From Phaeosaccion multiseriatum (lineage: Eukaryota; Protista; Ochrophyta, other classes): 64,000 nucleotides of DNA. Every line of letters begins with the position of its first letter. Positions within the stretch are counted from its first letter, which is position 1. The notes under the pieces are model-generated. The model was given only the letters and a program-made list of their open reading frames with translations. It was not told where the DNA came from and did no database searches. The DNA lies in NCBI GenBank assembly GCA_965112735.1, contig OZ218958.1:2046001-2110000 (forward strand). Direction: 5' to 3'. Of this stretch, positions 1 to 64,000 are shown one piece after another. The translations under genes and the position numbers were made by a program.

Positions 1-965
1 GCCTGGATAACCCGGTCCACATCCCGCTCAGCCTGAGCGTCCACCTCCGCCTCGTCAGCCGCCGATAGGGCCGCCGACTGCCGAGAGAGGAACCCAGTGA
101 GACCACCAGAGAGACGCTGGAGAAATCCTGACGTACGAGGCGTAGATGGGGGCGTGACCGTCGCTGTTGCCTCGCCTGCAGCCCGTGTTTCCTCAGCGGC
201 AGCGCGCTGGGCGCGAGTCAGAACACCACTCGGGACCACACTGGTGGGAGAATCCGCCATGGGTGCCGCTGTGGCCGACCGAGCGCCCCTCACGTCACCT
301 CCACACTGCTGTGCCGCTTCTGCTGTTCGCTCCCTGCCTGCTGCCTATCCTCTGCCCACCGCTGTGGCCGCCACTGTCTCCTGTAGGCCGTGTGCTGGTA
401 CTGCCTACCGCCTCCGAGTCTGGTCTTAGCTGGCCTGTGTGCCTCCTGCCTTCCCGGTCCTGTCCTGTCCTGCCTCTCCTTCCTTTGTTTTTCGGATATC
501 CTCACCAGCAATTGTGTCAAAACGGGTTGTAAAAGCGACCTAAGCCGCTTAGACAAGTGGTAACCCTTGATATATTACACGGGATGGAACCCGTTTGCAA
601 GCCCTGCTGCTAGGCTCTCCTTATACCAAGATCACCGTTCTGACGTCCTCCTCCACTCAGAATCTACGTAATATAGGACACACCGACCATTGACTTATGG
701 TCCTTCTCACTCTGAGGCCTTCCAACACTGCTGCCACCGTCATGAGCACCCGGGACCGAAGCAGCAGCTGCAGCCGCCGGGGTTGCGGCGGCTGCGTCGG
801 CCGTAGCATCCTCCCTGGCGCGGCGGAGCCTAAAAGCGGCCATGGCTGATCCCGGCCTTCTCCCCCTGGCCTTCCTCTGCGCTTAGTATTCTGTCCCTCA
901 CCATTTCCTGCACATCCTTCAAATCCCTCTTCTCCGGCGTAGTAAAAAGCCTTGACATACGGGGC

Positions 966-1200
966 GTACCCTGTGCTGGGCTCGTTATCACAGGGTACCA
1001 ACGCTCGTACCCTGTGAGGGAAAATAAAAAAAAGCACGGGGGCAGGGTACGAGGCCACCAAAAATGGTGCCTTGCGCAATGAATCCCACCGCAGGGTACC
1101 TACGCCCATATGTTTCTATATTTTTAAGCTCCTACCCCGTGTTGGGCGTGGTTTTGGGCCCGTACCCTGTGATGGGTTGGGCCGTACCCTGTGATGGGAT
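966..1200. repeat. Cluster of GTACCCTGTG / CAGGGTAC motifs in both orientations, probably the subterminal region of a truncated DNA transposon
   Basis: About 8 copies of (C)GTACCCTG or its reverse complement lie within 240 bp. The cluster ends just before the 1218 element. Confidence 0.5.
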
Positions 1201-1217
1201 GGCGCCCAAGACAGTAG

Positions 1218-1426
1218 TGAGCCACCTGGGATGTGGGACAGACCACACACCCCAGACAACCAACAAGCAAGGGGTTCGTATCCTATGTTGACCGTGTATT
1301 AGCTTTCCTATAAATCTCACTTCCCTATCTATCCTCCTCCTGCGACATGCCGTTCATATAAGGCTCGAGTTCCCCAAATGGCGACAATCCGGATTCGAAC
1401 ATACCAAACACCTTTGAGACTCCACA
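1218..1426 (+). mobile_element. ~210-bp TG...CA element (solo-LTR-like), copy 1, without matching TSD
   Basis: Highly similar to 3688-3898 and to the reverse complement of 4600-4803. Flanks GTAG and AAAG do not match. Confidence 0.8.
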
Positions 1427-1451
1427 AAAGTGCCCGTGAATGCATGAAGTG

Positions 1452-1699
1452 TTGAGATAAATCGATGTCGACACTGACATCGATCTCTATATCGCCGTTA
1501 CATATCCGATCACTCCTATGCTAACATGGTGTAGCTAATAATTGTCGTGTTGGGATATCTCCCTCTCTGGAGACTAGCGTCGTACTTGCACGGGTTGTGG
1601 GAAAGCGTCTTATTAGCTACACCATGTTAGCATAGGAGTGATCGGATATGTAACGGCGATATAGAGATCGATATCAGTGTCGACATCGATTTATCTCAA
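1452..1699. mobile_element. 248-bp MITE with 90-bp TIRs and 9-bp TSD (Mutator-like architecture)
   Basis: Arms 1452-1541 and 1610-1699 are inverted at 89/90 identity. CATGAAGTG is duplicated at 1443-1451 and 1700-1708. An empty paralogous site is present at ~4855. Confidence 0.9.
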
Positions 1700-2379
1700 C
1701 ATGAAGTGCCACTTCGCGCTGCTTTATCGAAACAATAAGAGGAACATGTCCTTCCGCCTTCCGCGGGAGGGACGGCTGGGCGCGCCCCGCCCCCGCCCCG
1801 CCCCTGGTGGCGCACCATATGCTTTTTTCTTTTCTTTTTCTTTTCACATTTCCCGAGGTTGCAAACCCTCGGCCCCGTGCACGCCTAGCGGTTTTGCTCT
1901 AGGCCGCTAGGCCGCTCGGCCTCCGGCCGCTCTAGGCCGCTCACTTTTCAGCCCTAGGCGGCCTATTCGACCCCTGACAAGGTTCTGGGTTCCAGGTTCT
2001 GGCCGGCGCCAGCCGGCCAGGTTCCAGGTTCTGGGGGAACGCCGTGTAATAAGGCAATGATGAGGCCAACGCTTCACCTCTCTCTCCCAGCCTCGTATTA
2101 CTTATATGAACACCAACTACACTTACGTTCCTCATGCTACCTTACTTCCCCCCCGCATGCCTCTGGCAAAACTCGCTGTACAGCAACTTGCGTTCCTCTT
2201 CATGTTCCACAGGTGCTTGAAGTCAGTATTATGTCAATGGCCCAGGTCCAAACATTTTTCTGTCTCGTTTTTGGATTTTTAAAAAAAAAATGCTAATAGA
2301 CAAGGCTGGCTGCCAGGCTTTGGGGTTGCTATAACCTTGTCCATGCGTCTAGTCCTATCCTAAGTGGAGAGCAACGTGA

Positions 2380-3504
2380 CTCTACACAATCGCGTACGAC
2401 AAGATTGAGAGTCGGGGTGATGACACGTCCGGGTATGAGCCAGGTTTTAGCAGCTTCAGGGGTGGAGGGGGGGGGCAGAGCAGCACGGCCACCCAGATCG
2501 TGCACCGAGAGGGAGATCTGGTCTACGTGAAGGCGGTGAATGGCTCGGGCAATGAGCTCTTCTTTGTGGTCCAGCGAAGAGAAGACGTGGAAAGAAAGCG
2601 AAGATGGGAAAGACAGTAGAGCCTTCACACCCGGGCGCGCGACATTTTGTCAAGGGCAGCGCTGGTGGGGATGAAGCAAAGCGTGGCTCCGTTGATGTGG
2701 TATACAGCTACACCCATGATGCAAGCGTGAACGTGGAGACGATTCACGGTGCGTTGACTTCGTTCGGCAACGCGACCTACCTGTACGAAGTGTGCTAAGT
2801 TCAGATAACGTCTTATTATCCTGAACCTCTAGTATTGCGCCCGGGCGGGGGGCGCAATACTAGAGGTTCAGGATAATAAGACGTTATCTGAACTTAGCAC
2901 AGAAGGCTTCTCAGTTGGGACGAAGGGAAAGTAAGAAAAGAGGGGCAAGAAGAAGGGAGGGAAGGGCCCCAGCGCTTTGTCAGCCCGCGCTGAAGTCGCC
3001 ACCACCAGCCCGAGCATGCAGTCACTTTTGACCAGACGCTTGATGCGCTTCACCATAACGGAGGAGGAGCATGGCAGCATCGTCAGCATTGTCAATGACT
3101 CAAGCAAAGACAATGCCGACAGGCAAAATCGAGGCTTACGCCAAGCAGAAACAGATGAGGAGGAGGAGGTCGCATCAGAAGGGGACGAGGACAGTGAAGA
3201 CGAAGGAGATGAGGAAAGCACACCTCATCAGCGCAAGCTGGGAGTTATGGTCAGCACGAGATCGTCCCGGGGCCGGTCGACAGGGGCGCCAGTGAGTTAC
3301 AGAGACTTGCACACCGGCAAGAAGAGGAGGGGAGGGACAGTGTGTGTGGTGTGCAGGCAGGACGTCACAGAGGAGCTTCCACACATGCTGCCATGTGATA
3401 CTGACGCGTGTGGTGGAGAGTATCACCTCGGGTGTCTGACGCCTCCTCTCACTGAGGTACCTGAGGGGGATTGGTTTTGTCCGGCGTGCCGCGAAGGGAA
3501 GTAG
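2380..3504 (+). pseudogene. Disrupted ORF ending in an intact C4HC3 PHD finger (transposon cargo or transposase C-terminus)
   Basis: PHD sequence CVVC...MLPCDTDACGGEYHLGCLTPPLTEVPEGDWFCPAC. Removing the 2791-2901 insertion plus one TSD puts ORF 2604 in frame with ORF 2977, leaving one TAA at 2932. A further frameshift lies near 2600. Confidence 0.7.
2791..2901. mobile_element. 111-bp perfect palindromic MITE with TGT...ACA ends and 4-bp TSD (Ginger-like architecture)
   Basis: 52-bp perfect arms (2791-2842, 2850-2901) around a 7-nt loop. GAAG is duplicated at 2787-2790 and 2902-2905. Confidence 0.88.
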
Positions 3505-3687
3505 GCTAGTAGGTTGGCGCGCGCGAAAGAACTCTGAACTCTCCATTATAAAATGTACATGGCGTACGCTATTTTGCGGTCCCAGCCACACACGATGGGC
3601 ACTCAGGGCTGGGCATCAGTCCCTCTTTCCCTCAGTCACCCCTAGCTAGGTACAAACTGTCAAAGAGCTGGGTCAGGTTCCAGGTTC

Positions 3688-3898
3688 TGAGCCACCTGGG
3701 ATGTGGGACAGACCACACACCCCAGACAACCAACAAGCAAGGGGCTTGTATCCTATGTTCAGCGTGTATTAGCCTCGCTTATCTATCTCTCAATTCCTAT
3801 CTATCCTCCTCCCGCGACATGCCGTTCATATGAGGTGCGCATTCCCCAACTGGCGACAATCCGGATTCGAACATACCAAGCACCTTTGAGACTCCACA
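3688..3898 (+). mobile_element. ~210-bp TG...CA element copy 2, nested in the 1967-4002 transposon
   Basis: 4-bp TSD GTTC at 3684-3687 and 3899-3902. It splits the CAGGTTCTGGCCGGCG motif that is intact at ~1993. Confidence 0.88.
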
Positions 3899-4181
3899 GT
3901 TCTGGCCGGCGCCAGCCGGCCGGGTTCCGATTTCCAGCCGGCTCCAGCCGGCCAGGTTCCAGGTTCTGGGCTGGCCTGTCTCAGAACCTTGTCAGGGGTC
4001 GAGCCTATAGCCCGCCTCTAGGCAGCCTCCCAGTGACCGTGGGCGCGTGCGTGGTGCCGCCCAGCCAGTGGGTAGCAGCACACCTGTAAGCCTGCACTCC
4101 TCGTAGGGCCAGCGAGGCGGAAAGACAACACGAACCAAGTCCTCCTCACTTATCCCATGCAATACATTTGCTTAAAACTGA

Positions 4182-4300
4182 CTACTCTTTGCACTCTGGG
4201 CACTCCCACCGTCCTCTCGGCCTGGAGCGAAGGCCGAGGCAACGAAGGTGGTACTCATTTCCACAGGTACCCTCGTTGTAGCAGACAATGATGATGTGGC
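4182..4300 (-). pseudogene. Second, truncated PHD finger remnant
   Basis: IVCYNEGTCGNEYHLRCLGLRSRPRGRWECPECKE*. The first CxxC pair is missing. Confidence 0.6.
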
Positions 4301-4599
4301 GCTGAGAGCAGAAGTGGTGGATCCCGGGGTGGAGGAAGGGAGGGCGAAGCGAGGTAGGTAGGGAGAGGCAGAAGAGTGAGGGGGAAAAGCATCTGTTTGA
4401 CCTATCATTTAACTTCAATCTCTCCTCTAGCTACGACACTTGGGCGGGTTCCGGGCCAGCCAGCCCAGGGGCATATGAGCATACTCCCGCCCTGGACCTG
4501 CGCCTAGTTGGCGTCTGCCCTAGACGGCCTATAAATAGGCCGCTAGGCCGGGCAATTTTTTGTCTTCTTTTTCTTTTCACGTTTCCCCATTGCCGACGG

Positions 4600-4803
4600 T
4601 GTGGAGTCTCAAAGGTGTTTGGTATGTTCGAATCCGGATTGTCGCCAGTTGGGGAACTCGAGCCTTATATGAACAGCATGTCGCAGGAGGAGGATAGATA
4701 AGAAAGAAATAAAAAAAGCTATACAAAACTCAACATAGGATACGAACGCTTTGCTTGTTGGTTGTCTGGAGCGTGTGGTCTGTCCCACATCCCAGGTGGC
4801 TCA
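4600..4803 (-). mobile_element. ~205-bp TG...CA element copy 3 (inverted)
   Basis: Reverse complement of 1218-1426. 4-bp TSD ACGG at 4596-4599 and 4804-4807. Confidence 0.88.
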
Positions 4804-4900
4804 ACGGCCCACCCCCCTCGACCTAGAGGTTTAGGATTGTGAAAAGTGCCCGTGCATGAAGTGCCACTTGCCGCTGCTTTATCGAAACAATAAGAGGAAC

Positions 4901-7900
4901 ATGAGGGACGGCTGGGCGGGGGGCGGTATCAATCGGGTGGGAGACAGTGATCACAAGAAGGTGTACATCAATGTGGCCGGTAGGGGCGTGCTTCCCGTCT
5001 TGCTTGCCGTTGATGTTGGTGTCAGCGTCTTTGTTCTCTTCGCAGCCGAGAAGTTTAGCGCAGCGGCCGTGAGCAGACAGGTACGAAAAGGAGCAAGCCC
5101 AGGGATGCTGAAAGCACTCCCGATTTTCCATTCCTTTGCTCTTGTACTGCTTGGAGTAGTGCTTTCCCTCATCACTCACAGCAACCCCCTCCCTGATTGC
5201 TCCGGCCCCTGCAGTGGCTGCACTACTCGTACTTTAATTCCTCTGCGGAGGTAATGGTGCTGTGTGCAGTGCGGTGCTTGCTGCTGCTGACCAGCGTGTT
5301 TCACCGACAGGGGTCGGTGGTGCACATCACCAAAGGCGGCCCGGTGCGAAGCTCGACATTGACGCGCATAAGCATTTGCTTCTCTCTGGTCTGTGGAGTG
5401 TACAGCATTGTCAAGATGATCCTCGGCTTAGCGTTCGGAAGCGCAGGGGGCTGGGCCGTGGCGGCCTGCTCCCTCACGTTTGCCGCGTGCGAGTACCTCT
5501 CTCTGATGAAGCTACGCGGAACGGTGCGGACCATTTCGAGTCAAATTCTCTACGATAAGTTGGTTGATGAAAACAGCCTGCGAGGCAACGACGAGGACAG
5601 GGAGGACGACGAGGAGTGGGCCAGGGAGAGGGAGGAGCAGAAATCGAAAAAGTCACTGACCCCGAGGGAGCTCCTAGGCGTCCTGAAGCCGTACTTTTGG
5701 CCCAAGGGGAGCGACGAGCGGGCCGTGATGAACAGGGTGCGGAGCACCACCACATGGTTCTGTGTCATTGCCTCCAAAGCCTGCTCCGTGTACAGCCCCT
5801 TCTTCCTCGCCGACGCCACCAACAACCTCTACAACGGACACGCGCAGCAGGCCAGCTACGACGTTGTGGGCTACGCCACACTCTCTTTCATGGCCAAAGC
5901 GCTCAAGGAGATGCAAAATCTTGTGTACCTTCGAGTCAAGCAGCAGGTACCGACCGATCGTTGCGGTTGACGCCCAACTCCCTCTCTATCTCAACACGTG
6001 TTCTTGTCTCCTCTGGTCCAATCTTTCTTTTCTCCACCTTTCCTCTCCCCTCTCTTTCTTGCTCTCGCTCACGATCGCTGACCTCTCTCGTTCTCTCCTT
6101 CATGCCTCTACCTCTCGCTTTCCCCTCTGTCGCTCTCTCTCTCCTTCTCTCTCTCTCTCTCTCTCAGGCATACGTCGAAATCGCCGAGCACACATTTTCT
6201 CACTTGCACCGTCTGAGCCTGTCCTGGCATTTGCGCAAGAAGATTGGGGGCGTGACCAGGATCATGGACAGGTAGGCGTACGTGTGTCTGACTCATCTCT
6301 TTGCAGCTGCAATTCTCACACGGAACCTAGGGAGGAAAGGAGTTGGTGTTGATGCCGTGTATTGACGTCGACTTGTTGCCTGAGCACCCTGCCTCCCCAC
6401 TGTCCAACCCCTGACACACCCATACACCTCCACAGGGGCACGGATGCGGCCAACAACCTGGTCACGTACCTCTTCCTCTACCTCGTTCCAGCCATAGGTG
6501 AATGCGTGTAAGTACTCGCATTCCCTCTGTACCCGATGCTCCCCAACATGCAGCATCACAACCCCATTGACCCGCCCCCCCCTCTTCTCTTGTCCCCGAC
6601 CGGCAGAGCCACGGTTATCATCTTCTACGTCAAGTTCAAGGATTGGAAGTTGGCCACAATGGCTTTTTGCTCACTTGTCCTCTATGGAGTCGTCACGGTG
6701 AGTGGCGAGTGGAGCGGGCGGCAGAGACCATCGAACGTGGGATCAGGCAGCAGCCGTTCCAATCAGCATGAGCCTGCCCCCCCCTCTCACTCACTCACTC
6801 ACTCACTGGCGCTTGCCCTGCCCCCTTGGCACAGGTGAAAATCACGCTGTGGCGGAAGAAATTCCGGTCGCTGACCAACAAACATGACAATGCCTTCCAC
6901 GACATGGCGTCTGACTCCATCATCAACTATGAAACTGTCAAGTACTTTACAAACGAGGAGTTTGAAGTCAAGCGCTATAGCCAGAGGTAAGAAGGGAGGA
7001 AGGAAGATGGCGTGCTTTCTTCTTCTTTTTCGCTCAGGGCGCTTGTCATCGAGCCCTTCCCTCCCTCCCCCCATCCACTGCCGTCCCGTCCTCCCCTGTC
7101 CCAAGTGTGGCAAAGTACCAGCGAGCGAGCACCTCCACCCAGAGCTCCCTCTCCATTCTCAACACATTGCAGCAGCTCATCCTCGCTCTCACGCTCATTG
7201 GAGGCCTCATCCTGGCCGCAAAGAGCGTGCAGAGGGGCACGTACAGCGTCGGTGACTTTGTCTCCGTCAACACGTACATGGTCAACCTCTTTACGCCCCT
7301 AAACTTCCTCGGAAGCGTGTACAATGTCATTGGTGAGTCAGTGTTGTGAGCGAGTGGGTGCTTGAGTGCCTGAGTGCCTGAGTGAGTGAGTGAGTGTTCA
7401 AGCCCGCGGTGGCGGGACAATCAATCGTACCGTAAAGAGGGCAGTGCAGCACCTCTCTAACCCCCTCCCTTCACTCCATCGCGATCCGATGCACGCTACT
7501 GCGCACACAACACAGTCCAAGCCTTTGTGGACATCCGAAACCTCTCGGAGCTGCTTGCCGAGTCGCCGGACATTGTAGACGAGAAGGGCGCCCCCGACCT
7601 CAGCCTGGGCTCCTCCTCCAAGGGAGTGCGTGTGTCATTCCGAGAGATTGACTTCTCGTACCCAGGGCAGGCATCCAACAGCGGCCTCAGAGGGGTGAAT
7701 ATTGAGATTGAGCCGGGCACTACGACCGCCATTGTCGGCCCCACAGGCGCAGGAAAGACGACAATCAGTCGCTTGCTGTTCCGCTTCTACGACCCCGTTC
7801 GTGGTGGCGTCTTTATCAACAACCAGAATATTCGGTGCGTTTTGCTTGAAGCAAAGGGGCGAGGGGGAGAGGGGGGGGGGGGGCATTAGATAGTATCGTC

Positions 7901-8919
7901 CCCACGTTCAGGGTTTGAGTACAGAGTTTATTTAATGCACACGGTGTGAGCAGTGTCTGTTTGACAACTTACACTCGCACTTGTCGCTGCGTTGGTATCT
8001 GACCACAGAACGCTGACGGCCAAGAGCGTGCGGCAAGCCATCGGAGTGGTGCCGCAGGACACCCCTCTCTTCAACGAGACCATCCTCTACAACGTGCGCT
8101 ACGGGAGGAGCGACGCCTCCATGGCGGAGGTGGAGGAGGCCTGCAGGTGAAAATGGATGCGAGTGCGAATACTGCTCCCTCCTTCCTTTGTCTTGCTTGC
8201 TTTGAGAGCAACGTGTGTCACCCTGACCCTGACCCCAACCTCCCCTTCCTCAACAGATCTGCTCAGATCTATGACTTCATTATGGGCCTGCCGGAGACGT
8301 GGGAGAGCCAGGTGGGAGAGCGGGGCCTCAAGCTCTCTGGAGGAGAGAAGCAGCGAGTGGCGGTGAGTGAGTAAGTAACCTGTCGGTCTGTCTGGTGTCC
8401 AGCGATGCTTACACCGAGCGAGAGAGAGGGAGAGTCTGCTTTCCCGGAAGAGTGTTCTAAACGCCGCTGCGTGTCTGCCCCTCTCCACGCACATTCTGCT
8501 CCGCCCAGATCGCCCGCTGTCTGCTCAAGAACCCTCCCATCGTGCTCCTGGATGAGGCGACATCGGCGTTGGATACGCGCACGGAGAAGGGCATTCAAGT
8601 GGCCCTCTCCGGCCTGCAGCAGAACAGAACAACCTTGGTGGTGGCTCACCGCCTCTCCACCATTCGCACGGCGGAGCAGATTGTCGTTCTGTCCAAGGGA
8701 CAGATCGTGGAGAGAGGCACACACAACGAGCTGGTCGCGGTGAAGGGCGGTGAGTATCAGCAGCTGTGGAACATGCAGCTGCACGAGGACGAAGAGAGAG
8801 AGAGGTTGGAGAGCGAGGCTACTGCCGCCGCCGCCGCCGCCGCCGCCGCCGCTGCAGACGGGGACAACGGAAAGCCAGACGCAGGGCAAGAGGAGAGCAA
8901 ATCAGGGCGAGTAGACTAG
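4901..8919 (+). CDS. ABCB half-transporter, ABCB6/HMT1/ATM-like, with an N-terminal extra TM domain (~11 exons)
   Basis: Motifs [35 protein letters not shown], Walker [39 protein letters not shown] and AHRLST. GT-AG introns join in frame. Start codon uncertain. Confidence 0.93.
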
Positions 8920-9026
8920 AGCAGCCCCCCCCCCCCCGTTTGTGGGCGGGAAGGTGATGTTTTCTGGCCCGACTGAAGGATACGATAGGTATGCATATGT
9001 AAGTATAAGTAAGAGATTAATGTACA

Positions 9027-11916
9027 TTATCTTCCCTGCGGGGCTCTCTCTCTATCGTATTTACGCGTTGCACCGCTTCCCTTCTCCTCCCTGCTCTTGG
9101 GCGGAGGGAAGCGCCTGGGTCTACCGCTGTGGCCAGCTCCCCACGGCTGCTGCCGAACGTCCTTCTCAAACCTCACCCCCCCGCCCCGTGCCGCGAAGGC
9201 CGCCATCCTGGCTCTAAGACTTGCTGCCGCCTTTTCCCCTCTGCTGGAGCGCTCCTTCAATGCGGTCATGCGCTTTTGGGCGGCGAAGAAGCCGTCGTAG
9301 ATCATGGCGCAATTGTCGCACACACGCACCCGTTCGTACATCTTGGTAGGGTGGATTCTTTTCATTCATTCATTCATTCAGAGAAAATATTGAGACAAGA
9401 AAGAGCGCAACGAAACGGCACAACACACACAACAAAGAGTCGTAAGAGTGCTGGAGGTATGATGGACCCTTGATTGATACTTCATTCAGCCCCTGACCCC
9501 CCCCCTTGGGGCACACACCCATCCACCTCTCTCTCTCACCTCCCGAGTACGTTCTCGTAGAGCAGCTCAATGCTGAGGCTCATGCCGGTGCTCTGGTCGG
9601 CGTTCTGCCTCAGGCCGCTGTTGAGCGACGTGTAGAGGGCGCAAGAGCGCTCCACAAGCATGGCGTGCAGCATGGAGCACCGCGCTCGACACGCAGAAGT
9701 CACAGCATCCTCCATCTCGCCCTCGCTCACTTCGCTCCACTCCTGGTGAGCGAAGAACGTGAGCAAGCAAGAGCGAAGCAAGGGTCAGGGAGTCGCTCTG
9801 TTGAAGTCCTTGCTTTTGGAACAAACAACAACAGTACCTGTTTGCTCGCGAGGTCGAGGAGTATCTGGAGCTCAGACGAGAAAGAGGGGAGGGTGGCGGT
9901 CGCGGGCAAGAAGTCATTCTCAATGCGCGCCTTCACCAGGGTCTTGAACGATGTGGTCTTGCTGGGCACGGAGAAGGAGGACTCGACCGAGCTCACCGGC
10001 AAGTGGCAGTAGTCTCCCCAGCAGGCACCGTAACCTCCGCATCCTCCTCCTCCTCCTCCTCCTCCTTCTCTTCCTCCTCCTCCTCCTCCTCCTCCTCCTC
10101 CTCCTCCTCCTCCTCCTCCTCCTCCTCCTCCTCCTCCTCCTCCTCCTCCTCCTCCTCCTCCTCCTCCTCCTCCTCCTCCTCCTCCTCCTCCTCCTCCTCC
10201 TCCTCCTCCTCCTCCTCCTCCTCCTCCTCCTCCTCCTCCTCCTCCTCCTCCTCCTCCTCCTCCTCCTCCTCCTCCTCCTCCTCCTCCTCCTCCTCCTCCT
10301 CCTCCTCCTCCTCCTCCTCCCGCTGCTGCTGCTGTGGTCGATAGTGCTGGCGCCGAGCTTGGGCGAAAGTCCCCTTCAGCAGGACAAATGGCCTGTGCTC
10401 TTTGTGCGCTGCAGCCTGTGTGTTTAAAGAGGAGCAAAAAACAAAGCGCGCGGACGAGTTAGGAGCAGACCCACCCACCCATCCATCCACCCATTGACAT
10501 AGTACGCCCACCTGGTCGAGCCATTGTGGTAGAAGTGGTCTTGAAGGGGGGCAGCAGCAGCGATGGAGCGTCTCCGGCGACGGTCAAGTTGCCCGACGGC
10601 GGTGCTGTTGCTGGCCGGTCCCCGAGTGTGTGCAGGGAGCGATTACAGTCCTGGGCGCTGTAGTAGTGGCCTCTGGGCTTGTTGGTGCGGCCAAAGCTCG
10701 TCTCCGTGTGCATGGCAAAGTGCTGTGTGAGGGTGCGCACGGGTGGCACCGTCCTGCCACGTGTCTTGCTGCTACTGCCCCCCAGGGCCCCCAATCGTAG
10801 CTGCTTGGTGGAGGAGCTCCTTTCCCAGAGCAGAGCGCCCTGCTCTGCTGCGGCGAACTCCACTGCTGAGCTACCAATCCTCGCCGGGTGAGAAGGAGCT
10901 TCTTGGCCGGGTGTCAGCATCGCAGCCGCTGCTGCTGCCGCCGGTGTTGCTGGCTCGCCGCTGACTGGAGAGCTACTGGGCGAATCCCTCTCCACGGCAG
11001 CGGACAGGGGTGTGGTGTCCTGTGGCTTGGCGCGACTCCTCTTGGTACGGTTGGCCACCACTCTTGGGGCACAAGGCGCCGTTACAATTTGGGGGGCGAA
11101 GAGCAGCAAAGGCTCCCCCGTGCCCGGCGTGAAAATATACTCCAGCACAATCCACACGATGGTCTGTCCCCCCTCCCGCTCCAGATGGTTCACCAGGTTC
11201 TTGGTTGAAGCCCTCATCACCCGGTGCAGGACTCCCGACGCTCGAGTCGCCCCCAGGTGTATCATGTCCTGCTCAAAGCACTCGCTAAATCCCGCCGCCT
11301 TTTCACCACTGTCCTGCCACTGCCCCTCGGGGTGTCGACCAGAGTGCTGCCTCAAGCTGGCCAACTCCTCCACCATCTTGATCGAGAGCGGCCACTCCTT
11401 GAGCTCATAGCTGGCAGAGCGATAGTCCACTGCCGCCACGCCTCGCGTCGTCCCCTGCCGCATCTCAAACGAGCTGTGGAACACGCCTGTCCCGTGGAAG
11501 GACCTCGGCTGGCAGTACGGCTGCAACAAAAGGACCTTCTCCAGCATATCGTGATTGTTCTTCCACGTCAAGGCCTCCATTTCCCCTACTGTTAGAAGCA
11601 CGGTCTCGATTCCGGTCTCGTGCTGTCTTCGGCAAATGCACACGTGTCCCTTCCTCCATCCCAGTCCGCGAATCGGGCAGGCCCCTTTGGCGCGTTTACA
11701 CGAAGCACTCATAATCTTGTCCCACTCCAGCAGGCCGTCACTTCGCTTCAAGACAACCCCACTCTTCGCAGCAGTCGTGAGCCAGCGTATCACGTGTCCG
11801 CCCGTAACTATTATACTCTCTGCAAGCCGTGTTCCCGACAGACATCTGTCTGCTCGGCCTGGCATCCATATATTTTCGAAGAACCACATCTGCGTAGCAC
11901 TCTCCTCCGCCTCCAT
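9027..11916 (-). CDS. Uncharacterised spliced protein with a long homopolymer tract and a C-terminal VCDNC motif
   Basis: A ~475-aa first exon plus 3 exons that join in frame at GT-AG sites. Segments CWGDYC, SFKTLVKARIE and MYERVRVCDNC look conserved. Confidence 0.65.
10042..10320. repeat. (TCC)n / (GGA)n trinucleotide tract, about 83 + 8 units
   Basis: Directly visible, with one TTCTCT interruption. Confidence 0.98.
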
Positions 11917-12438
11917 CTTGCTCTGCTCCCCTGGTGGCAAGATCAGCAAGATTGAGAGAAGAGGTCAAGGGCGTCTCTGTCGGGAAAATTGCCAAAAAAA
12001 AATACAGTTTCATTTTTTTGACCGCCACCGGAAAATTTGCAAAAAGGGGTGAAGGGTGGTGCAAGTTATAGACGTGTTCCTTCGTGTACAATGCGTCGGC
12101 TGCGGCCGCCTGAGTCCACAATGGGTGAGTGTGTCCTGGGCTCATGCGCAAGGCCCGTCTTGCTTGCTAACTCTCTCTTACGCTGGCTGTGTGTTCGTCT
12201 CTCTCAGGCACCGACCCGTACACCCTCGCCATTCTGCGAGGCCGACACCCTCGCTCCTTTCCATTACAGCAGTTCGATACTGATAGCTACATGTGCGTCA
12301 AGAGAAGTTCCAACCATGGGATACGCTCGGCTGCTGTCCTGACTATGCTTGCCTTCTCTCTTGCCTCTCTGCAGAAAAAAATCGTCGGAAAGACTGTTGA
12401 GTGTGGGAAGGGGCCATCGACTCGACTTCATTGTGAGT

Positions 12439-15400
12439 ATGAGAGATAGAAGCAACTCCTCTCTCCTCCGAACAGCAGGAGGTGTGGCAACAGCCGGCTG
12501 TGAGTCCATTCTCGAAGGAGATCCGCATCGGGGAAGACGGGCCATGACGGCCTCCGCAGCCTCAATGAACGGGACGCACAGGAGAAAGAGACGAGGGCAC
12601 GTCGCTGCACGTAAAGTACAAACACCAGCTGGGATAGAAAGGAGACAGGAGAGAGATCAAGAGGGAGAGGGGGGCAAGGAAGAAGGAGGAGGAGCAGGAG
12701 GGGAAGGAGGAGCAGGAGCAGGAGCAGGAGCAGCAGGGGCAGGAGAAGGAGAAGGAGGGGGAGAAGGAGGGGGAGGAGGAGCAGGAGGAGGAGAAGGAGG
12801 AGGGGGGGGGGGAGGACCAATAGGGGAGGGGGGCGGAGGAGGAGAGGGAGGAGGAGGCGCAAGAGGAGGAGAACAACCACGACCGCTGCTTCAGAATATC
12901 CCACATCATAAACAACTTGTGGGGCAGCAAATGTATTCAGTAAAGTGGAAGAGCAGCAGTAGCGCTAAAGGCGGGAAATTCAAAGACAGTGACAGGAAGA
13001 ATAGCATGCGGGAAGGCTGGGACGCCGAGGATGGAGACGATATAGAGGGGCCTGACTCAATGGCAGGAGGAGCACCAGCGGCAGTAGGAACAGCAGCACC
13101 GGGAGGAGGAGCAGGAGGAGCAACAGGAGACGAGCAGGGTCACCGGCGCCAACGCTTGGGTGCTATGCACCAGCAATTTCTTAAGCGAATGGGAGTTAGC
13201 AAGCGCCCAGCGCTTGGGCAAGGGCAGATAGAGATGGCCTCTCTGCAACCCAACAACCAGCCCGGCTTGTCGCTGCACTTTGGTCTCCACGTGTGCCTTC
13301 GCTCCGTCACGCGCTCGGACAGTGTCCTCAGCTTGGACATGGGGTCGGGCAAGTCTACCCTCAAGCCCCTCGTGGACATGGGGGCCAAGGACAAGGTCAC
13401 GTTCCGCATCATCGACCTCCACGACATTCACTCGTACAGCACGCTGCGCTACGGTGACCCCATCTGGCTGCAGGTGGAGGCGGGGCCGGGAGACCCATCT
13501 TGGCGAGAAGGGAGCGTCTTGGGTGCCAATGTACACCAGCCAGGAGTGCTGCCCACCGTCAAGCGGCACGGCACCGGGCCGGGCACGCTGACCCATGTAG
13601 AGCGTGCCGACAAGGTCGTTGGGCGGGTGCACCCCTGCCGTGCGGCTGTGCTCAAACCCACTGAGACCATGGCGGCCTCGGGCATGAACGAGACTTTCGT
13701 CCGCATGAGGTAGGTGTAGGTGGTGGTGGTGGTTGGCTGTCCTTGCTCCCTGGCCGCCTGGTTGGCTGGTGCTGGTGCTGTCTGGCTGTCTGGCTGTCTG
13801 ACTGTCTGGCGGTGCCTTCGTTGTATGGCTGGTCATCACACAAGCACAACCACAATGACAAACACAAGCACAAGATGCCAAGATGCAATCAAGCAAGCTC
13901 ATGCGTATTGCTCGTCGTCGCTGCCCCACCCCCCACCCCATCCCACCCACAGAAACTCCGACGCAGAGGCCATCGGTAAGTGGACCATCCGAGCCGTCAC
14001 GCCCGACGGACACATTCGGACGGCGGACGGCGGCGAGGTGAAGGACATGGACCACGTGTATCTCGAGCAAGACTTCTTCTACATCTCGTCGGAGGACAAG
14101 GGCAGGAAGGAGATTGTACTCAAGCTCCTGTCCCAGATCACAGGCGGCGGCGGGGGCGGGGGGGGCGGCGGTGGTGGTGGTGGTGGTGGTGGTAGTGGTG
14201 GTGGTGGCGGTGGCAGCGGAGGCGGGGGCACTGGGGGTGGTGGAGGAGGTCCGGCTGCGCCGTTCGATCGGAAAGGCATCTTTTGTATACAAGCATGCGA
14301 GGCAGTGGACCTTGCGGGGGGCAAGGAGAAGCGAGCGGCGGCGATTATGCAGAAGGCCAAGGTTTGGCTTCAGCGCTCCAAAGACGTGAGAGAGGGTCGC
14401 AGGGAGTACGATCACGTGCTGCGAAGCGATGAGAAACTGTCCAGCGGCGCCTCCTTCCCTTCGGAGCTGCGTGGCACCATGTACAGCTACGCACAGCGCT
14501 CTCGACTCGACGCCATGTCCAACCATGCGCGTAAAGAGCAAGCCCTCGGAAACTTCTTTGGAGAGCAGCTGGACCTCAGCCTCTCCACGGCGGGTGCCGA
14601 TTCTCTCCGCTCCTCCGGCTCCTTCCCAGCGGCGGGGGCGGTGGCGGGGGCGAGTCGGAGAGGCCTCCTTAGTACGGACACCATGTCCTCTTGCCCCAAC
14701 CTCTCCTCGAGCATCAGCAGCATCAGCAGCAGCAAGGTGGTGCGCAGTCACGCTCGAAACATTAACTCGTGGAGCGCCAAGGAGCTGCGGCAGCGAGCCG
14801 CCGACATCAACAAGGCTGAGCGACAAGGTGGCGAGCCGCACGACAATAGCAACGACACTGCTAGCCTCGGCACCACCAGCCTCCTCAGTGCCCCTCCGGC
14901 GGCGGCGGCCCTGCTGCTCTCTCCCATGTGCGGCGCGTGTGCCCTGGCAGGGAGCTCGTCGGGGCTGTCCTCCCACCGGCTCTGCCTGTGTAAGATCAAC
15001 AGACACATACAAGAGGAGGTGCTGGAAGACGGGGCGGCGGCGGCGGCGGCGGCGGGGGCTGAGGAGGCGGACAATAGCTCGGACGAGGACACAGTCCACT
15101 CCTACGCCTCCAAGGAGCCCAATAAGGACCCCAATAGCGACCCCAAGGACACCAAGGAGGCTGGCACTGGTGGCAGTGCCGACGCCAACGGCAGCTTTAG
15201 AGCGAGCGGCAATCAGCACTCTCCGGTGGCGGCAGCGGCAGGGGGGGGGGATATGAGCTTCGGCAGTACGAGTCGAGATTTGGGATTGAACAGCAGCATG
15301 AACCATACCCATGGCGACAGCATTGGCGGCAGCGCGGGAGGTGGAGGAGGAGGGGGCGCGGCCAACTTGAGTAAGGCGAAGCGCAAGCAACCCCGCAACA

Positions 15401-15840
15401 AGAGCAGCCTGCGCGACCCCTTCGACGCTCTGGAGGAGGCTCTGCTTGAGCCGTACACGGTGCAAGCGGTGCGTGAGGCGCTGCACAAGCAAGACATGAG
15501 CATCCTCGCTGCGCACAGGCACTCGGATCGCTTGCTCAAAGCCCAAGCCGAGTTGTCGGATCAGCAGCAGCAGCAGTTGGCGATACAACAGCAGCAACAG
15601 CAGCAGTTGGCGACGCAGCAGCAGCAGCAGCAGCAGCAGCAGGCCCAGCAGCAGAGGAGAAGCACGAACCTTTCTCCTCCTCGCGTCTCAGTGAGCTCCA
15701 GAGTAGGAGGCGGCGGCGGCAGGGGCAGCGGGGGCAGCGGCGGGAGCAGCAGCGGCAGCTGTGAGCAACACCACTTGGCAGCACTTGGTGACAAGCGCAC
15801 ATTGATTCCCGTCCAGGAGGAAGTTGGGGGCGGGGCATGA
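12439..15840 (+). CDS. Large uncharacterised low-complexity (Gly/Gln/Ser-rich) protein with a central globular domain
   Basis: Two long ORFs joined by a GT-AG intron at ~13710-13951 (MR|NSDAEAIGKW). Start uncertain. Confidence 0.7.
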
Positions 15841-16985
15841 GTGGGCTATACCAGTGGCGTGTCATGACAGGCAAAGCATGACACCCCAGGCATTGAAAGT
15901 AGTGAGACACAAAAGTGTAAGAATAGGACATATACACTTCTGTGTCTTCTGTGTCTGTCCCAGTTTCCCACGGCCACTACTAACAAAAGAGAGGGCAAGC
16001 AGCGAGTCCGAAGGGCTAGGAATTGGGTCTACGAGTCACAAAACATGCTGGCATTCGCAGTGACATTGGCCCTGGCTCTAGTAGCAGTTGGCTGGCAGTC
16101 ACAAAAGCATCGGCGCTTCTCGACACGCCTCAACACATCGGCGGAGCATTGATTGTCGCGTAGCTTCTCGTGCGCTCAAAAGCTGCTTAGACCCTTTGGC
16201 GCCACCGTAGTCCTCTCCAGTCGCCCTTCCCATCATCCCCTTTGTTGCGCATTTCCTTCGCTTCCACTGCGCCGGAGCCGCACACCCCTCGAACATCTCG
16301 TCACTGCCGTCCCTCTCCTTCTCTTCCTTCGCTGCGGTTCCGCTCCTCCTGCGTCAGCGGGCTGCTCCTCTTCGTCCTCGAAAAGCCCACACTAGCCCAA
16401 CATCTTCAGCGCCTGCTCCTGGTGCTCCTCATCCCTCTCCTTCTCCCCGCTTCTTCTCGTCCTCCCCACCCTCCTCGCCCTCGACCTCGTCGTCCTTACC
16501 ACTCTTCCGTATGCTTTTCTTCCTCCACGCGCTCGTCTGCCCCCGCCCCCGGGGGTACTAGTAGGCCCAGCATACCGATCTCCAGCTTGGCTTTGGGCGG
16601 AGCCAAGGTAAGATGTAGTAGGTGCGGTACAATAGTCGCACTGTAGCTGTCCTCGCTGGGGCGCGGAACATCGCTGTGCTCACCTTGATGGTAGGCTCTT
16701 CCCCTTCTCCACAGGAGCTAAACTCAGGCTGCTTCGATTGTGAGCAACCATCTCATGGTACCTGCTCGCGTGCTGGGGAGTGGGCGCGAGTCAAAGTCTC
16801 GCACACGTCTATGCCGACATCATATGTCGGCAGGAAGCAGGAAGCATGAAGCTCTTTCGTTGGCCATCCTCAGTCCTATGTACGATACGTCCCTTTCGGG
16901 CACCCGAAAACCTCCTTTTGCTCGCACGAGAGTCGGGAGCCTCCTTTTCGGTTTTCATTCTATCCTGCCAAGCCCCTCTGCCTCG

Positions 16986-17809
16986 TCATGGCTTGTTGGA
17001 CGCACTGCTGCGCCTGTCAGAATCAGCGTCCTCTTGTTGCATGCTTTCACCAAAGAGCTCGATGAATTGCATATCCAGCACCTTCACCGCAGCTCCTACG
17101 CAACAGATGTTTGCATAGTAAGAAGGGGTTGGGAGGTATGTGTAACAGGTTTTGTTTTTTATCTTACCTGTGTGTCTGGAATACTCGTCAAAGATGGCCG
17201 AGAAGCTCCAGTGCTGCACAGCCCTCAGACACGCCACCACACAGCCAGTGCGATTCTTGCCCGTGGTGCAGTGCACGAGGATGGGGTGGTTTCTCTCGTC
17301 TGCGGGGGCAGCAGGGAGAGGGGGTGTACATACAGGTTTAATGCGACCACACACACAGAGTACTTTGTTTGGAGGTATGCACCATGTACCTAGAACGTAG
17401 AGCAAGGCCTTCCGCATGCTTTCTTGAGCCATCGACACGAATGGCTCTCTGTTGTCGCAGATTTCGACCTGCCATGAGTGTTGAGAGACGGATAGTATAA
17501 AGAGAAGGAAGGGGAGGAAAAAAAAGGGTTGCTCTATTCCCTTACCGAGAACAGGGTCAAATCGTTGCGGTCGATCCATTCCAGATAGTCGGAGGGCATC
17601 TCCTCCGGGCAAAGGCACAGTATACTTGGGTTGGAAGAGGAGAGAGCGCAGAGTAAGAGAGGAAGGAGAGAGAGGAAGAGAGGAAGGAGGCAGAGCGCAT
17701 ACCTTCGAAGGCCCAGCTTTCTCAGGAAGGAGCTGTTGCAAGCAATAGGAAACCCACTGCGATACACGCCGTGCGAGACTCTCGCGAAGTTGAGCGGTGG
17801 GATAATCAT
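16986..17809 (-). CDS. Siw14/OCA-family atypical (PFA-DSP) phosphatase, 5 exons
   Basis: IPPLNFARVSHGVYRSGFP, catalytic HCTTGKNRTG, WSFSAIFDEY and LDMQFIELF. Confidence 0.92.
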
Positions 17810-17895
17810 TTCACGTGAATCATTTGTCGGCCTTCATCCACTTCTGGGTGGACCGGAGCACCAACGCACGTACATCACAAATCAATTCACAATTC

Positions 17896-17955
17896 TCGGC
17901 CCCTGACATGCTTCTAATCTAATCTGGCCTGTCTCAGAAGCATGTCAGGGGCCGA
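17896..17955. mobile_element. 60-bp minimal MITE of the TCG(A/G)CCCCTGAC family
   Basis: 20-bp perfect TIR TCGGCCCCTGACATGCTTCT. 6-bp TSD CAATTC at 17890-17895 and 17956-17961. Shares CTGGCCTGTCTCAGAA with the right end of 1967-4002. Confidence 0.88.
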
Positions 17956-18208
17956 CAATTCATTGCCCTCCTCACGCCCTCTCTGCGCGGAGGGGCATGC
18001 CGGTCCTGGCGCGAGTTCTCCCTTGTTCGGCAGCTGTCGCTTCGGCGGCCTCCGCCGTTCGGGGTCTACTTGGTTCTCCAATCGTGCATGCGTCCCCTGT
18101 CCTCTCCTCCCCATGACCCACTCGTTACGCACTTGCCCACACACACTTTCAATTTCCTATGAAGTCTGTATATACGACAATGCATTTACAGGTAATTCGT
18201 TGGCAGAG

Positions 18209-20690
18209 TCACACCAGTTGGTCCACTCTCGTGATCCTTCCGTCCATCACGGCCTCGACCTGCGCCACTGTCCGTGGGCACTTGGTGAGATTCCGGATGC
18301 CCCCCTCCACAATCACAATACAGTCCTCCAGCCTCACGCCCCCAAAGCCGCGGAAAGAGGCGAGGCGATCCTTGACCAAGAAAGCGGCCAGCGTAGGGTC
18401 TGCTAGCGCCTGGTCCAGCAGGTGGTCAATGAAGTAGAGGCCGGGTTCCGCCGTGATGACCATGCCCACTTCCAGGGGCCGATTGCACCGGAGGTTGCTG
18501 TAGCCCGCCCGCTTATCGCGCTCCACTCCTGTGGCATACCCCCCCACGTCGTGGGTGTCAAGCCCGATGAGATGCCCCAGGCCGTGGGGCATGAATGTTG
18601 CAGCCAGATTCGCCTCCATCATCTGAGCACCCCGGAAAGGCACACATACACACATGAGATGAAAGCATTGCAGGAGCTGGGTACGAATGCCGGCCTCTTT
18701 GAGAGCGGCTTGCACCCACAATAGGACGATCGGTGTGCATGTTGCCCCTTGGCTTCGACCCCCCCTGTCCCTTGGGCTTTCTCCCCTCCTCGTGTTTCAC
18801 AGCACTCTCTAACAACGGCATTTCCGCACCTTCTCCAAGTCCCCCTGTACGATGCCCATAGTGAGGAGGTGCTCCAAAGCCACTCGGTAGGAAAGCTCAT
18901 GCATTGCCACCCACTGCACGCCGGGCTTCATAGCCTCCATCACTGTTACAAGAGTATCGATAAGACGCACTGCTGTCAGAGTCGGAGCAGCTTGGCAAAT
19001 CATGTACCTACAAGGCGTGCATCCTCGCGCTTGTGATGTGACAAGAGAAAGAGCAAACACGTACCTGCGCTCTGCATGTGAGCAACGGCCTCGAAGATGC
19101 TCTTCTGATCCTCCGTAAAGCGCCCCGTTGCCGGGAATGAGCACGTAATATCACTCGCATAGCAGTGGTACTCCGCTGTAATGTACAAGGCGGGGGGGGT
19201 CGGTGCGTTTTAATTGTGGGACGTAAACCCTAACACAAACACACGCTGAGCAACGCAAGAGAGAAAGCGCGTACCATACTCTCACCTCCCATGTCAAGCA
19301 GCAACATGTCTCCGTCGCGGATGATGCGGTCATTGGGTGCGCCGGCATGGCCGTAGTGAAGCACGGAGCTGTTGGGACCACAGCCGCAAATGCTGGTGTA
19401 GGCCTGCTCGGAAACGAAGAAATCATCAGCCTTCTTTCCTCTCCTCTCGAACAACAGCTTCCTCAGCTCACCGCGTGACGACAGCCGCCATGAAAGTAGC
19501 ACCAATGCTTGAACATGCTCTCCAGCTGATGCTCGCCCATGCCGCTCTTCACTCGCCGCATCACCTGGAGCGATTTGGGGAGGGGAGGGGAGGGGAGGGG
19601 AGGGGAGGAAGGTCAAAATAAGAAGCATTGCAAACCAATGAGACCTGCAGCACGTGCGAGGAGAGGCGAGGGTAGTGAACAAGGAGTACCCCGTTGCCTC
19701 GCATACCCGTTCGTACGCATACCTCCAAGTGCGCCTGGCTGCTGATGCTGTTGGCACGCTGCATCACTTCCACTTCGGCGCCCGTCTTTATGACTCGACA
19801 ATGCACAATGGCGTCGTACAGCAGAGCGGATGTGTCTAGCACTTGCCCTTCCTTCTGCTTCTTCGTCAGCCACGCGACGCCTTCGCAAGCCGGGACACTC
19901 CAGGCCTTTCCGTCCGTGTTGTAGCCACGATTCAGCAGCACGCGGCTCGCACCGACATCGGCCTCCACGTCATCAATGTATCTATATCAACACCACATGA
20001 CACGCGAGAGAGATGGAACGAGCACCACAGAGGAGGGTAAGAGCACAAGGCAAGAAGCGGGCCCAGTGCGGAGATGGAGCAACTTGGAGCAACCTTACCG
20101 AACATTGTCCACCTCGTACTGCTCCTTATAATGGGAAGGCGGCAAGATTGTACCCATCCAGGTAGCGTAATCCTAAACGCCGGCGGAGGAGGAGGAGGAG
20201 GACACACGTTGAAGAGGAGAGGATGGCGTTACGTCTCTTCCCCGCTCCTCTCTCTCTTCCTCCACTTGCCGATTACCTGAGGTAGCTTTGGAATATACAG
20301 AGTAGTCTCACCGCTTGGGACTTTGATGCTCGCCCAGCAGTCAGGCTCGCGTACCCCAAACAGATACTGGAAGGAGCTTTCCTGCAGGCGGGACACGGAG
20401 CGGGGTTAGGACCACTTCACGCCTGTTGCAGGGCATACCCAAGCCCTATCCCAGACCTGTCTAAAGATGTACTCGTGGTCCGTCTCATCCCTGGTCTGCT
20501 CTCCTCCCCCCCTGAGCACTACGATTGAGCTTGTCTCTCCAAGGTCCACGAGTCGGGCCACGAGCTTCTGGCGGTGCCTCTTGTGCATTGCAGCAAACTC
20601 CGGCGCCTGAGGAGGCCCAAACTGGGACAAAGCTGGTGCTTCCACTGCTGCTGCGTCATCCTTTAGCTTCTTTGTAGGGGGTGGGAGCAT
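18209..20690 (-). CDS. PEPD: Xaa-Pro dipeptidase (prolidase), multi-exon
   Basis: [74 protein letters not shown] and GGVRLED. Confidence 0.96.
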
Positions 20691-20829
20691 GTCATCTATC
20701 ACTCTCATCTTTTCCCAAAAAACTGAGAGCTTGCCTTGAAAGAATAGGATCCGACGGCGGCACCATCCTATCCAACACAGTTGTAGGCTGGTGGTCAGGT
20801 GAGGTGGGGGGTCGGGGGGGGGAAGCTGA

Positions 20830-20940
20830 TCGCGTGCCGGCTAGGGATAATGCCGGTAACGCGCCAGCTGCTCCGGCGAACGCTGATAGCGTATCGGCTG
20901 ACGCCGGCAAAAGCGATAGCTCAAGAGCATCAGGGGTCGA
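20830..20940. mobile_element. Degenerate or partial copy of the TCGACCCCTGAC family
   Basis: Right TIR TCAGGGGTCGA at 20930-20940, preceded by decayed GCCGGC..GCGATAGC motifs. No left TIR found. Confidence 0.55.
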
Positions 20941-21139
20941 CAACGAAGCAAGACGCAGCTTCCCAAAGGAGAGAGGCAGTCAAACAAGCGCGATGCTAGA
21001 TGCGAGGTGGTGCACAAAGCGGAGAGAGGGGTATGGGAAACGGGACGGGGAAGCGAGTCTGCAACAGCAGCCGGCTCCCCCTAGAGCAGTGAACCTTGGT
21101 TTATTAGGCAAAGGCAGGCGGTGCGGATGAGTCAACCAC

Positions 21140-22601
21140 TTAGTTGAGAGGAATGAACCTGGGGGAGGGGAGAGGAAGAGGGCAGGAAGAGGGCACGCAG
21201 AGCGGGACTTTAGAGAGGAATCGAGACAGGGGCCGAGACGGGCAACGGGATGCTCAGATTGGCCTCTTGTCTTCCATCAAGGTAACGGCAACATCCCAGG
21301 GATGGTGTGGACGGTGGGGAGCAAAAACGCTACAATACTCTCCCTCCAATACATTCAGCGTCCACAAAGGCTGGCAGGGAACAGCAGAGCGTACTCACCG
21401 ACTGCTGTTCGTGGAGCCGATACCGGGGCGGCCGTGGCTGACGGGCTTGTATGTGATGGCAAACTCGCCCAGGTAGTGGCCCACCATCTCGGGCTTGATC
21501 TGCAGAACAAGAGGAGTCCAGCGGGAGAGGGCATCGTTGCGGTGCGCAGGACGGGTGGGTAAATAAAACACGTCCAAGGAAACACACCACCCACCCACAC
21601 AAACCAGGTGACGGTGAGAAATCCCGCTTCCCTAGCGAGTGTGCACAAATCACAGCTTTGAGCGGCTCACCTCGATACCGTTGAAGGCCTTTCCATTGTA
21701 CACACCCACAATAGATCCGATCATCTCTGGTACAATAATCATGTTGCGCAAGTGGGTCTTGATGCCCCTTGGCTTCTCCGTAGGGCCAGCCGCTGCGACA
21801 CAGGAGGACAAACAAGGGAACGATGCAGGCAGAGAGTCAATACTCAAGTAACAGACCACGGTCAACATTTCCCTTCTCAGCGGCTCCCCTCTGCAGTACA
21901 GCAACCCCCGTCATGCCGCTGAAGAATGCAGGTCGAACACAGATCTGCTACACTCCCCTCTGGTGTACCAGCACTTGTCCATGCTTGTCTTCAGAGGGTA
22001 TCCCAGCCGCTTCAGAAGTCCTCAAGTGCCCTCTGCTTCAGTACAGACGCAAAGGCCGCCTCCACCCTCTCCCCTTTAACCCCAGCTGCCCCTCCCACGC
22101 ATTCAATGTCCTCGGAAGTGAGTCCAGTCCTTGAGTTGCCCGTTTCCCCCCTCCCTCCCCTCTCGGTGACCCTGTCCTTTTAAATCCACTCTGAGACATC
22201 AAAGCAACCGTCCCCGGGCATGTTCAGTCCGCTCTGCAGACTGGGGCCCCTCTCCCAATTCGTAGCTCACCCTTCTTGGCCTTCCGCAACCGCTTGATGA
22301 AGGCCATGGGCTTTCGGCTCAGGCCCCTCGTCATGCGGCGACGGATGCGTGCCCGCACCAGCTTCATGAAATCCTCGTTCTTAAGATCCAGCAGCTGCAG
22401 AGCAGGATGAGGGTCATGAACGAAAGGGAATGAGCCTTACAAGGAGCAAAGATGAGCGAGGGACGAGGAGAGGGGGACGGAGATACCCATCTCACGCACC
22501 TTGTCCAAGTCCATTCCCTGGTACATGAACTTGCGGAAGGTTCGCTTCTTGCGAATCTCCATCAGCTGCTCCGCCGTCATCTCCCCGCTTGCGTCCGCCA
22601 T
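21140..22601 (-). CDS. RPS15: 40S ribosomal protein S15 (uS19), 5 exons
   Basis: [40 protein letters not shown] and [28 protein letters not shown]. The last exon RFIPLN* is at 21158-21140. Confidence 0.97.
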
Positions 22602-22787
22602 GGTTGTCAGGTGTGTTGCCTAAACTAGGTGCCTGAACTAAGGAGGGGACGAGGCCAGCCAATTTATCGAGAGACCCAAGGGGGTACGGGATGTCGAATT
22701 TTTTAGTCGATCTCTGAAATCGGCGTTTTGCGTTTGCTTTCGTTCGGCCGTAGAGTCTGACTATCCATGGCATTATTTTCATTATTG

Positions 22788-23024
22788 AACACTCGATTTG
22801 CGTAAGAATCGCCCAAATCGGAAGGACACCGCAAAATGACGCTGGGAGAAGCGCTATAGCTCTTCATTTCTCTTTGAGATGCCTACCGACACATAGTCTC
22901 TCGTCTTTCGACACTTCCTTCCTTCTCTAGTTTTCAGCATTTCCATAGGAGCACTCCCCCTTGCCGCCCGATCCCTGAAAAACGTGCGATTTGGGCGATT
23001 CTTACGGTACGCACATCGAGTGTT
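22788..23024. mobile_element. ~237-bp MITE-like element with imperfect ~33-bp TIRs
   Basis: AACACTCGAT.TGCGTAAGAATCGCCCAAATCG is mirrored at ~22987-23024 with a 5-nt indel. No clear TSD. Confidence 0.7.
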
Positions 23025-23254
23025 AAAAAAAACAAAACGAGTTACATTTCAACCTCGCCCCCCCCCCATGAAGCTACAACTGGCCCAGTGCTTTTCGACA
23101 GAGGCAGGGCGGGGGCTGGCGTGAAGTGAAAGGGTCGCCCCCAGCAGTCGCCACAGCAGTCGCCATAGGGCGGCGCTTCTGCCGCCCAAGAGGCCAGGGC
23201 GGCTGAAGGAGGTGACTTGAGGCCTGGGCGCGTGAGTCGCACATCCCATCCTCT

Positions 23255-24583
23255 CTACTCCACGGGGGTCTTCCCGCCAGGAATGGCCTCCAAAAGGGCG
23301 TCAAAGTTCTCCACGACATGCCCATACTCCTGGGAAAGAGAGAGGAGAGTAGGGCGCGAGTGAGAATATGCGCCACTTTGCTGTTGCTGCTGCTGAGAAA
23401 GAGAGGTGGGAGCAAGCCGGGCGCGGAAATCTGCGCCGTACGCAACAAGCGCCAGAGAGTGCAGGTGTCCTCCTCTCTTACCTGCTCTATTTTGCTCTCG
23501 TCGGTCAGGCTCTTCTTCACCCCCTGAAGCAGCGCTTGGTCCATCTTCTCAACGGATGCAATGAACTTGCGGTACGCCGCATCGACCTGTGTCAGAGAAG
23601 CATGGACAGACAGACAGACGGACAGACAGACAGACAGGCAAACGCGAGAGAGCTAGTTCAGCAAGGAGGATGCGAAGCGTGGCATGTGCTTGCCGACACA
23701 CCATACACTACCTTCGGTCGGTCTTCGTCCTCCGCATATGCCATGATGTTCCTGCTGTCTACTCGCACGCCCGAAAAAGGTGGCACGCGAAGGGATCCCC
23801 TCATACTGCAGGAGGATAGGGAAACAAAGACAGACAAGCAGGGGATGAGACAGAGACAGGACCAGTAAGCTGAGCCTCCACAGCCTCACCCACTCGTGCG
23901 CACTCCGCACACTCCTCGTCCCCACCCCTTCGGTCAGCGCATCCCTCGGCGCAACTCTCCCGTCCTTGACGCATCTCGTCACCCTCCTGGATGAGTAGAG
24001 CCGTCCCCCCTCCACTCACTTGAACCAGTCCTTATCGGGAATGTATGTTGTCTCGAAGCCCACCAATGTGCGCTGAGCCGCCTGAAGGCCTTTCAAGCCC
24101 TCCTTCACCTGGGAGAAGTGCAGTAAACATGAGTCGTGAAGGAGGAGGGGCAAGGAAGCAGACCACGAGGGTTTCGCTGCGCGCAGCGCGTGATTGACAC
24201 ACCTTGACTAGTCGCTCGTTCTTAAATATAGCACCTCGCAAGTCATCCCCCTTCTCGAAAGCTTGAGCCGCACCAGTGGTGTAAAGCAAGCCCTGCACAG
24301 CGGCTGCAGAGGCCACCAAGCTGCTTTGTAAGAAACGCATCCTATCCGTCCCACTCCCTCTTGAAGCCGTCATCGCCAGGCCCACGCTCCGACTTCGTGC
24401 CCTTCCACAGCAAGAGCACCCTGGCGAGCAGCTTGTCTGCCGTTGCTGCTGCTTCTCTGGCACAGCAACCTTCAGTGTCAATTGTCTCCCAGAAGTGCCA
24501 CTGATGAATGCATTCAGACAGACAGGCGCGACTGCCGCCACGATGCAGAAGAATAAGAGCCTACTCAAGAGACGCGGCTCCAT
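23255..24583 (-). CDS. Plastid thylakoid-lumen-targeted helical protein, PsbQ-like, 5 exons
   Basis: Signal peptide ending CLNA|F, then a transit peptide and an RxRFL...AQA lumen signal. The mature part is helical (KDWFNMRGSLR...AYRKFIASVEKMD). The family assignment is inferred. Confidence 0.65.
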
Positions 24584-24712
24584 GGTCAATCCAAATTGTG
24601 TCTCTTTCTTACTACTGTGGAGCTGTCTCTTGTTTTGACGGAAGATGAAAAACGATGAGGGGGGAACAGCTCAGTACGTGCGGATGGCACTGGAAGGCAT
24701 TCGTTGTCATTC

Positions 24713-24912
24713 TCGACCCCTGACGCACTATCTACGTACGCTATCCGCTATCGCCTTCGCCGGCGCCAGCCGGCTTTGGGGGGTGGGGGGGTTGTGGGGG
24801 CGTGCTATCCGCTATCGCCGGCGCCAGCCGATCCGCTATCCGCTATCGGCCGGCGGCCGATAGCGCGCTATCGAGAATGTAGGCGATAGTGTGTGTGTGT
24901 GGCAGGGGTCCA
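24713..24912. mobile_element. 200-bp MITE of the TCGACCCCTGAC family
   Basis: Left TIR intact, right TIR GGCAGGGGTCCA degenerate. TCATTC at 24707-24712 and 24914-24919. Internal CGCTATCGCCGGCGCCAGCCG repeats are shared with 38477-38622. Confidence 0.82.
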
Positions 24913-25084
24913 CTCATTCATCTCTCCATAGCCGAATTGGCCAGCTCTCTGCCACCACCGTTGCGTCAGCGGCCTGCTACCTGCTACTGCCGGTGGGTGT
25001 ATCCTCCCCAATCCTGCAATGCATATCACCACACTCTTCTAGTCAATAGTTTTTTTAAAGGAGGGGGTAGTAGGAAAGGAAATG

Positions 25085-26656
25085 TCAGTACTCGCCGGGC
25101 TGGTGCTGCATCTGGTGCTGCAGCTGTTGATGATGGTGGGGGTGCGACATCATGTGTTGTGGGTGGTGGTGCATTCCGTCGGGGTCGAGGGGGTGGTGCT
25201 GTTGATGCTCCTTGTGCATCTGATGCTGCTGGTGCATTTGATGCTGCTGCTGCCGTTCCACCTCCTGCTGATGCAGCAGCTGCTGCTGGCGCTCCACCTG
25301 TTGCTGATGCTGCTGCTGCAGTTGCAGCTGCATGGCGTTATCCTCATCCTCTTGGAGCTGAGGCAGGCCTGCGTTCCACTTCTCCATGGCTTCCTTATAT
25401 CGCTCTGCATCCTCCTTGAACTTGAGCTGGAAGGGGACCTTCTCCTCGGCCCCCATCTTCGACCATTCCTCCCCTAACTTCTTGCTGATATCTACATTCT
25501 TGGCCTCAGGCATTGCTTGCTTGAGTTCAGGCCGCCTCTCCTGGCTAAAGTGGAGAAAAGCAGACATGGCGCGTTTGGGGGCACGGGGGTCCTTCTTCTG
25601 CCTCTTGTTCGGCACCTTGAGCGGGCCGTCATACGACTCGAGCTCCGTCTCGTAGCGAGCCTTGTCCTCCAAGGCTTTGGCCTCCCACGGCTTTCGTGCC
25701 TCATCATCCAAGCTGCGCCACAGCTGCGCAATCACCTTCATGACTTCAGTCACCTGGGAGGGGGGCGTGGTTGCCGCGACATTCGTTCAGACACATACAG
25801 ATGCAGATGGTGAGATGAGCACAAGTCAGGCCAAAGCCTTTCATCAAGGCCGAGCTGCTCCCTTCAGCGTCCAGAGGCCCCGCACCTTCGCCTCGGGTGG
25901 CAGTTGGGTCTTCATTTCCTGCCGCTTCTCGATGGAGAAGAGTATGTACGCTGACATTCCCCTCTTGGGAGCACCAGGGGCTTTCTTGAGGGCCCTCTTC
26001 TTCCGTTTCCTGCCATCGCCTTCTCCTAAAGCATCCGCCTCGTGTTGTTGGTGTGGCTGCTGCTGCTGCTGCTGCTGTGATTGCTGCTGAAAGCGCTGCT
26101 GCTCCTCGAGATGCTGATGCTGCTGTTGCATTATTGCAACCATCTCGTGGTGGTGCTCATTATCATCTTCTTCTTCTTGTTGTTGTTGTTGTTGTTGTTG
26201 TTGGTGGTGGTGGTGTTCTTTTTCTTCTTGTCCTTCTTCTTCCTGTTCTTCTTCTTGTTCTTCTTCTCCTTTTTCTTGTTCTTGTTCTTCTTCTCGTTCT
26301 TGTTCTTCTTCTTGTTCTTGTGGTTGTTGTTGATCTGCGTAGCTGCCCATTTGTTGATCTGCGTAGTTGCCTATCTGCTGCTGCTGCTGGTACCCTTCGT
26401 GCTCGTCGTGCTGCTGCTCATGCCCTTGCTGCTGCGGCTTCTCATGTCGCTGCTGCTGCTGCTCATATCGCTTATGGTACCGCTGCTGCTCCTCGTGCTG
26501 CCCCTGCTCGAGCCGGTACTGCTGATAGTGACGGTGCCCCTCTTGCGGCGGCAGTTGCTGCGGCGGCAGCGACTGCTGTTTGTGCTGCTCCACGCAGGGC
26601 TGCTCCTTATCATACTCCCGGCCCTCTCCCTCCTCCCTCGGCTGCTGCTCCGTCAT
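25085..26656 (-). CDS. Two-HMG-box protein with Gln/Glu/His-rich termini
   Basis: KKAPGAPKRGMSAYILFS and KKDPRAPKRAMSAFLHFS boxes. One intron at ~25865-25754. Confidence 0.93.
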
Positions 26657-26837
26657 TCTCCAAGCACGAAAGTCGCTCGTGAAGAAAGGTTGGTTCTTTC
26701 GATGGCACTTCACGCGCAGCCCTCTTGACTTCCGGCCTCGCAGGCGAGAGGCAAACGTTGTATTACCCCGTGGCAGGAAAACGGTTTGGGGGGGGGGGGA
26801 GGGGCGCTGGTATCCCTTATCGATCGACGGGCGATCG

Positions 26838-30267
<3,430 letters not shown>

Positions 30268-30594
30268 AGGTAGAAAGGAAGGCCCCTCATCATCCTCTGC
30301 CCTTCCTTGGGTGGCCATCGGGGCTTCGAGCCCCCCAGCCTGTGTTAACATACTCTGCCCGCGGCGTGACCAGAAAAAGAAGCGGGCACCTCTCGCTGCT
30401 TCTGAGTCACAGTCGCCCTGAGCGTACACGCAAGCAGCACTGTACTTGTTGAGATTAGAGTCCTCTTTAGAGCCCAGCTTCTCCTCAACCTTGCGGTGCT
30501 CTTTCCTCAGGGCCGAGAGACTTGTGAGTCATTCAATTCACCACTAAAACGATAACGGAGAGAATTGACGCATCACCCACGCCAGACGGGCCGA

Positions 30595-33500
30595 TCAAAA
30601 CACTTCTGTCTGCAGCTGGAGCGTCCGCAGCAGCTGCACGATCAAGGCTTCGCCGCCCGCCCCCAGACTGGAGCCCGCTCCTCCAGTCATGGGGGGGTTG
30701 ATCCAATCTGGCAGGCTCAGAGCCCTCACGGAGCTCGAAATCCCCACACGCGCAGAATCCTTGCCCAGCGCTTGCCGCAGCAAGAGCCACACGGCATCGC
30801 CATCGAGCCTCAGGAGCTGCTGAAGTAAGTCGGTAGCGAGGATGACAATCTCAGTTCGCGCCTCCCCAACGCTCGCGGCAGTGATGAATGGCAAGGCTAA
30901 CAAAGCTGCGTCGCGTGCTAGCGGCACCATGAAGCGCTGACAAGCCTCGCTCTCGCTCAAAGCCGTCACGCAGCGAATGAGAGCGGCCACAATCTTATCA
31001 TCCACTCCTTTGAAAGGCTGGCTCGGAAACGTGGTCTGTGCTTCCGCCTCATCGATGGCACCTGGACCACGCCCAGGCCTCTCGCGGGAGTGAGACAGGC
31101 GTTTTCGCTGGATGGCGGCCCGGTTCCTCTCCAAGAGGACTCGGAGCAGCGGCCACAGCTCTTCCGTCACCTTGAGCGACAGAAAGTCCCCGCAAAGCTC
31201 CACCAGCGTCTCCAGCGTGAGCAGCAAATGAAGCAACACAGCCTTCCGAGCATCGAGCGACTCCCCTCCCTCCTCCGACAACGGCTCCTCCCCGCTGGTC
31301 GCCAAAACCAACCCTCTCCGGGAGTGGTAAGGGGGGCTGCCCTCCGCATGGATACCCCCGCCTCGCAAGGACACCGGGCTGGCATGATCTCTAAACCTCG
31401 CCAGCATGCTGGGCCACGCCTGAGCAGAGGAAAAGTGGACAAGTGCCGAGGCGAAGCAAGGGTCAAACCTAACCCTGATTACAGGCGCGTACAAGGTAGA
31501 AAAATGCTCTCCTCCCTCCCTACCTGATGCACACTGGTGAGCAAGACAGTGTCGACTCTAGTCTCGGCGAGGCGCTGGAAGCACGTGCGCATGACCGATA
31601 ACGTCATGGCTTGTATCCGCAGCCGAGGCGTGGCCAGCATGTAGCAGCAACGCTTCAGCACCTCCTTGATGGCCTTGACTTCCTTTGCCTCGCAAATGTC
31701 CCTTTCCCGCTTCTCATCGGCAGTCTCCTCCCCCTCCTGTGCCTCGCTCGAATCTCCATCCTCTTTGTCAGCGGGATGCGCTCCTCTCTTCACCGACTCC
31801 TCCCCCCTTTCCTGCACGTGCAAGACATCACTCGGCGATGCGCATTCGGTGCAGAGCTGCAAAAACCATTCGCTCTTTCGGAGACATTGCGGCCTCTTCG
31901 CATCATCCTTGGGGACGTCAGCCTCAGCTGTCGCTTCGTCATGCGCATGAACAGAGGAGGGGGGCAAAGGCCGAGACGAAGACCCCCGTGGGTGCTCAGT
32001 CGACTTGTGACCACCACCCTCCCCATCGCCCTCTTTGACAGGCATGGTCGTGGCATTGACCAGGGCGGACAGGACCCTCAGGTTGGGCTCCTCAGCATTC
32101 ATGTCCCACTTGAAAGAGTCCACCTGACGCAGCACGGCGGTCGTCAAATCGTGCACGACTGGAAAGGGGGGGGGGGTTGGGGTGACTGTTAAAGGTTTGG
32201 GGAGCAAAAGGTAGCCTGCCTGACACGCATTCCCCGCGAAGAGAGCCGCTGACCGAAACGCCTGTGCCTGTAGGTGCTTTGCTCCGCTCACTCACCTGGC
32301 GTGGGGGCGCTTGCATCGCTGTAGCGCAGCACCGCGGCGAGAACCGCAGACACACGCAGCGCATCGTCCCCGGACCCCATAAGCCCTGTCCTGCTATGTG
32401 TATGTCCGGCACAAGGGTACACAACAGAACAAAGTCGGGGACGGGAGAAATGCGTCACGACAGAACGGTCACGAGCAAAGCAGCAGCACCACCCACTACC
32501 CCCTAACGCCTTACCTCCTGCGTGCTCGGCGGCTGCTACTGACTGCACCTAACGAGTTCATGTGCAGAAGGGCCGCGTCCACTATGTAGTCCATATTCTG
32601 CGCAAGGAGACGTGGGACACCGTCCTCTTTCCCTCCCCCTCCTTGGAAATGCCCCGAGGAGCCCTGCGATGAAGCAAAGACCTGCAAAGTGACGAGAGCG
32701 GCGCCTCGGACAAATGGGTGCGGGTCTGCCAGCTTGGTCAGCAGAGGATAGATAGCTTGTTGCAGCAACGCCTCCGACAAGGGCGAGGCCGGACGACGCC
32801 AGTCCTGCGGGCAGCAGCAGCGAGGCAGGTTTGGGGGGGCAGCGAGCGCATCATGTAAATGTTCCCCGCCAAGGAGGCAAAACTAGCGCTTGTAGCCAGA
32901 CCCCCTCCCTTCTCACCTTGAGTGTGCCGACTACTTCCAAGAGCAGAGCCGTCAGCGTTGCCTGGCCTTGCAGCACATCCCGGGAGGACGACGCAAGATT
33001 CTCATCTCCCGGTCCTCCCTCATCCCTTCCCTGCCTTTTGGAGAGGGTCTGGGTGCTGCTCGCTCTCCATGCCACCGCCTCCTTTGCCAGCCCCCCACCC
33101 TCTGCTGGTGCTTTTATTTCCCCAGGAGTCAGAGAGGTGGGCAGCGTCCAAGCCGTACAGTGCAGCACCCGGTCCAAGATGGCCAATGCCTGCTCCTCTG
33201 GAAACGCGTCGAGGGAGTCACTCCCCCCCTCGACACCTCTGAGAAGCTCGGCAATAATGTAGGCCACGGCCTGACCTTTCCGCAGCCACAAAAGTCGCTG
33301 CTGCACTCCGCTCGCGAGCGTCGACTCCCCCTCACTTGCCCCTCCGCGTGCTCCTCTCCGTCCGCTTCTCGGCAGCACCTCAGGCGGTCTTGTCGTCACT
33401 TGTCTCAAGAGGCGTTCCACAAAGGCCCAGAAAGACGCCCTGCCGCTGGTGCTGCTCCCTCCGCCCTGCCTTCCCAGCGCATGGAGCATCTTCTTCGCAG

Positions 33501-35763
33501 ACTGAAGCGTAGCGTCATCGCTGCACAGTCGGAAGGTGGAAATGGCAAGTGGTCAGAAGGAGAGTTCGAGTACACACCATCACAACAAAAAAAGCACCGT
33601 GGCACTTCACGCACCGGATGTGGGAGAAGATGCGGCGTGGATACCGCGAGTAGAGCTTTGCTCGCTCAGACGGCGCTCCCTCTCCGTTGTTACGGCCGCT
33701 GCTGCTGCTGCTGCTGCCGCTGCTGCTGCTGCTGCAGATGGGCTCAGGGTTTCCAAGCTCCGCTGAGAGGGACGCGCTGGAACCACTGTATGTGGCACGA
33801 GGGGCAAGAGTCATTCCCGTGACAAGGGGCTGGAAAGGGTCCAGCTCGAACGCCAAGCAGAGGCAAGCGATAAGCGCCGGCGAGTGGGCGTCGAGAAGGA
33901 TCAAGGTGTCCGGTCCGAGCAGACGGAGATACCCGCCGAGCAGATTGAAGCTTCCCCGCAAATTCCGCTCGTTGGCCGACAGAGCCACCGAAGGGAGAGA
34001 CTGGAACCCCTTCAACGCCCTCTGCCAAGACAGGAAGGAAGGAAGGAAGGAAGGACGGAAGGAGAGCACATGAGGGGCACGTGTGCGCACATTTTGGAAG
34101 ACCCCCTGGGTCCCGGGGCTGACCCTCTCACCTCCACCAGACTGCTGCGCACTGTGAGCCAGGCGAGGGCTCCGAGAGACTCCCTGTACAGCTCGAGACC
34201 TTGCGCGGCGGACATCGAGACGGCGTCCTGTTCGTCCACTTGCAGGCCTAGAGTTGGTCCGAGACAGGAAAAAGGGAAAGAAAGGAGGTCAGGGGGGGGG
34301 GCGATGCGAGGGCAGACACGAAGATTCTCGTGTCTTCTTACCAATGAGGGTCTCAAGCAAGACGAGCGCGATGGGCTTGACGGACTCCCCGCAGGTGAGG
34401 AGGACATCTTGGCTCATCGCAGAGAGGGCTAACCGCACCTTCCATGATGGGTGGTGTCTGTCACGTGAAAGGGAAAAGAGGAACGAGGAACGAACTCTTT
34501 GAGAAAGTTCTGCATTTCGAACGCAAAATAATGCTCGCACCTTCTCACCTGCACTGTGTCGCAATGGGGGGCATGAGCACCACGAGCTTCTCCATAGCCG
34601 CGGCGACCCACGCATCTCCACTGCCATCCTTTGCATCTAGGTGGAGGGGTGCTGCTGCTACCCCAACATTGGCGTTGGCCTGCTTGGCAAGATGCAGCAG
34701 CATATGCATGGGCTTTTCTTCCTCTGCTGCGGCCGGCAGTGGCGGTGCTTGTGGCCGCTTGTCGCTTGCGAGGCACACCACAACGAGGCGGTGTAACATG
34801 ACAAGCGCCGCCTCCACCTCCTTTTCTCGTCGGCGTGCCCCACCCCCCCCCTTCAAGACCTGGTCATCAAGCACAAGCACACTCTGAGTTAGGTACTGGA
34901 ACAAACATGCCTCAAACGCAAGACCACACACCGTCGTTTACCTTGAAGAGAGCGCTGAACACGCCAGGGAAGAAACTCCTCCACAATTTCTTGTCGTCGG
35001 AGAGCAGCTCTAGTAACCCCCTGCCGAGTTGCAGGCTGGACAGACGAGACGCACCATCCCCAAACCCCTCAGCGACGTCCATCGAGGACTGCACGAGCTG
35101 GGCCAGCAGCCCTCCGCCGTACGCCGCTGACAGTGACGCCTTGACCTCGCCCCAGAGCAAACACAAGGCATCCACATGCTGTGTTAGGCAAGAGCCAGGG
35201 GTAGAGACCTCCCCTGCACATCGGAGGATGGCCTTAACACACATCAGGCAAGCGTCCAGCAGACCCTCCGCCTGCGCCGACGTACTCGACTTGGTACCCT
35301 GCGCGTCCTTCACTCCGAGCTCGCTGATGATCAGGATCAGCCCGTAGAGGAGCCGCGTCACCTCTTGTGGCCCTGCCGCCTGAGAAGAATGGACTGAGTC
35401 ATTCTCCACGAGATACGCCCCACAAGTACCCACATAGTCCGTGAGGAAGCGCACGGACATCTCCTTCACTCTCACTGGCATGTTTGCTTTGGCTGACATG
35501 ATGATCGACAACGGCAACAGGACCTGGCCCCGAACTCCTGCTGCAACTGACCCACACACCGGCGACGGGCCCGTATCTGCTGCGGAGGCCCCTGTCGTTC
35601 CCAGCTCCGACAACTTTTCTCGAAGGCCTACAAAGCATTGGTTTAACTCCTTTTCAAGACCTTCCACATCGCTCTTCTTCGCCGGGGAGCATGAGTGATA
35701 ACGCTGAAGATGGGTCATCAACTGGACGCATGTCTCCACGACCTGCGACGTCCAGAGCTTCAT
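30595..35763 (-). CDS. TTI1: TELO2-interacting protein 1 (TTT complex HEAT-repeat subunit)
   Basis: FFPGVFSAL, HPSWKVR, YPLLTKLADP...VRGAA...LLAQNMDYIVD, LL.SVHQAWP and LCGDFL...LWP, a motif order typical of TTI1. Exon boundaries approximate. Confidence 0.82.
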
Positions 35764-35923
35764 TTCTTATTATACCTTTACAAGGTGGTGCTTCGGGCTG
35801 CGCCCTCGGCAGGGAGAGGGAGAGGGAGAGGGAGAAATGTACTTCAAGTGTTGTGTGAAGAACCAACACACACAGAAGGAGGGAAGATATGGATGTCCTC
35901 CCAATAATCCACCCTGGCCCTCC

Positions 35924-36152
35924 ATGCCTACGGAAGAGCAGGAGGATGATATCGACTATGAGGACCAAAGGATTAAGGTGGGGGGGCATGCATTCGACGT
36001 GATTACTATATCCAACGAGTCTCTCCCGCTGGAGCTCCTCCTCCAATTGGAAACTGAACACCGCGAGATCTCTGGCCAGGTAGGCACAAAACCCATCTGC
36101 TGTATCTCTCGGCATCGTGTGACAACCTTGTCACGCTTCCCTCCTCCTCCTC

Positions 36153-36188
<36 letters not shown>

Positions 36189-36956
36189 CTCCTGCTGCTT
36201 CTCCTGCTGCTCCCGCCCTGTTCTGCTCCTCAGCGCTTGTGGGAGGGTTCCTTGCTCTTGGGTCAGTTCCTGACTTCAGCGTCTCCGGCCGCACTAATAC
36301 GTGGGGCGTCCGTCCTAGAACTCGGAGCAGGTGTGTCTTTAAAGGTACCATCTTCATCTTTCATCCTCCAATTACTTCGAAGTACTTTCTAAATTGCTCG
36401 ACTGTGGGACCCACGAGTAGGAACGGGCGTCTGCAGTCTTCTCTGCTCTTCCCTCGGAGCAGCGGTGGCAATTGCGACTGATGGAGATGAGTCTTGTATA
36501 AAAATGATGGACAAGAACATTATCAAGAATGGGCTGAGTGGCACATGCTGCTCTTCGTTGCTTCGATGGGGAGAAGAAGAGACGTACGACTCCGTGAGGG
36601 CCGTATGTGGGAGAATGGGCACTCCTGCTCCACCCTTTCAAGTGATAATAGCGGGCGATGTGCTCTACAAGGCAGACTTGGTCCAGCCACTCTTGGAGAC
36701 GGTCGCGGAGTTCCTGGCGCCTGGGGGGTCCATGTATCTGTGCCACATACCAAGGGCGGGAGTCAGCCATGCCTCCGTGCAGGGGAGTATGGAAGACATG
36801 GGCTTCTCCTTTGTGGAAGAGGCCGTCAGTGCACTCGGGATTGACTTTGCATTGTGTGAGGATGATGTGAACAGAGCAAAAATCTATAAAATAGGTACTG
36901 GGGCAGCAGCAGGCATGAGTGTGGCCGAGGGAGGGGGGAAAGGAAGCTTTTCTTAA
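35924..36956 (+). CDS. METTL21/EEF2KMT-type (Methyltransf_16) protein lysine methyltransferase, 3 exons
   Basis: SGQ|RLWEGS, VLELGAG|TG, ATDGD, LRWG and IIAGDVLY. Confidence 0.9.
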
Positions 36957-37504
36957 AGTGCCGGAAGCCGTTTCGAGCACGGTTCTGCCTGATTCTCTCC
37001 TCCACCTGAGGTGGGGAGGGATTGCAGACAGCACATTTCGTATCCTAAATTCTCCATCACAAGCACATGCCCCCCCCTTCAGAACCTCAGCAACTACGTG
37101 ACGACGAAAAAGCCGGACAAAGCCTTTCCAACTCACGTAAGAGAGCGCATTACCTAGTGCTCCCATTTTTCGGTCGAAGGACGCCGGTTGAACTGCATCC
37201 TATGCTCCATCCACGAGGCCCCCTGGGTAGCCAGCTACCCTTGGGAGAGGCTCGCGGAGGCGGCGGGCGGGTCGGAGGAAACCAAATGTGCTCCGCTATT
37301 GTAGCTCAAAGCGCCCTACAGGCAGCGACCTGCTGCCTGGCTCCTCTCGGGTGCTGGGCTATCTATCTGGTGGTGCAGGGCTGCTGCGTGTTCCGTCCCA
37401 CCTGCCGTTCCAGCTGTGGATACCCACTCTGTCTGTGGGCGAGCTTGTTCCTGACTGAAGAGCTCCCAGCAAACGTGTGTGTCATGAGACAAGAGAAATA
37501 TGCG

Positions 37505-38220
37505 TCACCTTCTCCCGCCAGCGCTGTTGGCAAAGCCCGCACGCACACCATAGTATGTCGCCATGAGGCCAAATCCAGCCGCGCCCCCCAACGCTGCTGG
37601 CTTCAGCCCAGCTGTGGACTTGAACATCAAGCCCGACAAAGTGGCCGCTATACAAGGATTGGCGAATTCAGCCTCTCCGAAGAACCGATCCACTTCATTG
37701 GCATCCAATACGTGCTCCGCACACGTGTAGAAGAGCGCCAGAATGCCGCCGCTGTTACCCAGCCGAGAGCCTCTTTTCCCCGACGAATTCATCACACTAT
37801 TCAGCACCACCCGAAACTTGCCGGAAGGTGCCTTTCTTCGTCCCTCTTGAATCCCATACAGCCCTCCCAATGCAATACCTGGCGTCGTAAGAGAACGGAA
37901 CAGGTTGGGGGGGGGGGTGGAGAAAGATGGCGAGAAATCATCAGCGCGACCACCCCTCATCCAGCTTCTCCCCGTGCCGCGTTACCTGCAACATAGCTAG
38001 CTCCGCAATTATACGTTGATTTCGCGAACAAATCACGCTCCTTGACGTCGTAATTCAAGTACTCTGGCTCGTTGTTACCCCCCTGTACTCCCATGGCCGG
38101 AGCCACAGTCCTCAAGTCGATGTTCGTATTCAAGTTTGGCAGCTTCAGACCGCCGAATTGGCCGGCAGGGTCGCTATACTTGTCCTCCTGAGGAGACCCC
38201 TCTTCCGCATTGGTCGCCAT
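37505..38220 (-). CDS. TIM23: Mitochondrial inner-membrane translocase Tim23
   Basis: PEYL, YNCGASY, LNSVMNSSGKRGSRLGNS.GILA and GLMFKSTAG. The 3' end may include another exon. Confidence 0.9.
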
Positions 38221-38339
38221 CTCCCCCCCTCTTCCTCTTATGCTACGGGCACCAAAAAATAAAGAAAGCTGTGCGGCGGCGGACAAGCAAGTGAGATCGA
38301 GTTGTTAAAAGTTCCCACCCCCTTCTCTTCGGTGTTGTA

Positions 38340-38411
38340 TCTCTGCTATCGCCGGCGCCAGCCGGCGTGCTATATAATATTATCGGGCCCTGCAAGTACG
38401 TCAGGGGTCGA
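38340..38411. mobile_element. Partial copy (right end) of the TCGACCCCTGAC family
   Basis: GCTATCGCCGGCGCCAGCCGG followed by GTCAGGGGTCGA. Confidence 0.65.
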
Positions 38412-38476
38412 GTACTTGGAAATGTGCGGGTAATAATCGAAGACTCCACGCGAAGGTCTGCAGCCCGGTGAAAGCG

Positions 38477-38622
38477 TCGACCCCTGACACACTATCCGCT
38501 ATCGCCGGTGCGCTATCAGCTATCACCGGCGCTAGCCGGCGCGCTATCCGCTATCGCCGGCGCCAGCCGATCCGCCGATAGCGCGCTATCGAGAATGTGG
38601 GCGATAGTGCGTCAGGGGTCGA
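38477..38622. mobile_element. 146-bp MITE of the TCGACCCCTGAC family
   Basis: TIRs TCGACCCCTGAC(A/G)CACTATC. 6-bp TSD AAAGCG at 38471-38476 and 38623-38628. Confidence 0.92.
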
Positions 38623-38858
38623 AAAGCGGGGAGGGGGCTGCCCCGCCCTCGAAGACGGCAGAAGAGGGTGGGAGGGTGAGGCCGGCGCTGTTTGTATTCA
38701 TTATCAACCCGACCTTTGCGTCCATAGACTTGCTCGGGCTTGTTGGAGGTCCATCCCCCCCTTCCTAGATAGAATCTCGTCTTTCCCAACCTCCACAGCA
38801 GAAGTACCGACGACCTCTCTACTCTGCTCTCTGCTCAAATCACACTCCCTCTCTCCCT

Positions 38859-40101
38859 TCACTCTTCATCGTCTTTCATTTCGTCATCTACGATACTTTT
38901 CTTCGCCCACTGTTCCGCTTCCTGAATGACGTCTTTCGGCACCGTAGCAAACTTGAAGTCGCTCTCTTCGCACACCCAGCCCATTTCTAGTTCGAAGGGC
39001 TGCAAACGGGGTGAGAAAAAGTACAGAGAGATGGGAGAGAAAACGAAGTGGGGCACGCAAAGGAGCAGTGGTGGTGAGAAATCGAAGCGGGGCACGCGAA
39101 GGGGTGACGAGGGCCCGGGGGGTTGGGAAAGAGTTTGCGGGTTGCGGGTTCATCTTCTTTCATACCTTGTCTTTCGACTCATCGTGCAAGACGTGCAGGA
39201 TCTTTGCCACGTGGTTCATCGCCTCCCGGACGGTGAGCTCTGCGGGCTTAAGCTTCTCAATCTCCGTTTTGGCGCTCTGTCGGCCTTTGCCTACTGCGCA
39301 GCCGAAAAACCTGTAGCTCACGCCTGACGGCTCGATCATGTACAGCTCTGGTGACTTGGTCTCCTCGTCGTAGCCTGCCACAAGTGTGGAAGCTCCGAAA
39401 GGCCTCAGACTCCCGTGGAGAGTAAAGTAGTGCACGTATTGGCTGATGCGGTCGTTGAGTAAGCACGGGGGCGCACGACTGCCATAGTTCTCCTTGTAGT
39501 TGCTGCACTCCTCTCTCCCTCGCGCCACAATTTGCCTGCCATCTGCAATATTACCCGTCATTGCAAATCCCACGTTTGCATCAATTCCATGGATACGCCT
39601 GCGCAGATGGAGCACAGCAAGAATGAGGAGGAGGAAGTAGGGGGCAGCGGACAGGAAAGGACACGTTGAGGAAGCTGTGGTTATTTACACCATGTCACAG
39701 CACCGCACCAACCTGTTCGTGCCGGGCAGAAGGAGCTTACTCAGCAAGAGCTTCTCCACCGCCACCAGTACCCCGTCCTTGCACTTCACTCCGATTGCGG
39801 TTCCACTGTTCTCTACAGCCTTGGTAGCGTACTCCACCTGGAAGATCTTCCCATCCGGCGAGAACGTTGTCGGGGAGAGATCGTACTGTAGACAGGCACG
39901 GGCACGGGGGAGGGAGAGCGTGTGCTCGTCAGAATAACGCTGGACAAAAACATATAGGGGCGCGGCCGAGAAGGGGGGGGGATCGGGTTGACACGACTCA
40001 AGTAGGGTGGTGGGGGGGGGGGGGGATTAAGTTGGGTGGGAAAACATCAAAAACGGCAAGGCCCTTCGCATTCTACTCACGCCTGATCCCGTTGAGCTCA
40101 T
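38859..40101 (-). CDS. PSMA3: 20S proteasome subunit alpha 7 (alpha type-3), 4 exons
   Basis: MSSTGSG|[47 protein letters not shown] and KDK|PFELEMGW. Confidence 0.97.
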
Positions 40102-40296
40102 AATTCTCCCTGGACGCTGTGGGAGAAGATGTCCGGGCGCTGCCGCTGTTTTTCTAGGGGCTTCTTCTTCCTTACCGCTGACTCACAGAGGCGGAATTTT
40201 CGGTGGAGGACCAACCCGCGTAACGGCGAGAGCACACCAAAGAAGAGTTTACCTCTGAAACTAGCGTGTGATGTGAGGGTACCGTGCGTTACCACC

Positions 40297-41862
40297 ATGT
40301 ATGACCAAGGCGCTGCCATTGTTATTGATGCTGGGAGTGCCAGCATCAAGGCAGGCTTCGGCGGCGAAGATGTGCCCCGCAGCGTCATGCCCTCCCTGGC
40401 CGAGAGCCTCGACCTCAGCCCCGATGAGCTGCTCAGCTACCGCGCCTTGCGACCCAAGGTGCGTGGAAATCCTTTTGTGTCTGAAGCTTAGTGGGCTGGT
40501 GTAATGGCCTAATCGCGGCAGCCTTCGTTCTTGCCGCTTTTTGCAGGGGGTTGAGTGCTACACGGAGTACGCGGGCGCAGGCAAGGAAGAGCAAGGGAAG
40601 CGGGCGGTGGAAAGAGGGCGAGTGACAAACATGGACGAAATGGAGAAGTTACTGGACAACGTCTACAATATGGAGCTGAGGTAAATGACTCGAGGCGCTT
40701 CGAAGAAGGACGCTTGGGAAGCTTTGCCGTCGTTCGCTAACGTTTGTCGTATCCTCCCGATTCTGCGCCCATCTATGCTACACAGTGTGTACCCAGACAT
40801 CCACGCCCCAGTCCTCCTGACCGAGACGCCGCTTCGGAACAAAGCGCGACGCGCAGAGATGGCAGAAATGATGTTTGAGACGTTCAAGGTTCCGGCATTG
40901 AGCACGTGCAACTCGGCCGTGCTCTGTCTCTTCGCCTCTGGGCGGACAAGGGGCCTAGTCTTGGAATGCGGCGCCGGGGTGTCCCATGCTGTACCCGTAT
41001 TCGAAGGCTTTGCCCTGCACCATGCTATCATCAAGCTTGATCTCGCGGGCCAAGACGTGACTTTTAATCTCCACAAGCTCCTGCAAGAGCAGGGGTTGGA
41101 TGTGAGCCTTGACGCCACCCGGGATATTAAGGAGAAGCTTGCATTCTTGGGAGAACCATCGGGCCAGGTAGGCAAGCGGAGGTGTGGGGCCCTTTGTCGC
41201 GTCGAAGAGCTGTGAACGGCTTTGATCATCGCGCCTGGCTCATCCTATATATGACTTTAGTTCCCCACCCGTGTTTCCTTACTCTTTCACCCAGACCGAC
41301 TTCTCCGACGAGTACGAGCTCCCCGATGGTCAGACTATTCAAGTAAGCAAAGAGAGCCGGAGGGCCGCCGGCGAGATTCTTTTCAATCCCAGCTCGGGGC
41401 TTTCGGAGATGGCAACCTCAAGTATAGAAATGTGCGACAAGCACCTCAAGAGCGACCTCTACGGCTCAGTGGTACTGGCTGGAGGTGAGTTCGGGGCCTT
41501 ATCCATGGTCTTTTCCTCATCCCGTCAGATCATTAGTGTCTTACATGCAACGAATCCCCATCGGCTTGCATGCACAATGTACATGTGTGTCTGCAGGGAC
41601 CACAATGCTTCCTGGATTCGCAGAACACTTTAAGCGGGGCATGGCGTCGGCCATGCAGAAAAAGGAGCTCTTCTCCAACACGCCGTCTGTCATCCCGCAC
41701 CCAACTGCACACGAGCCAGGCTACAACAGTCAGCGAAAATTCGCTGCTTGGATCGGCGGCAGCATGTTCGCGAGTTTGTCTACCTTCAAGCTGATGCAGG
41801 TCACAAAGCAGGAGTACGAAGACGCGGGGGAGGCCATCATACACAAAAAGAATTGCGTATAG
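40297..41862 (+). CDS. Divergent actin-related protein, ~5 exons
   Basis: IDAGSASIKAGFGGEDVP, PVLLTE, AEMMFETFKVP, VSHAVPVFEG, YELPDG, VVLAGG|TTM and WIGGSMFASLSTF. Confidence 0.92.
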
Positions 41863-42197
41863 ACCCAAAGAAAGCACATGTCCGTCCTTTGCCCACCTTC
41901 TATATATACATTATATATGTATCTTCCTCGCATCCTCTGTCTCTTTTTGTTTCATGTGTGTGTGTCCTGAATGCCTGGCTATTCCTTACCCTGAGGCACA
42001 GAAGCGAAAGCTGTAATATGCGCCTTGCTCCATCGAATAGAGCATAGTGTCTATCCTCCAAGGCGAATCATATCACCAGCACGGCCACATCCCCTCTCAG
42101 CTGTCTCCGGTCACCTCCCCCCTGCTGCCGGGGCTGCTGCTGCTGGCTGGGGCTGCTGCTGCTGGCTGGGGCTGCTGCAGCGGACAGAAAAGCAAAG

Positions 42198-42792
42198 TTA
42201 CCATCCATCGTCCTCCTTCTCTATTGCGGCCGTGACCTTTCTATCCTTGAGCGCCTGTCTCTGCTCCTCCGTCCCCCCAGACTCCAGGGCTCGCCTCATC
42301 TTCGTCGTGACGTCGTCCACGTCTGTGTCGTAGTCTTCTTCGTCCTCCATCAGACCGGCAGCCAGCTTGCTGGCCATCTGTCCATGGTCCGACAGCGCAA
42401 AACGCGGAGGGGAGTTAGCACAATTTGCCAAAGGGGTTGGGAGGCAGGTCGCCCGCTAGCGGCATTAGCTTACTTACCCTCTCGCCAAGGTCACCACGCG
42501 CTACGGTTCTTTCGCCCTGTGCCTCTGTGAAGGCCACCAGCCCGATGCCGAGAGCCAGCCCACCCACCCCGGTAGCTATCCCGATGAGAGTATTCTGGTC
42601 AATGTCCATCCGAAGAGAGGTAGTGGCCCGGGTATTGCAGCTGCGGGTGCATGCACCGGTCTGCGCCTTGGAGCTGGAGCTCGGAGCGAGACTGGCACGA
42701 GGGATGATTGCGAAGCCAGCTCCAGCATCAAGCACGCAAGCGAGTACAGTCCCCACTAGACCAAGACGAGCCAGCCCTCGGATAATCGCCAT
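42198..42792 (-). CDS. Small plastid-targeted single-TM protein of unknown function, 2 exons
   Basis: Signal peptide ending AG|F, Ser-rich transit peptide ending SLRM, TM segment IGIATGVGGLALGIGLVAFTE and an acidic tail. Confidence 0.7.
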
Positions 42793-42903
42793 AACAATTT
42801 TTTGCGCTGTCTGCCTGATGTGTGTGAGACAGAGGTGAATACGTCATTAAAATTGAAATCGGGGGTTGTGACCCCCTTCTCCTTCTGTTATAGCTACTCC
42901 CAG

Positions 42904-43503
42904 ATGCAGGTGGTGACGCGCCCGCAGCAGGCTGTATGGTCTCACGTCAGTGGCGTCGACTTGGAAGTGACGAATGTGGTGTGGTGGTGCAATCTCGGGC
43001 GAAGGTTGAACGTGCACACAATTGCGAGCAAGGCAAAGTCGTGCGAGCTGCAGCAGGACAAGGATGCAGTCGCCATGTGCCTGAGCACTCGAGCCAAGGC
43101 TCTTGCATTCTCCAGTGGGAAGCTCATGATAACGCGGTGCGCTTCAGTCGAAGAGGCGAAGCAGTCTGCGGAGGCCTTTGTAAAGATTATCGATTCCATC
43201 CTCGCCACGCCAAGCCCTACGCACCTCAGGGAGTGCTTCCTGGAGACGGTGGTGGTCCGATGCACCTTGCCTTTCAGGCTCCGCTTGGAATGGCTGGACT
43301 ACTCAACCAACGCCGACATGGCGGCGAGCGCAGCGTGCAAGTGTGTGTACGAGCCGGAGCTGTTCCCGGGGCTCGTCTTCAAAGTGAAGAAATGCGTCCT
43401 CGTTGCCTTCGAGTCCGGGGCCTTGACGTGGACGGGTGGTAGCCTGCAAGATGTGCGAGCCGCCTTCGAGAGAATGTGGCCGGAGCTGGAGAGATCAAAG
43501 TAG
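42904..43503 (+). CDS. Divergent TATA-binding-protein-like factor, intronless
   Basis: Two TBP repeats: VTNVV..CNLG..LN, ALAFSSGKLMIT, then LPFRLRLE, YEPELFPGLVF and VAFESG.LTWTG. Confidence 0.88.
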   Translation: MQVVTRPQQAVWSHVSGVDLEVTNVVWWCNLGRRLNVHTIASKAKSCELQQDKDAVAMCLSTRAKALAFSSGKLMITRCASVEEAKQSAEAFVKIIDSILATPSPTHLRECFLETVVVRCTLPFRLRLEWLDYSTNADMAASAACKCVYEPELFPGLVFKVKKCVLVAFESGALTWTGGSLQDVRAAFERMWPELERSK

Positions 43504-43661
43504 CGAGAAGAGAGTTTTTGAGCCGAAAAGACGGGCTTGCTTTGTGCACCTCGAGCGAACTTTGATATCCTGCTGAACTCAGTGCTGCAGCAACGCGCTG
43601 CTCCGGGCGGCAATCGGGACTCCAGACTTGGCGCATCGTGATGCACACTCGCGGCCGTGCC

Positions 43662-43885
43662 GCATCTGTCCGTCAAGGCTTTGAAGGGCTTTTGTGGTTG
43701 GGTGGTTGGGTCGCGGTCGACAGAGAGGCTCGACTCCAGCACATTCGCACCAATCGCCACCGACTGCTGCACCTGCACGAGCAGCATCTGTCCGTCAAGG
43801 CGTTGAGGTCGAAAGCAGCGCGTTCGTGGTTGGGTCGTGATCGACAGGGAGCCTCGACTCGAGCACATTCGCACCAATCGCTCCC
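43662..43885. repeat. Degenerate ~122-bp tandem duplication, with a third partial copy at ~44912-44960; probable TE relic
   Basis: GCATCTGTCCGTCAAGGC at 43662 and 43784. GCCTCGACTC(C/G)AGCACA occurs three times. Confidence 0.7.
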
Positions 43886-45241
43886 CGTACCCCTCCTACG
43901 AGGAGCTCAAGGCGCTCAACCTCAAGCCAATTGCAGTGGAGGTGTCGGCGCGGAGACTCCATAAGGCAGGACACTTGGTCCGACAATAGCGGAACCGCCT
44001 CCCAGAGGACGCGCGGCAGGGGGAGATGGCGCCACAGTGTGGGTCGTGTATCATGTCCATCTTCCACAACACGTGGGCGAAGTGCGTGGGTAGAGACCTG
44101 AGCGATCTTGACATGAAAGACACCCACGCGTGGGAGTCTCGGGCAGGAGCAGTGCAACAGCTCACCGCCACGGCTTCAACCCGCCCCGGCACCCTATGGG
44201 CACGGTTAGTCAGAGAGGCAGCCAAGAATGGCACACATTGACAGGGGGAAAAGCGCTTGAAGCGGTACCGAGCCCGACTGCTGAAGTCTACGCCCGCGTT
44301 TAAGGCTAAGAGGGGCGCTAGCGAGCGACGCCGCACCAGTGACACCCAGCAGTGTGAGAGAGGGTGGGGGGGCGAGAGCGAGGGAGAGAGCGAGAGGGAG
44401 GGCGAGGTGGCACATGAGTGGGCCAACGAGGGAGAGGGCAAGCAAGAGGTCAAGAGGGAGCAAAAGTGCGAGAGAGAGAACGAGGGAGGCGAACGGGAGG
44501 AGCGAGAGAGTGAGCGGAGAGAATCGTACAGGAGGGGAGAGAGCGAAAGCGAGAGGGAAAAGAAGATTGAGCAGGGCGAGAGAGGGGTAGGTGTGGTGAG
44601 AAATGGGAGTAGAGAGTGCCAGTAGCTTTGCCAGAGGAAGTTGTGAGGAGCCACCCCACTTGGACCGATAGCGCGGTGATTCGCCAGACTGGCGGTCTGA
44701 CCTTCCTCACGGGCGGGGCAAATTAGCTATGGTGCATAAATCAATTAGCCGGCCGCCCCTTCCGGACCCCAGTCAGCTCAGTTCAGTTGCTAAAATCAAT
44801 CCCACGATCCAATACAATATGAACCTGCAGTACCTACCGACCCTCTCACATGCTTCCGGGCCAACTTGTGCGTCTTCTTAGGACCCCAAGCCGCTTGTCT
44901 GAATACTACTATGATCGAGAGCCTCGACTCCAGCACACCCGCACTGATCGCCGCCGGCTACGCAACTCCCTCTGCCGGGTAGAGGTGCTTACTTTTATGA
45001 GCATCGAACGCAGCGTGGGAAGAGCAGTGTCGCCGCCCTGGAGGCTTTTTGACGTGACAGCAATTCGGGGTCGGTCTTAAGAGGCCAGATGCTTCGAGCC
45101 GTTGCCACAACTTTGCAGTACTCGACAGAGTAGCAGGCCCGTCAGCAGGTACTGGTATGCCCGTCAGGGATCGACAGTACGCCGGAAAATGGAGCCCGTG
45201 CTGCAAAAAAGGACTGTATGTATTTCTGTTAAGCGATATAT

Positions 45242-45650
45242 CCCTAAACCGCAAATTAAAACCCACTAAAGTGGGTCTTAAACTTTGGAGGCCCAAAAGC
45301 AGGTGATCCCGTCGGAGATGACCCATGCATCTCTCGTACAAAATGAAAGATCAAGATGTCCTTAGTCGGTATAGAAAGTTGTACGGGTAACGGGGGACGA
45401 GAAGAGGCCATTTGGGATCAAGGAAAATATTTTGACCGAGCATTTTCCTTCATCCCAAATGGCCTCTTCTCGTCCCCCGTTACCCGTACAACTTTCTATA
45501 CCGACTAAGGACATCTTGATCTTTCATTTTGTACGAGAGATGCATGGGTCATCTCCGACGGGATCACCTGCTTTTGGGCCTCCAAAGTTTAAGACCCACT
45601 TTCGTGGGTCTTGTAGACCCACTTTTGTGGGTCTTAAATTTGGTTTAGGG
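45242..45650. mobile_element. 409-bp foldback element
   Basis: ~160-bp arms (45268-45428 and 45442-45602) with one mismatch. Termini CCCTAAACC...GGTTTAGGG are flanked by AT on both sides. Confidence 0.88.
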
Positions 45651-45695
45651 ATGTATGATTCGTACTTTTTACATTTGCATACTGTAAACACTGCG

Positions 45696-46608
45696 TCAGG
45701 TCCTCTTACTGAAGAGCATGAGGCTCTCCACGGCCCGCTGGACGTCTGTCTCTGTTGGTGGTGCATTGCCCTCCTTATCTTCAGGACAGCCGCTACTGCT
45801 GTCGTCGGACACGGATGGGGTGGGAGAGTCGGCCGAATCCGCATGGCGGCGCTTCCCCCCTCCTTCCGACCCGCTGCTATGCCCATTGTTTTGGTCCGCG
45901 GATGCGTCCCCATTGCTGGACCCATTGTCCCCGATGCTGCTCCCATCGTTGTCACCGTTGCTCGAGCTGTCAGGGTTGCTGTCTCCCCCACTACTCGATA
46001 GCATTCTGCTACTCGCGCCACTACCGCTATTGCTCCCATTGTCCTCCTGAGAAGTGCAGTCCAGCTTTCGCTTCCTGTGACTTCGGCCCCGACCCACGCT
46101 TTGCCCTCCTCCGCTGCTTGGGGCGCCAACTGTTTCGTTATCGGCCCCGCTTCCGCTGCTGTTGCTGCCGTCTTCTTCACAGTATCCATCCTCCTCCACT
46201 TCATGGCCAGAACCCGACGCCGCTGAGCCGCATTCCGACCCGTTGCTGCTACCCGACGCTCCCTTTGCCAACATGCGGCTACTCTCGGACGCGGTCCGTA
46301 GCCCCAAGGTCGAATTCACCTTGGCCGCTTCGCTGACGGGGCGAAGACTGAGCACCACCTCCACGGGGATTTTCATCCCCTTGCTATCGCTTTGCGACAG
46401 CCGGACGCTTGTCCTAATCTCGCACCACACAGTACTCTTGTCCTGCCGAATCACGCGCAGCAGACACACTCCTTGCCGCGCCGCACTCCGCTGCCCACGA
46501 TGAGATCCATGCGAGGAGCCGTGGTGGCCAGTGCTGCTGCTGCTGCAGCTGCTGCTGCTGCTGCTGCTACTGCCCCTGCTGAAATGACTACCACTACTAC
46601 TACTACTT

Positions 46609-46640
<32 letters not shown>

Positions 46641-47619
46641 GCTCCTGCTCCTCCCGCTGCTACTGCTCCTCCCGCTGCTACTGCTCCTGCTGCTGTTACT
46701 GCCGCTGCATGCGCTCATGCTGCCAGACTCGAGGGCCGATGAAATGGTAAACTCTTCCTTCATCTGGGCAGCGGCCTGCTGGACGCGAGCAGAGTGGTCT
46801 CCCGTGACGATGGCCAGCACTGTGCTGGAGCCGGCGCCGCACTGGACGGAGCTGTGCCGGCCAAGGGCGTCCGCAATGAGGCAGCGCAGAGCATCGTGAC
46901 ACTCTGGCACCACGAGGTCAAACATGTTTGAGCCCTTCACGTCTTCTCCACGGTGCAGCAGGAAACGCTCGCACGCGTCGGACGCGTAGCTGATCTCTCC
47001 GCTGCGGTAAAGGGCCATGATCAGATCCGGCAGAAGAGACAGAATCCTGGCGTGCTTCTTCATCTGCACGTTATGGAGCGCCATTTCCTCAACCAGAGCC
47101 TTCTTTCGCGCGCGGCTTGTGCTCGCAGACTTGCGATTCGCCGCCCGCTTTACCCGCTTCTTCTCCTCCTGTCTGTTCCGCTCCTCCATGATCAGCTAAG
47201 AAGTCCACAAAGGGAGCGAGAGACAAGTAAAGGCTGTGAATAAATGGGGGGCAAAGAAACGAGACGAAGATGTGGCTCGCTAGTACACGAACCTTCATAT
47301 GGTCTAGGGACTCCTGCTCCATCGGCGGCAAAGCTGCTTGCAGCACCTGAGGACCTGCTCCAAGAGAGGAAGAGAGGAAGGGCACGGGCTAAGGCATGAA
47401 GGGTCCGTCCAGCATTCTTTAAAATGTCCACCACACACACTCTCTCGCTCATGGGAAGGACGGATGACCCAAAGTCCTACCTGCGGACGCCTTGCATGAG
47501 AGAGGTCCACCGGGCGCACGAGTCCAACCCGCGCTGCTTCCGAGAAAGTCTCCCGGAGGTCGCGCGGACAGGCCCATGGTTGCGCGGTATCCCGGCGCTC
47601 CTTGGTCCCGCTCCTTCAT
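45696..47619 (-). CDS. bZIP-PAS transcription factor (stramenopile type)
   Basis: Basic region KRAANRKSASTSRARKK, PAS region LPDLIMAL.RSGEISYAS, and PAC region LRVIRQDKSTVWCE...EVVLSLRP. The two 5' exons and the start are uncertain. Confidence 0.88.
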
Positions 47620-47908
47620 TCCCCCACAACCCTCCTCCCTCCCCAGTGCCAAAATGACCTGTCCTTCCGGCTTCTCCTGTGTCGTCCTACTCTTCCTACC
47701 CTGCGTTGGAGCGTGTGTGTTTAAGTTGTCCCTGGGTGTCCTTCTGTCCTCTAAGGCAGCCGAGCAAGTAGTTTTTTGTTTTTTTTTTTGTTTTTTTCCC
47801 AGCATGGCATTCACATGTGACACCTGGTGCGGCAAATTCAATTCAACATCAGGTCCCCTTTGGTTTTACTTTTAGTTCGTCGTCGGAGAACGTTATAGAC
47901 GGCAGTAG

Positions 47909-50050
47909 ATGGCACTTCTTGGGCCTTCCGCCCGCCGACGCTTTTTCGATGTGAAAGTTGCATGGATTCCCCCCCCCCCCTATAGCAGGGACACTCCTCC
48001 CCTCCGCAGCAGCAGCAGCCCCAGGAGCAGCCCCAGGAGAAGCCTCAGCCCCCTCTCCTTCTGGACTCGACAAGAAGAAGGACAGGGGGGGGGATGCCGA
48101 GGAGGTGCGGAGTGTGCTCACTCCCGCGCCTCCGGCGGAAGGGAGAGGAAAGGTGGTCAAGAGCCTGATTGCACTCCGGTCTCTGTCACTTCCTTCTCCC
48201 CAACCGGACCCCTCCTCGACGCCTGCTACTGCTTGTGGGAGGGCGGAAGTGGTCGTCTCGTTGCCATCCGAAGTGGACGACAAGCGGGCCAAGTTTGAGG
48301 CTCTTCGTTTGGTGTGCAGCTGCATTTGCGACGAGTTTCTCCATGTATCCGGCCAGGGTGAGTTGGGAGCCATGGACGCTCTCCGATCTGCTGCCTCTGT
48401 TGAGGTGTATGTTGCAAGGATTTTTTTCACCACACAGAGGACGTCCGCTTTTTTCCTCTGCAGATGTCGCACAGGACGCAGATATCCTGGACGCGGCAGG
48501 TATATCCCATGTCGTGAATTGCGCGGGGCCGCAGTGCCCAAACGCACTCGAGCATTTGGGGAAAATCAAGTACATGCGGGTCAACCTGTACGACCATCAC
48601 AGCGAAGACTTGACGTGGTTTATGTATGGCGTATTTGATTTCATACGCGAGGCGAAGCGTGCGGGGGGTAAGGTGAGAAATGCAAGATTCATCCGGACGG
48701 CGGTCCCGTGCTGCGTTCTGCCAAGGTGACGTGGGGACACGCCTGCATTCTTTTCGTCCGTGATATCTCAGGTGTTGATACACTGCGCTCAAGGTGTGTC
48801 GCGCTCATGTGCTTTTGCCATAGCGTGGATAATGTGGTCCCAGAATGTGACCTACGAGGAAGCGTATTCGATCGTACGCTCCAAACGGTGAGGAGTTTGT
48901 TTCTGGTCTCTATTGATTTGTTTCTTCGCCGACCCGTTCCTGACCCGGCGGCTTTGTTTTCGGCCCCGCTCCCGCCCCTCTCGCTCGGTAGAGCAATTTG
49001 CTCACCCAACGCTGGTTTTATAGGCTGTCTGCTGGAGTGGCACAAGCGTCGTGCTGCCCCGTCGAGCTGTCTTGCATGGAGAACCGCGTTTCACGTCCCC
49101 TTTTTCCCACATGAGGTGGTGCTAAAATTGTGCTCTCCCCCGCAAAGTGGCGCCCACAGTAGAGTGGTGGACGAGAGTATGTTCGACCCCCGGACCTGCT
49201 TGATTGTGGCTTTGCAGCCCACGCCTACGGCTTCTGAAGCGGGCCTGTTTCTGTGGGTCGGGGAGCAGAGCACCGCGTCCATGCAGGCGCTAGTACTGGA
49301 AGGGGTGCGCTGGCTGACCGAATATGAAGGGTTGCGGACAACACAAAATGTTACGGGGGGATGGGAAGGAGAATCTATAGTGTTTCAAGGGAGAGAGACC
49401 AAATCATTCTTACGTGCGATGGGCCGGGACGCTGGGATTGTCGCCACTCCTTTGACATTGCAAGTGGACCTGACGCCGACTCCCATGGCTGGGGAGGCTT
49501 CTGAAGATCACCACAATCAAGCGCCTGCCGCTCAGCCTGCCCAGGCACCGGCAAGTACCGATTCTATGGCCTGTGAAAAGGTCCGCCTCTTTGAATGCGA
49601 AAGGACCGAGGGCAGCACGACGGATAAGCCCTTCACCTGGAACCACATTGCAGTCTATGATGACCAAGACCTCGCCCCGGGCGGGTGCTTCCTCCTCGTA
49701 CAGGGACTTGGGTGAGTTGCTCTCTGATCGTAACCCCATGACTTTTCCGCGCTCCTTGCATCTTCAAGCAGCCCCCCCCCCCCCCTCCCCCTTACGCCCA
49801 ACGTCCCTCGTCTTAAAATGTACCTCTCTGCAGAAGGGCTTCCTTCGCGTGGCTGGGTACTGACTTCGACGGCATCTCCTCCAGCCCCGACCAACGCGAC
49901 AATGTCAAGTCCTTCCTGCTGACCGAGGTGAATTGTGGCGCCATGGCGCAATCTGCAGTGGATCATGAAGTGGCAATGCAGAGCGTCCAAGTAGTGTACG
50001 GCGGACAAGAAAGCGACAGCTTCTGGTCGCTCTTCGAGGCAGGCTACTGA
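47909..50050 (+). CDS. Dual-specificity (MAP kinase) phosphatase with gelsolin-like C-terminal modules, plant MKP1-like
   Basis: FLHVSG, GISHVVNCA, catalytic HCAQGVSRS, ICSPNAGF, LFLWVG, QGRET..F and GQESDSFW. The 5' end has an apparent frameshift in a C12 run. Confidence 0.88.
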
Positions 50051-50241
50051 GGCACAGGCAGCTGAGTTGGCTCAGGCCCCGCGGAGCATGTGCACGCGCG
50101 CGTTTGGATGCACCGCTCCCGTTGGATCTTGCGCACTTGAAGTGTCGAGAGGTCCTTTAAGAGGCCAGATAGCCCCCATCAACAAAAACGCATCCTCCGC
50201 GTGGGCTGTCTCACACAGTTTTTCCATGAGCCCAACTTTCG

Positions 50242-51024
50242 TTAGGCATTGCGTTTCCGCAGAATGTCTCCCGGACTGGGCAGCGGTCGTTGTTGCCAGA
50301 GTGGACCAGAAGCCGTGCTATCGGCCATCTTGCCATCCCCATTCATGCCATCACTCCACCTACCCTCACTGCTACCCGTAGGATCCATTGGATCAATCGC
50401 GCTTTCCCGTTTCTTCCCCCTCTTCTTTCCACTGGCGCCACCCTCGGCGTGCCCTGAAGGCCGTTTTCGAGACTCCGAGCCCCCCGAAACCTTCCCCAAC
50501 AGACTGAACCGAACAGCAGGGGTTTCCTCCTTGTGCTCATCCTCCTGCTGCTGCTCTTTCGGACTTTCAACCCCGCCTGCTGCCTCCTCCTGCATTTCCT
50601 TCGGCCGCTCCCATGTCGTCCGATCAGTGGCACGATCCCAAAAGTAGCAGCCGCCAGACGCATCCTTGACCTCTACCCAGTCGTCCGTCTTCTTCTTTGG
50701 CGCCGGAGCTGCCTTTGCCTCCTCCGCCGGCTCCGACGCTTTCTTCGCTGCCTTCCGAGCCATCAGAAACTCCCTCGTATTGTCTCTGTTCTTCGCCTCT
50801 GTGGACTTTGCCACCTCCTGCTTGCGCAACTCCGCGTCCGTCGTCGTCCGCTCGCGAGCTAGTGGATCGAGCCTCTTGGCGGCGAGAAACGCCCGAGCCT
50901 TATCGCGCGCCTCTGCGGCCTTCTGTTGCTTGGCAACTCTGTCTTTGTCCCATTCCGGCCCACCCATCTTTTGTGCTGTTTTGTAAGTTTTGTACTGTGG
51001 GGGGGGGGGGGGGCTGTTGTACAT
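50242..51024 (-). CDS. WW-domain protein, PQBP1-like, intronless
   Basis: WW domain WVEVKD...YFWD...TTWERP. The C-terminus reads DPMDP...WSDG...ADSTASGPLWQQRPLPSPGDIL. Confidence 0.85.
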   Translation of the reverse strand: MYNSPPPPPQYKTYKTAQKMGGPEWDKDRVAKQQKAAEARDKARAFLAAKRLDPLARERTTTDAELRKQEVAKSTEAKNRDNTREFLMARKAAKKASEPAEEAKAAPAPKKKTDDWVEVKDASGGCYFWDRATDRTTWERPKEMQEEAAGGVESPKEQQQEDEHKEETPAVRFSLLGKVSGGSESRKRPSGHAEGGASGKKRGKKRESAIDPMDPTGSSEGRWSDGMNGDGKMADSTASGPLWQQRPLPSPGDILRKRNA

Positions 51025-51175
51025 TTGTTTGGGGGGCTGCGACGCCCAACTCAAGAAGAGGAATTTAACTTTCAGCTCACTTTTTTTTTTTTTTGTGTGG
51101 CGTCCAATCTTGCTCCATAGCGTGTCTCCGCCTTCGGCTTAAACTGAGACTCTGCACGGCTAGCAACATCTAACA

Positions 51176-52191
51176 ATGGCAACTGATGAGCTTGTCACGT
51201 CCTACGCCGCCCTGGCCCTCTACGATGGAGACGTGAGTAGCGTGGACGTGAAGCTGCGACTGGGTGCCGACTTCTCCTAAACACCACGTTTCTCTTCCCC
51301 CCCAGGCCGAGATCACCTCGGACCAGCTGACCGCCCTCATCAACGCGACTGGAAACACCGTAGAGGCTTATTGGCCCACCCTTTTCGCCGGCATCCTAAA
51401 GGAGAACATTGAGGAGATGATCCTGGCTGTCGGTGGAGGGGGAGGTGGGGGTGGCGGTGGCGACGCTGCCGGAGGAGATGGAGGAGATGGAGCCGGTGCC
51501 GTGGAGGAGGAGAAGAAGGAGGAAGAGGTACGTTGGGGAGGCCTGCCAATTCCTTGTGAAGCCCCTCTGACACTGACGAGAGCTCCCGCCTGTTCTGTGC
51601 CCACCTTTTGTGTTTCTACAGGAGGAGATCGACATGGGTAAGGAGAGAGTGGACCAATCATTTCCCCTCGCTGGCAGGGAGTTTGTTCTCATTGTTGTCT
51701 CGTCTCGTCTGCTTTCTCCCCGCTGCTGTTTTTCGCGTTCCTACTTTGTCTGCTCGGCGCTTTTCCTCGCCTCGTGTCTCCTTACCATCAGGCGGAGGTA
51801 AGTTGCACCCACAACAGGGGGGGTCTACGCGTTGGGTTCGGGTTGAATACTGTTCTTTGCGCTACCTCGTGTGCGTGTTATGGCATGTGATGTCCTACTC
51901 CCTGCTGCGCCTAATCCTAATGTCCAAATCCCGTTTTGTGTGCTCCGGGCCTGCAATTTCCCGGGCGCTTCATCTACCATCTTGACAATGACTGCGGCGC
52001 GGCACAACAGGAAGTAAGTTATCAGAGGGAAGAAGTCATCTTTCAGTGCGTCGCTTCTCAATGATGTGTCGTGTATTGCTTTCCAATGAACAAGTCGAAG
52101 TAGTCGTCGTCTCTAATGTTTGCTCCCCCTCTCATTCTTGCCTCCATCAGTGGACATGTTCGGCGGAGGAGGAGATGGTGGCGACTACTAG
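51176..52191 (+). CDS. RPLP1: 60S acidic ribosomal protein P1; exons 51176-51232, 51306-51527, 51622-51637, 51792-51797, 52011-52013, 52151-52191
   Basis: SYAALALYDG, EITSDQL, VEAYWPTLFA and an acidic hinge. The spliced tail reads EEIDMGGGMDMFGGGGDGGDY*. Confidence 0.93.
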
Positions 52192-52210
52192 AGCTCCAAA
52201 TCTTAATACA

Positions 52211-55200
52211 TCAGAAGGCATTGAGAAAACCTGTTGTCTTGACTGAGTTTTTCCGTACTTCGGCAATCTCCTCGGGCGAGAATCTCAGCATCTGAAAGAC
52301 GACGGGCAAGAGGCTGTCCCGTTCTTTATCTCCACAGACTACAAATCGTTTGAGGACCTAGGGTGGGGAGAAAGGGAGAGATGATGAGCCTAGTGGAGCA
52401 TGGCAGCGTAAGACATACACGCCCACACTCACATTCTTCAGGTACGTCGTCTTCTCCACGGCGTTTAGCTCTTCCCGCCTCGCGACGTCCTGGTAAATCT
52501 CCTCTATTTTCTTTTCGAGCTCCATGATGAGGTTCTCCTGCTGCTCGACAACGAGCCTCTTTTCCAGCACTTCTTCCTCGAGGTTACTGTTGAGCAGCTT
52601 GAGGCGGCCTGTCTCCTTGTCCCGCTGCCCTTGCCCGCGCGCAATTTGGAGAAGTTCCTGCTCCACCTGGCCGTGAGCCTTTCTTGATGTGATGGGCATG
52701 ACTGAGGAAGGCGCACTCCGCTCTGTGGCAGAGTTGGCCTTCAGAGCTTGTTCGAGCTGCTTGATGACTGCCTCTCTCTCGGAAATAATCTTCCGTGCCC
52801 GTTGGCCCCGGGCTTTCACCTCTTTCTGAGCATCGTCCACCTCCGATCGTGCTTCTTCAAGCTGCTGCCTGACGCTGCACAGCTCCCGCACGTGCTCCGC
52901 CACCACTTGCTCTTGCTTTGAATGCACAGTCTGGGTGTCCAACCAGCGCGAAAGCAGTTCTTCCTTGCTCATGAGCAAGGACTCGAGCTCTCTCGCCATC
53001 TTGCTGGACGACTCCTTGCTCTCCCCCTCTGTCAAAAGTCGTGCCTTGTCTTGTGCATCCAACCTTTCCTGGAGCACTGCGTGTCGGGCTTCTGAGTCCT
53101 GCAAGGACTCTGCTGTACTTTCCAACGCTGCCCGAGCTCTCGCTCGGTACTTGTTAAAGGCGTCGGCATTGTTCTTGAGCTGCTCTTGCAGGGTGGTCGC
53201 CTCCTGTGCGCGGCGATCTCTGTCCTCTTCCGTGGCGCTTAGCTTCGCTGAAATGACGGCGTGCTCGTCCGTGAGGGTCGCCAGGGCTTCCATTCTTTCT
53301 GCACACCGGGCTTCCGCTTCTTCGAGCTTTGACGCCGTTGTCTCTTTCTCAAGCACTGCATTGCTCTCCTTCTCACTTCCCACTCGTGTTTCCTCCTGCA
53401 GTCGGAAGGTCAGGGTGTCGCACTCCTTCCTTGACGCCTCGGCAGCTGCCTCTGCCTCCTTTACAATGGCCACCATCTGAGCCTTCTCATTCAGAGCGGT
53501 CGAGAGTGTCTCGCGCTCATCCTCAGCGCGGTCCTGTTCCGACTTGATTTGCGCCTCTGCTTGTGCCAGATTTAACGCCATTGCGTCCCTCTCCTTCTCC
53601 GCCGCGGCGATGGTGGCTTCCATGTCTCTCCGTATGTCGACAAGTGCCTTTGCGCACCTCTCCTCCATCTCCCTCACACTCTCCTCTGCGTGTGTAGACG
53701 TCGATGCCCTCTCCGCCAGAGCTGTATCCAGTTGGTCTTGCAGTCCACCGATAGTCTCTGCCGTGCTCGTACGCTCCAGTGCCCAGCGAGCCTCTCTCTG
53801 TTCCTGTTGCGCCTCGAGTGCTGCCAACCGCGCTCCCGCTTCCTGGAGCCTCGATGCAGTGGCATCCTTCTCTGCAACCACTCGTGCATGTACACTGGCG
53901 TGTTCCCCTTGCCTTGCCTCGGCGGAGAGCACTTGGGCCTCTGCCGCTGCCAGTTTGGATGCCAGGGCTTCTGCCTCGCCAGCCACTACTGCTCGCGAGG
54001 CCTCGTGCTTCTCCTCAAACATCCGTATCTGCTCCTCCAGCGCTGAGCTACGCGCCGCCTCCTCCTGCATTCGGATGGACAAAGCCTCGCACTCCTTTCT
54101 CGACTCCTCTAACGCCCCGTCCCTCTGCTCCACAGTCTTCTCAAGCTGCGCAGCTGCAGCTTGGTACTCGGCTTCTGCTGCAGCGCGCACCTCCTCCTGC
54201 ACCTGAGCGAGCCGCTGGTCCGCAGCCTCCTTCTCAGCATCCGCCAAGGCTTGCCGCTCTTCTTGCGCTCGTTGTGCCTCAGCCTTCAACGCCTCCAGCT
54301 CCTCCACTACCTCACCATACGACTGCTTCTGCTCAGCCAGGCTGGCCGAGAGCACCTCCCGCTCTTCCGCAGCCTGCGCCTCTGCCGCTGCCAGCTTTGA
54401 TGCCAGGGCTTCTGCCTCGCCAGCCACTGCTGCTCGTGAAGACTCGTGCTTCTCCTCAAACATCCGTGTCTGCTCCTTCAGCGCTGAGCTACGCGCCGCC
54501 TCCTCCTGCATTCGGATGGACAAAGCCTCGCACTCCTTTCTCGACTCCTCTAACGCCCCGTCCCTCTGCTCCACAGTCTTCTCAAGCTGCGCAGCTGCAG
54601 CTTGGTACTCGGCTTCTGCTGCAGCGCGCACCTCCTCCTGCACCTGAGCGAGCCGCTGGTCCGCAGCCTCCTTCTCGGCATCCGCCAAGGCTTGCCGCTC
54701 TTCTTGCGCTCGTTGTGCCTCAGCCTTCAACGCCTCCAGCTCCTCCACTACCTCACCATACGACTGCTTCTGCTCAGCCAGGCTGGCCGAGAGCACCTCC
54801 CGCTCTTCCGCAGCCTGCGCCTCTGCCGCTGCCAGTTTGGATGCCAGGGCTTCTGCCTCGCCAGCCACTACTGCTCGCGAAGACTCGTGCTTCTCCTCAA
54901 ACATCCGTATCTGCTCCTCCAGCGCTGAGCTACGCGCCGCCTCCTCCTGCATTCGGATGGACAAAGCCTCGCACTCCTTTCTCGACTCCTCTAACGTCCC
55001 CTCCCTCTGCTCCACAGTCTTCTCAAGCTGCGCAGCTGCAGCTTGGTACTCGGCTTCTGCTGCAGCGCGCACCTCCTCCTGCACCTGAGCGAGCCGCTGG
55101 TCCGCAGCCTCCTTCTCAGCATCCGCCAAGGCTTGCCGCTCTTCTTGCGCTCGTTGTGCCTCAGCCTTCAACGCCTCCAGCTCCTCCACTACCTCACCAT

Positions 55201-56695
55201 ACGACTGCTTCTGCTCAGCCAGGCTGGCCGAGAGCACCTCCCGCTCTTCCGCAGCCTGCGCCTCTGCCGCTGCCAGTTTGGATGCCAGGGCTTCTGCCTC
55301 GCCAGCCACTACTGCTCGCGAAGACTCGTGCTTCTCCTCAAACATCCGTATCTGCTCCTCCAGCGCTGAGCTACGCGCCACCTCCTCCTGCATTCGGATG
55401 GACAAAGCCTCGCACTCCTTTCTCGACTCCTCTAACGTCCCCTCCCTCTGCTCCACAGTCTTCTCAAGCTGCGCAGCTGCAGCTTGGTACTCGGCTTCTG
55501 CTGCAGCGCGCACCTCCTCCTGCACCTGAGCGAGCCGCTGGTCCGCAGCCTCCTTCTCGGCATCCGCCAAGGCTTGCCGCTCTTCTTGCGCTCGTTGTGC
55601 CTCAGCCTTCAACGCCTCCAGCTCCTCCACTACCTCACCATACGACTGCTTCTGCTCAGCCAGGCTGGCCGAGAGCACCTCCCGCTCTTCCGCAGCCTGC
55701 GCCTCTGCCGCTGCCAGCTTGGATGCCAGGGCTTCTGCCTCGCCAGCCACTACTGCTCGCGAAGACTCGTGCTTCTCCTCAAACATCCGTATCTGCTCCT
55801 CCAGCGCTGAGCTACGCGCCGCCTCCTCCTGCATTCGGATGGACAAAGCCTCGCACTCCTTTCTCGACTCCTCTATGGCGATCCCCAACCTTTGCTCTAG
55901 AGTCTTCTCAAGCTGCGCAGCTGCAGCTTGGTACTCGGCTTCTGCAGCAGCACGCATCTCCTCTTGCACTAGTGCGAGTCGCTGGTCAGCAGCATCTTTC
56001 TCGGCCCTGTTGTCCTCCAATCTCCTCTGCAGCGCACCTATATCATCCTCTCCGCTTACATTCTTCTCCATAGTCTTCGCTAGGGTATCCGCCAAGACTT
56101 CTCGTTCTTCTTGCAATCGTTTTGCCTGAGCCTCCGTCGCAACCGCTTTCTGCTTCCATACATCCCGCTCCTCCACTACAGCACTATACTCCTGTCTCTG
56201 CGCAGCCAGGCTGGCTGAGAGTGCTTCCCGCTCATCCGCGGCCTGCGCCTCTGATGCTGCTAGTCTAGAGGCCAGTGCATCTGTCTCGCCCGCCCCTGCT
56301 GCTGCTCCAGTGGCGTCCGCCAGCTTCGAAATGGCTTCATCTCGCTCATTCTCAGCACACTTCAGCCGAGCAGCCAATTCCTCCCTCTCTTTGACTCCCT
56401 CCTCCACAGAGCTCGTCGGGTCTGGTTGCTTCCCGGCTTGCTCCTGCAACGTACGACAATGCGCCACTGACGGCCATGATTGACAGCAAGAGGAAGGACA
56501 TGAGGGAGAAATTGGTAAGCGTGGGTGGCGCAGCAGCAGCAGAAGCTTCTTCGTGTACTTACGCAGCTTCTGCATCTTCGTCCGCAGTTCCGCATTCTGT
56601 GCATCCTTTTCAGTGATTGCGGTCTGCTGTCCCTTGTACTTGCCAAGCAGGAGCTTAAACTTACTCAACAAGACCTCTTTTTCCTCCTCCTCCAT
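52211..56695 (-). CDS. GRIP-domain golgin (long coiled coil)
   Basis: About 1400 aa of coiled coil. The spliced C-terminus is TYLKN|VLKRF...LLPVVFQMLRFSPEE. Confidence 0.88.
53937..55950. repeat. Coding tandem repeat, 441-bp (147-aa) unit, about 4.6 near-identical copies
   Basis: Unit starts at 53937, 54378, 54819, 55260 and 55701. Confidence 0.97.
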
Positions 56696-56867
56696 TTTGT
56701 TGAACGCTGAGAAGGTGTCAAACCCCCAGCTGGTACGACAAGTTTAGGGGGGGAAGATGGGGGAGGAGATGGTACGGGGTCAGGCGCGTCATCGCAGAGG
56801 AGCAGCGGGGCCAGCATTACACAGCAACACCCCCCCAGTCTCCCCACAGCATAAGCACCACAGCAGG

Positions 56868-56934
56868 GAGAGAGACAGAGACACAGACAGACAGATTGAC
56901 AGACAGAGATAGAGAGAGAGAGACACACACACAC

Positions 56935-57017
<83 letters not shown>

Positions 57018-57024
57018 GAGAGAG
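56868..57024. repeat. (GA)n-rich microsatellite
   Basis: Directly visible. Confidence 0.95.
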
Positions 57025-57238
57025 ACTACGTGGCGGCGACGATCAGCAACCTCGTAGGAGAATTAGATGTACCAAGGAGAGTTGTGGGGCATACCTGGGT
57101 CTGACGCGGGGGTTGTACCCTCCCAGTTGGGGAACAAAATGAAATCGAAAAGTCAACGAAAAAAGTCACCCCGGCGTGCCCCCGTTTTTGCCGGGCCCGG
57201 CTCACACTCTTTTTCCCCTTCTCTTTTTGCTGTGTGTC

Positions 57239-57937
57239 ATGAGCGCGCACTATGACTCAGGAGAGAGCGAGCCCTGGAGGACCCTGCGAGAAGTAGAGGT
57301 TGCATACGTGTTTGGTAAGTGGAAGCGATGCTTTCCCAACTTGAAATGTGAGCCTCACTGTAACGTCTGTCCTTGGTGTAGACCCTACGTTGGGCGTGGA
57401 AGATGGAGACTCGGATAGCTGTCCACCAACGCCCCCTCCCACGTACTATCTTCGGGTGCAGCTCCCGAGTGAGCAGGAATGGGCTTGGCGATACGTGAAC
57501 GTGGAAAAGAAGATGTTGATAACTTGGGACCGGCGGGGCGGAAATCGGGTTGGCAGCGTGCTTTTGAAGGATATTTCCCTGCTGAAGCTTGGAGCAGGCG
57601 TTGACTGCGTGGGAAATGTCCTCGAGGTCGTTAGCGGGAAGAAGACTTGCTTGAAGCTGCAGGCACGATCGAATCGTGAGACGCGTCTTTGGGCCTCCGT
57701 AATGCTCGAAAACATTGAGCACGTGGCAGGGGTGGGAGCTGCAGCTCTTGAGGATGAAACTCTAAAGGAGGACGAAAGTGGCGACTGTGCAAAGGTAGGA
57801 AGGGACAAGCAAGAGCCGGGTTCGGCTTCCATGTGTCCCTGAACTAACGTTGCCTTCTCGTTCCGCTTACCCACCCAAAGTTGGCGGAGCTGCTGACCAA
57901 CCAGCTCTCTCGGCTGGTCGAGAACTCGCCCTCATGA
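57239..57937 (+). CDS. Small PH-domain-like protein, 3 exons
   Basis: EWAWRYV, VGSVLL, LEVVS...LKLQARS..ETRLWASV. GT-AG introns join in frame. Confidence 0.65.
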
Positions 57938-58410
57938 GGTCGAATCTGTCCATCACCCGGCAACGGAGCTCGATAACCAAGGGACTCTCGCGAGTGATGA
58001 GACACGAGCTGCATGGAACGGAGGAGCCCGCCCTCCATAGAGAGAAGCACCGGCGAGCAGCTGCTTTTACCTTGCTGGTTGGGGGGTATGCCTGACGCTC
58101 TCGGTGCCATCAAAGCATCGAACATGGGGAGACAGTATGGGCCTTGACGCAGCGTTCAAGGCTCAGCTGTGTGATGGTGAGAGCGCTCGTGGTCTCTCTC
58201 CGTCTCTCACCGGGACCTCGTCACCATGCACGAATCGGGCCGATCGGACACATGCACGGAGAAAAGGCCCCATTTGTCAGGTCCTATGTAGAGTTGTCGA
58301 GCACAGCCGTTGTATGTAGTGTCTGTCGCTGCCCGGGCTGGCCTGACCGCAGAGTCAGAGACCGATTCGACGTCACACATGAAGGGGCGATGGGTGGAGT
58401 GAGGGAATGC

Positions 58411-59779
58411 TTATCGCCGAACCTGTAACGAGGAAGTAGTACCTGCGACCGTAGAAAAGGGGCGGCGCCTCACTCTCTCCCTAAATATTTTTGAGGTAAG
58501 GGATGTAAGTACGATAGCTAAAATCCAAATCGGAAGTCCAGTAAACGGAAGCAAGGAAAAAGAAGTCTGCGCCGGGCATTGCCTCAGCACAACTGCCGTA
58601 ACGGCTTGTTCAGCAGCGCAGCGACGGACCGCAGCTCCGGGTGGATGTGGCTCTCCATGGTTACTGGAGACGTGCTCCGCTCGATCTGATGGGAGGAAGG
58701 GCGCCATGTTGTGGGGCCCTCACCTGTTTGGGTTGATGGCTTTTTCTAAAGCGTGTGAGCGAGTTTGCTCCCAACAATGTGATGGGGAGAGTGGATGGAC
58801 GGTATATTCTAACTCTCCCTGAGGTCACGTTCACAAATACAGCCGGAGAGGGGGCATTTATTGACTTGGTGATAGGCATCACCTAAGAAACCTTATCTTA
58901 AAGTGTGATGATTGTGACTCGGGGAGGGCAACTCTCGAAGCTGTCGATACGGTTGCTTCGCGTCACTTTGGCATTCACGGGCAGCAAGACGGACACCATT
59001 CGGAACACGAGAGGACAGGCGCCCTTGTTCTCTGCCCGGTGCTGGCTGCGATAGAGGCCCTCCATTGCCGTTTCGTGGGAGAGCGGGAGCGGGAGCGAGA
59101 GGTTGGGGAGGGGAGCAACCTGAGGCAGAGCGGAGAAGTCTATCACTTCTTAGCAGGTCAGCAGGGCCCTCAAAGCTAGGGTGCGGCAAGGGTTGGGGGG
59201 GACCCTGCCCAGCTCAGCACCCACTCCCTGCCTATACGGAGTGCGGCGGTGCTACAGTTCTTGTCGCCAGTGCGTGGAGGGGGAGCCCTTCCACTTGGTC
59301 GCTCACAGTTGGCGACGCGCCGAATGTGGAGGCAGTTCTGCGCCAACGGGGAGACAACGCTGCTTCAGCAGCGAAGCCACGGAAGTTCTGTTCCCGCAGA
59401 GTGGAGTCGACGGATAAACAGGGTATTGAGAGCCGAGGGGTAGGGTGTGGAGCGTGGGCGCGTGTGTGGACCCCGAGGGGGGATTTAGGTTAGAAATATA
59501 TTGGCAGCAGCAGCAGATGGAAAAGAGTGTTCTGGGCTGCTCGAGCTCAGAAGAGGAGGAGCCCTGCTGTACTCGCCGCCCTACCGTGATTGAAGGAGAT
59601 CGAGAGCAGGTACGCGGGGGGGTGTGCAAGCAGAGAGTAGAGACTGTGGTGTAGGAAAGCAAGGATCGCAGTAGGGCCCGACTGCTTATTCCCTTGTGAG
59701 GGTGAAGATGCTGTGTGCTTACTTGTGTCATGCTAACAGTTGCAAACGCAAGAAGTGTCCCCAATGCGAACAGTTGCAA
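58411..59779 (-). CDS. Possible spliced secreted or membrane protein, or a pseudogene (unresolved)
   Basis: Signal-peptide-like LFALGTLLAFATVS followed by a GTAAG donor, several minus-strand ORF pieces and a C-terminal hydrophobic stretch. No in-frame ATG and no recognisable domain. Confidence 0.25.
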
Positions 59780-60179
59780 GGGCTTGCGCTACGCACACGC
59801 ATCTAGTAGAAGTTTGAGAACCTGGGCATAATTATGTGTGTGAAGATGGTCCGCACGTCTAGCTAGCCCAAGGTTTTTTCTTTTCCACCCCAACCATACA
59901 CTATACACTATACACTATATAGATTAGTTTTAGAAGTTAAGTGTTAGATACTCGGTAGCTAAGGCGGGGGGTTCCTCTGAACCGCTGCCCCCAAAGGCCC
60001 GTGCTCGCCCCCGTCAGGGGAGCGACACCCCGGGGACACTGTGTGCCTCGAGGTGAGTCCCCCACAGGACTGCACTCTTAATGAGAAGTTTATCCCCCAG
60101 CATTGGCGTCGACTGAATGAGGAGGAGCGAGGCCTCTCAATGGGTACCCAGTTTGGATGAAGCGCAACGACTGCGCGAA

Positions 60180-63100
60180 CTGGTTGGGCCCAAAGCAAGC
60201 ATTTGCGGGGCACAAACAGGCCAAATGACGGGTTGGCGTGTCATACCAGGCGCGGGCAGAGCATTGGATCAGCACGACTGGCCTAACCGAAACACTGCAT
60301 CGCCACAACAGCGCCCAGTGGGGACTCGAATGGGCTCAAAAGGCCCAATCTGGCTCCTGGTTGGGGCCAAAGCAAGCATTTGCGGGGCACAAACAGGCCA
60401 AATGACGGGTTGGCGTGTCATACCATGCGCGCGCAGAGCATTGGATCAGCACGACTGGCCTAACCGACACACTGCATCGCCACAACAGTGCCCAATGGGG
60501 ACTCGAATGGGCTCAAAAGGCCCAATCTGGCCCCTGGTTGGGCCCAAAGCAAGCATTTGCGGGGCACAAACCGACAGGCCAAATGACGGGTTGGCGTGTC
60601 ATACCATAGCCGCACAGAGCATTGGATCAGCACGACTGGCCTATCCGACACACTGCATCGCCACAACAGCGCCCAGTGGGGACTCGAATGGGCTCAAAAG
60701 GCCCAATCTGGCCCCAGGTTGGGCCCGAAGCAAGCATTTGCGGGGCACAAACAGGCCAAATGACGGGTTGGCGTGTCATACCATGCGCGCGCAGAGCATT
60801 GGATCAGCATGACTGGCCTCACCGACACACTGCATCGCCACAACAGTGCCCAATGGGGCGTTCAATGGGCTCAAAAGGCCCAATCCGGCCCCAGGTTAGG
60901 CCCAAAGCAAGCATTTGCGGGGCACAAACAGGCCAAATGACGGGTTGGCGTGTCATACCATGCGCGCGCAGAGCATTGGATCAGCACGACTGGCCTCACC
61001 GACACACTGCATTGCCACAACAGTGCCCAGTGGGGACTCGAATGGGCTCAAAAGGCCCAATCTGGCCCCTGGTTGGGCCCGAAGCAAGCATTTGCGGGGC
61101 ACAAACAGGCCAAATGACGGGTTGGCGTGTCATACCATGCGCGCGCAGAGCATTGGATCAGCACGACTGGCCTATCCGACACACTGCATGGCCACAACAG
61201 CGCCCAGTGGGGACTCGAATGGGCTCAAAAGGCCCAATCTGGCCCCTGGTTGGGCCCAAAGCAAGCATTTGCGGGGCACAAACAGGCCAAATGACGGGTT
61301 GGCGTGTCATACCATGCGCGCGCAGAGCATTGGATCAGCACGACTGGCCTCACCGACACACTGCATCGCCACAACAGCGCCCAGTGGGGACTCGAATGGG
61401 CTCAAAAGGCCCAATCCGGCCCCAGGTTGGGCCCAAAGCAAGCATTTGCGTGGCACAAACAGGCCAAATGACGGGTTGGCGTGTCATACCATGCGCGCGC
61501 AGAGCATTGGATCAGCACGACTGGCCTCACCGACACACTGCATCGCCACAACAGCGCCCAGTGGGGACTCGAATGGGCTCAAAAGGCCCAATCCGGCCCC
61601 AGGTTGGGCCCAAAGCAAGCATTTGCGTGGCACAAACAGGCCAAATGACGGGTTGGCGTGTCATACCATGCGCGCGCAGAGCATTGGATCAGCACGACTG
61701 GCCTCACCGACACACTGCATCGCCACAACAGTGCCCAGTGGGGACTCGAATGGGCTCAAAAGGCCCAATCTGGCTCCTGGTTGGGCCCAAAGCAAGCATT
61801 TGCGGGGCACAAACAGGCCAAATGACGGGTTGGCGTGTCATACCATGCGCGCGCAGAGCATTTGATCAGCACGACTGGCCTCACCGACACACTGCATCGC
61901 CACAACAGCGCCCAGTGGGGACTCGAATGGGCTCAAAAGGCCCAATCTGGCCCCTGGTTGGGCCCAAAGCAAGCATTTGCGGGGCACAAACAGGCCAAAT
62001 GACGGGTTGGCGTGTCATACCATGCGCGCGCAGAGCATTGGATCAGCACGACTGGCCTCACCGACACACTGCATCGCCACAACAGTGCCCAGTGGGGACT
62101 CGAATGGGCTCAAAAGGCCCAATCTGGCTCCTGGTTGGGCCCAAAGCAAGCATTTGCGGGGCACAAACAGGCCAAATGACGGGTTGGCGTGTCATACCAT
62201 AGCCGCACAGAGCATTGGATCAGCACGACTGGCCAATCCGACGCACTGCATGGCCACAACAGCGCCCAGTGGGGACTCGAATGGGCTCAAAAGGCCCAAT
62301 CCGGCCCCAGGTTGGGCCCAAAGGAAGCATTTGCGGGGCACAAACAGGCCAAATGACGGGTTGGCGTGTCATACCATGCGCGCGCAGAGCATTGGATCAG
62401 CACGACTGGCCTCACCGACACACTGCATCGCCACAACAGTGCCCAGTGGGGACTCGAATGGGCTCAAAAGGCCCAATCTGGCCCCTGATTAGGCCCAAAG
62501 CAAGCATTTGCGGGGCACAAACAGGCCAAATGACGGGTTGGCGTGTCATAACATGCGCGCGCAGAGCATTGGATCAGCACGACTGGCCTATCTGACACAC
62601 CGCATCGCCACAACAGTGCCCAGTGGGGACTCGAATGGGCTCAAAAGGCCCAATCTGGCCCAAGGTTGGGCCCGAAGCAAGCATTTGCGGGGCACAAACA
62701 GGCCAAATGACGGGTTGGCGTGTCATACCATGCGCGCGCAGAGCATTGGATCAGCACGACTGGCCTCACCGACACACTGCATCGCCACAACAGCGCCCAG
62801 TGGGGACTCGAATGGGCTCAAAAGGCCCAATCTGGCCCCTGATTAGGCCCAAAGCAAGCATTTGCGGGGCACAAACAGGCCAAATGACGGGTTGGCGTGT
62901 CATAACATGCGCGCGCAGAGCATTGGATCAGCACGACTGGCCTCACCGACACACTGCATCGCCACAACAGTGCCCAGTGGGGACTCGAATGGGCTCAAAA
63001 GGCCCAATCTGGCTCCTGGTTGGGCCCAAAGCAAGCATTTGCGGGGCACAAACAGGCCAAATGACGGGTTGGCGTGTCATACCATGCGCGCGCAGAGCAT

Positions 63101-64000
63101 TGGATCAGCACGACTGGCCTCACCGACACACTGCATCGCCACAACAGCGCCCAGTGGGGACTCGAATGGGCTCAAAAGGCCCAATCTGGCCCCTGATTAG
63201 GCCCAAAGCAAGCATTTGCGGGGCACAAACAGGCCAAATGACGGGTTGGCGTGTCATACCATGCGCGCGCAGAGCATTGGATCAGCACGACTGGCCTCAC
63301 CGACACACTGCATCGCCACAACAGCGCCCAGTGGGGACTCGAATGGGCTCAAAAGGCCCAATCTGGCCCCTGGTTGGGCCCAAAGCAAGCATTTGCGGGG
63401 CACAAACAGGCCAAATGACGGGTTGGCGTGTCATACCATGCGCCCGCAGAGCATTAGATCAGCACGACTGGCCTCACCGACACACTGCATGGCCACAACA
63501 GCGCCCAGTGGGGACTCGAATGGGCTCAAAAGGCCCAATCTGGCCCCAGGTTGGGCCCAAAGCAAGCATTTATTGAGGGGCACAAACAGGCCAAATGACG
63601 GGTTGGCGTGTCATACCATGCGCGCGCAGAGCATTGGATCAGCACGACTGGCCTCACCGACACACTGCATCGCCACAACAGCGCCCAGTGGGGACTCGAA
63701 TGGGCTCAAAAAACCCAATCTGGCCCCTGGTTGGGCCCAAAGCAAGCATTTGCGGGGCACAAACAGGCCAAATGACGGGTTGGCGTGTCATACCATGCGC
63801 CCGCAGAGCATTGGATCAGCACGACTGGCCTCACCGACACACTGCATGGCCACAACAGCGCCCAGTGGGGACTCGAATGGGCTCAAAAGGCCCAATCCGG
63901 CCCCAGGTTGGGCCCAAAGCAAGCATTTATTGAGGGGCACAAACAGGCCAAATGACGGGTTGGCGTGTCATACCATGCGCGCGCAGAGCATTGGATCAGC
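60180..64000. repeat. 177-bp tandem satellite, about 21.6 copies, running off the window end
   Basis: Period 177 (60180 to 60357). Copies differ only by scattered SNPs and a few small indels. Confidence 0.98.

Follow-up and report, generated by a model that had tools for sequence, protein, structure and literature searches.

Identity of the TC..GA elements

Several short sequences with inverted TC..GA ends, each located between two copies of the same six bases, raise the question of what kind of mobile element they represent, which enzyme moves them and whether a PHD finger encoded within the longest of them belongs to the element. The survey of copies covered 64 kb of one genome, and this whole stretch of gene-rich DNA from a heterokont (ochrophyte) alga is referred to as the window. 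The following copies, which belong to two subfamilies A and B, were delimited:

1967-4002, forward strand: longest copy, subfamily A, 2036 bp, perfect 21-nt inverted ends (1967-1987 and 3982-4002); duplication GCCTAT at 1961-1966 and 4003-4008
17896-17955, forward strand: 60-bp copy, subfamily A, perfect 20-nt inverted ends; duplication CAATTC at 17890-17895 and 17956-17961
38477-38622, forward strand: 146-bp copy, subfamily B, end bases paired perfectly over 12 and at 21 of the first 25 positions; duplication AAAGCG at 38471-38476 and 38623-38628
24713-24912, forward strand: 200-bp copy, subfamily B, older, decayed right end following a (TG)n run; duplication TCATTC, offset by one base, at 24707-24712 and 24914-24919
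45122-45174, forward strand: 53-bp decayed copy, right end with one mismatch, left end reduced to its first bases; duplication CAGTAC at 45116-45121 and 45175-45180
20856-20940, minus strand: truncated subfamily-B copy with a one-mismatch end and the sub-terminal region; partner end not found
about 38344-38411, forward strand: truncated subfamily-B copy with the internal motif and an exact right end (38400-38411); left end missing

The initial annotation had described a non-autonomous family with terminal inverted repeats (TIRs) and target site duplications (TSDs) of 6 bp, and this description was borne out by the ends, the duplications and the copies lacking a transposase. Its four bounded copies (1967-4002, 17896-17955, 38477-38622 and 24713-24912) were all recovered at these positions when ends and 6-bp repeats were rechecked, including the one-base offset of the TCATTC repeat in the last of them. 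The copy at 45122-45174 is an additional one with an exact duplication that had not been recorded. Two right-end fragments had been reported at 20930 and 38400: the latter is indeed the exact right end of a truncated copy (38400-38411, forward strand); the former (20929-20940, minus strand) is, according to its internal sequence, a left-type end on the minus strand. A large bounded element extending from a weak end at 9486 to the end at 20940 was considered as well and rejected, because its flanks do not match.

All intact copies possess TC..GA ends with inverted repeats of 12-21 nt. Common to the copies are the 12-nt ends, present at 10 ends, and in two copies the repeats are perfect over 20-21 nt. 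The alignment of the 10 ends displayed the same letter in 8-10 of 10 sequences at the outer 12 positions and in 3-5 of 10 just inside. With at most one mismatch the 12-nt end was detected 12 times in the 64-kb window versus 1.16 expected matches, an approximately tenfold enrichment, and none of 100 shuffles reached 12 matches. Exact 6-bp direct repeats flank four copies, and in a fifth (24713-24912) the repeat is offset by one base. For every copy with an exact duplication the longest flanking direct repeat comprises exactly six bases; the empirical probability of a match in all six flanking bases is 4.4e-4 for random position pairs in the window. The TC..GA sequences are a real family of small non-coding TIR elements with 6-bp TSDs, i.e., an ordinary kind of element (a MITE family) with an uncommon 6-bp signature. 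Its activity was apparently spread over time, as three copies with intact ends and duplications coexist with decayed ones.

For another MITE of the window, at positions 1452-1699, the duplication measures 9 bp and a paralogous site without the insertion is present; a length of 6 bp is thus specific for the TC..GA family.

Shared motifs and subfamilies

Subfamilies A and B have the ends and a 14-nt motif in common and differ in their sub-terminal short repeats. As judged from sequence comparison the interiors of the two have diverged, and within each subfamily they are related. A linkage of the interiors by two motifs, already noted in the initial annotation, was confirmed: the GC-rich 14-nt motif GCCGGCGCCAGCCG has eight matches versus 0.08 expected in the window, all of them inside or adjoining family members, and CTGGCCTGTCTCAGAA is confined to the 60-bp and 2-kb copies. 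Sub-terminal short sequences cluster in the family: of the 30 GCTATC/GATAGC sequences in the window, 18 are located within 569 bp of subfamily B, and sub-terminal repeats of the 146-bp copy (38477-38622) include CTATC seven times and GATAG twice. The sequence CAGGTTC occurs eight times in the window, seven of them in the terminal regions of the 2-kb copy.

Cargo of the longest copy

The 2-kb copy is distinguished by its internal DNA, for which the following features were determined:

2036-3669, forward strand: cargo, flanked on each side by a partial copy of the sub-terminal unit
2791-2901, no strand assigned: perfect palindrome nested in the cargo, 52-nt arms and 7-nt spacer, GAAG on either side
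2935-3504, forward strand: 189-codon open frame with a PHD finger at its end (about 3343-3489; Pfam PF00628, E 6.6e-9)
3688-3898, forward strand: nested unrelated dispersed repeat of ~210 bp, 86-90% identity to 1218-1426 and 4600-4803, GTTCTG on either side

The palindrome is probably a separate small insertion, and the dispersed repeat interrupts the right sub-terminal unit of the copy. Several short open frames in differing phases were found in the cargo, with the PHD finger as the sole Pfam match. The frame encoding the finger is uninterrupted across its 189 codons and no transposase domain was found in it by Pfam; the frames upstream lie in other phases and gave no domain match. With the PHD frame as query, a word-indexed protein search returned three weak PHD-only matches, and an exhaustive phmmer search returned 2032 matches, none below 1e-30 and nearly all on the finger alone. 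The ten best phmmer relatives are multi-PHD proteins without transposase domains, and neither search of the protein collections revealed a close relative of the cargo or the PHD frame. A second, unrelated-looking PHD exon is located in the host DNA 180 bp from the 2-kb copy. Its C-terminal half (4185-4265) was the only match when a parent gene of the cargo was sought by tblastn and tblastx in the rest of the window.

The finger was initially assigned to the autonomous element. This assignment found no support, given that the finger is present in only one of the eight family members, the very copy that carries two nested repeats, that it has no close relative, that the best matches are PHD-only and that a second PHD sequence lies nearby. 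The simpler reading, more likely although not proven, is that the PHD finger represents a captured passenger gene fragment, as suggested by its single occurrence, the PHD-only relatives and the position of the cargo between incomplete copies of the sub-terminal unit belonging to the backbone. The intact 189-codon frame would also fit a gene that the element has retained, and in the less simple reading the finger would be the remnant of an accessory gene of the element. Since no parent gene was found in the window or the protein collections, we infer the capture of the cargo. Pack-MULEs and GingerRoot elements with gene fragments likewise have a short backbone, intact ends and gene-like DNA not needed for movement. 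Pack-MULEs differ in their 9-bp TSDs from the 6-bp TSDs found here, and capture is presumed for the 2-kb copy.

Proposed mobilization of the copies

The five copies of 53-200 bp are devoid of transposase coding capacity, and neither the copies nor the window's ORFs of at least 150 aa yielded a transposase or integrase domain. The copies are therefore non-autonomous and would have to be moved in trans. Probably they are MITE-like, non-autonomous cut-and-paste DNA transposons, mobilized by a transposase or integrase whose gene resides at another site of the genome. The 12-nt ends common to the copies would be recognized by this enzyme, and probably the short sub-terminal repeats and the common GC-rich 14-nt motif as well. 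The element would then be inserted at staggered cuts six bases apart in target DNA chosen without sequence specificity, and repair of the gaps would create the 6-bp duplication. The 2-kb copy would consist of a small backbone and ~1.6 kb of foreign DNA including the PHD-finger gene fragment, and two nested insertions may have entered the copy later; the PHD finger would be a passenger outside the transposition machinery.

Sequence collections were screened for a mobilizing partner and for relatives. The pattern of left end and shared motif gave no match in viral, metagenome and prokaryote genome collections, and two-ended patterns of the 146-bp and 60-bp types gave none in viral contigs. A 20-mer common to subfamily B was detected at 16 metagenome loci and one viral locus, none with the family ends; these loci were rejected as relatives on account of the missing ends and regarded as chance matches in GC-rich DNA. 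Altogether, four scans of 2.9 million viral contigs revealed no match to family ends or motifs, apart from the lone 20-mer match without ends. An exact look-up of one ORF of the window among public assemblies likewise gave no record. In ~65 kb from the four related algae Chrysoparadoxa, Phaeothamnion, Ectocarpus sp. 13 and Scytosiphon the exact end was not found, and one unpaired one-mismatch end match in the same DNA corresponds to the chance level. The FASTA supplements of the curated Ectocarpus library do not contain the end strings, which is weak evidence in view of one truncated file and wrapped lines, and in the full-text literature these strings matched only unrelated primers. Because the autonomous partner was not found in these searches, we infer both the mobilization in trans and the class of the enzyme.

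Superfamily affiliation

A transposon superfamily is defined by its transposase, and as none was found the superfamily of the copies is not assignable from the window. The 6-bp TSD fits the integrase-type groups (IS3EU/GingerRoot and Polinton) as well as Dada, but the TC..GA ends, the short repeats and the targets outside RNA genes disagree with the other defining features of these groups. The signatures given in the initial annotation (TA..TA for IS3EU, AG.. for Polinton) agree with the published ones (Polinton ends from PMC6839031, IS3EU from PMC10045372 and PMC6839031), and the TC..GA ends fit neither.

An affiliation to the integrase-type transposons with an rve-like DDE enzyme is possible though improbable; the copies would then be non-autonomous partners of a lineage of the IS3EU/GingerRoot/Ginger2 group with atypical ends. 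A 6-bp TSD, rare among transposons, is typical of this group and part of the definition of IS3EU and GingerRoot (PMC10045372, PMC6839031). Terminal inverted repeats are present in both as well, and neither shows a preferred target sequence; nor was one seen for the TC..GA family. Captured gene fragments are frequent in GingerRoot elements (PMC6839031), and the 2-kb copy seems to be a similar case. However, complete IS3EU elements always end in TA..TA and GingerRoot elements in TA..TA or occasionally TG..CA, compared by description with TC..GA here. GingerRoot repeats measure 100-150 bp in contrast to 12-21 nt, and its integrase-like gene was not seen for the TC..GA family, with no integrase among the window's ORFs of at least 150 aa.

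Somewhat more doubtful is the proposal that the copies are miniature partners of an undescribed integrase-type, or otherwise new, transposon lineage of heterokont algae, characterized by 6-bp TSDs, TC..GA ends and short repeats, whose full-length element, possibly with a chromatin-reading PHD protein, would constitute a new superfamily or a deep branch. Comparable in kind are the families classified as 'DNA/Unknown' in the curated Ectocarpus library, which are short, TIR-bounded and non-coding, are classed by ends and TSD length and likewise reside in gene-rich heterokont algal DNA. None of the curated families, which stem from another algal lineage, has a 6-bp TSD or these ends (PMC12477816, supplement 3).

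The initial annotation had gone further and proposed a new or poorly described superfamily with a PHD finger encoded by the autonomous element, so that the 2-kb copy would be a deletion derivative that retained the PHD gene. In favor of a new superfamily, the combination of 6-bp TSD, TC..GA ends and short TIRs matches no superfamily signature in PMC10045372, PMC6839031 and PMC3706591, the Ectocarpus library lacks such a family, and the PHD frame is unbroken. Ends and TSD length do not define a superfamily, however, and no transposase was seen in the window or any collection searched, so the claim is unsupported. The rarity of the finger among the members, its lack of close relatives, its best matches to host-type multi-PHD proteins and the out-of-phase upstream frames without domain matches also speak against a PHD-encoding autonomous element. 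We regard this version as unlikely.

A derivation of the copies, as miniature forms, from a Polinton/Maverick or polinton-like endogenous virus whose retroviral-type integrase they use is still less probable. Such integrases typically give 6-bp duplications, and Polintons and polinton-like viruses share with the family the 6-bp TSD, the terminal inverted repeats and the occurrence in protists, in whose genomes they are abundant (PMC12220804). Against this, these elements measure 14-40 kb and carry polymerase, capsid and integrase genes; their reported ends start with AG, and their inverted repeats extend over hundreds of bases (PMC6839031, PMC12220804). Nothing alike was seen in the window, whose ORFs of at least 150 aa gave no polymerase, capsid or integrase domain, and the scans of viral contigs mentioned above gave no match with the family ends.

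Membership in the Dada superfamily is very improbable. Its TSDs of 6-7 bp fit in length (PMC3706591), and one family, Dada-1, is known in the related alga Ectocarpus (PMC3706591, PMC12477816). Dada elements, however, lack terminal inverted repeats, having only short sub-terminal ones, and insert exclusively into small-RNA genes such as those for tRNA and snRNA (PMC3706591). The copies described here possess perfect 20-21-nt inverted ends, and neither a tRNA (ARAGORN) nor an Rfam family was found in the whole window. Dada is contradicted on both of these defining features.

A chance pattern or a non-mobile palindromic motif, e.g., a regulatory site, can practically be dismissed: two of the 12 near-matches (one-mismatch ends at 9486 and 21225) have neither partner end nor duplication and correspond to the chance level, but the shuffles did not reach the observed count, the interiors are related within each subfamily, and a fixed motif leaves unexplained the exact 6-bp repeats that independently flank four copies, at a chance probability of ~4e-4 each, which contradicts this reading.

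Transposons of the hAT type generate 8-bp target-site duplications. The Ectocarpus hAT families show this length too (PMC12477816, supplement 3), versus 6 bp here, and hAT was rejected. A reading as introners (intron-generating elements) was dropped, since the ends do not resemble splice sites in either orientation.

Relevance for transposon discovery and genome annotation

Few DNA transposons create duplications of six bases, which narrows the candidate enzymes to a small group, most of it related to retroviral integrases. Together with the different ends, the 6-bp TSD in a poorly sampled algal lineage provides a handle for finding the full-length partner in the genome, and such a partner could extend the spectrum of integrase-type transposons known so far. 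The PHD frame within the 2-kb copy requires a check before it is annotated as a host gene. With eight members per 64 kb, every one within ~0.6 kb of coding exons, the family is dense and close to genes and therefore belongs in the repeat library used for annotating this genome.

Bounded Copies, Ends and Duplications

The elements with TC..GA inverted ends form a real, multi-copy family of non-autonomous transposons with an uncommon signature. Direct reading of the sequence confirmed the four bounded copies proposed in the initial annotation, each of which carries the 12-nt end at both borders in inverted orientation and lies between direct repeats of host sequence. A fifth, decayed copy was added.

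Bounded members of the family
1967-4002: 2-kb copy; duplication GCCTAT; inverted ends perfect over 21 nt
17896-17955: 60-bp copy; duplication CAATTC; inverted ends perfect over 20 nt
38477-38622: 146-bp copy; duplication AAAGCG; ends with 12 perfect positions, 21 of the first 25 paired
24713-24912: 200-bp copy; duplication TCATTC, shifted by one base; decayed right end preceded by a TG run
45122-45174: decayed 53-bp copy; CAGTAC at both flanks; right end a one-mismatch match (45163-45174)

In a scripted check of the exact cases the direct repeat abutting both ends was 6 bases at longest, and random position pairs within the window agree at all six bases with a frequency of 4.4e-4. The 12-nt end occurs 12 times in the window with at most one mismatch (1.16 expected), a number reached in none of 100 shuffles. 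The 1-nt offset described for the duplication of the 200-bp copy was also found, TCATTC being displaced by one base. Since CAGTAC flanks the 53-bp copy on both sides, it represents one more independent 6-bp duplication. Across ten ends the letters agree in 8-10 of ten at the outer 12 positions and in only 3-5 of ten at positions 13-15; deeper than position 15 the agreement is uneven (3-9 of ten).

Both end fragments previously reported at 20930 and 38400 are real, but only part of their description as right ends stood. The solo end at 20929-20940, when reversed, aligns with sub-terminal sequence from the left side of the 200-bp copy and is therefore a left-type end of a minus-strand truncated copy. 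The second truncated copy begins near 38344 with the shared internal motif and finishes with the end at 38400-38411. Two further end matches, at 9486 and 21225, have neither a partner end nor a duplication and were taken as chance. In total, the family comprises eight members in the 64-kb window.

The duplication length could be compared with that of an unrelated neighboring MITE:

1452-1699: 248-bp MITE; 92-nt inverted repeats (99%); 9-bp duplication CATGAAGTG at 1443-1451 and 1700-1708

As this MITE makes a 9-bp duplication, the 6-bp length belongs to the family and not to the region. Its own 9-bp length suggests a Mutator-like partner, and an unfilled paralogous site is present near 4855-4863.

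Two Subfamilies with Shared Motifs

The members fall into two subfamilies. Subfamily A consists of the 2-kb and the 60-bp copy, which have a 16-nt string beside the right end that is found nowhere else in the window, just as initially proposed; seven of the eight CAGGTTC occurrences in the window also lie in this subfamily, where they form runs. Subfamily B includes the 146-bp copy, the 200-bp copy and both truncated copies and is dense in GCTATC/GATAGC hexamers, with 18 of the 30 window occurrences located within its 569 bp, mostly in forward orientation on the left side and in inverted orientation toward the right end. Common to both subfamilies are the ends and the 14-nt motif GCCGGCGCCAGCCG. 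The linking role ascribed to this motif held: it matches eight times in the window (0.08 expected), always inside or beside family members, and in seven of the eight matches it is element-forward. Transposase binding sites are usually arrays of short sub-terminal repeats, and we infer that those of the family are putative binding sites of this kind.

The 2-kb Copy and Its PHD Finger

Both terminal regions of the 2-kb copy contain a sub-terminal unit of about 50 nt in direct orientation (88-97% identity). Judged from this arrangement, the copy looks like a short backbone divided by about 1.6 kb of foreign DNA (2036-3669), here termed cargo.

Features in and around the 2-kb copy
1218-1426 (+), 3688-3898 (+) and 4600-4803 (-): three copies of a dispersed repeat, each about 210 bp long, with 86-90% identity
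2791-2901: perfect 111-bp palindrome in the cargo; 52-nt arms, 7-nt spacer; GAAG at both flanks; single-copy in the window
4185-4418 (-): second, partial PHD finger (PF23011, E 8.9e-9) in host DNA

The dispersed-repeat copy at 3688-3898 interrupts the right sub-terminal unit and has GTTCTG at both flanks; the other two copies lie outside the element. Neither ARAGORN nor Rfam called a tRNA in this repeat. The palindrome may represent a very small foldback insertion or may have arisen during assembly.

Domain searches were run on each cargo frame separately. They recognized one domain only, a PHD finger (PF00628, E 6.6e-9) that closes an open frame of 189 codons; two overlapping upstream frames in different phases gave no domain match. 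A word-indexed protein search with the PHD frame returned three weak matches to the finger alone and an exhaustive search 2032 matches, none below 1e-30 and nearly all limited to the finger, so that neither search yielded a close relative. The ten best relatives are multi-PHD proteins; none has a transposase domain, and one has a methyl-CpG-binding domain. Neither a parent gene of the cargo nor another PHD-bearing copy was found in the window. The finger is more likely a passenger than the hallmark of an autonomous element, and an autonomous element encoding it, as postulated in the initial annotation, is on balance unlikely. The host finger at 4185-4418 lies 180 bp past the right end of the element, on the strand opposite to the element's finger, and was ruled out as a recent source of the cargo because the two share only 55% identity over 29 residues.

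The 2-kb copy is also at the center of an imperfect palindrome of CTAGGCCGC-like units (1880-1966 and 4003-4030), and a related near-perfect palindrome is present at 4520-4548 (region 4510-4550). These palindromes could mark the termini of a further repeat family.

Comparison with Known Superfamilies

Duplication length mirrors enzyme geometry, and an integrase-like enzyme is therefore the best single guess for the family, albeit a tentative one even when both integrase candidates, IS3EU/GingerRoot/Ginger2 and Polinton/Maverick, are taken jointly. The family has its duplication length in common with IS3EU, Polinton/Maverick and Dada but departs from each of them in one or more other defining features. 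Complete IS3EU families usually have 6-bp duplications but always TA..TA ends (PMC10045372, PMC6839031). Polinton/Maverick elements and polinton-like viruses make 6-bp duplications via a retroviral-type integrase, whereas their ends start with AG and their repeats are hundreds of bases long (PMC10045372, PMC6839031, PMC12220804). Dada, with 6-7-bp duplications, is without terminal inverted repeats and targets tRNA or snRNA genes exclusively (PMC3706591), and ARAGORN and Rfam detected no small-RNA genes in the window.

Relatives were sought with sequence patterns that joined the end to the shared motif, with two-ended patterns of the 60-bp and 146-bp types, and with a 20-mer from subfamily B. 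None of these had a true match among viral contigs, metagenome contigs and prokaryote genomes; 17 loci matching the 20-mer were rejected, all being without family ends. In about 65 kb from four related algae the end was never matched exactly, and the single near-match had no partner. No family in the manually curated Ectocarpus transposon library (PMC12477816) has these ends or a duplication of 6 bp, nor did the end strings occur in the accessible Ectocarpus sequence supplements, where line-wrapped strings could escape. In published papers they matched unrelated primers only. The host is an under-sampled alga, and the new superfamily originally claimed is on balance unlikely.

Genomic Surroundings

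The window consists of ordinary nuclear DNA, rich in genes and with about 57% G+C, and its ORFs of at least 150 aa encode no transposase or integrase domain. Nothing in it is similar to viruses of animals, people or crops. Exons were found for a proteasome alpha subunit, an actin-like protein, a TBP-like protein, an HMG-box protein, an M24 peptidase, a tyrosine phosphatase, TTI1, PAS and WW proteins and a lysine methyltransferase. For the proteasome exon the closest matches come from Phaeothamnion (70%), Ectocarpus (69%) and Scytosiphon (68%), followed by Nannochloropsis and oomycetes (about 60%); the relationships of the tyrosine phosphatase exon agree with these. The source is accordingly a heterokont (ochrophyte) alga other than the species represented in the protein collection. 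Every family member has a coding exon within roughly 0.6 kb, which in a gene-dense window is no evidence of an insertion preference.

Other repeats and low-complexity features
45258-45612: foldback element, 80 bp from the 53-bp copy; 171-nt arms, 98% complementary, 13-nt spacer; the inverted repeat may reach about 45240-45655
60039-64000: satellite array running to the window end; at least 21 units of 177 bp, similar at about 94%, and hints of a higher-order period of 354 bp
52358-56695 (-): 1445-codon open frame, A/E/Q-rich and coiled-coil-like, including five 441-bp tandem repeats (53934-55997; 97-98% identity)
about 10040-10330: long CCT/GAG trinucleotide run, reading on the minus strand as a poly-glutamate tract of more than 100 residues

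The satellite array may be subtelomeric or pericentric. Many other CAG/GAG runs are present in the ORFs of the window.
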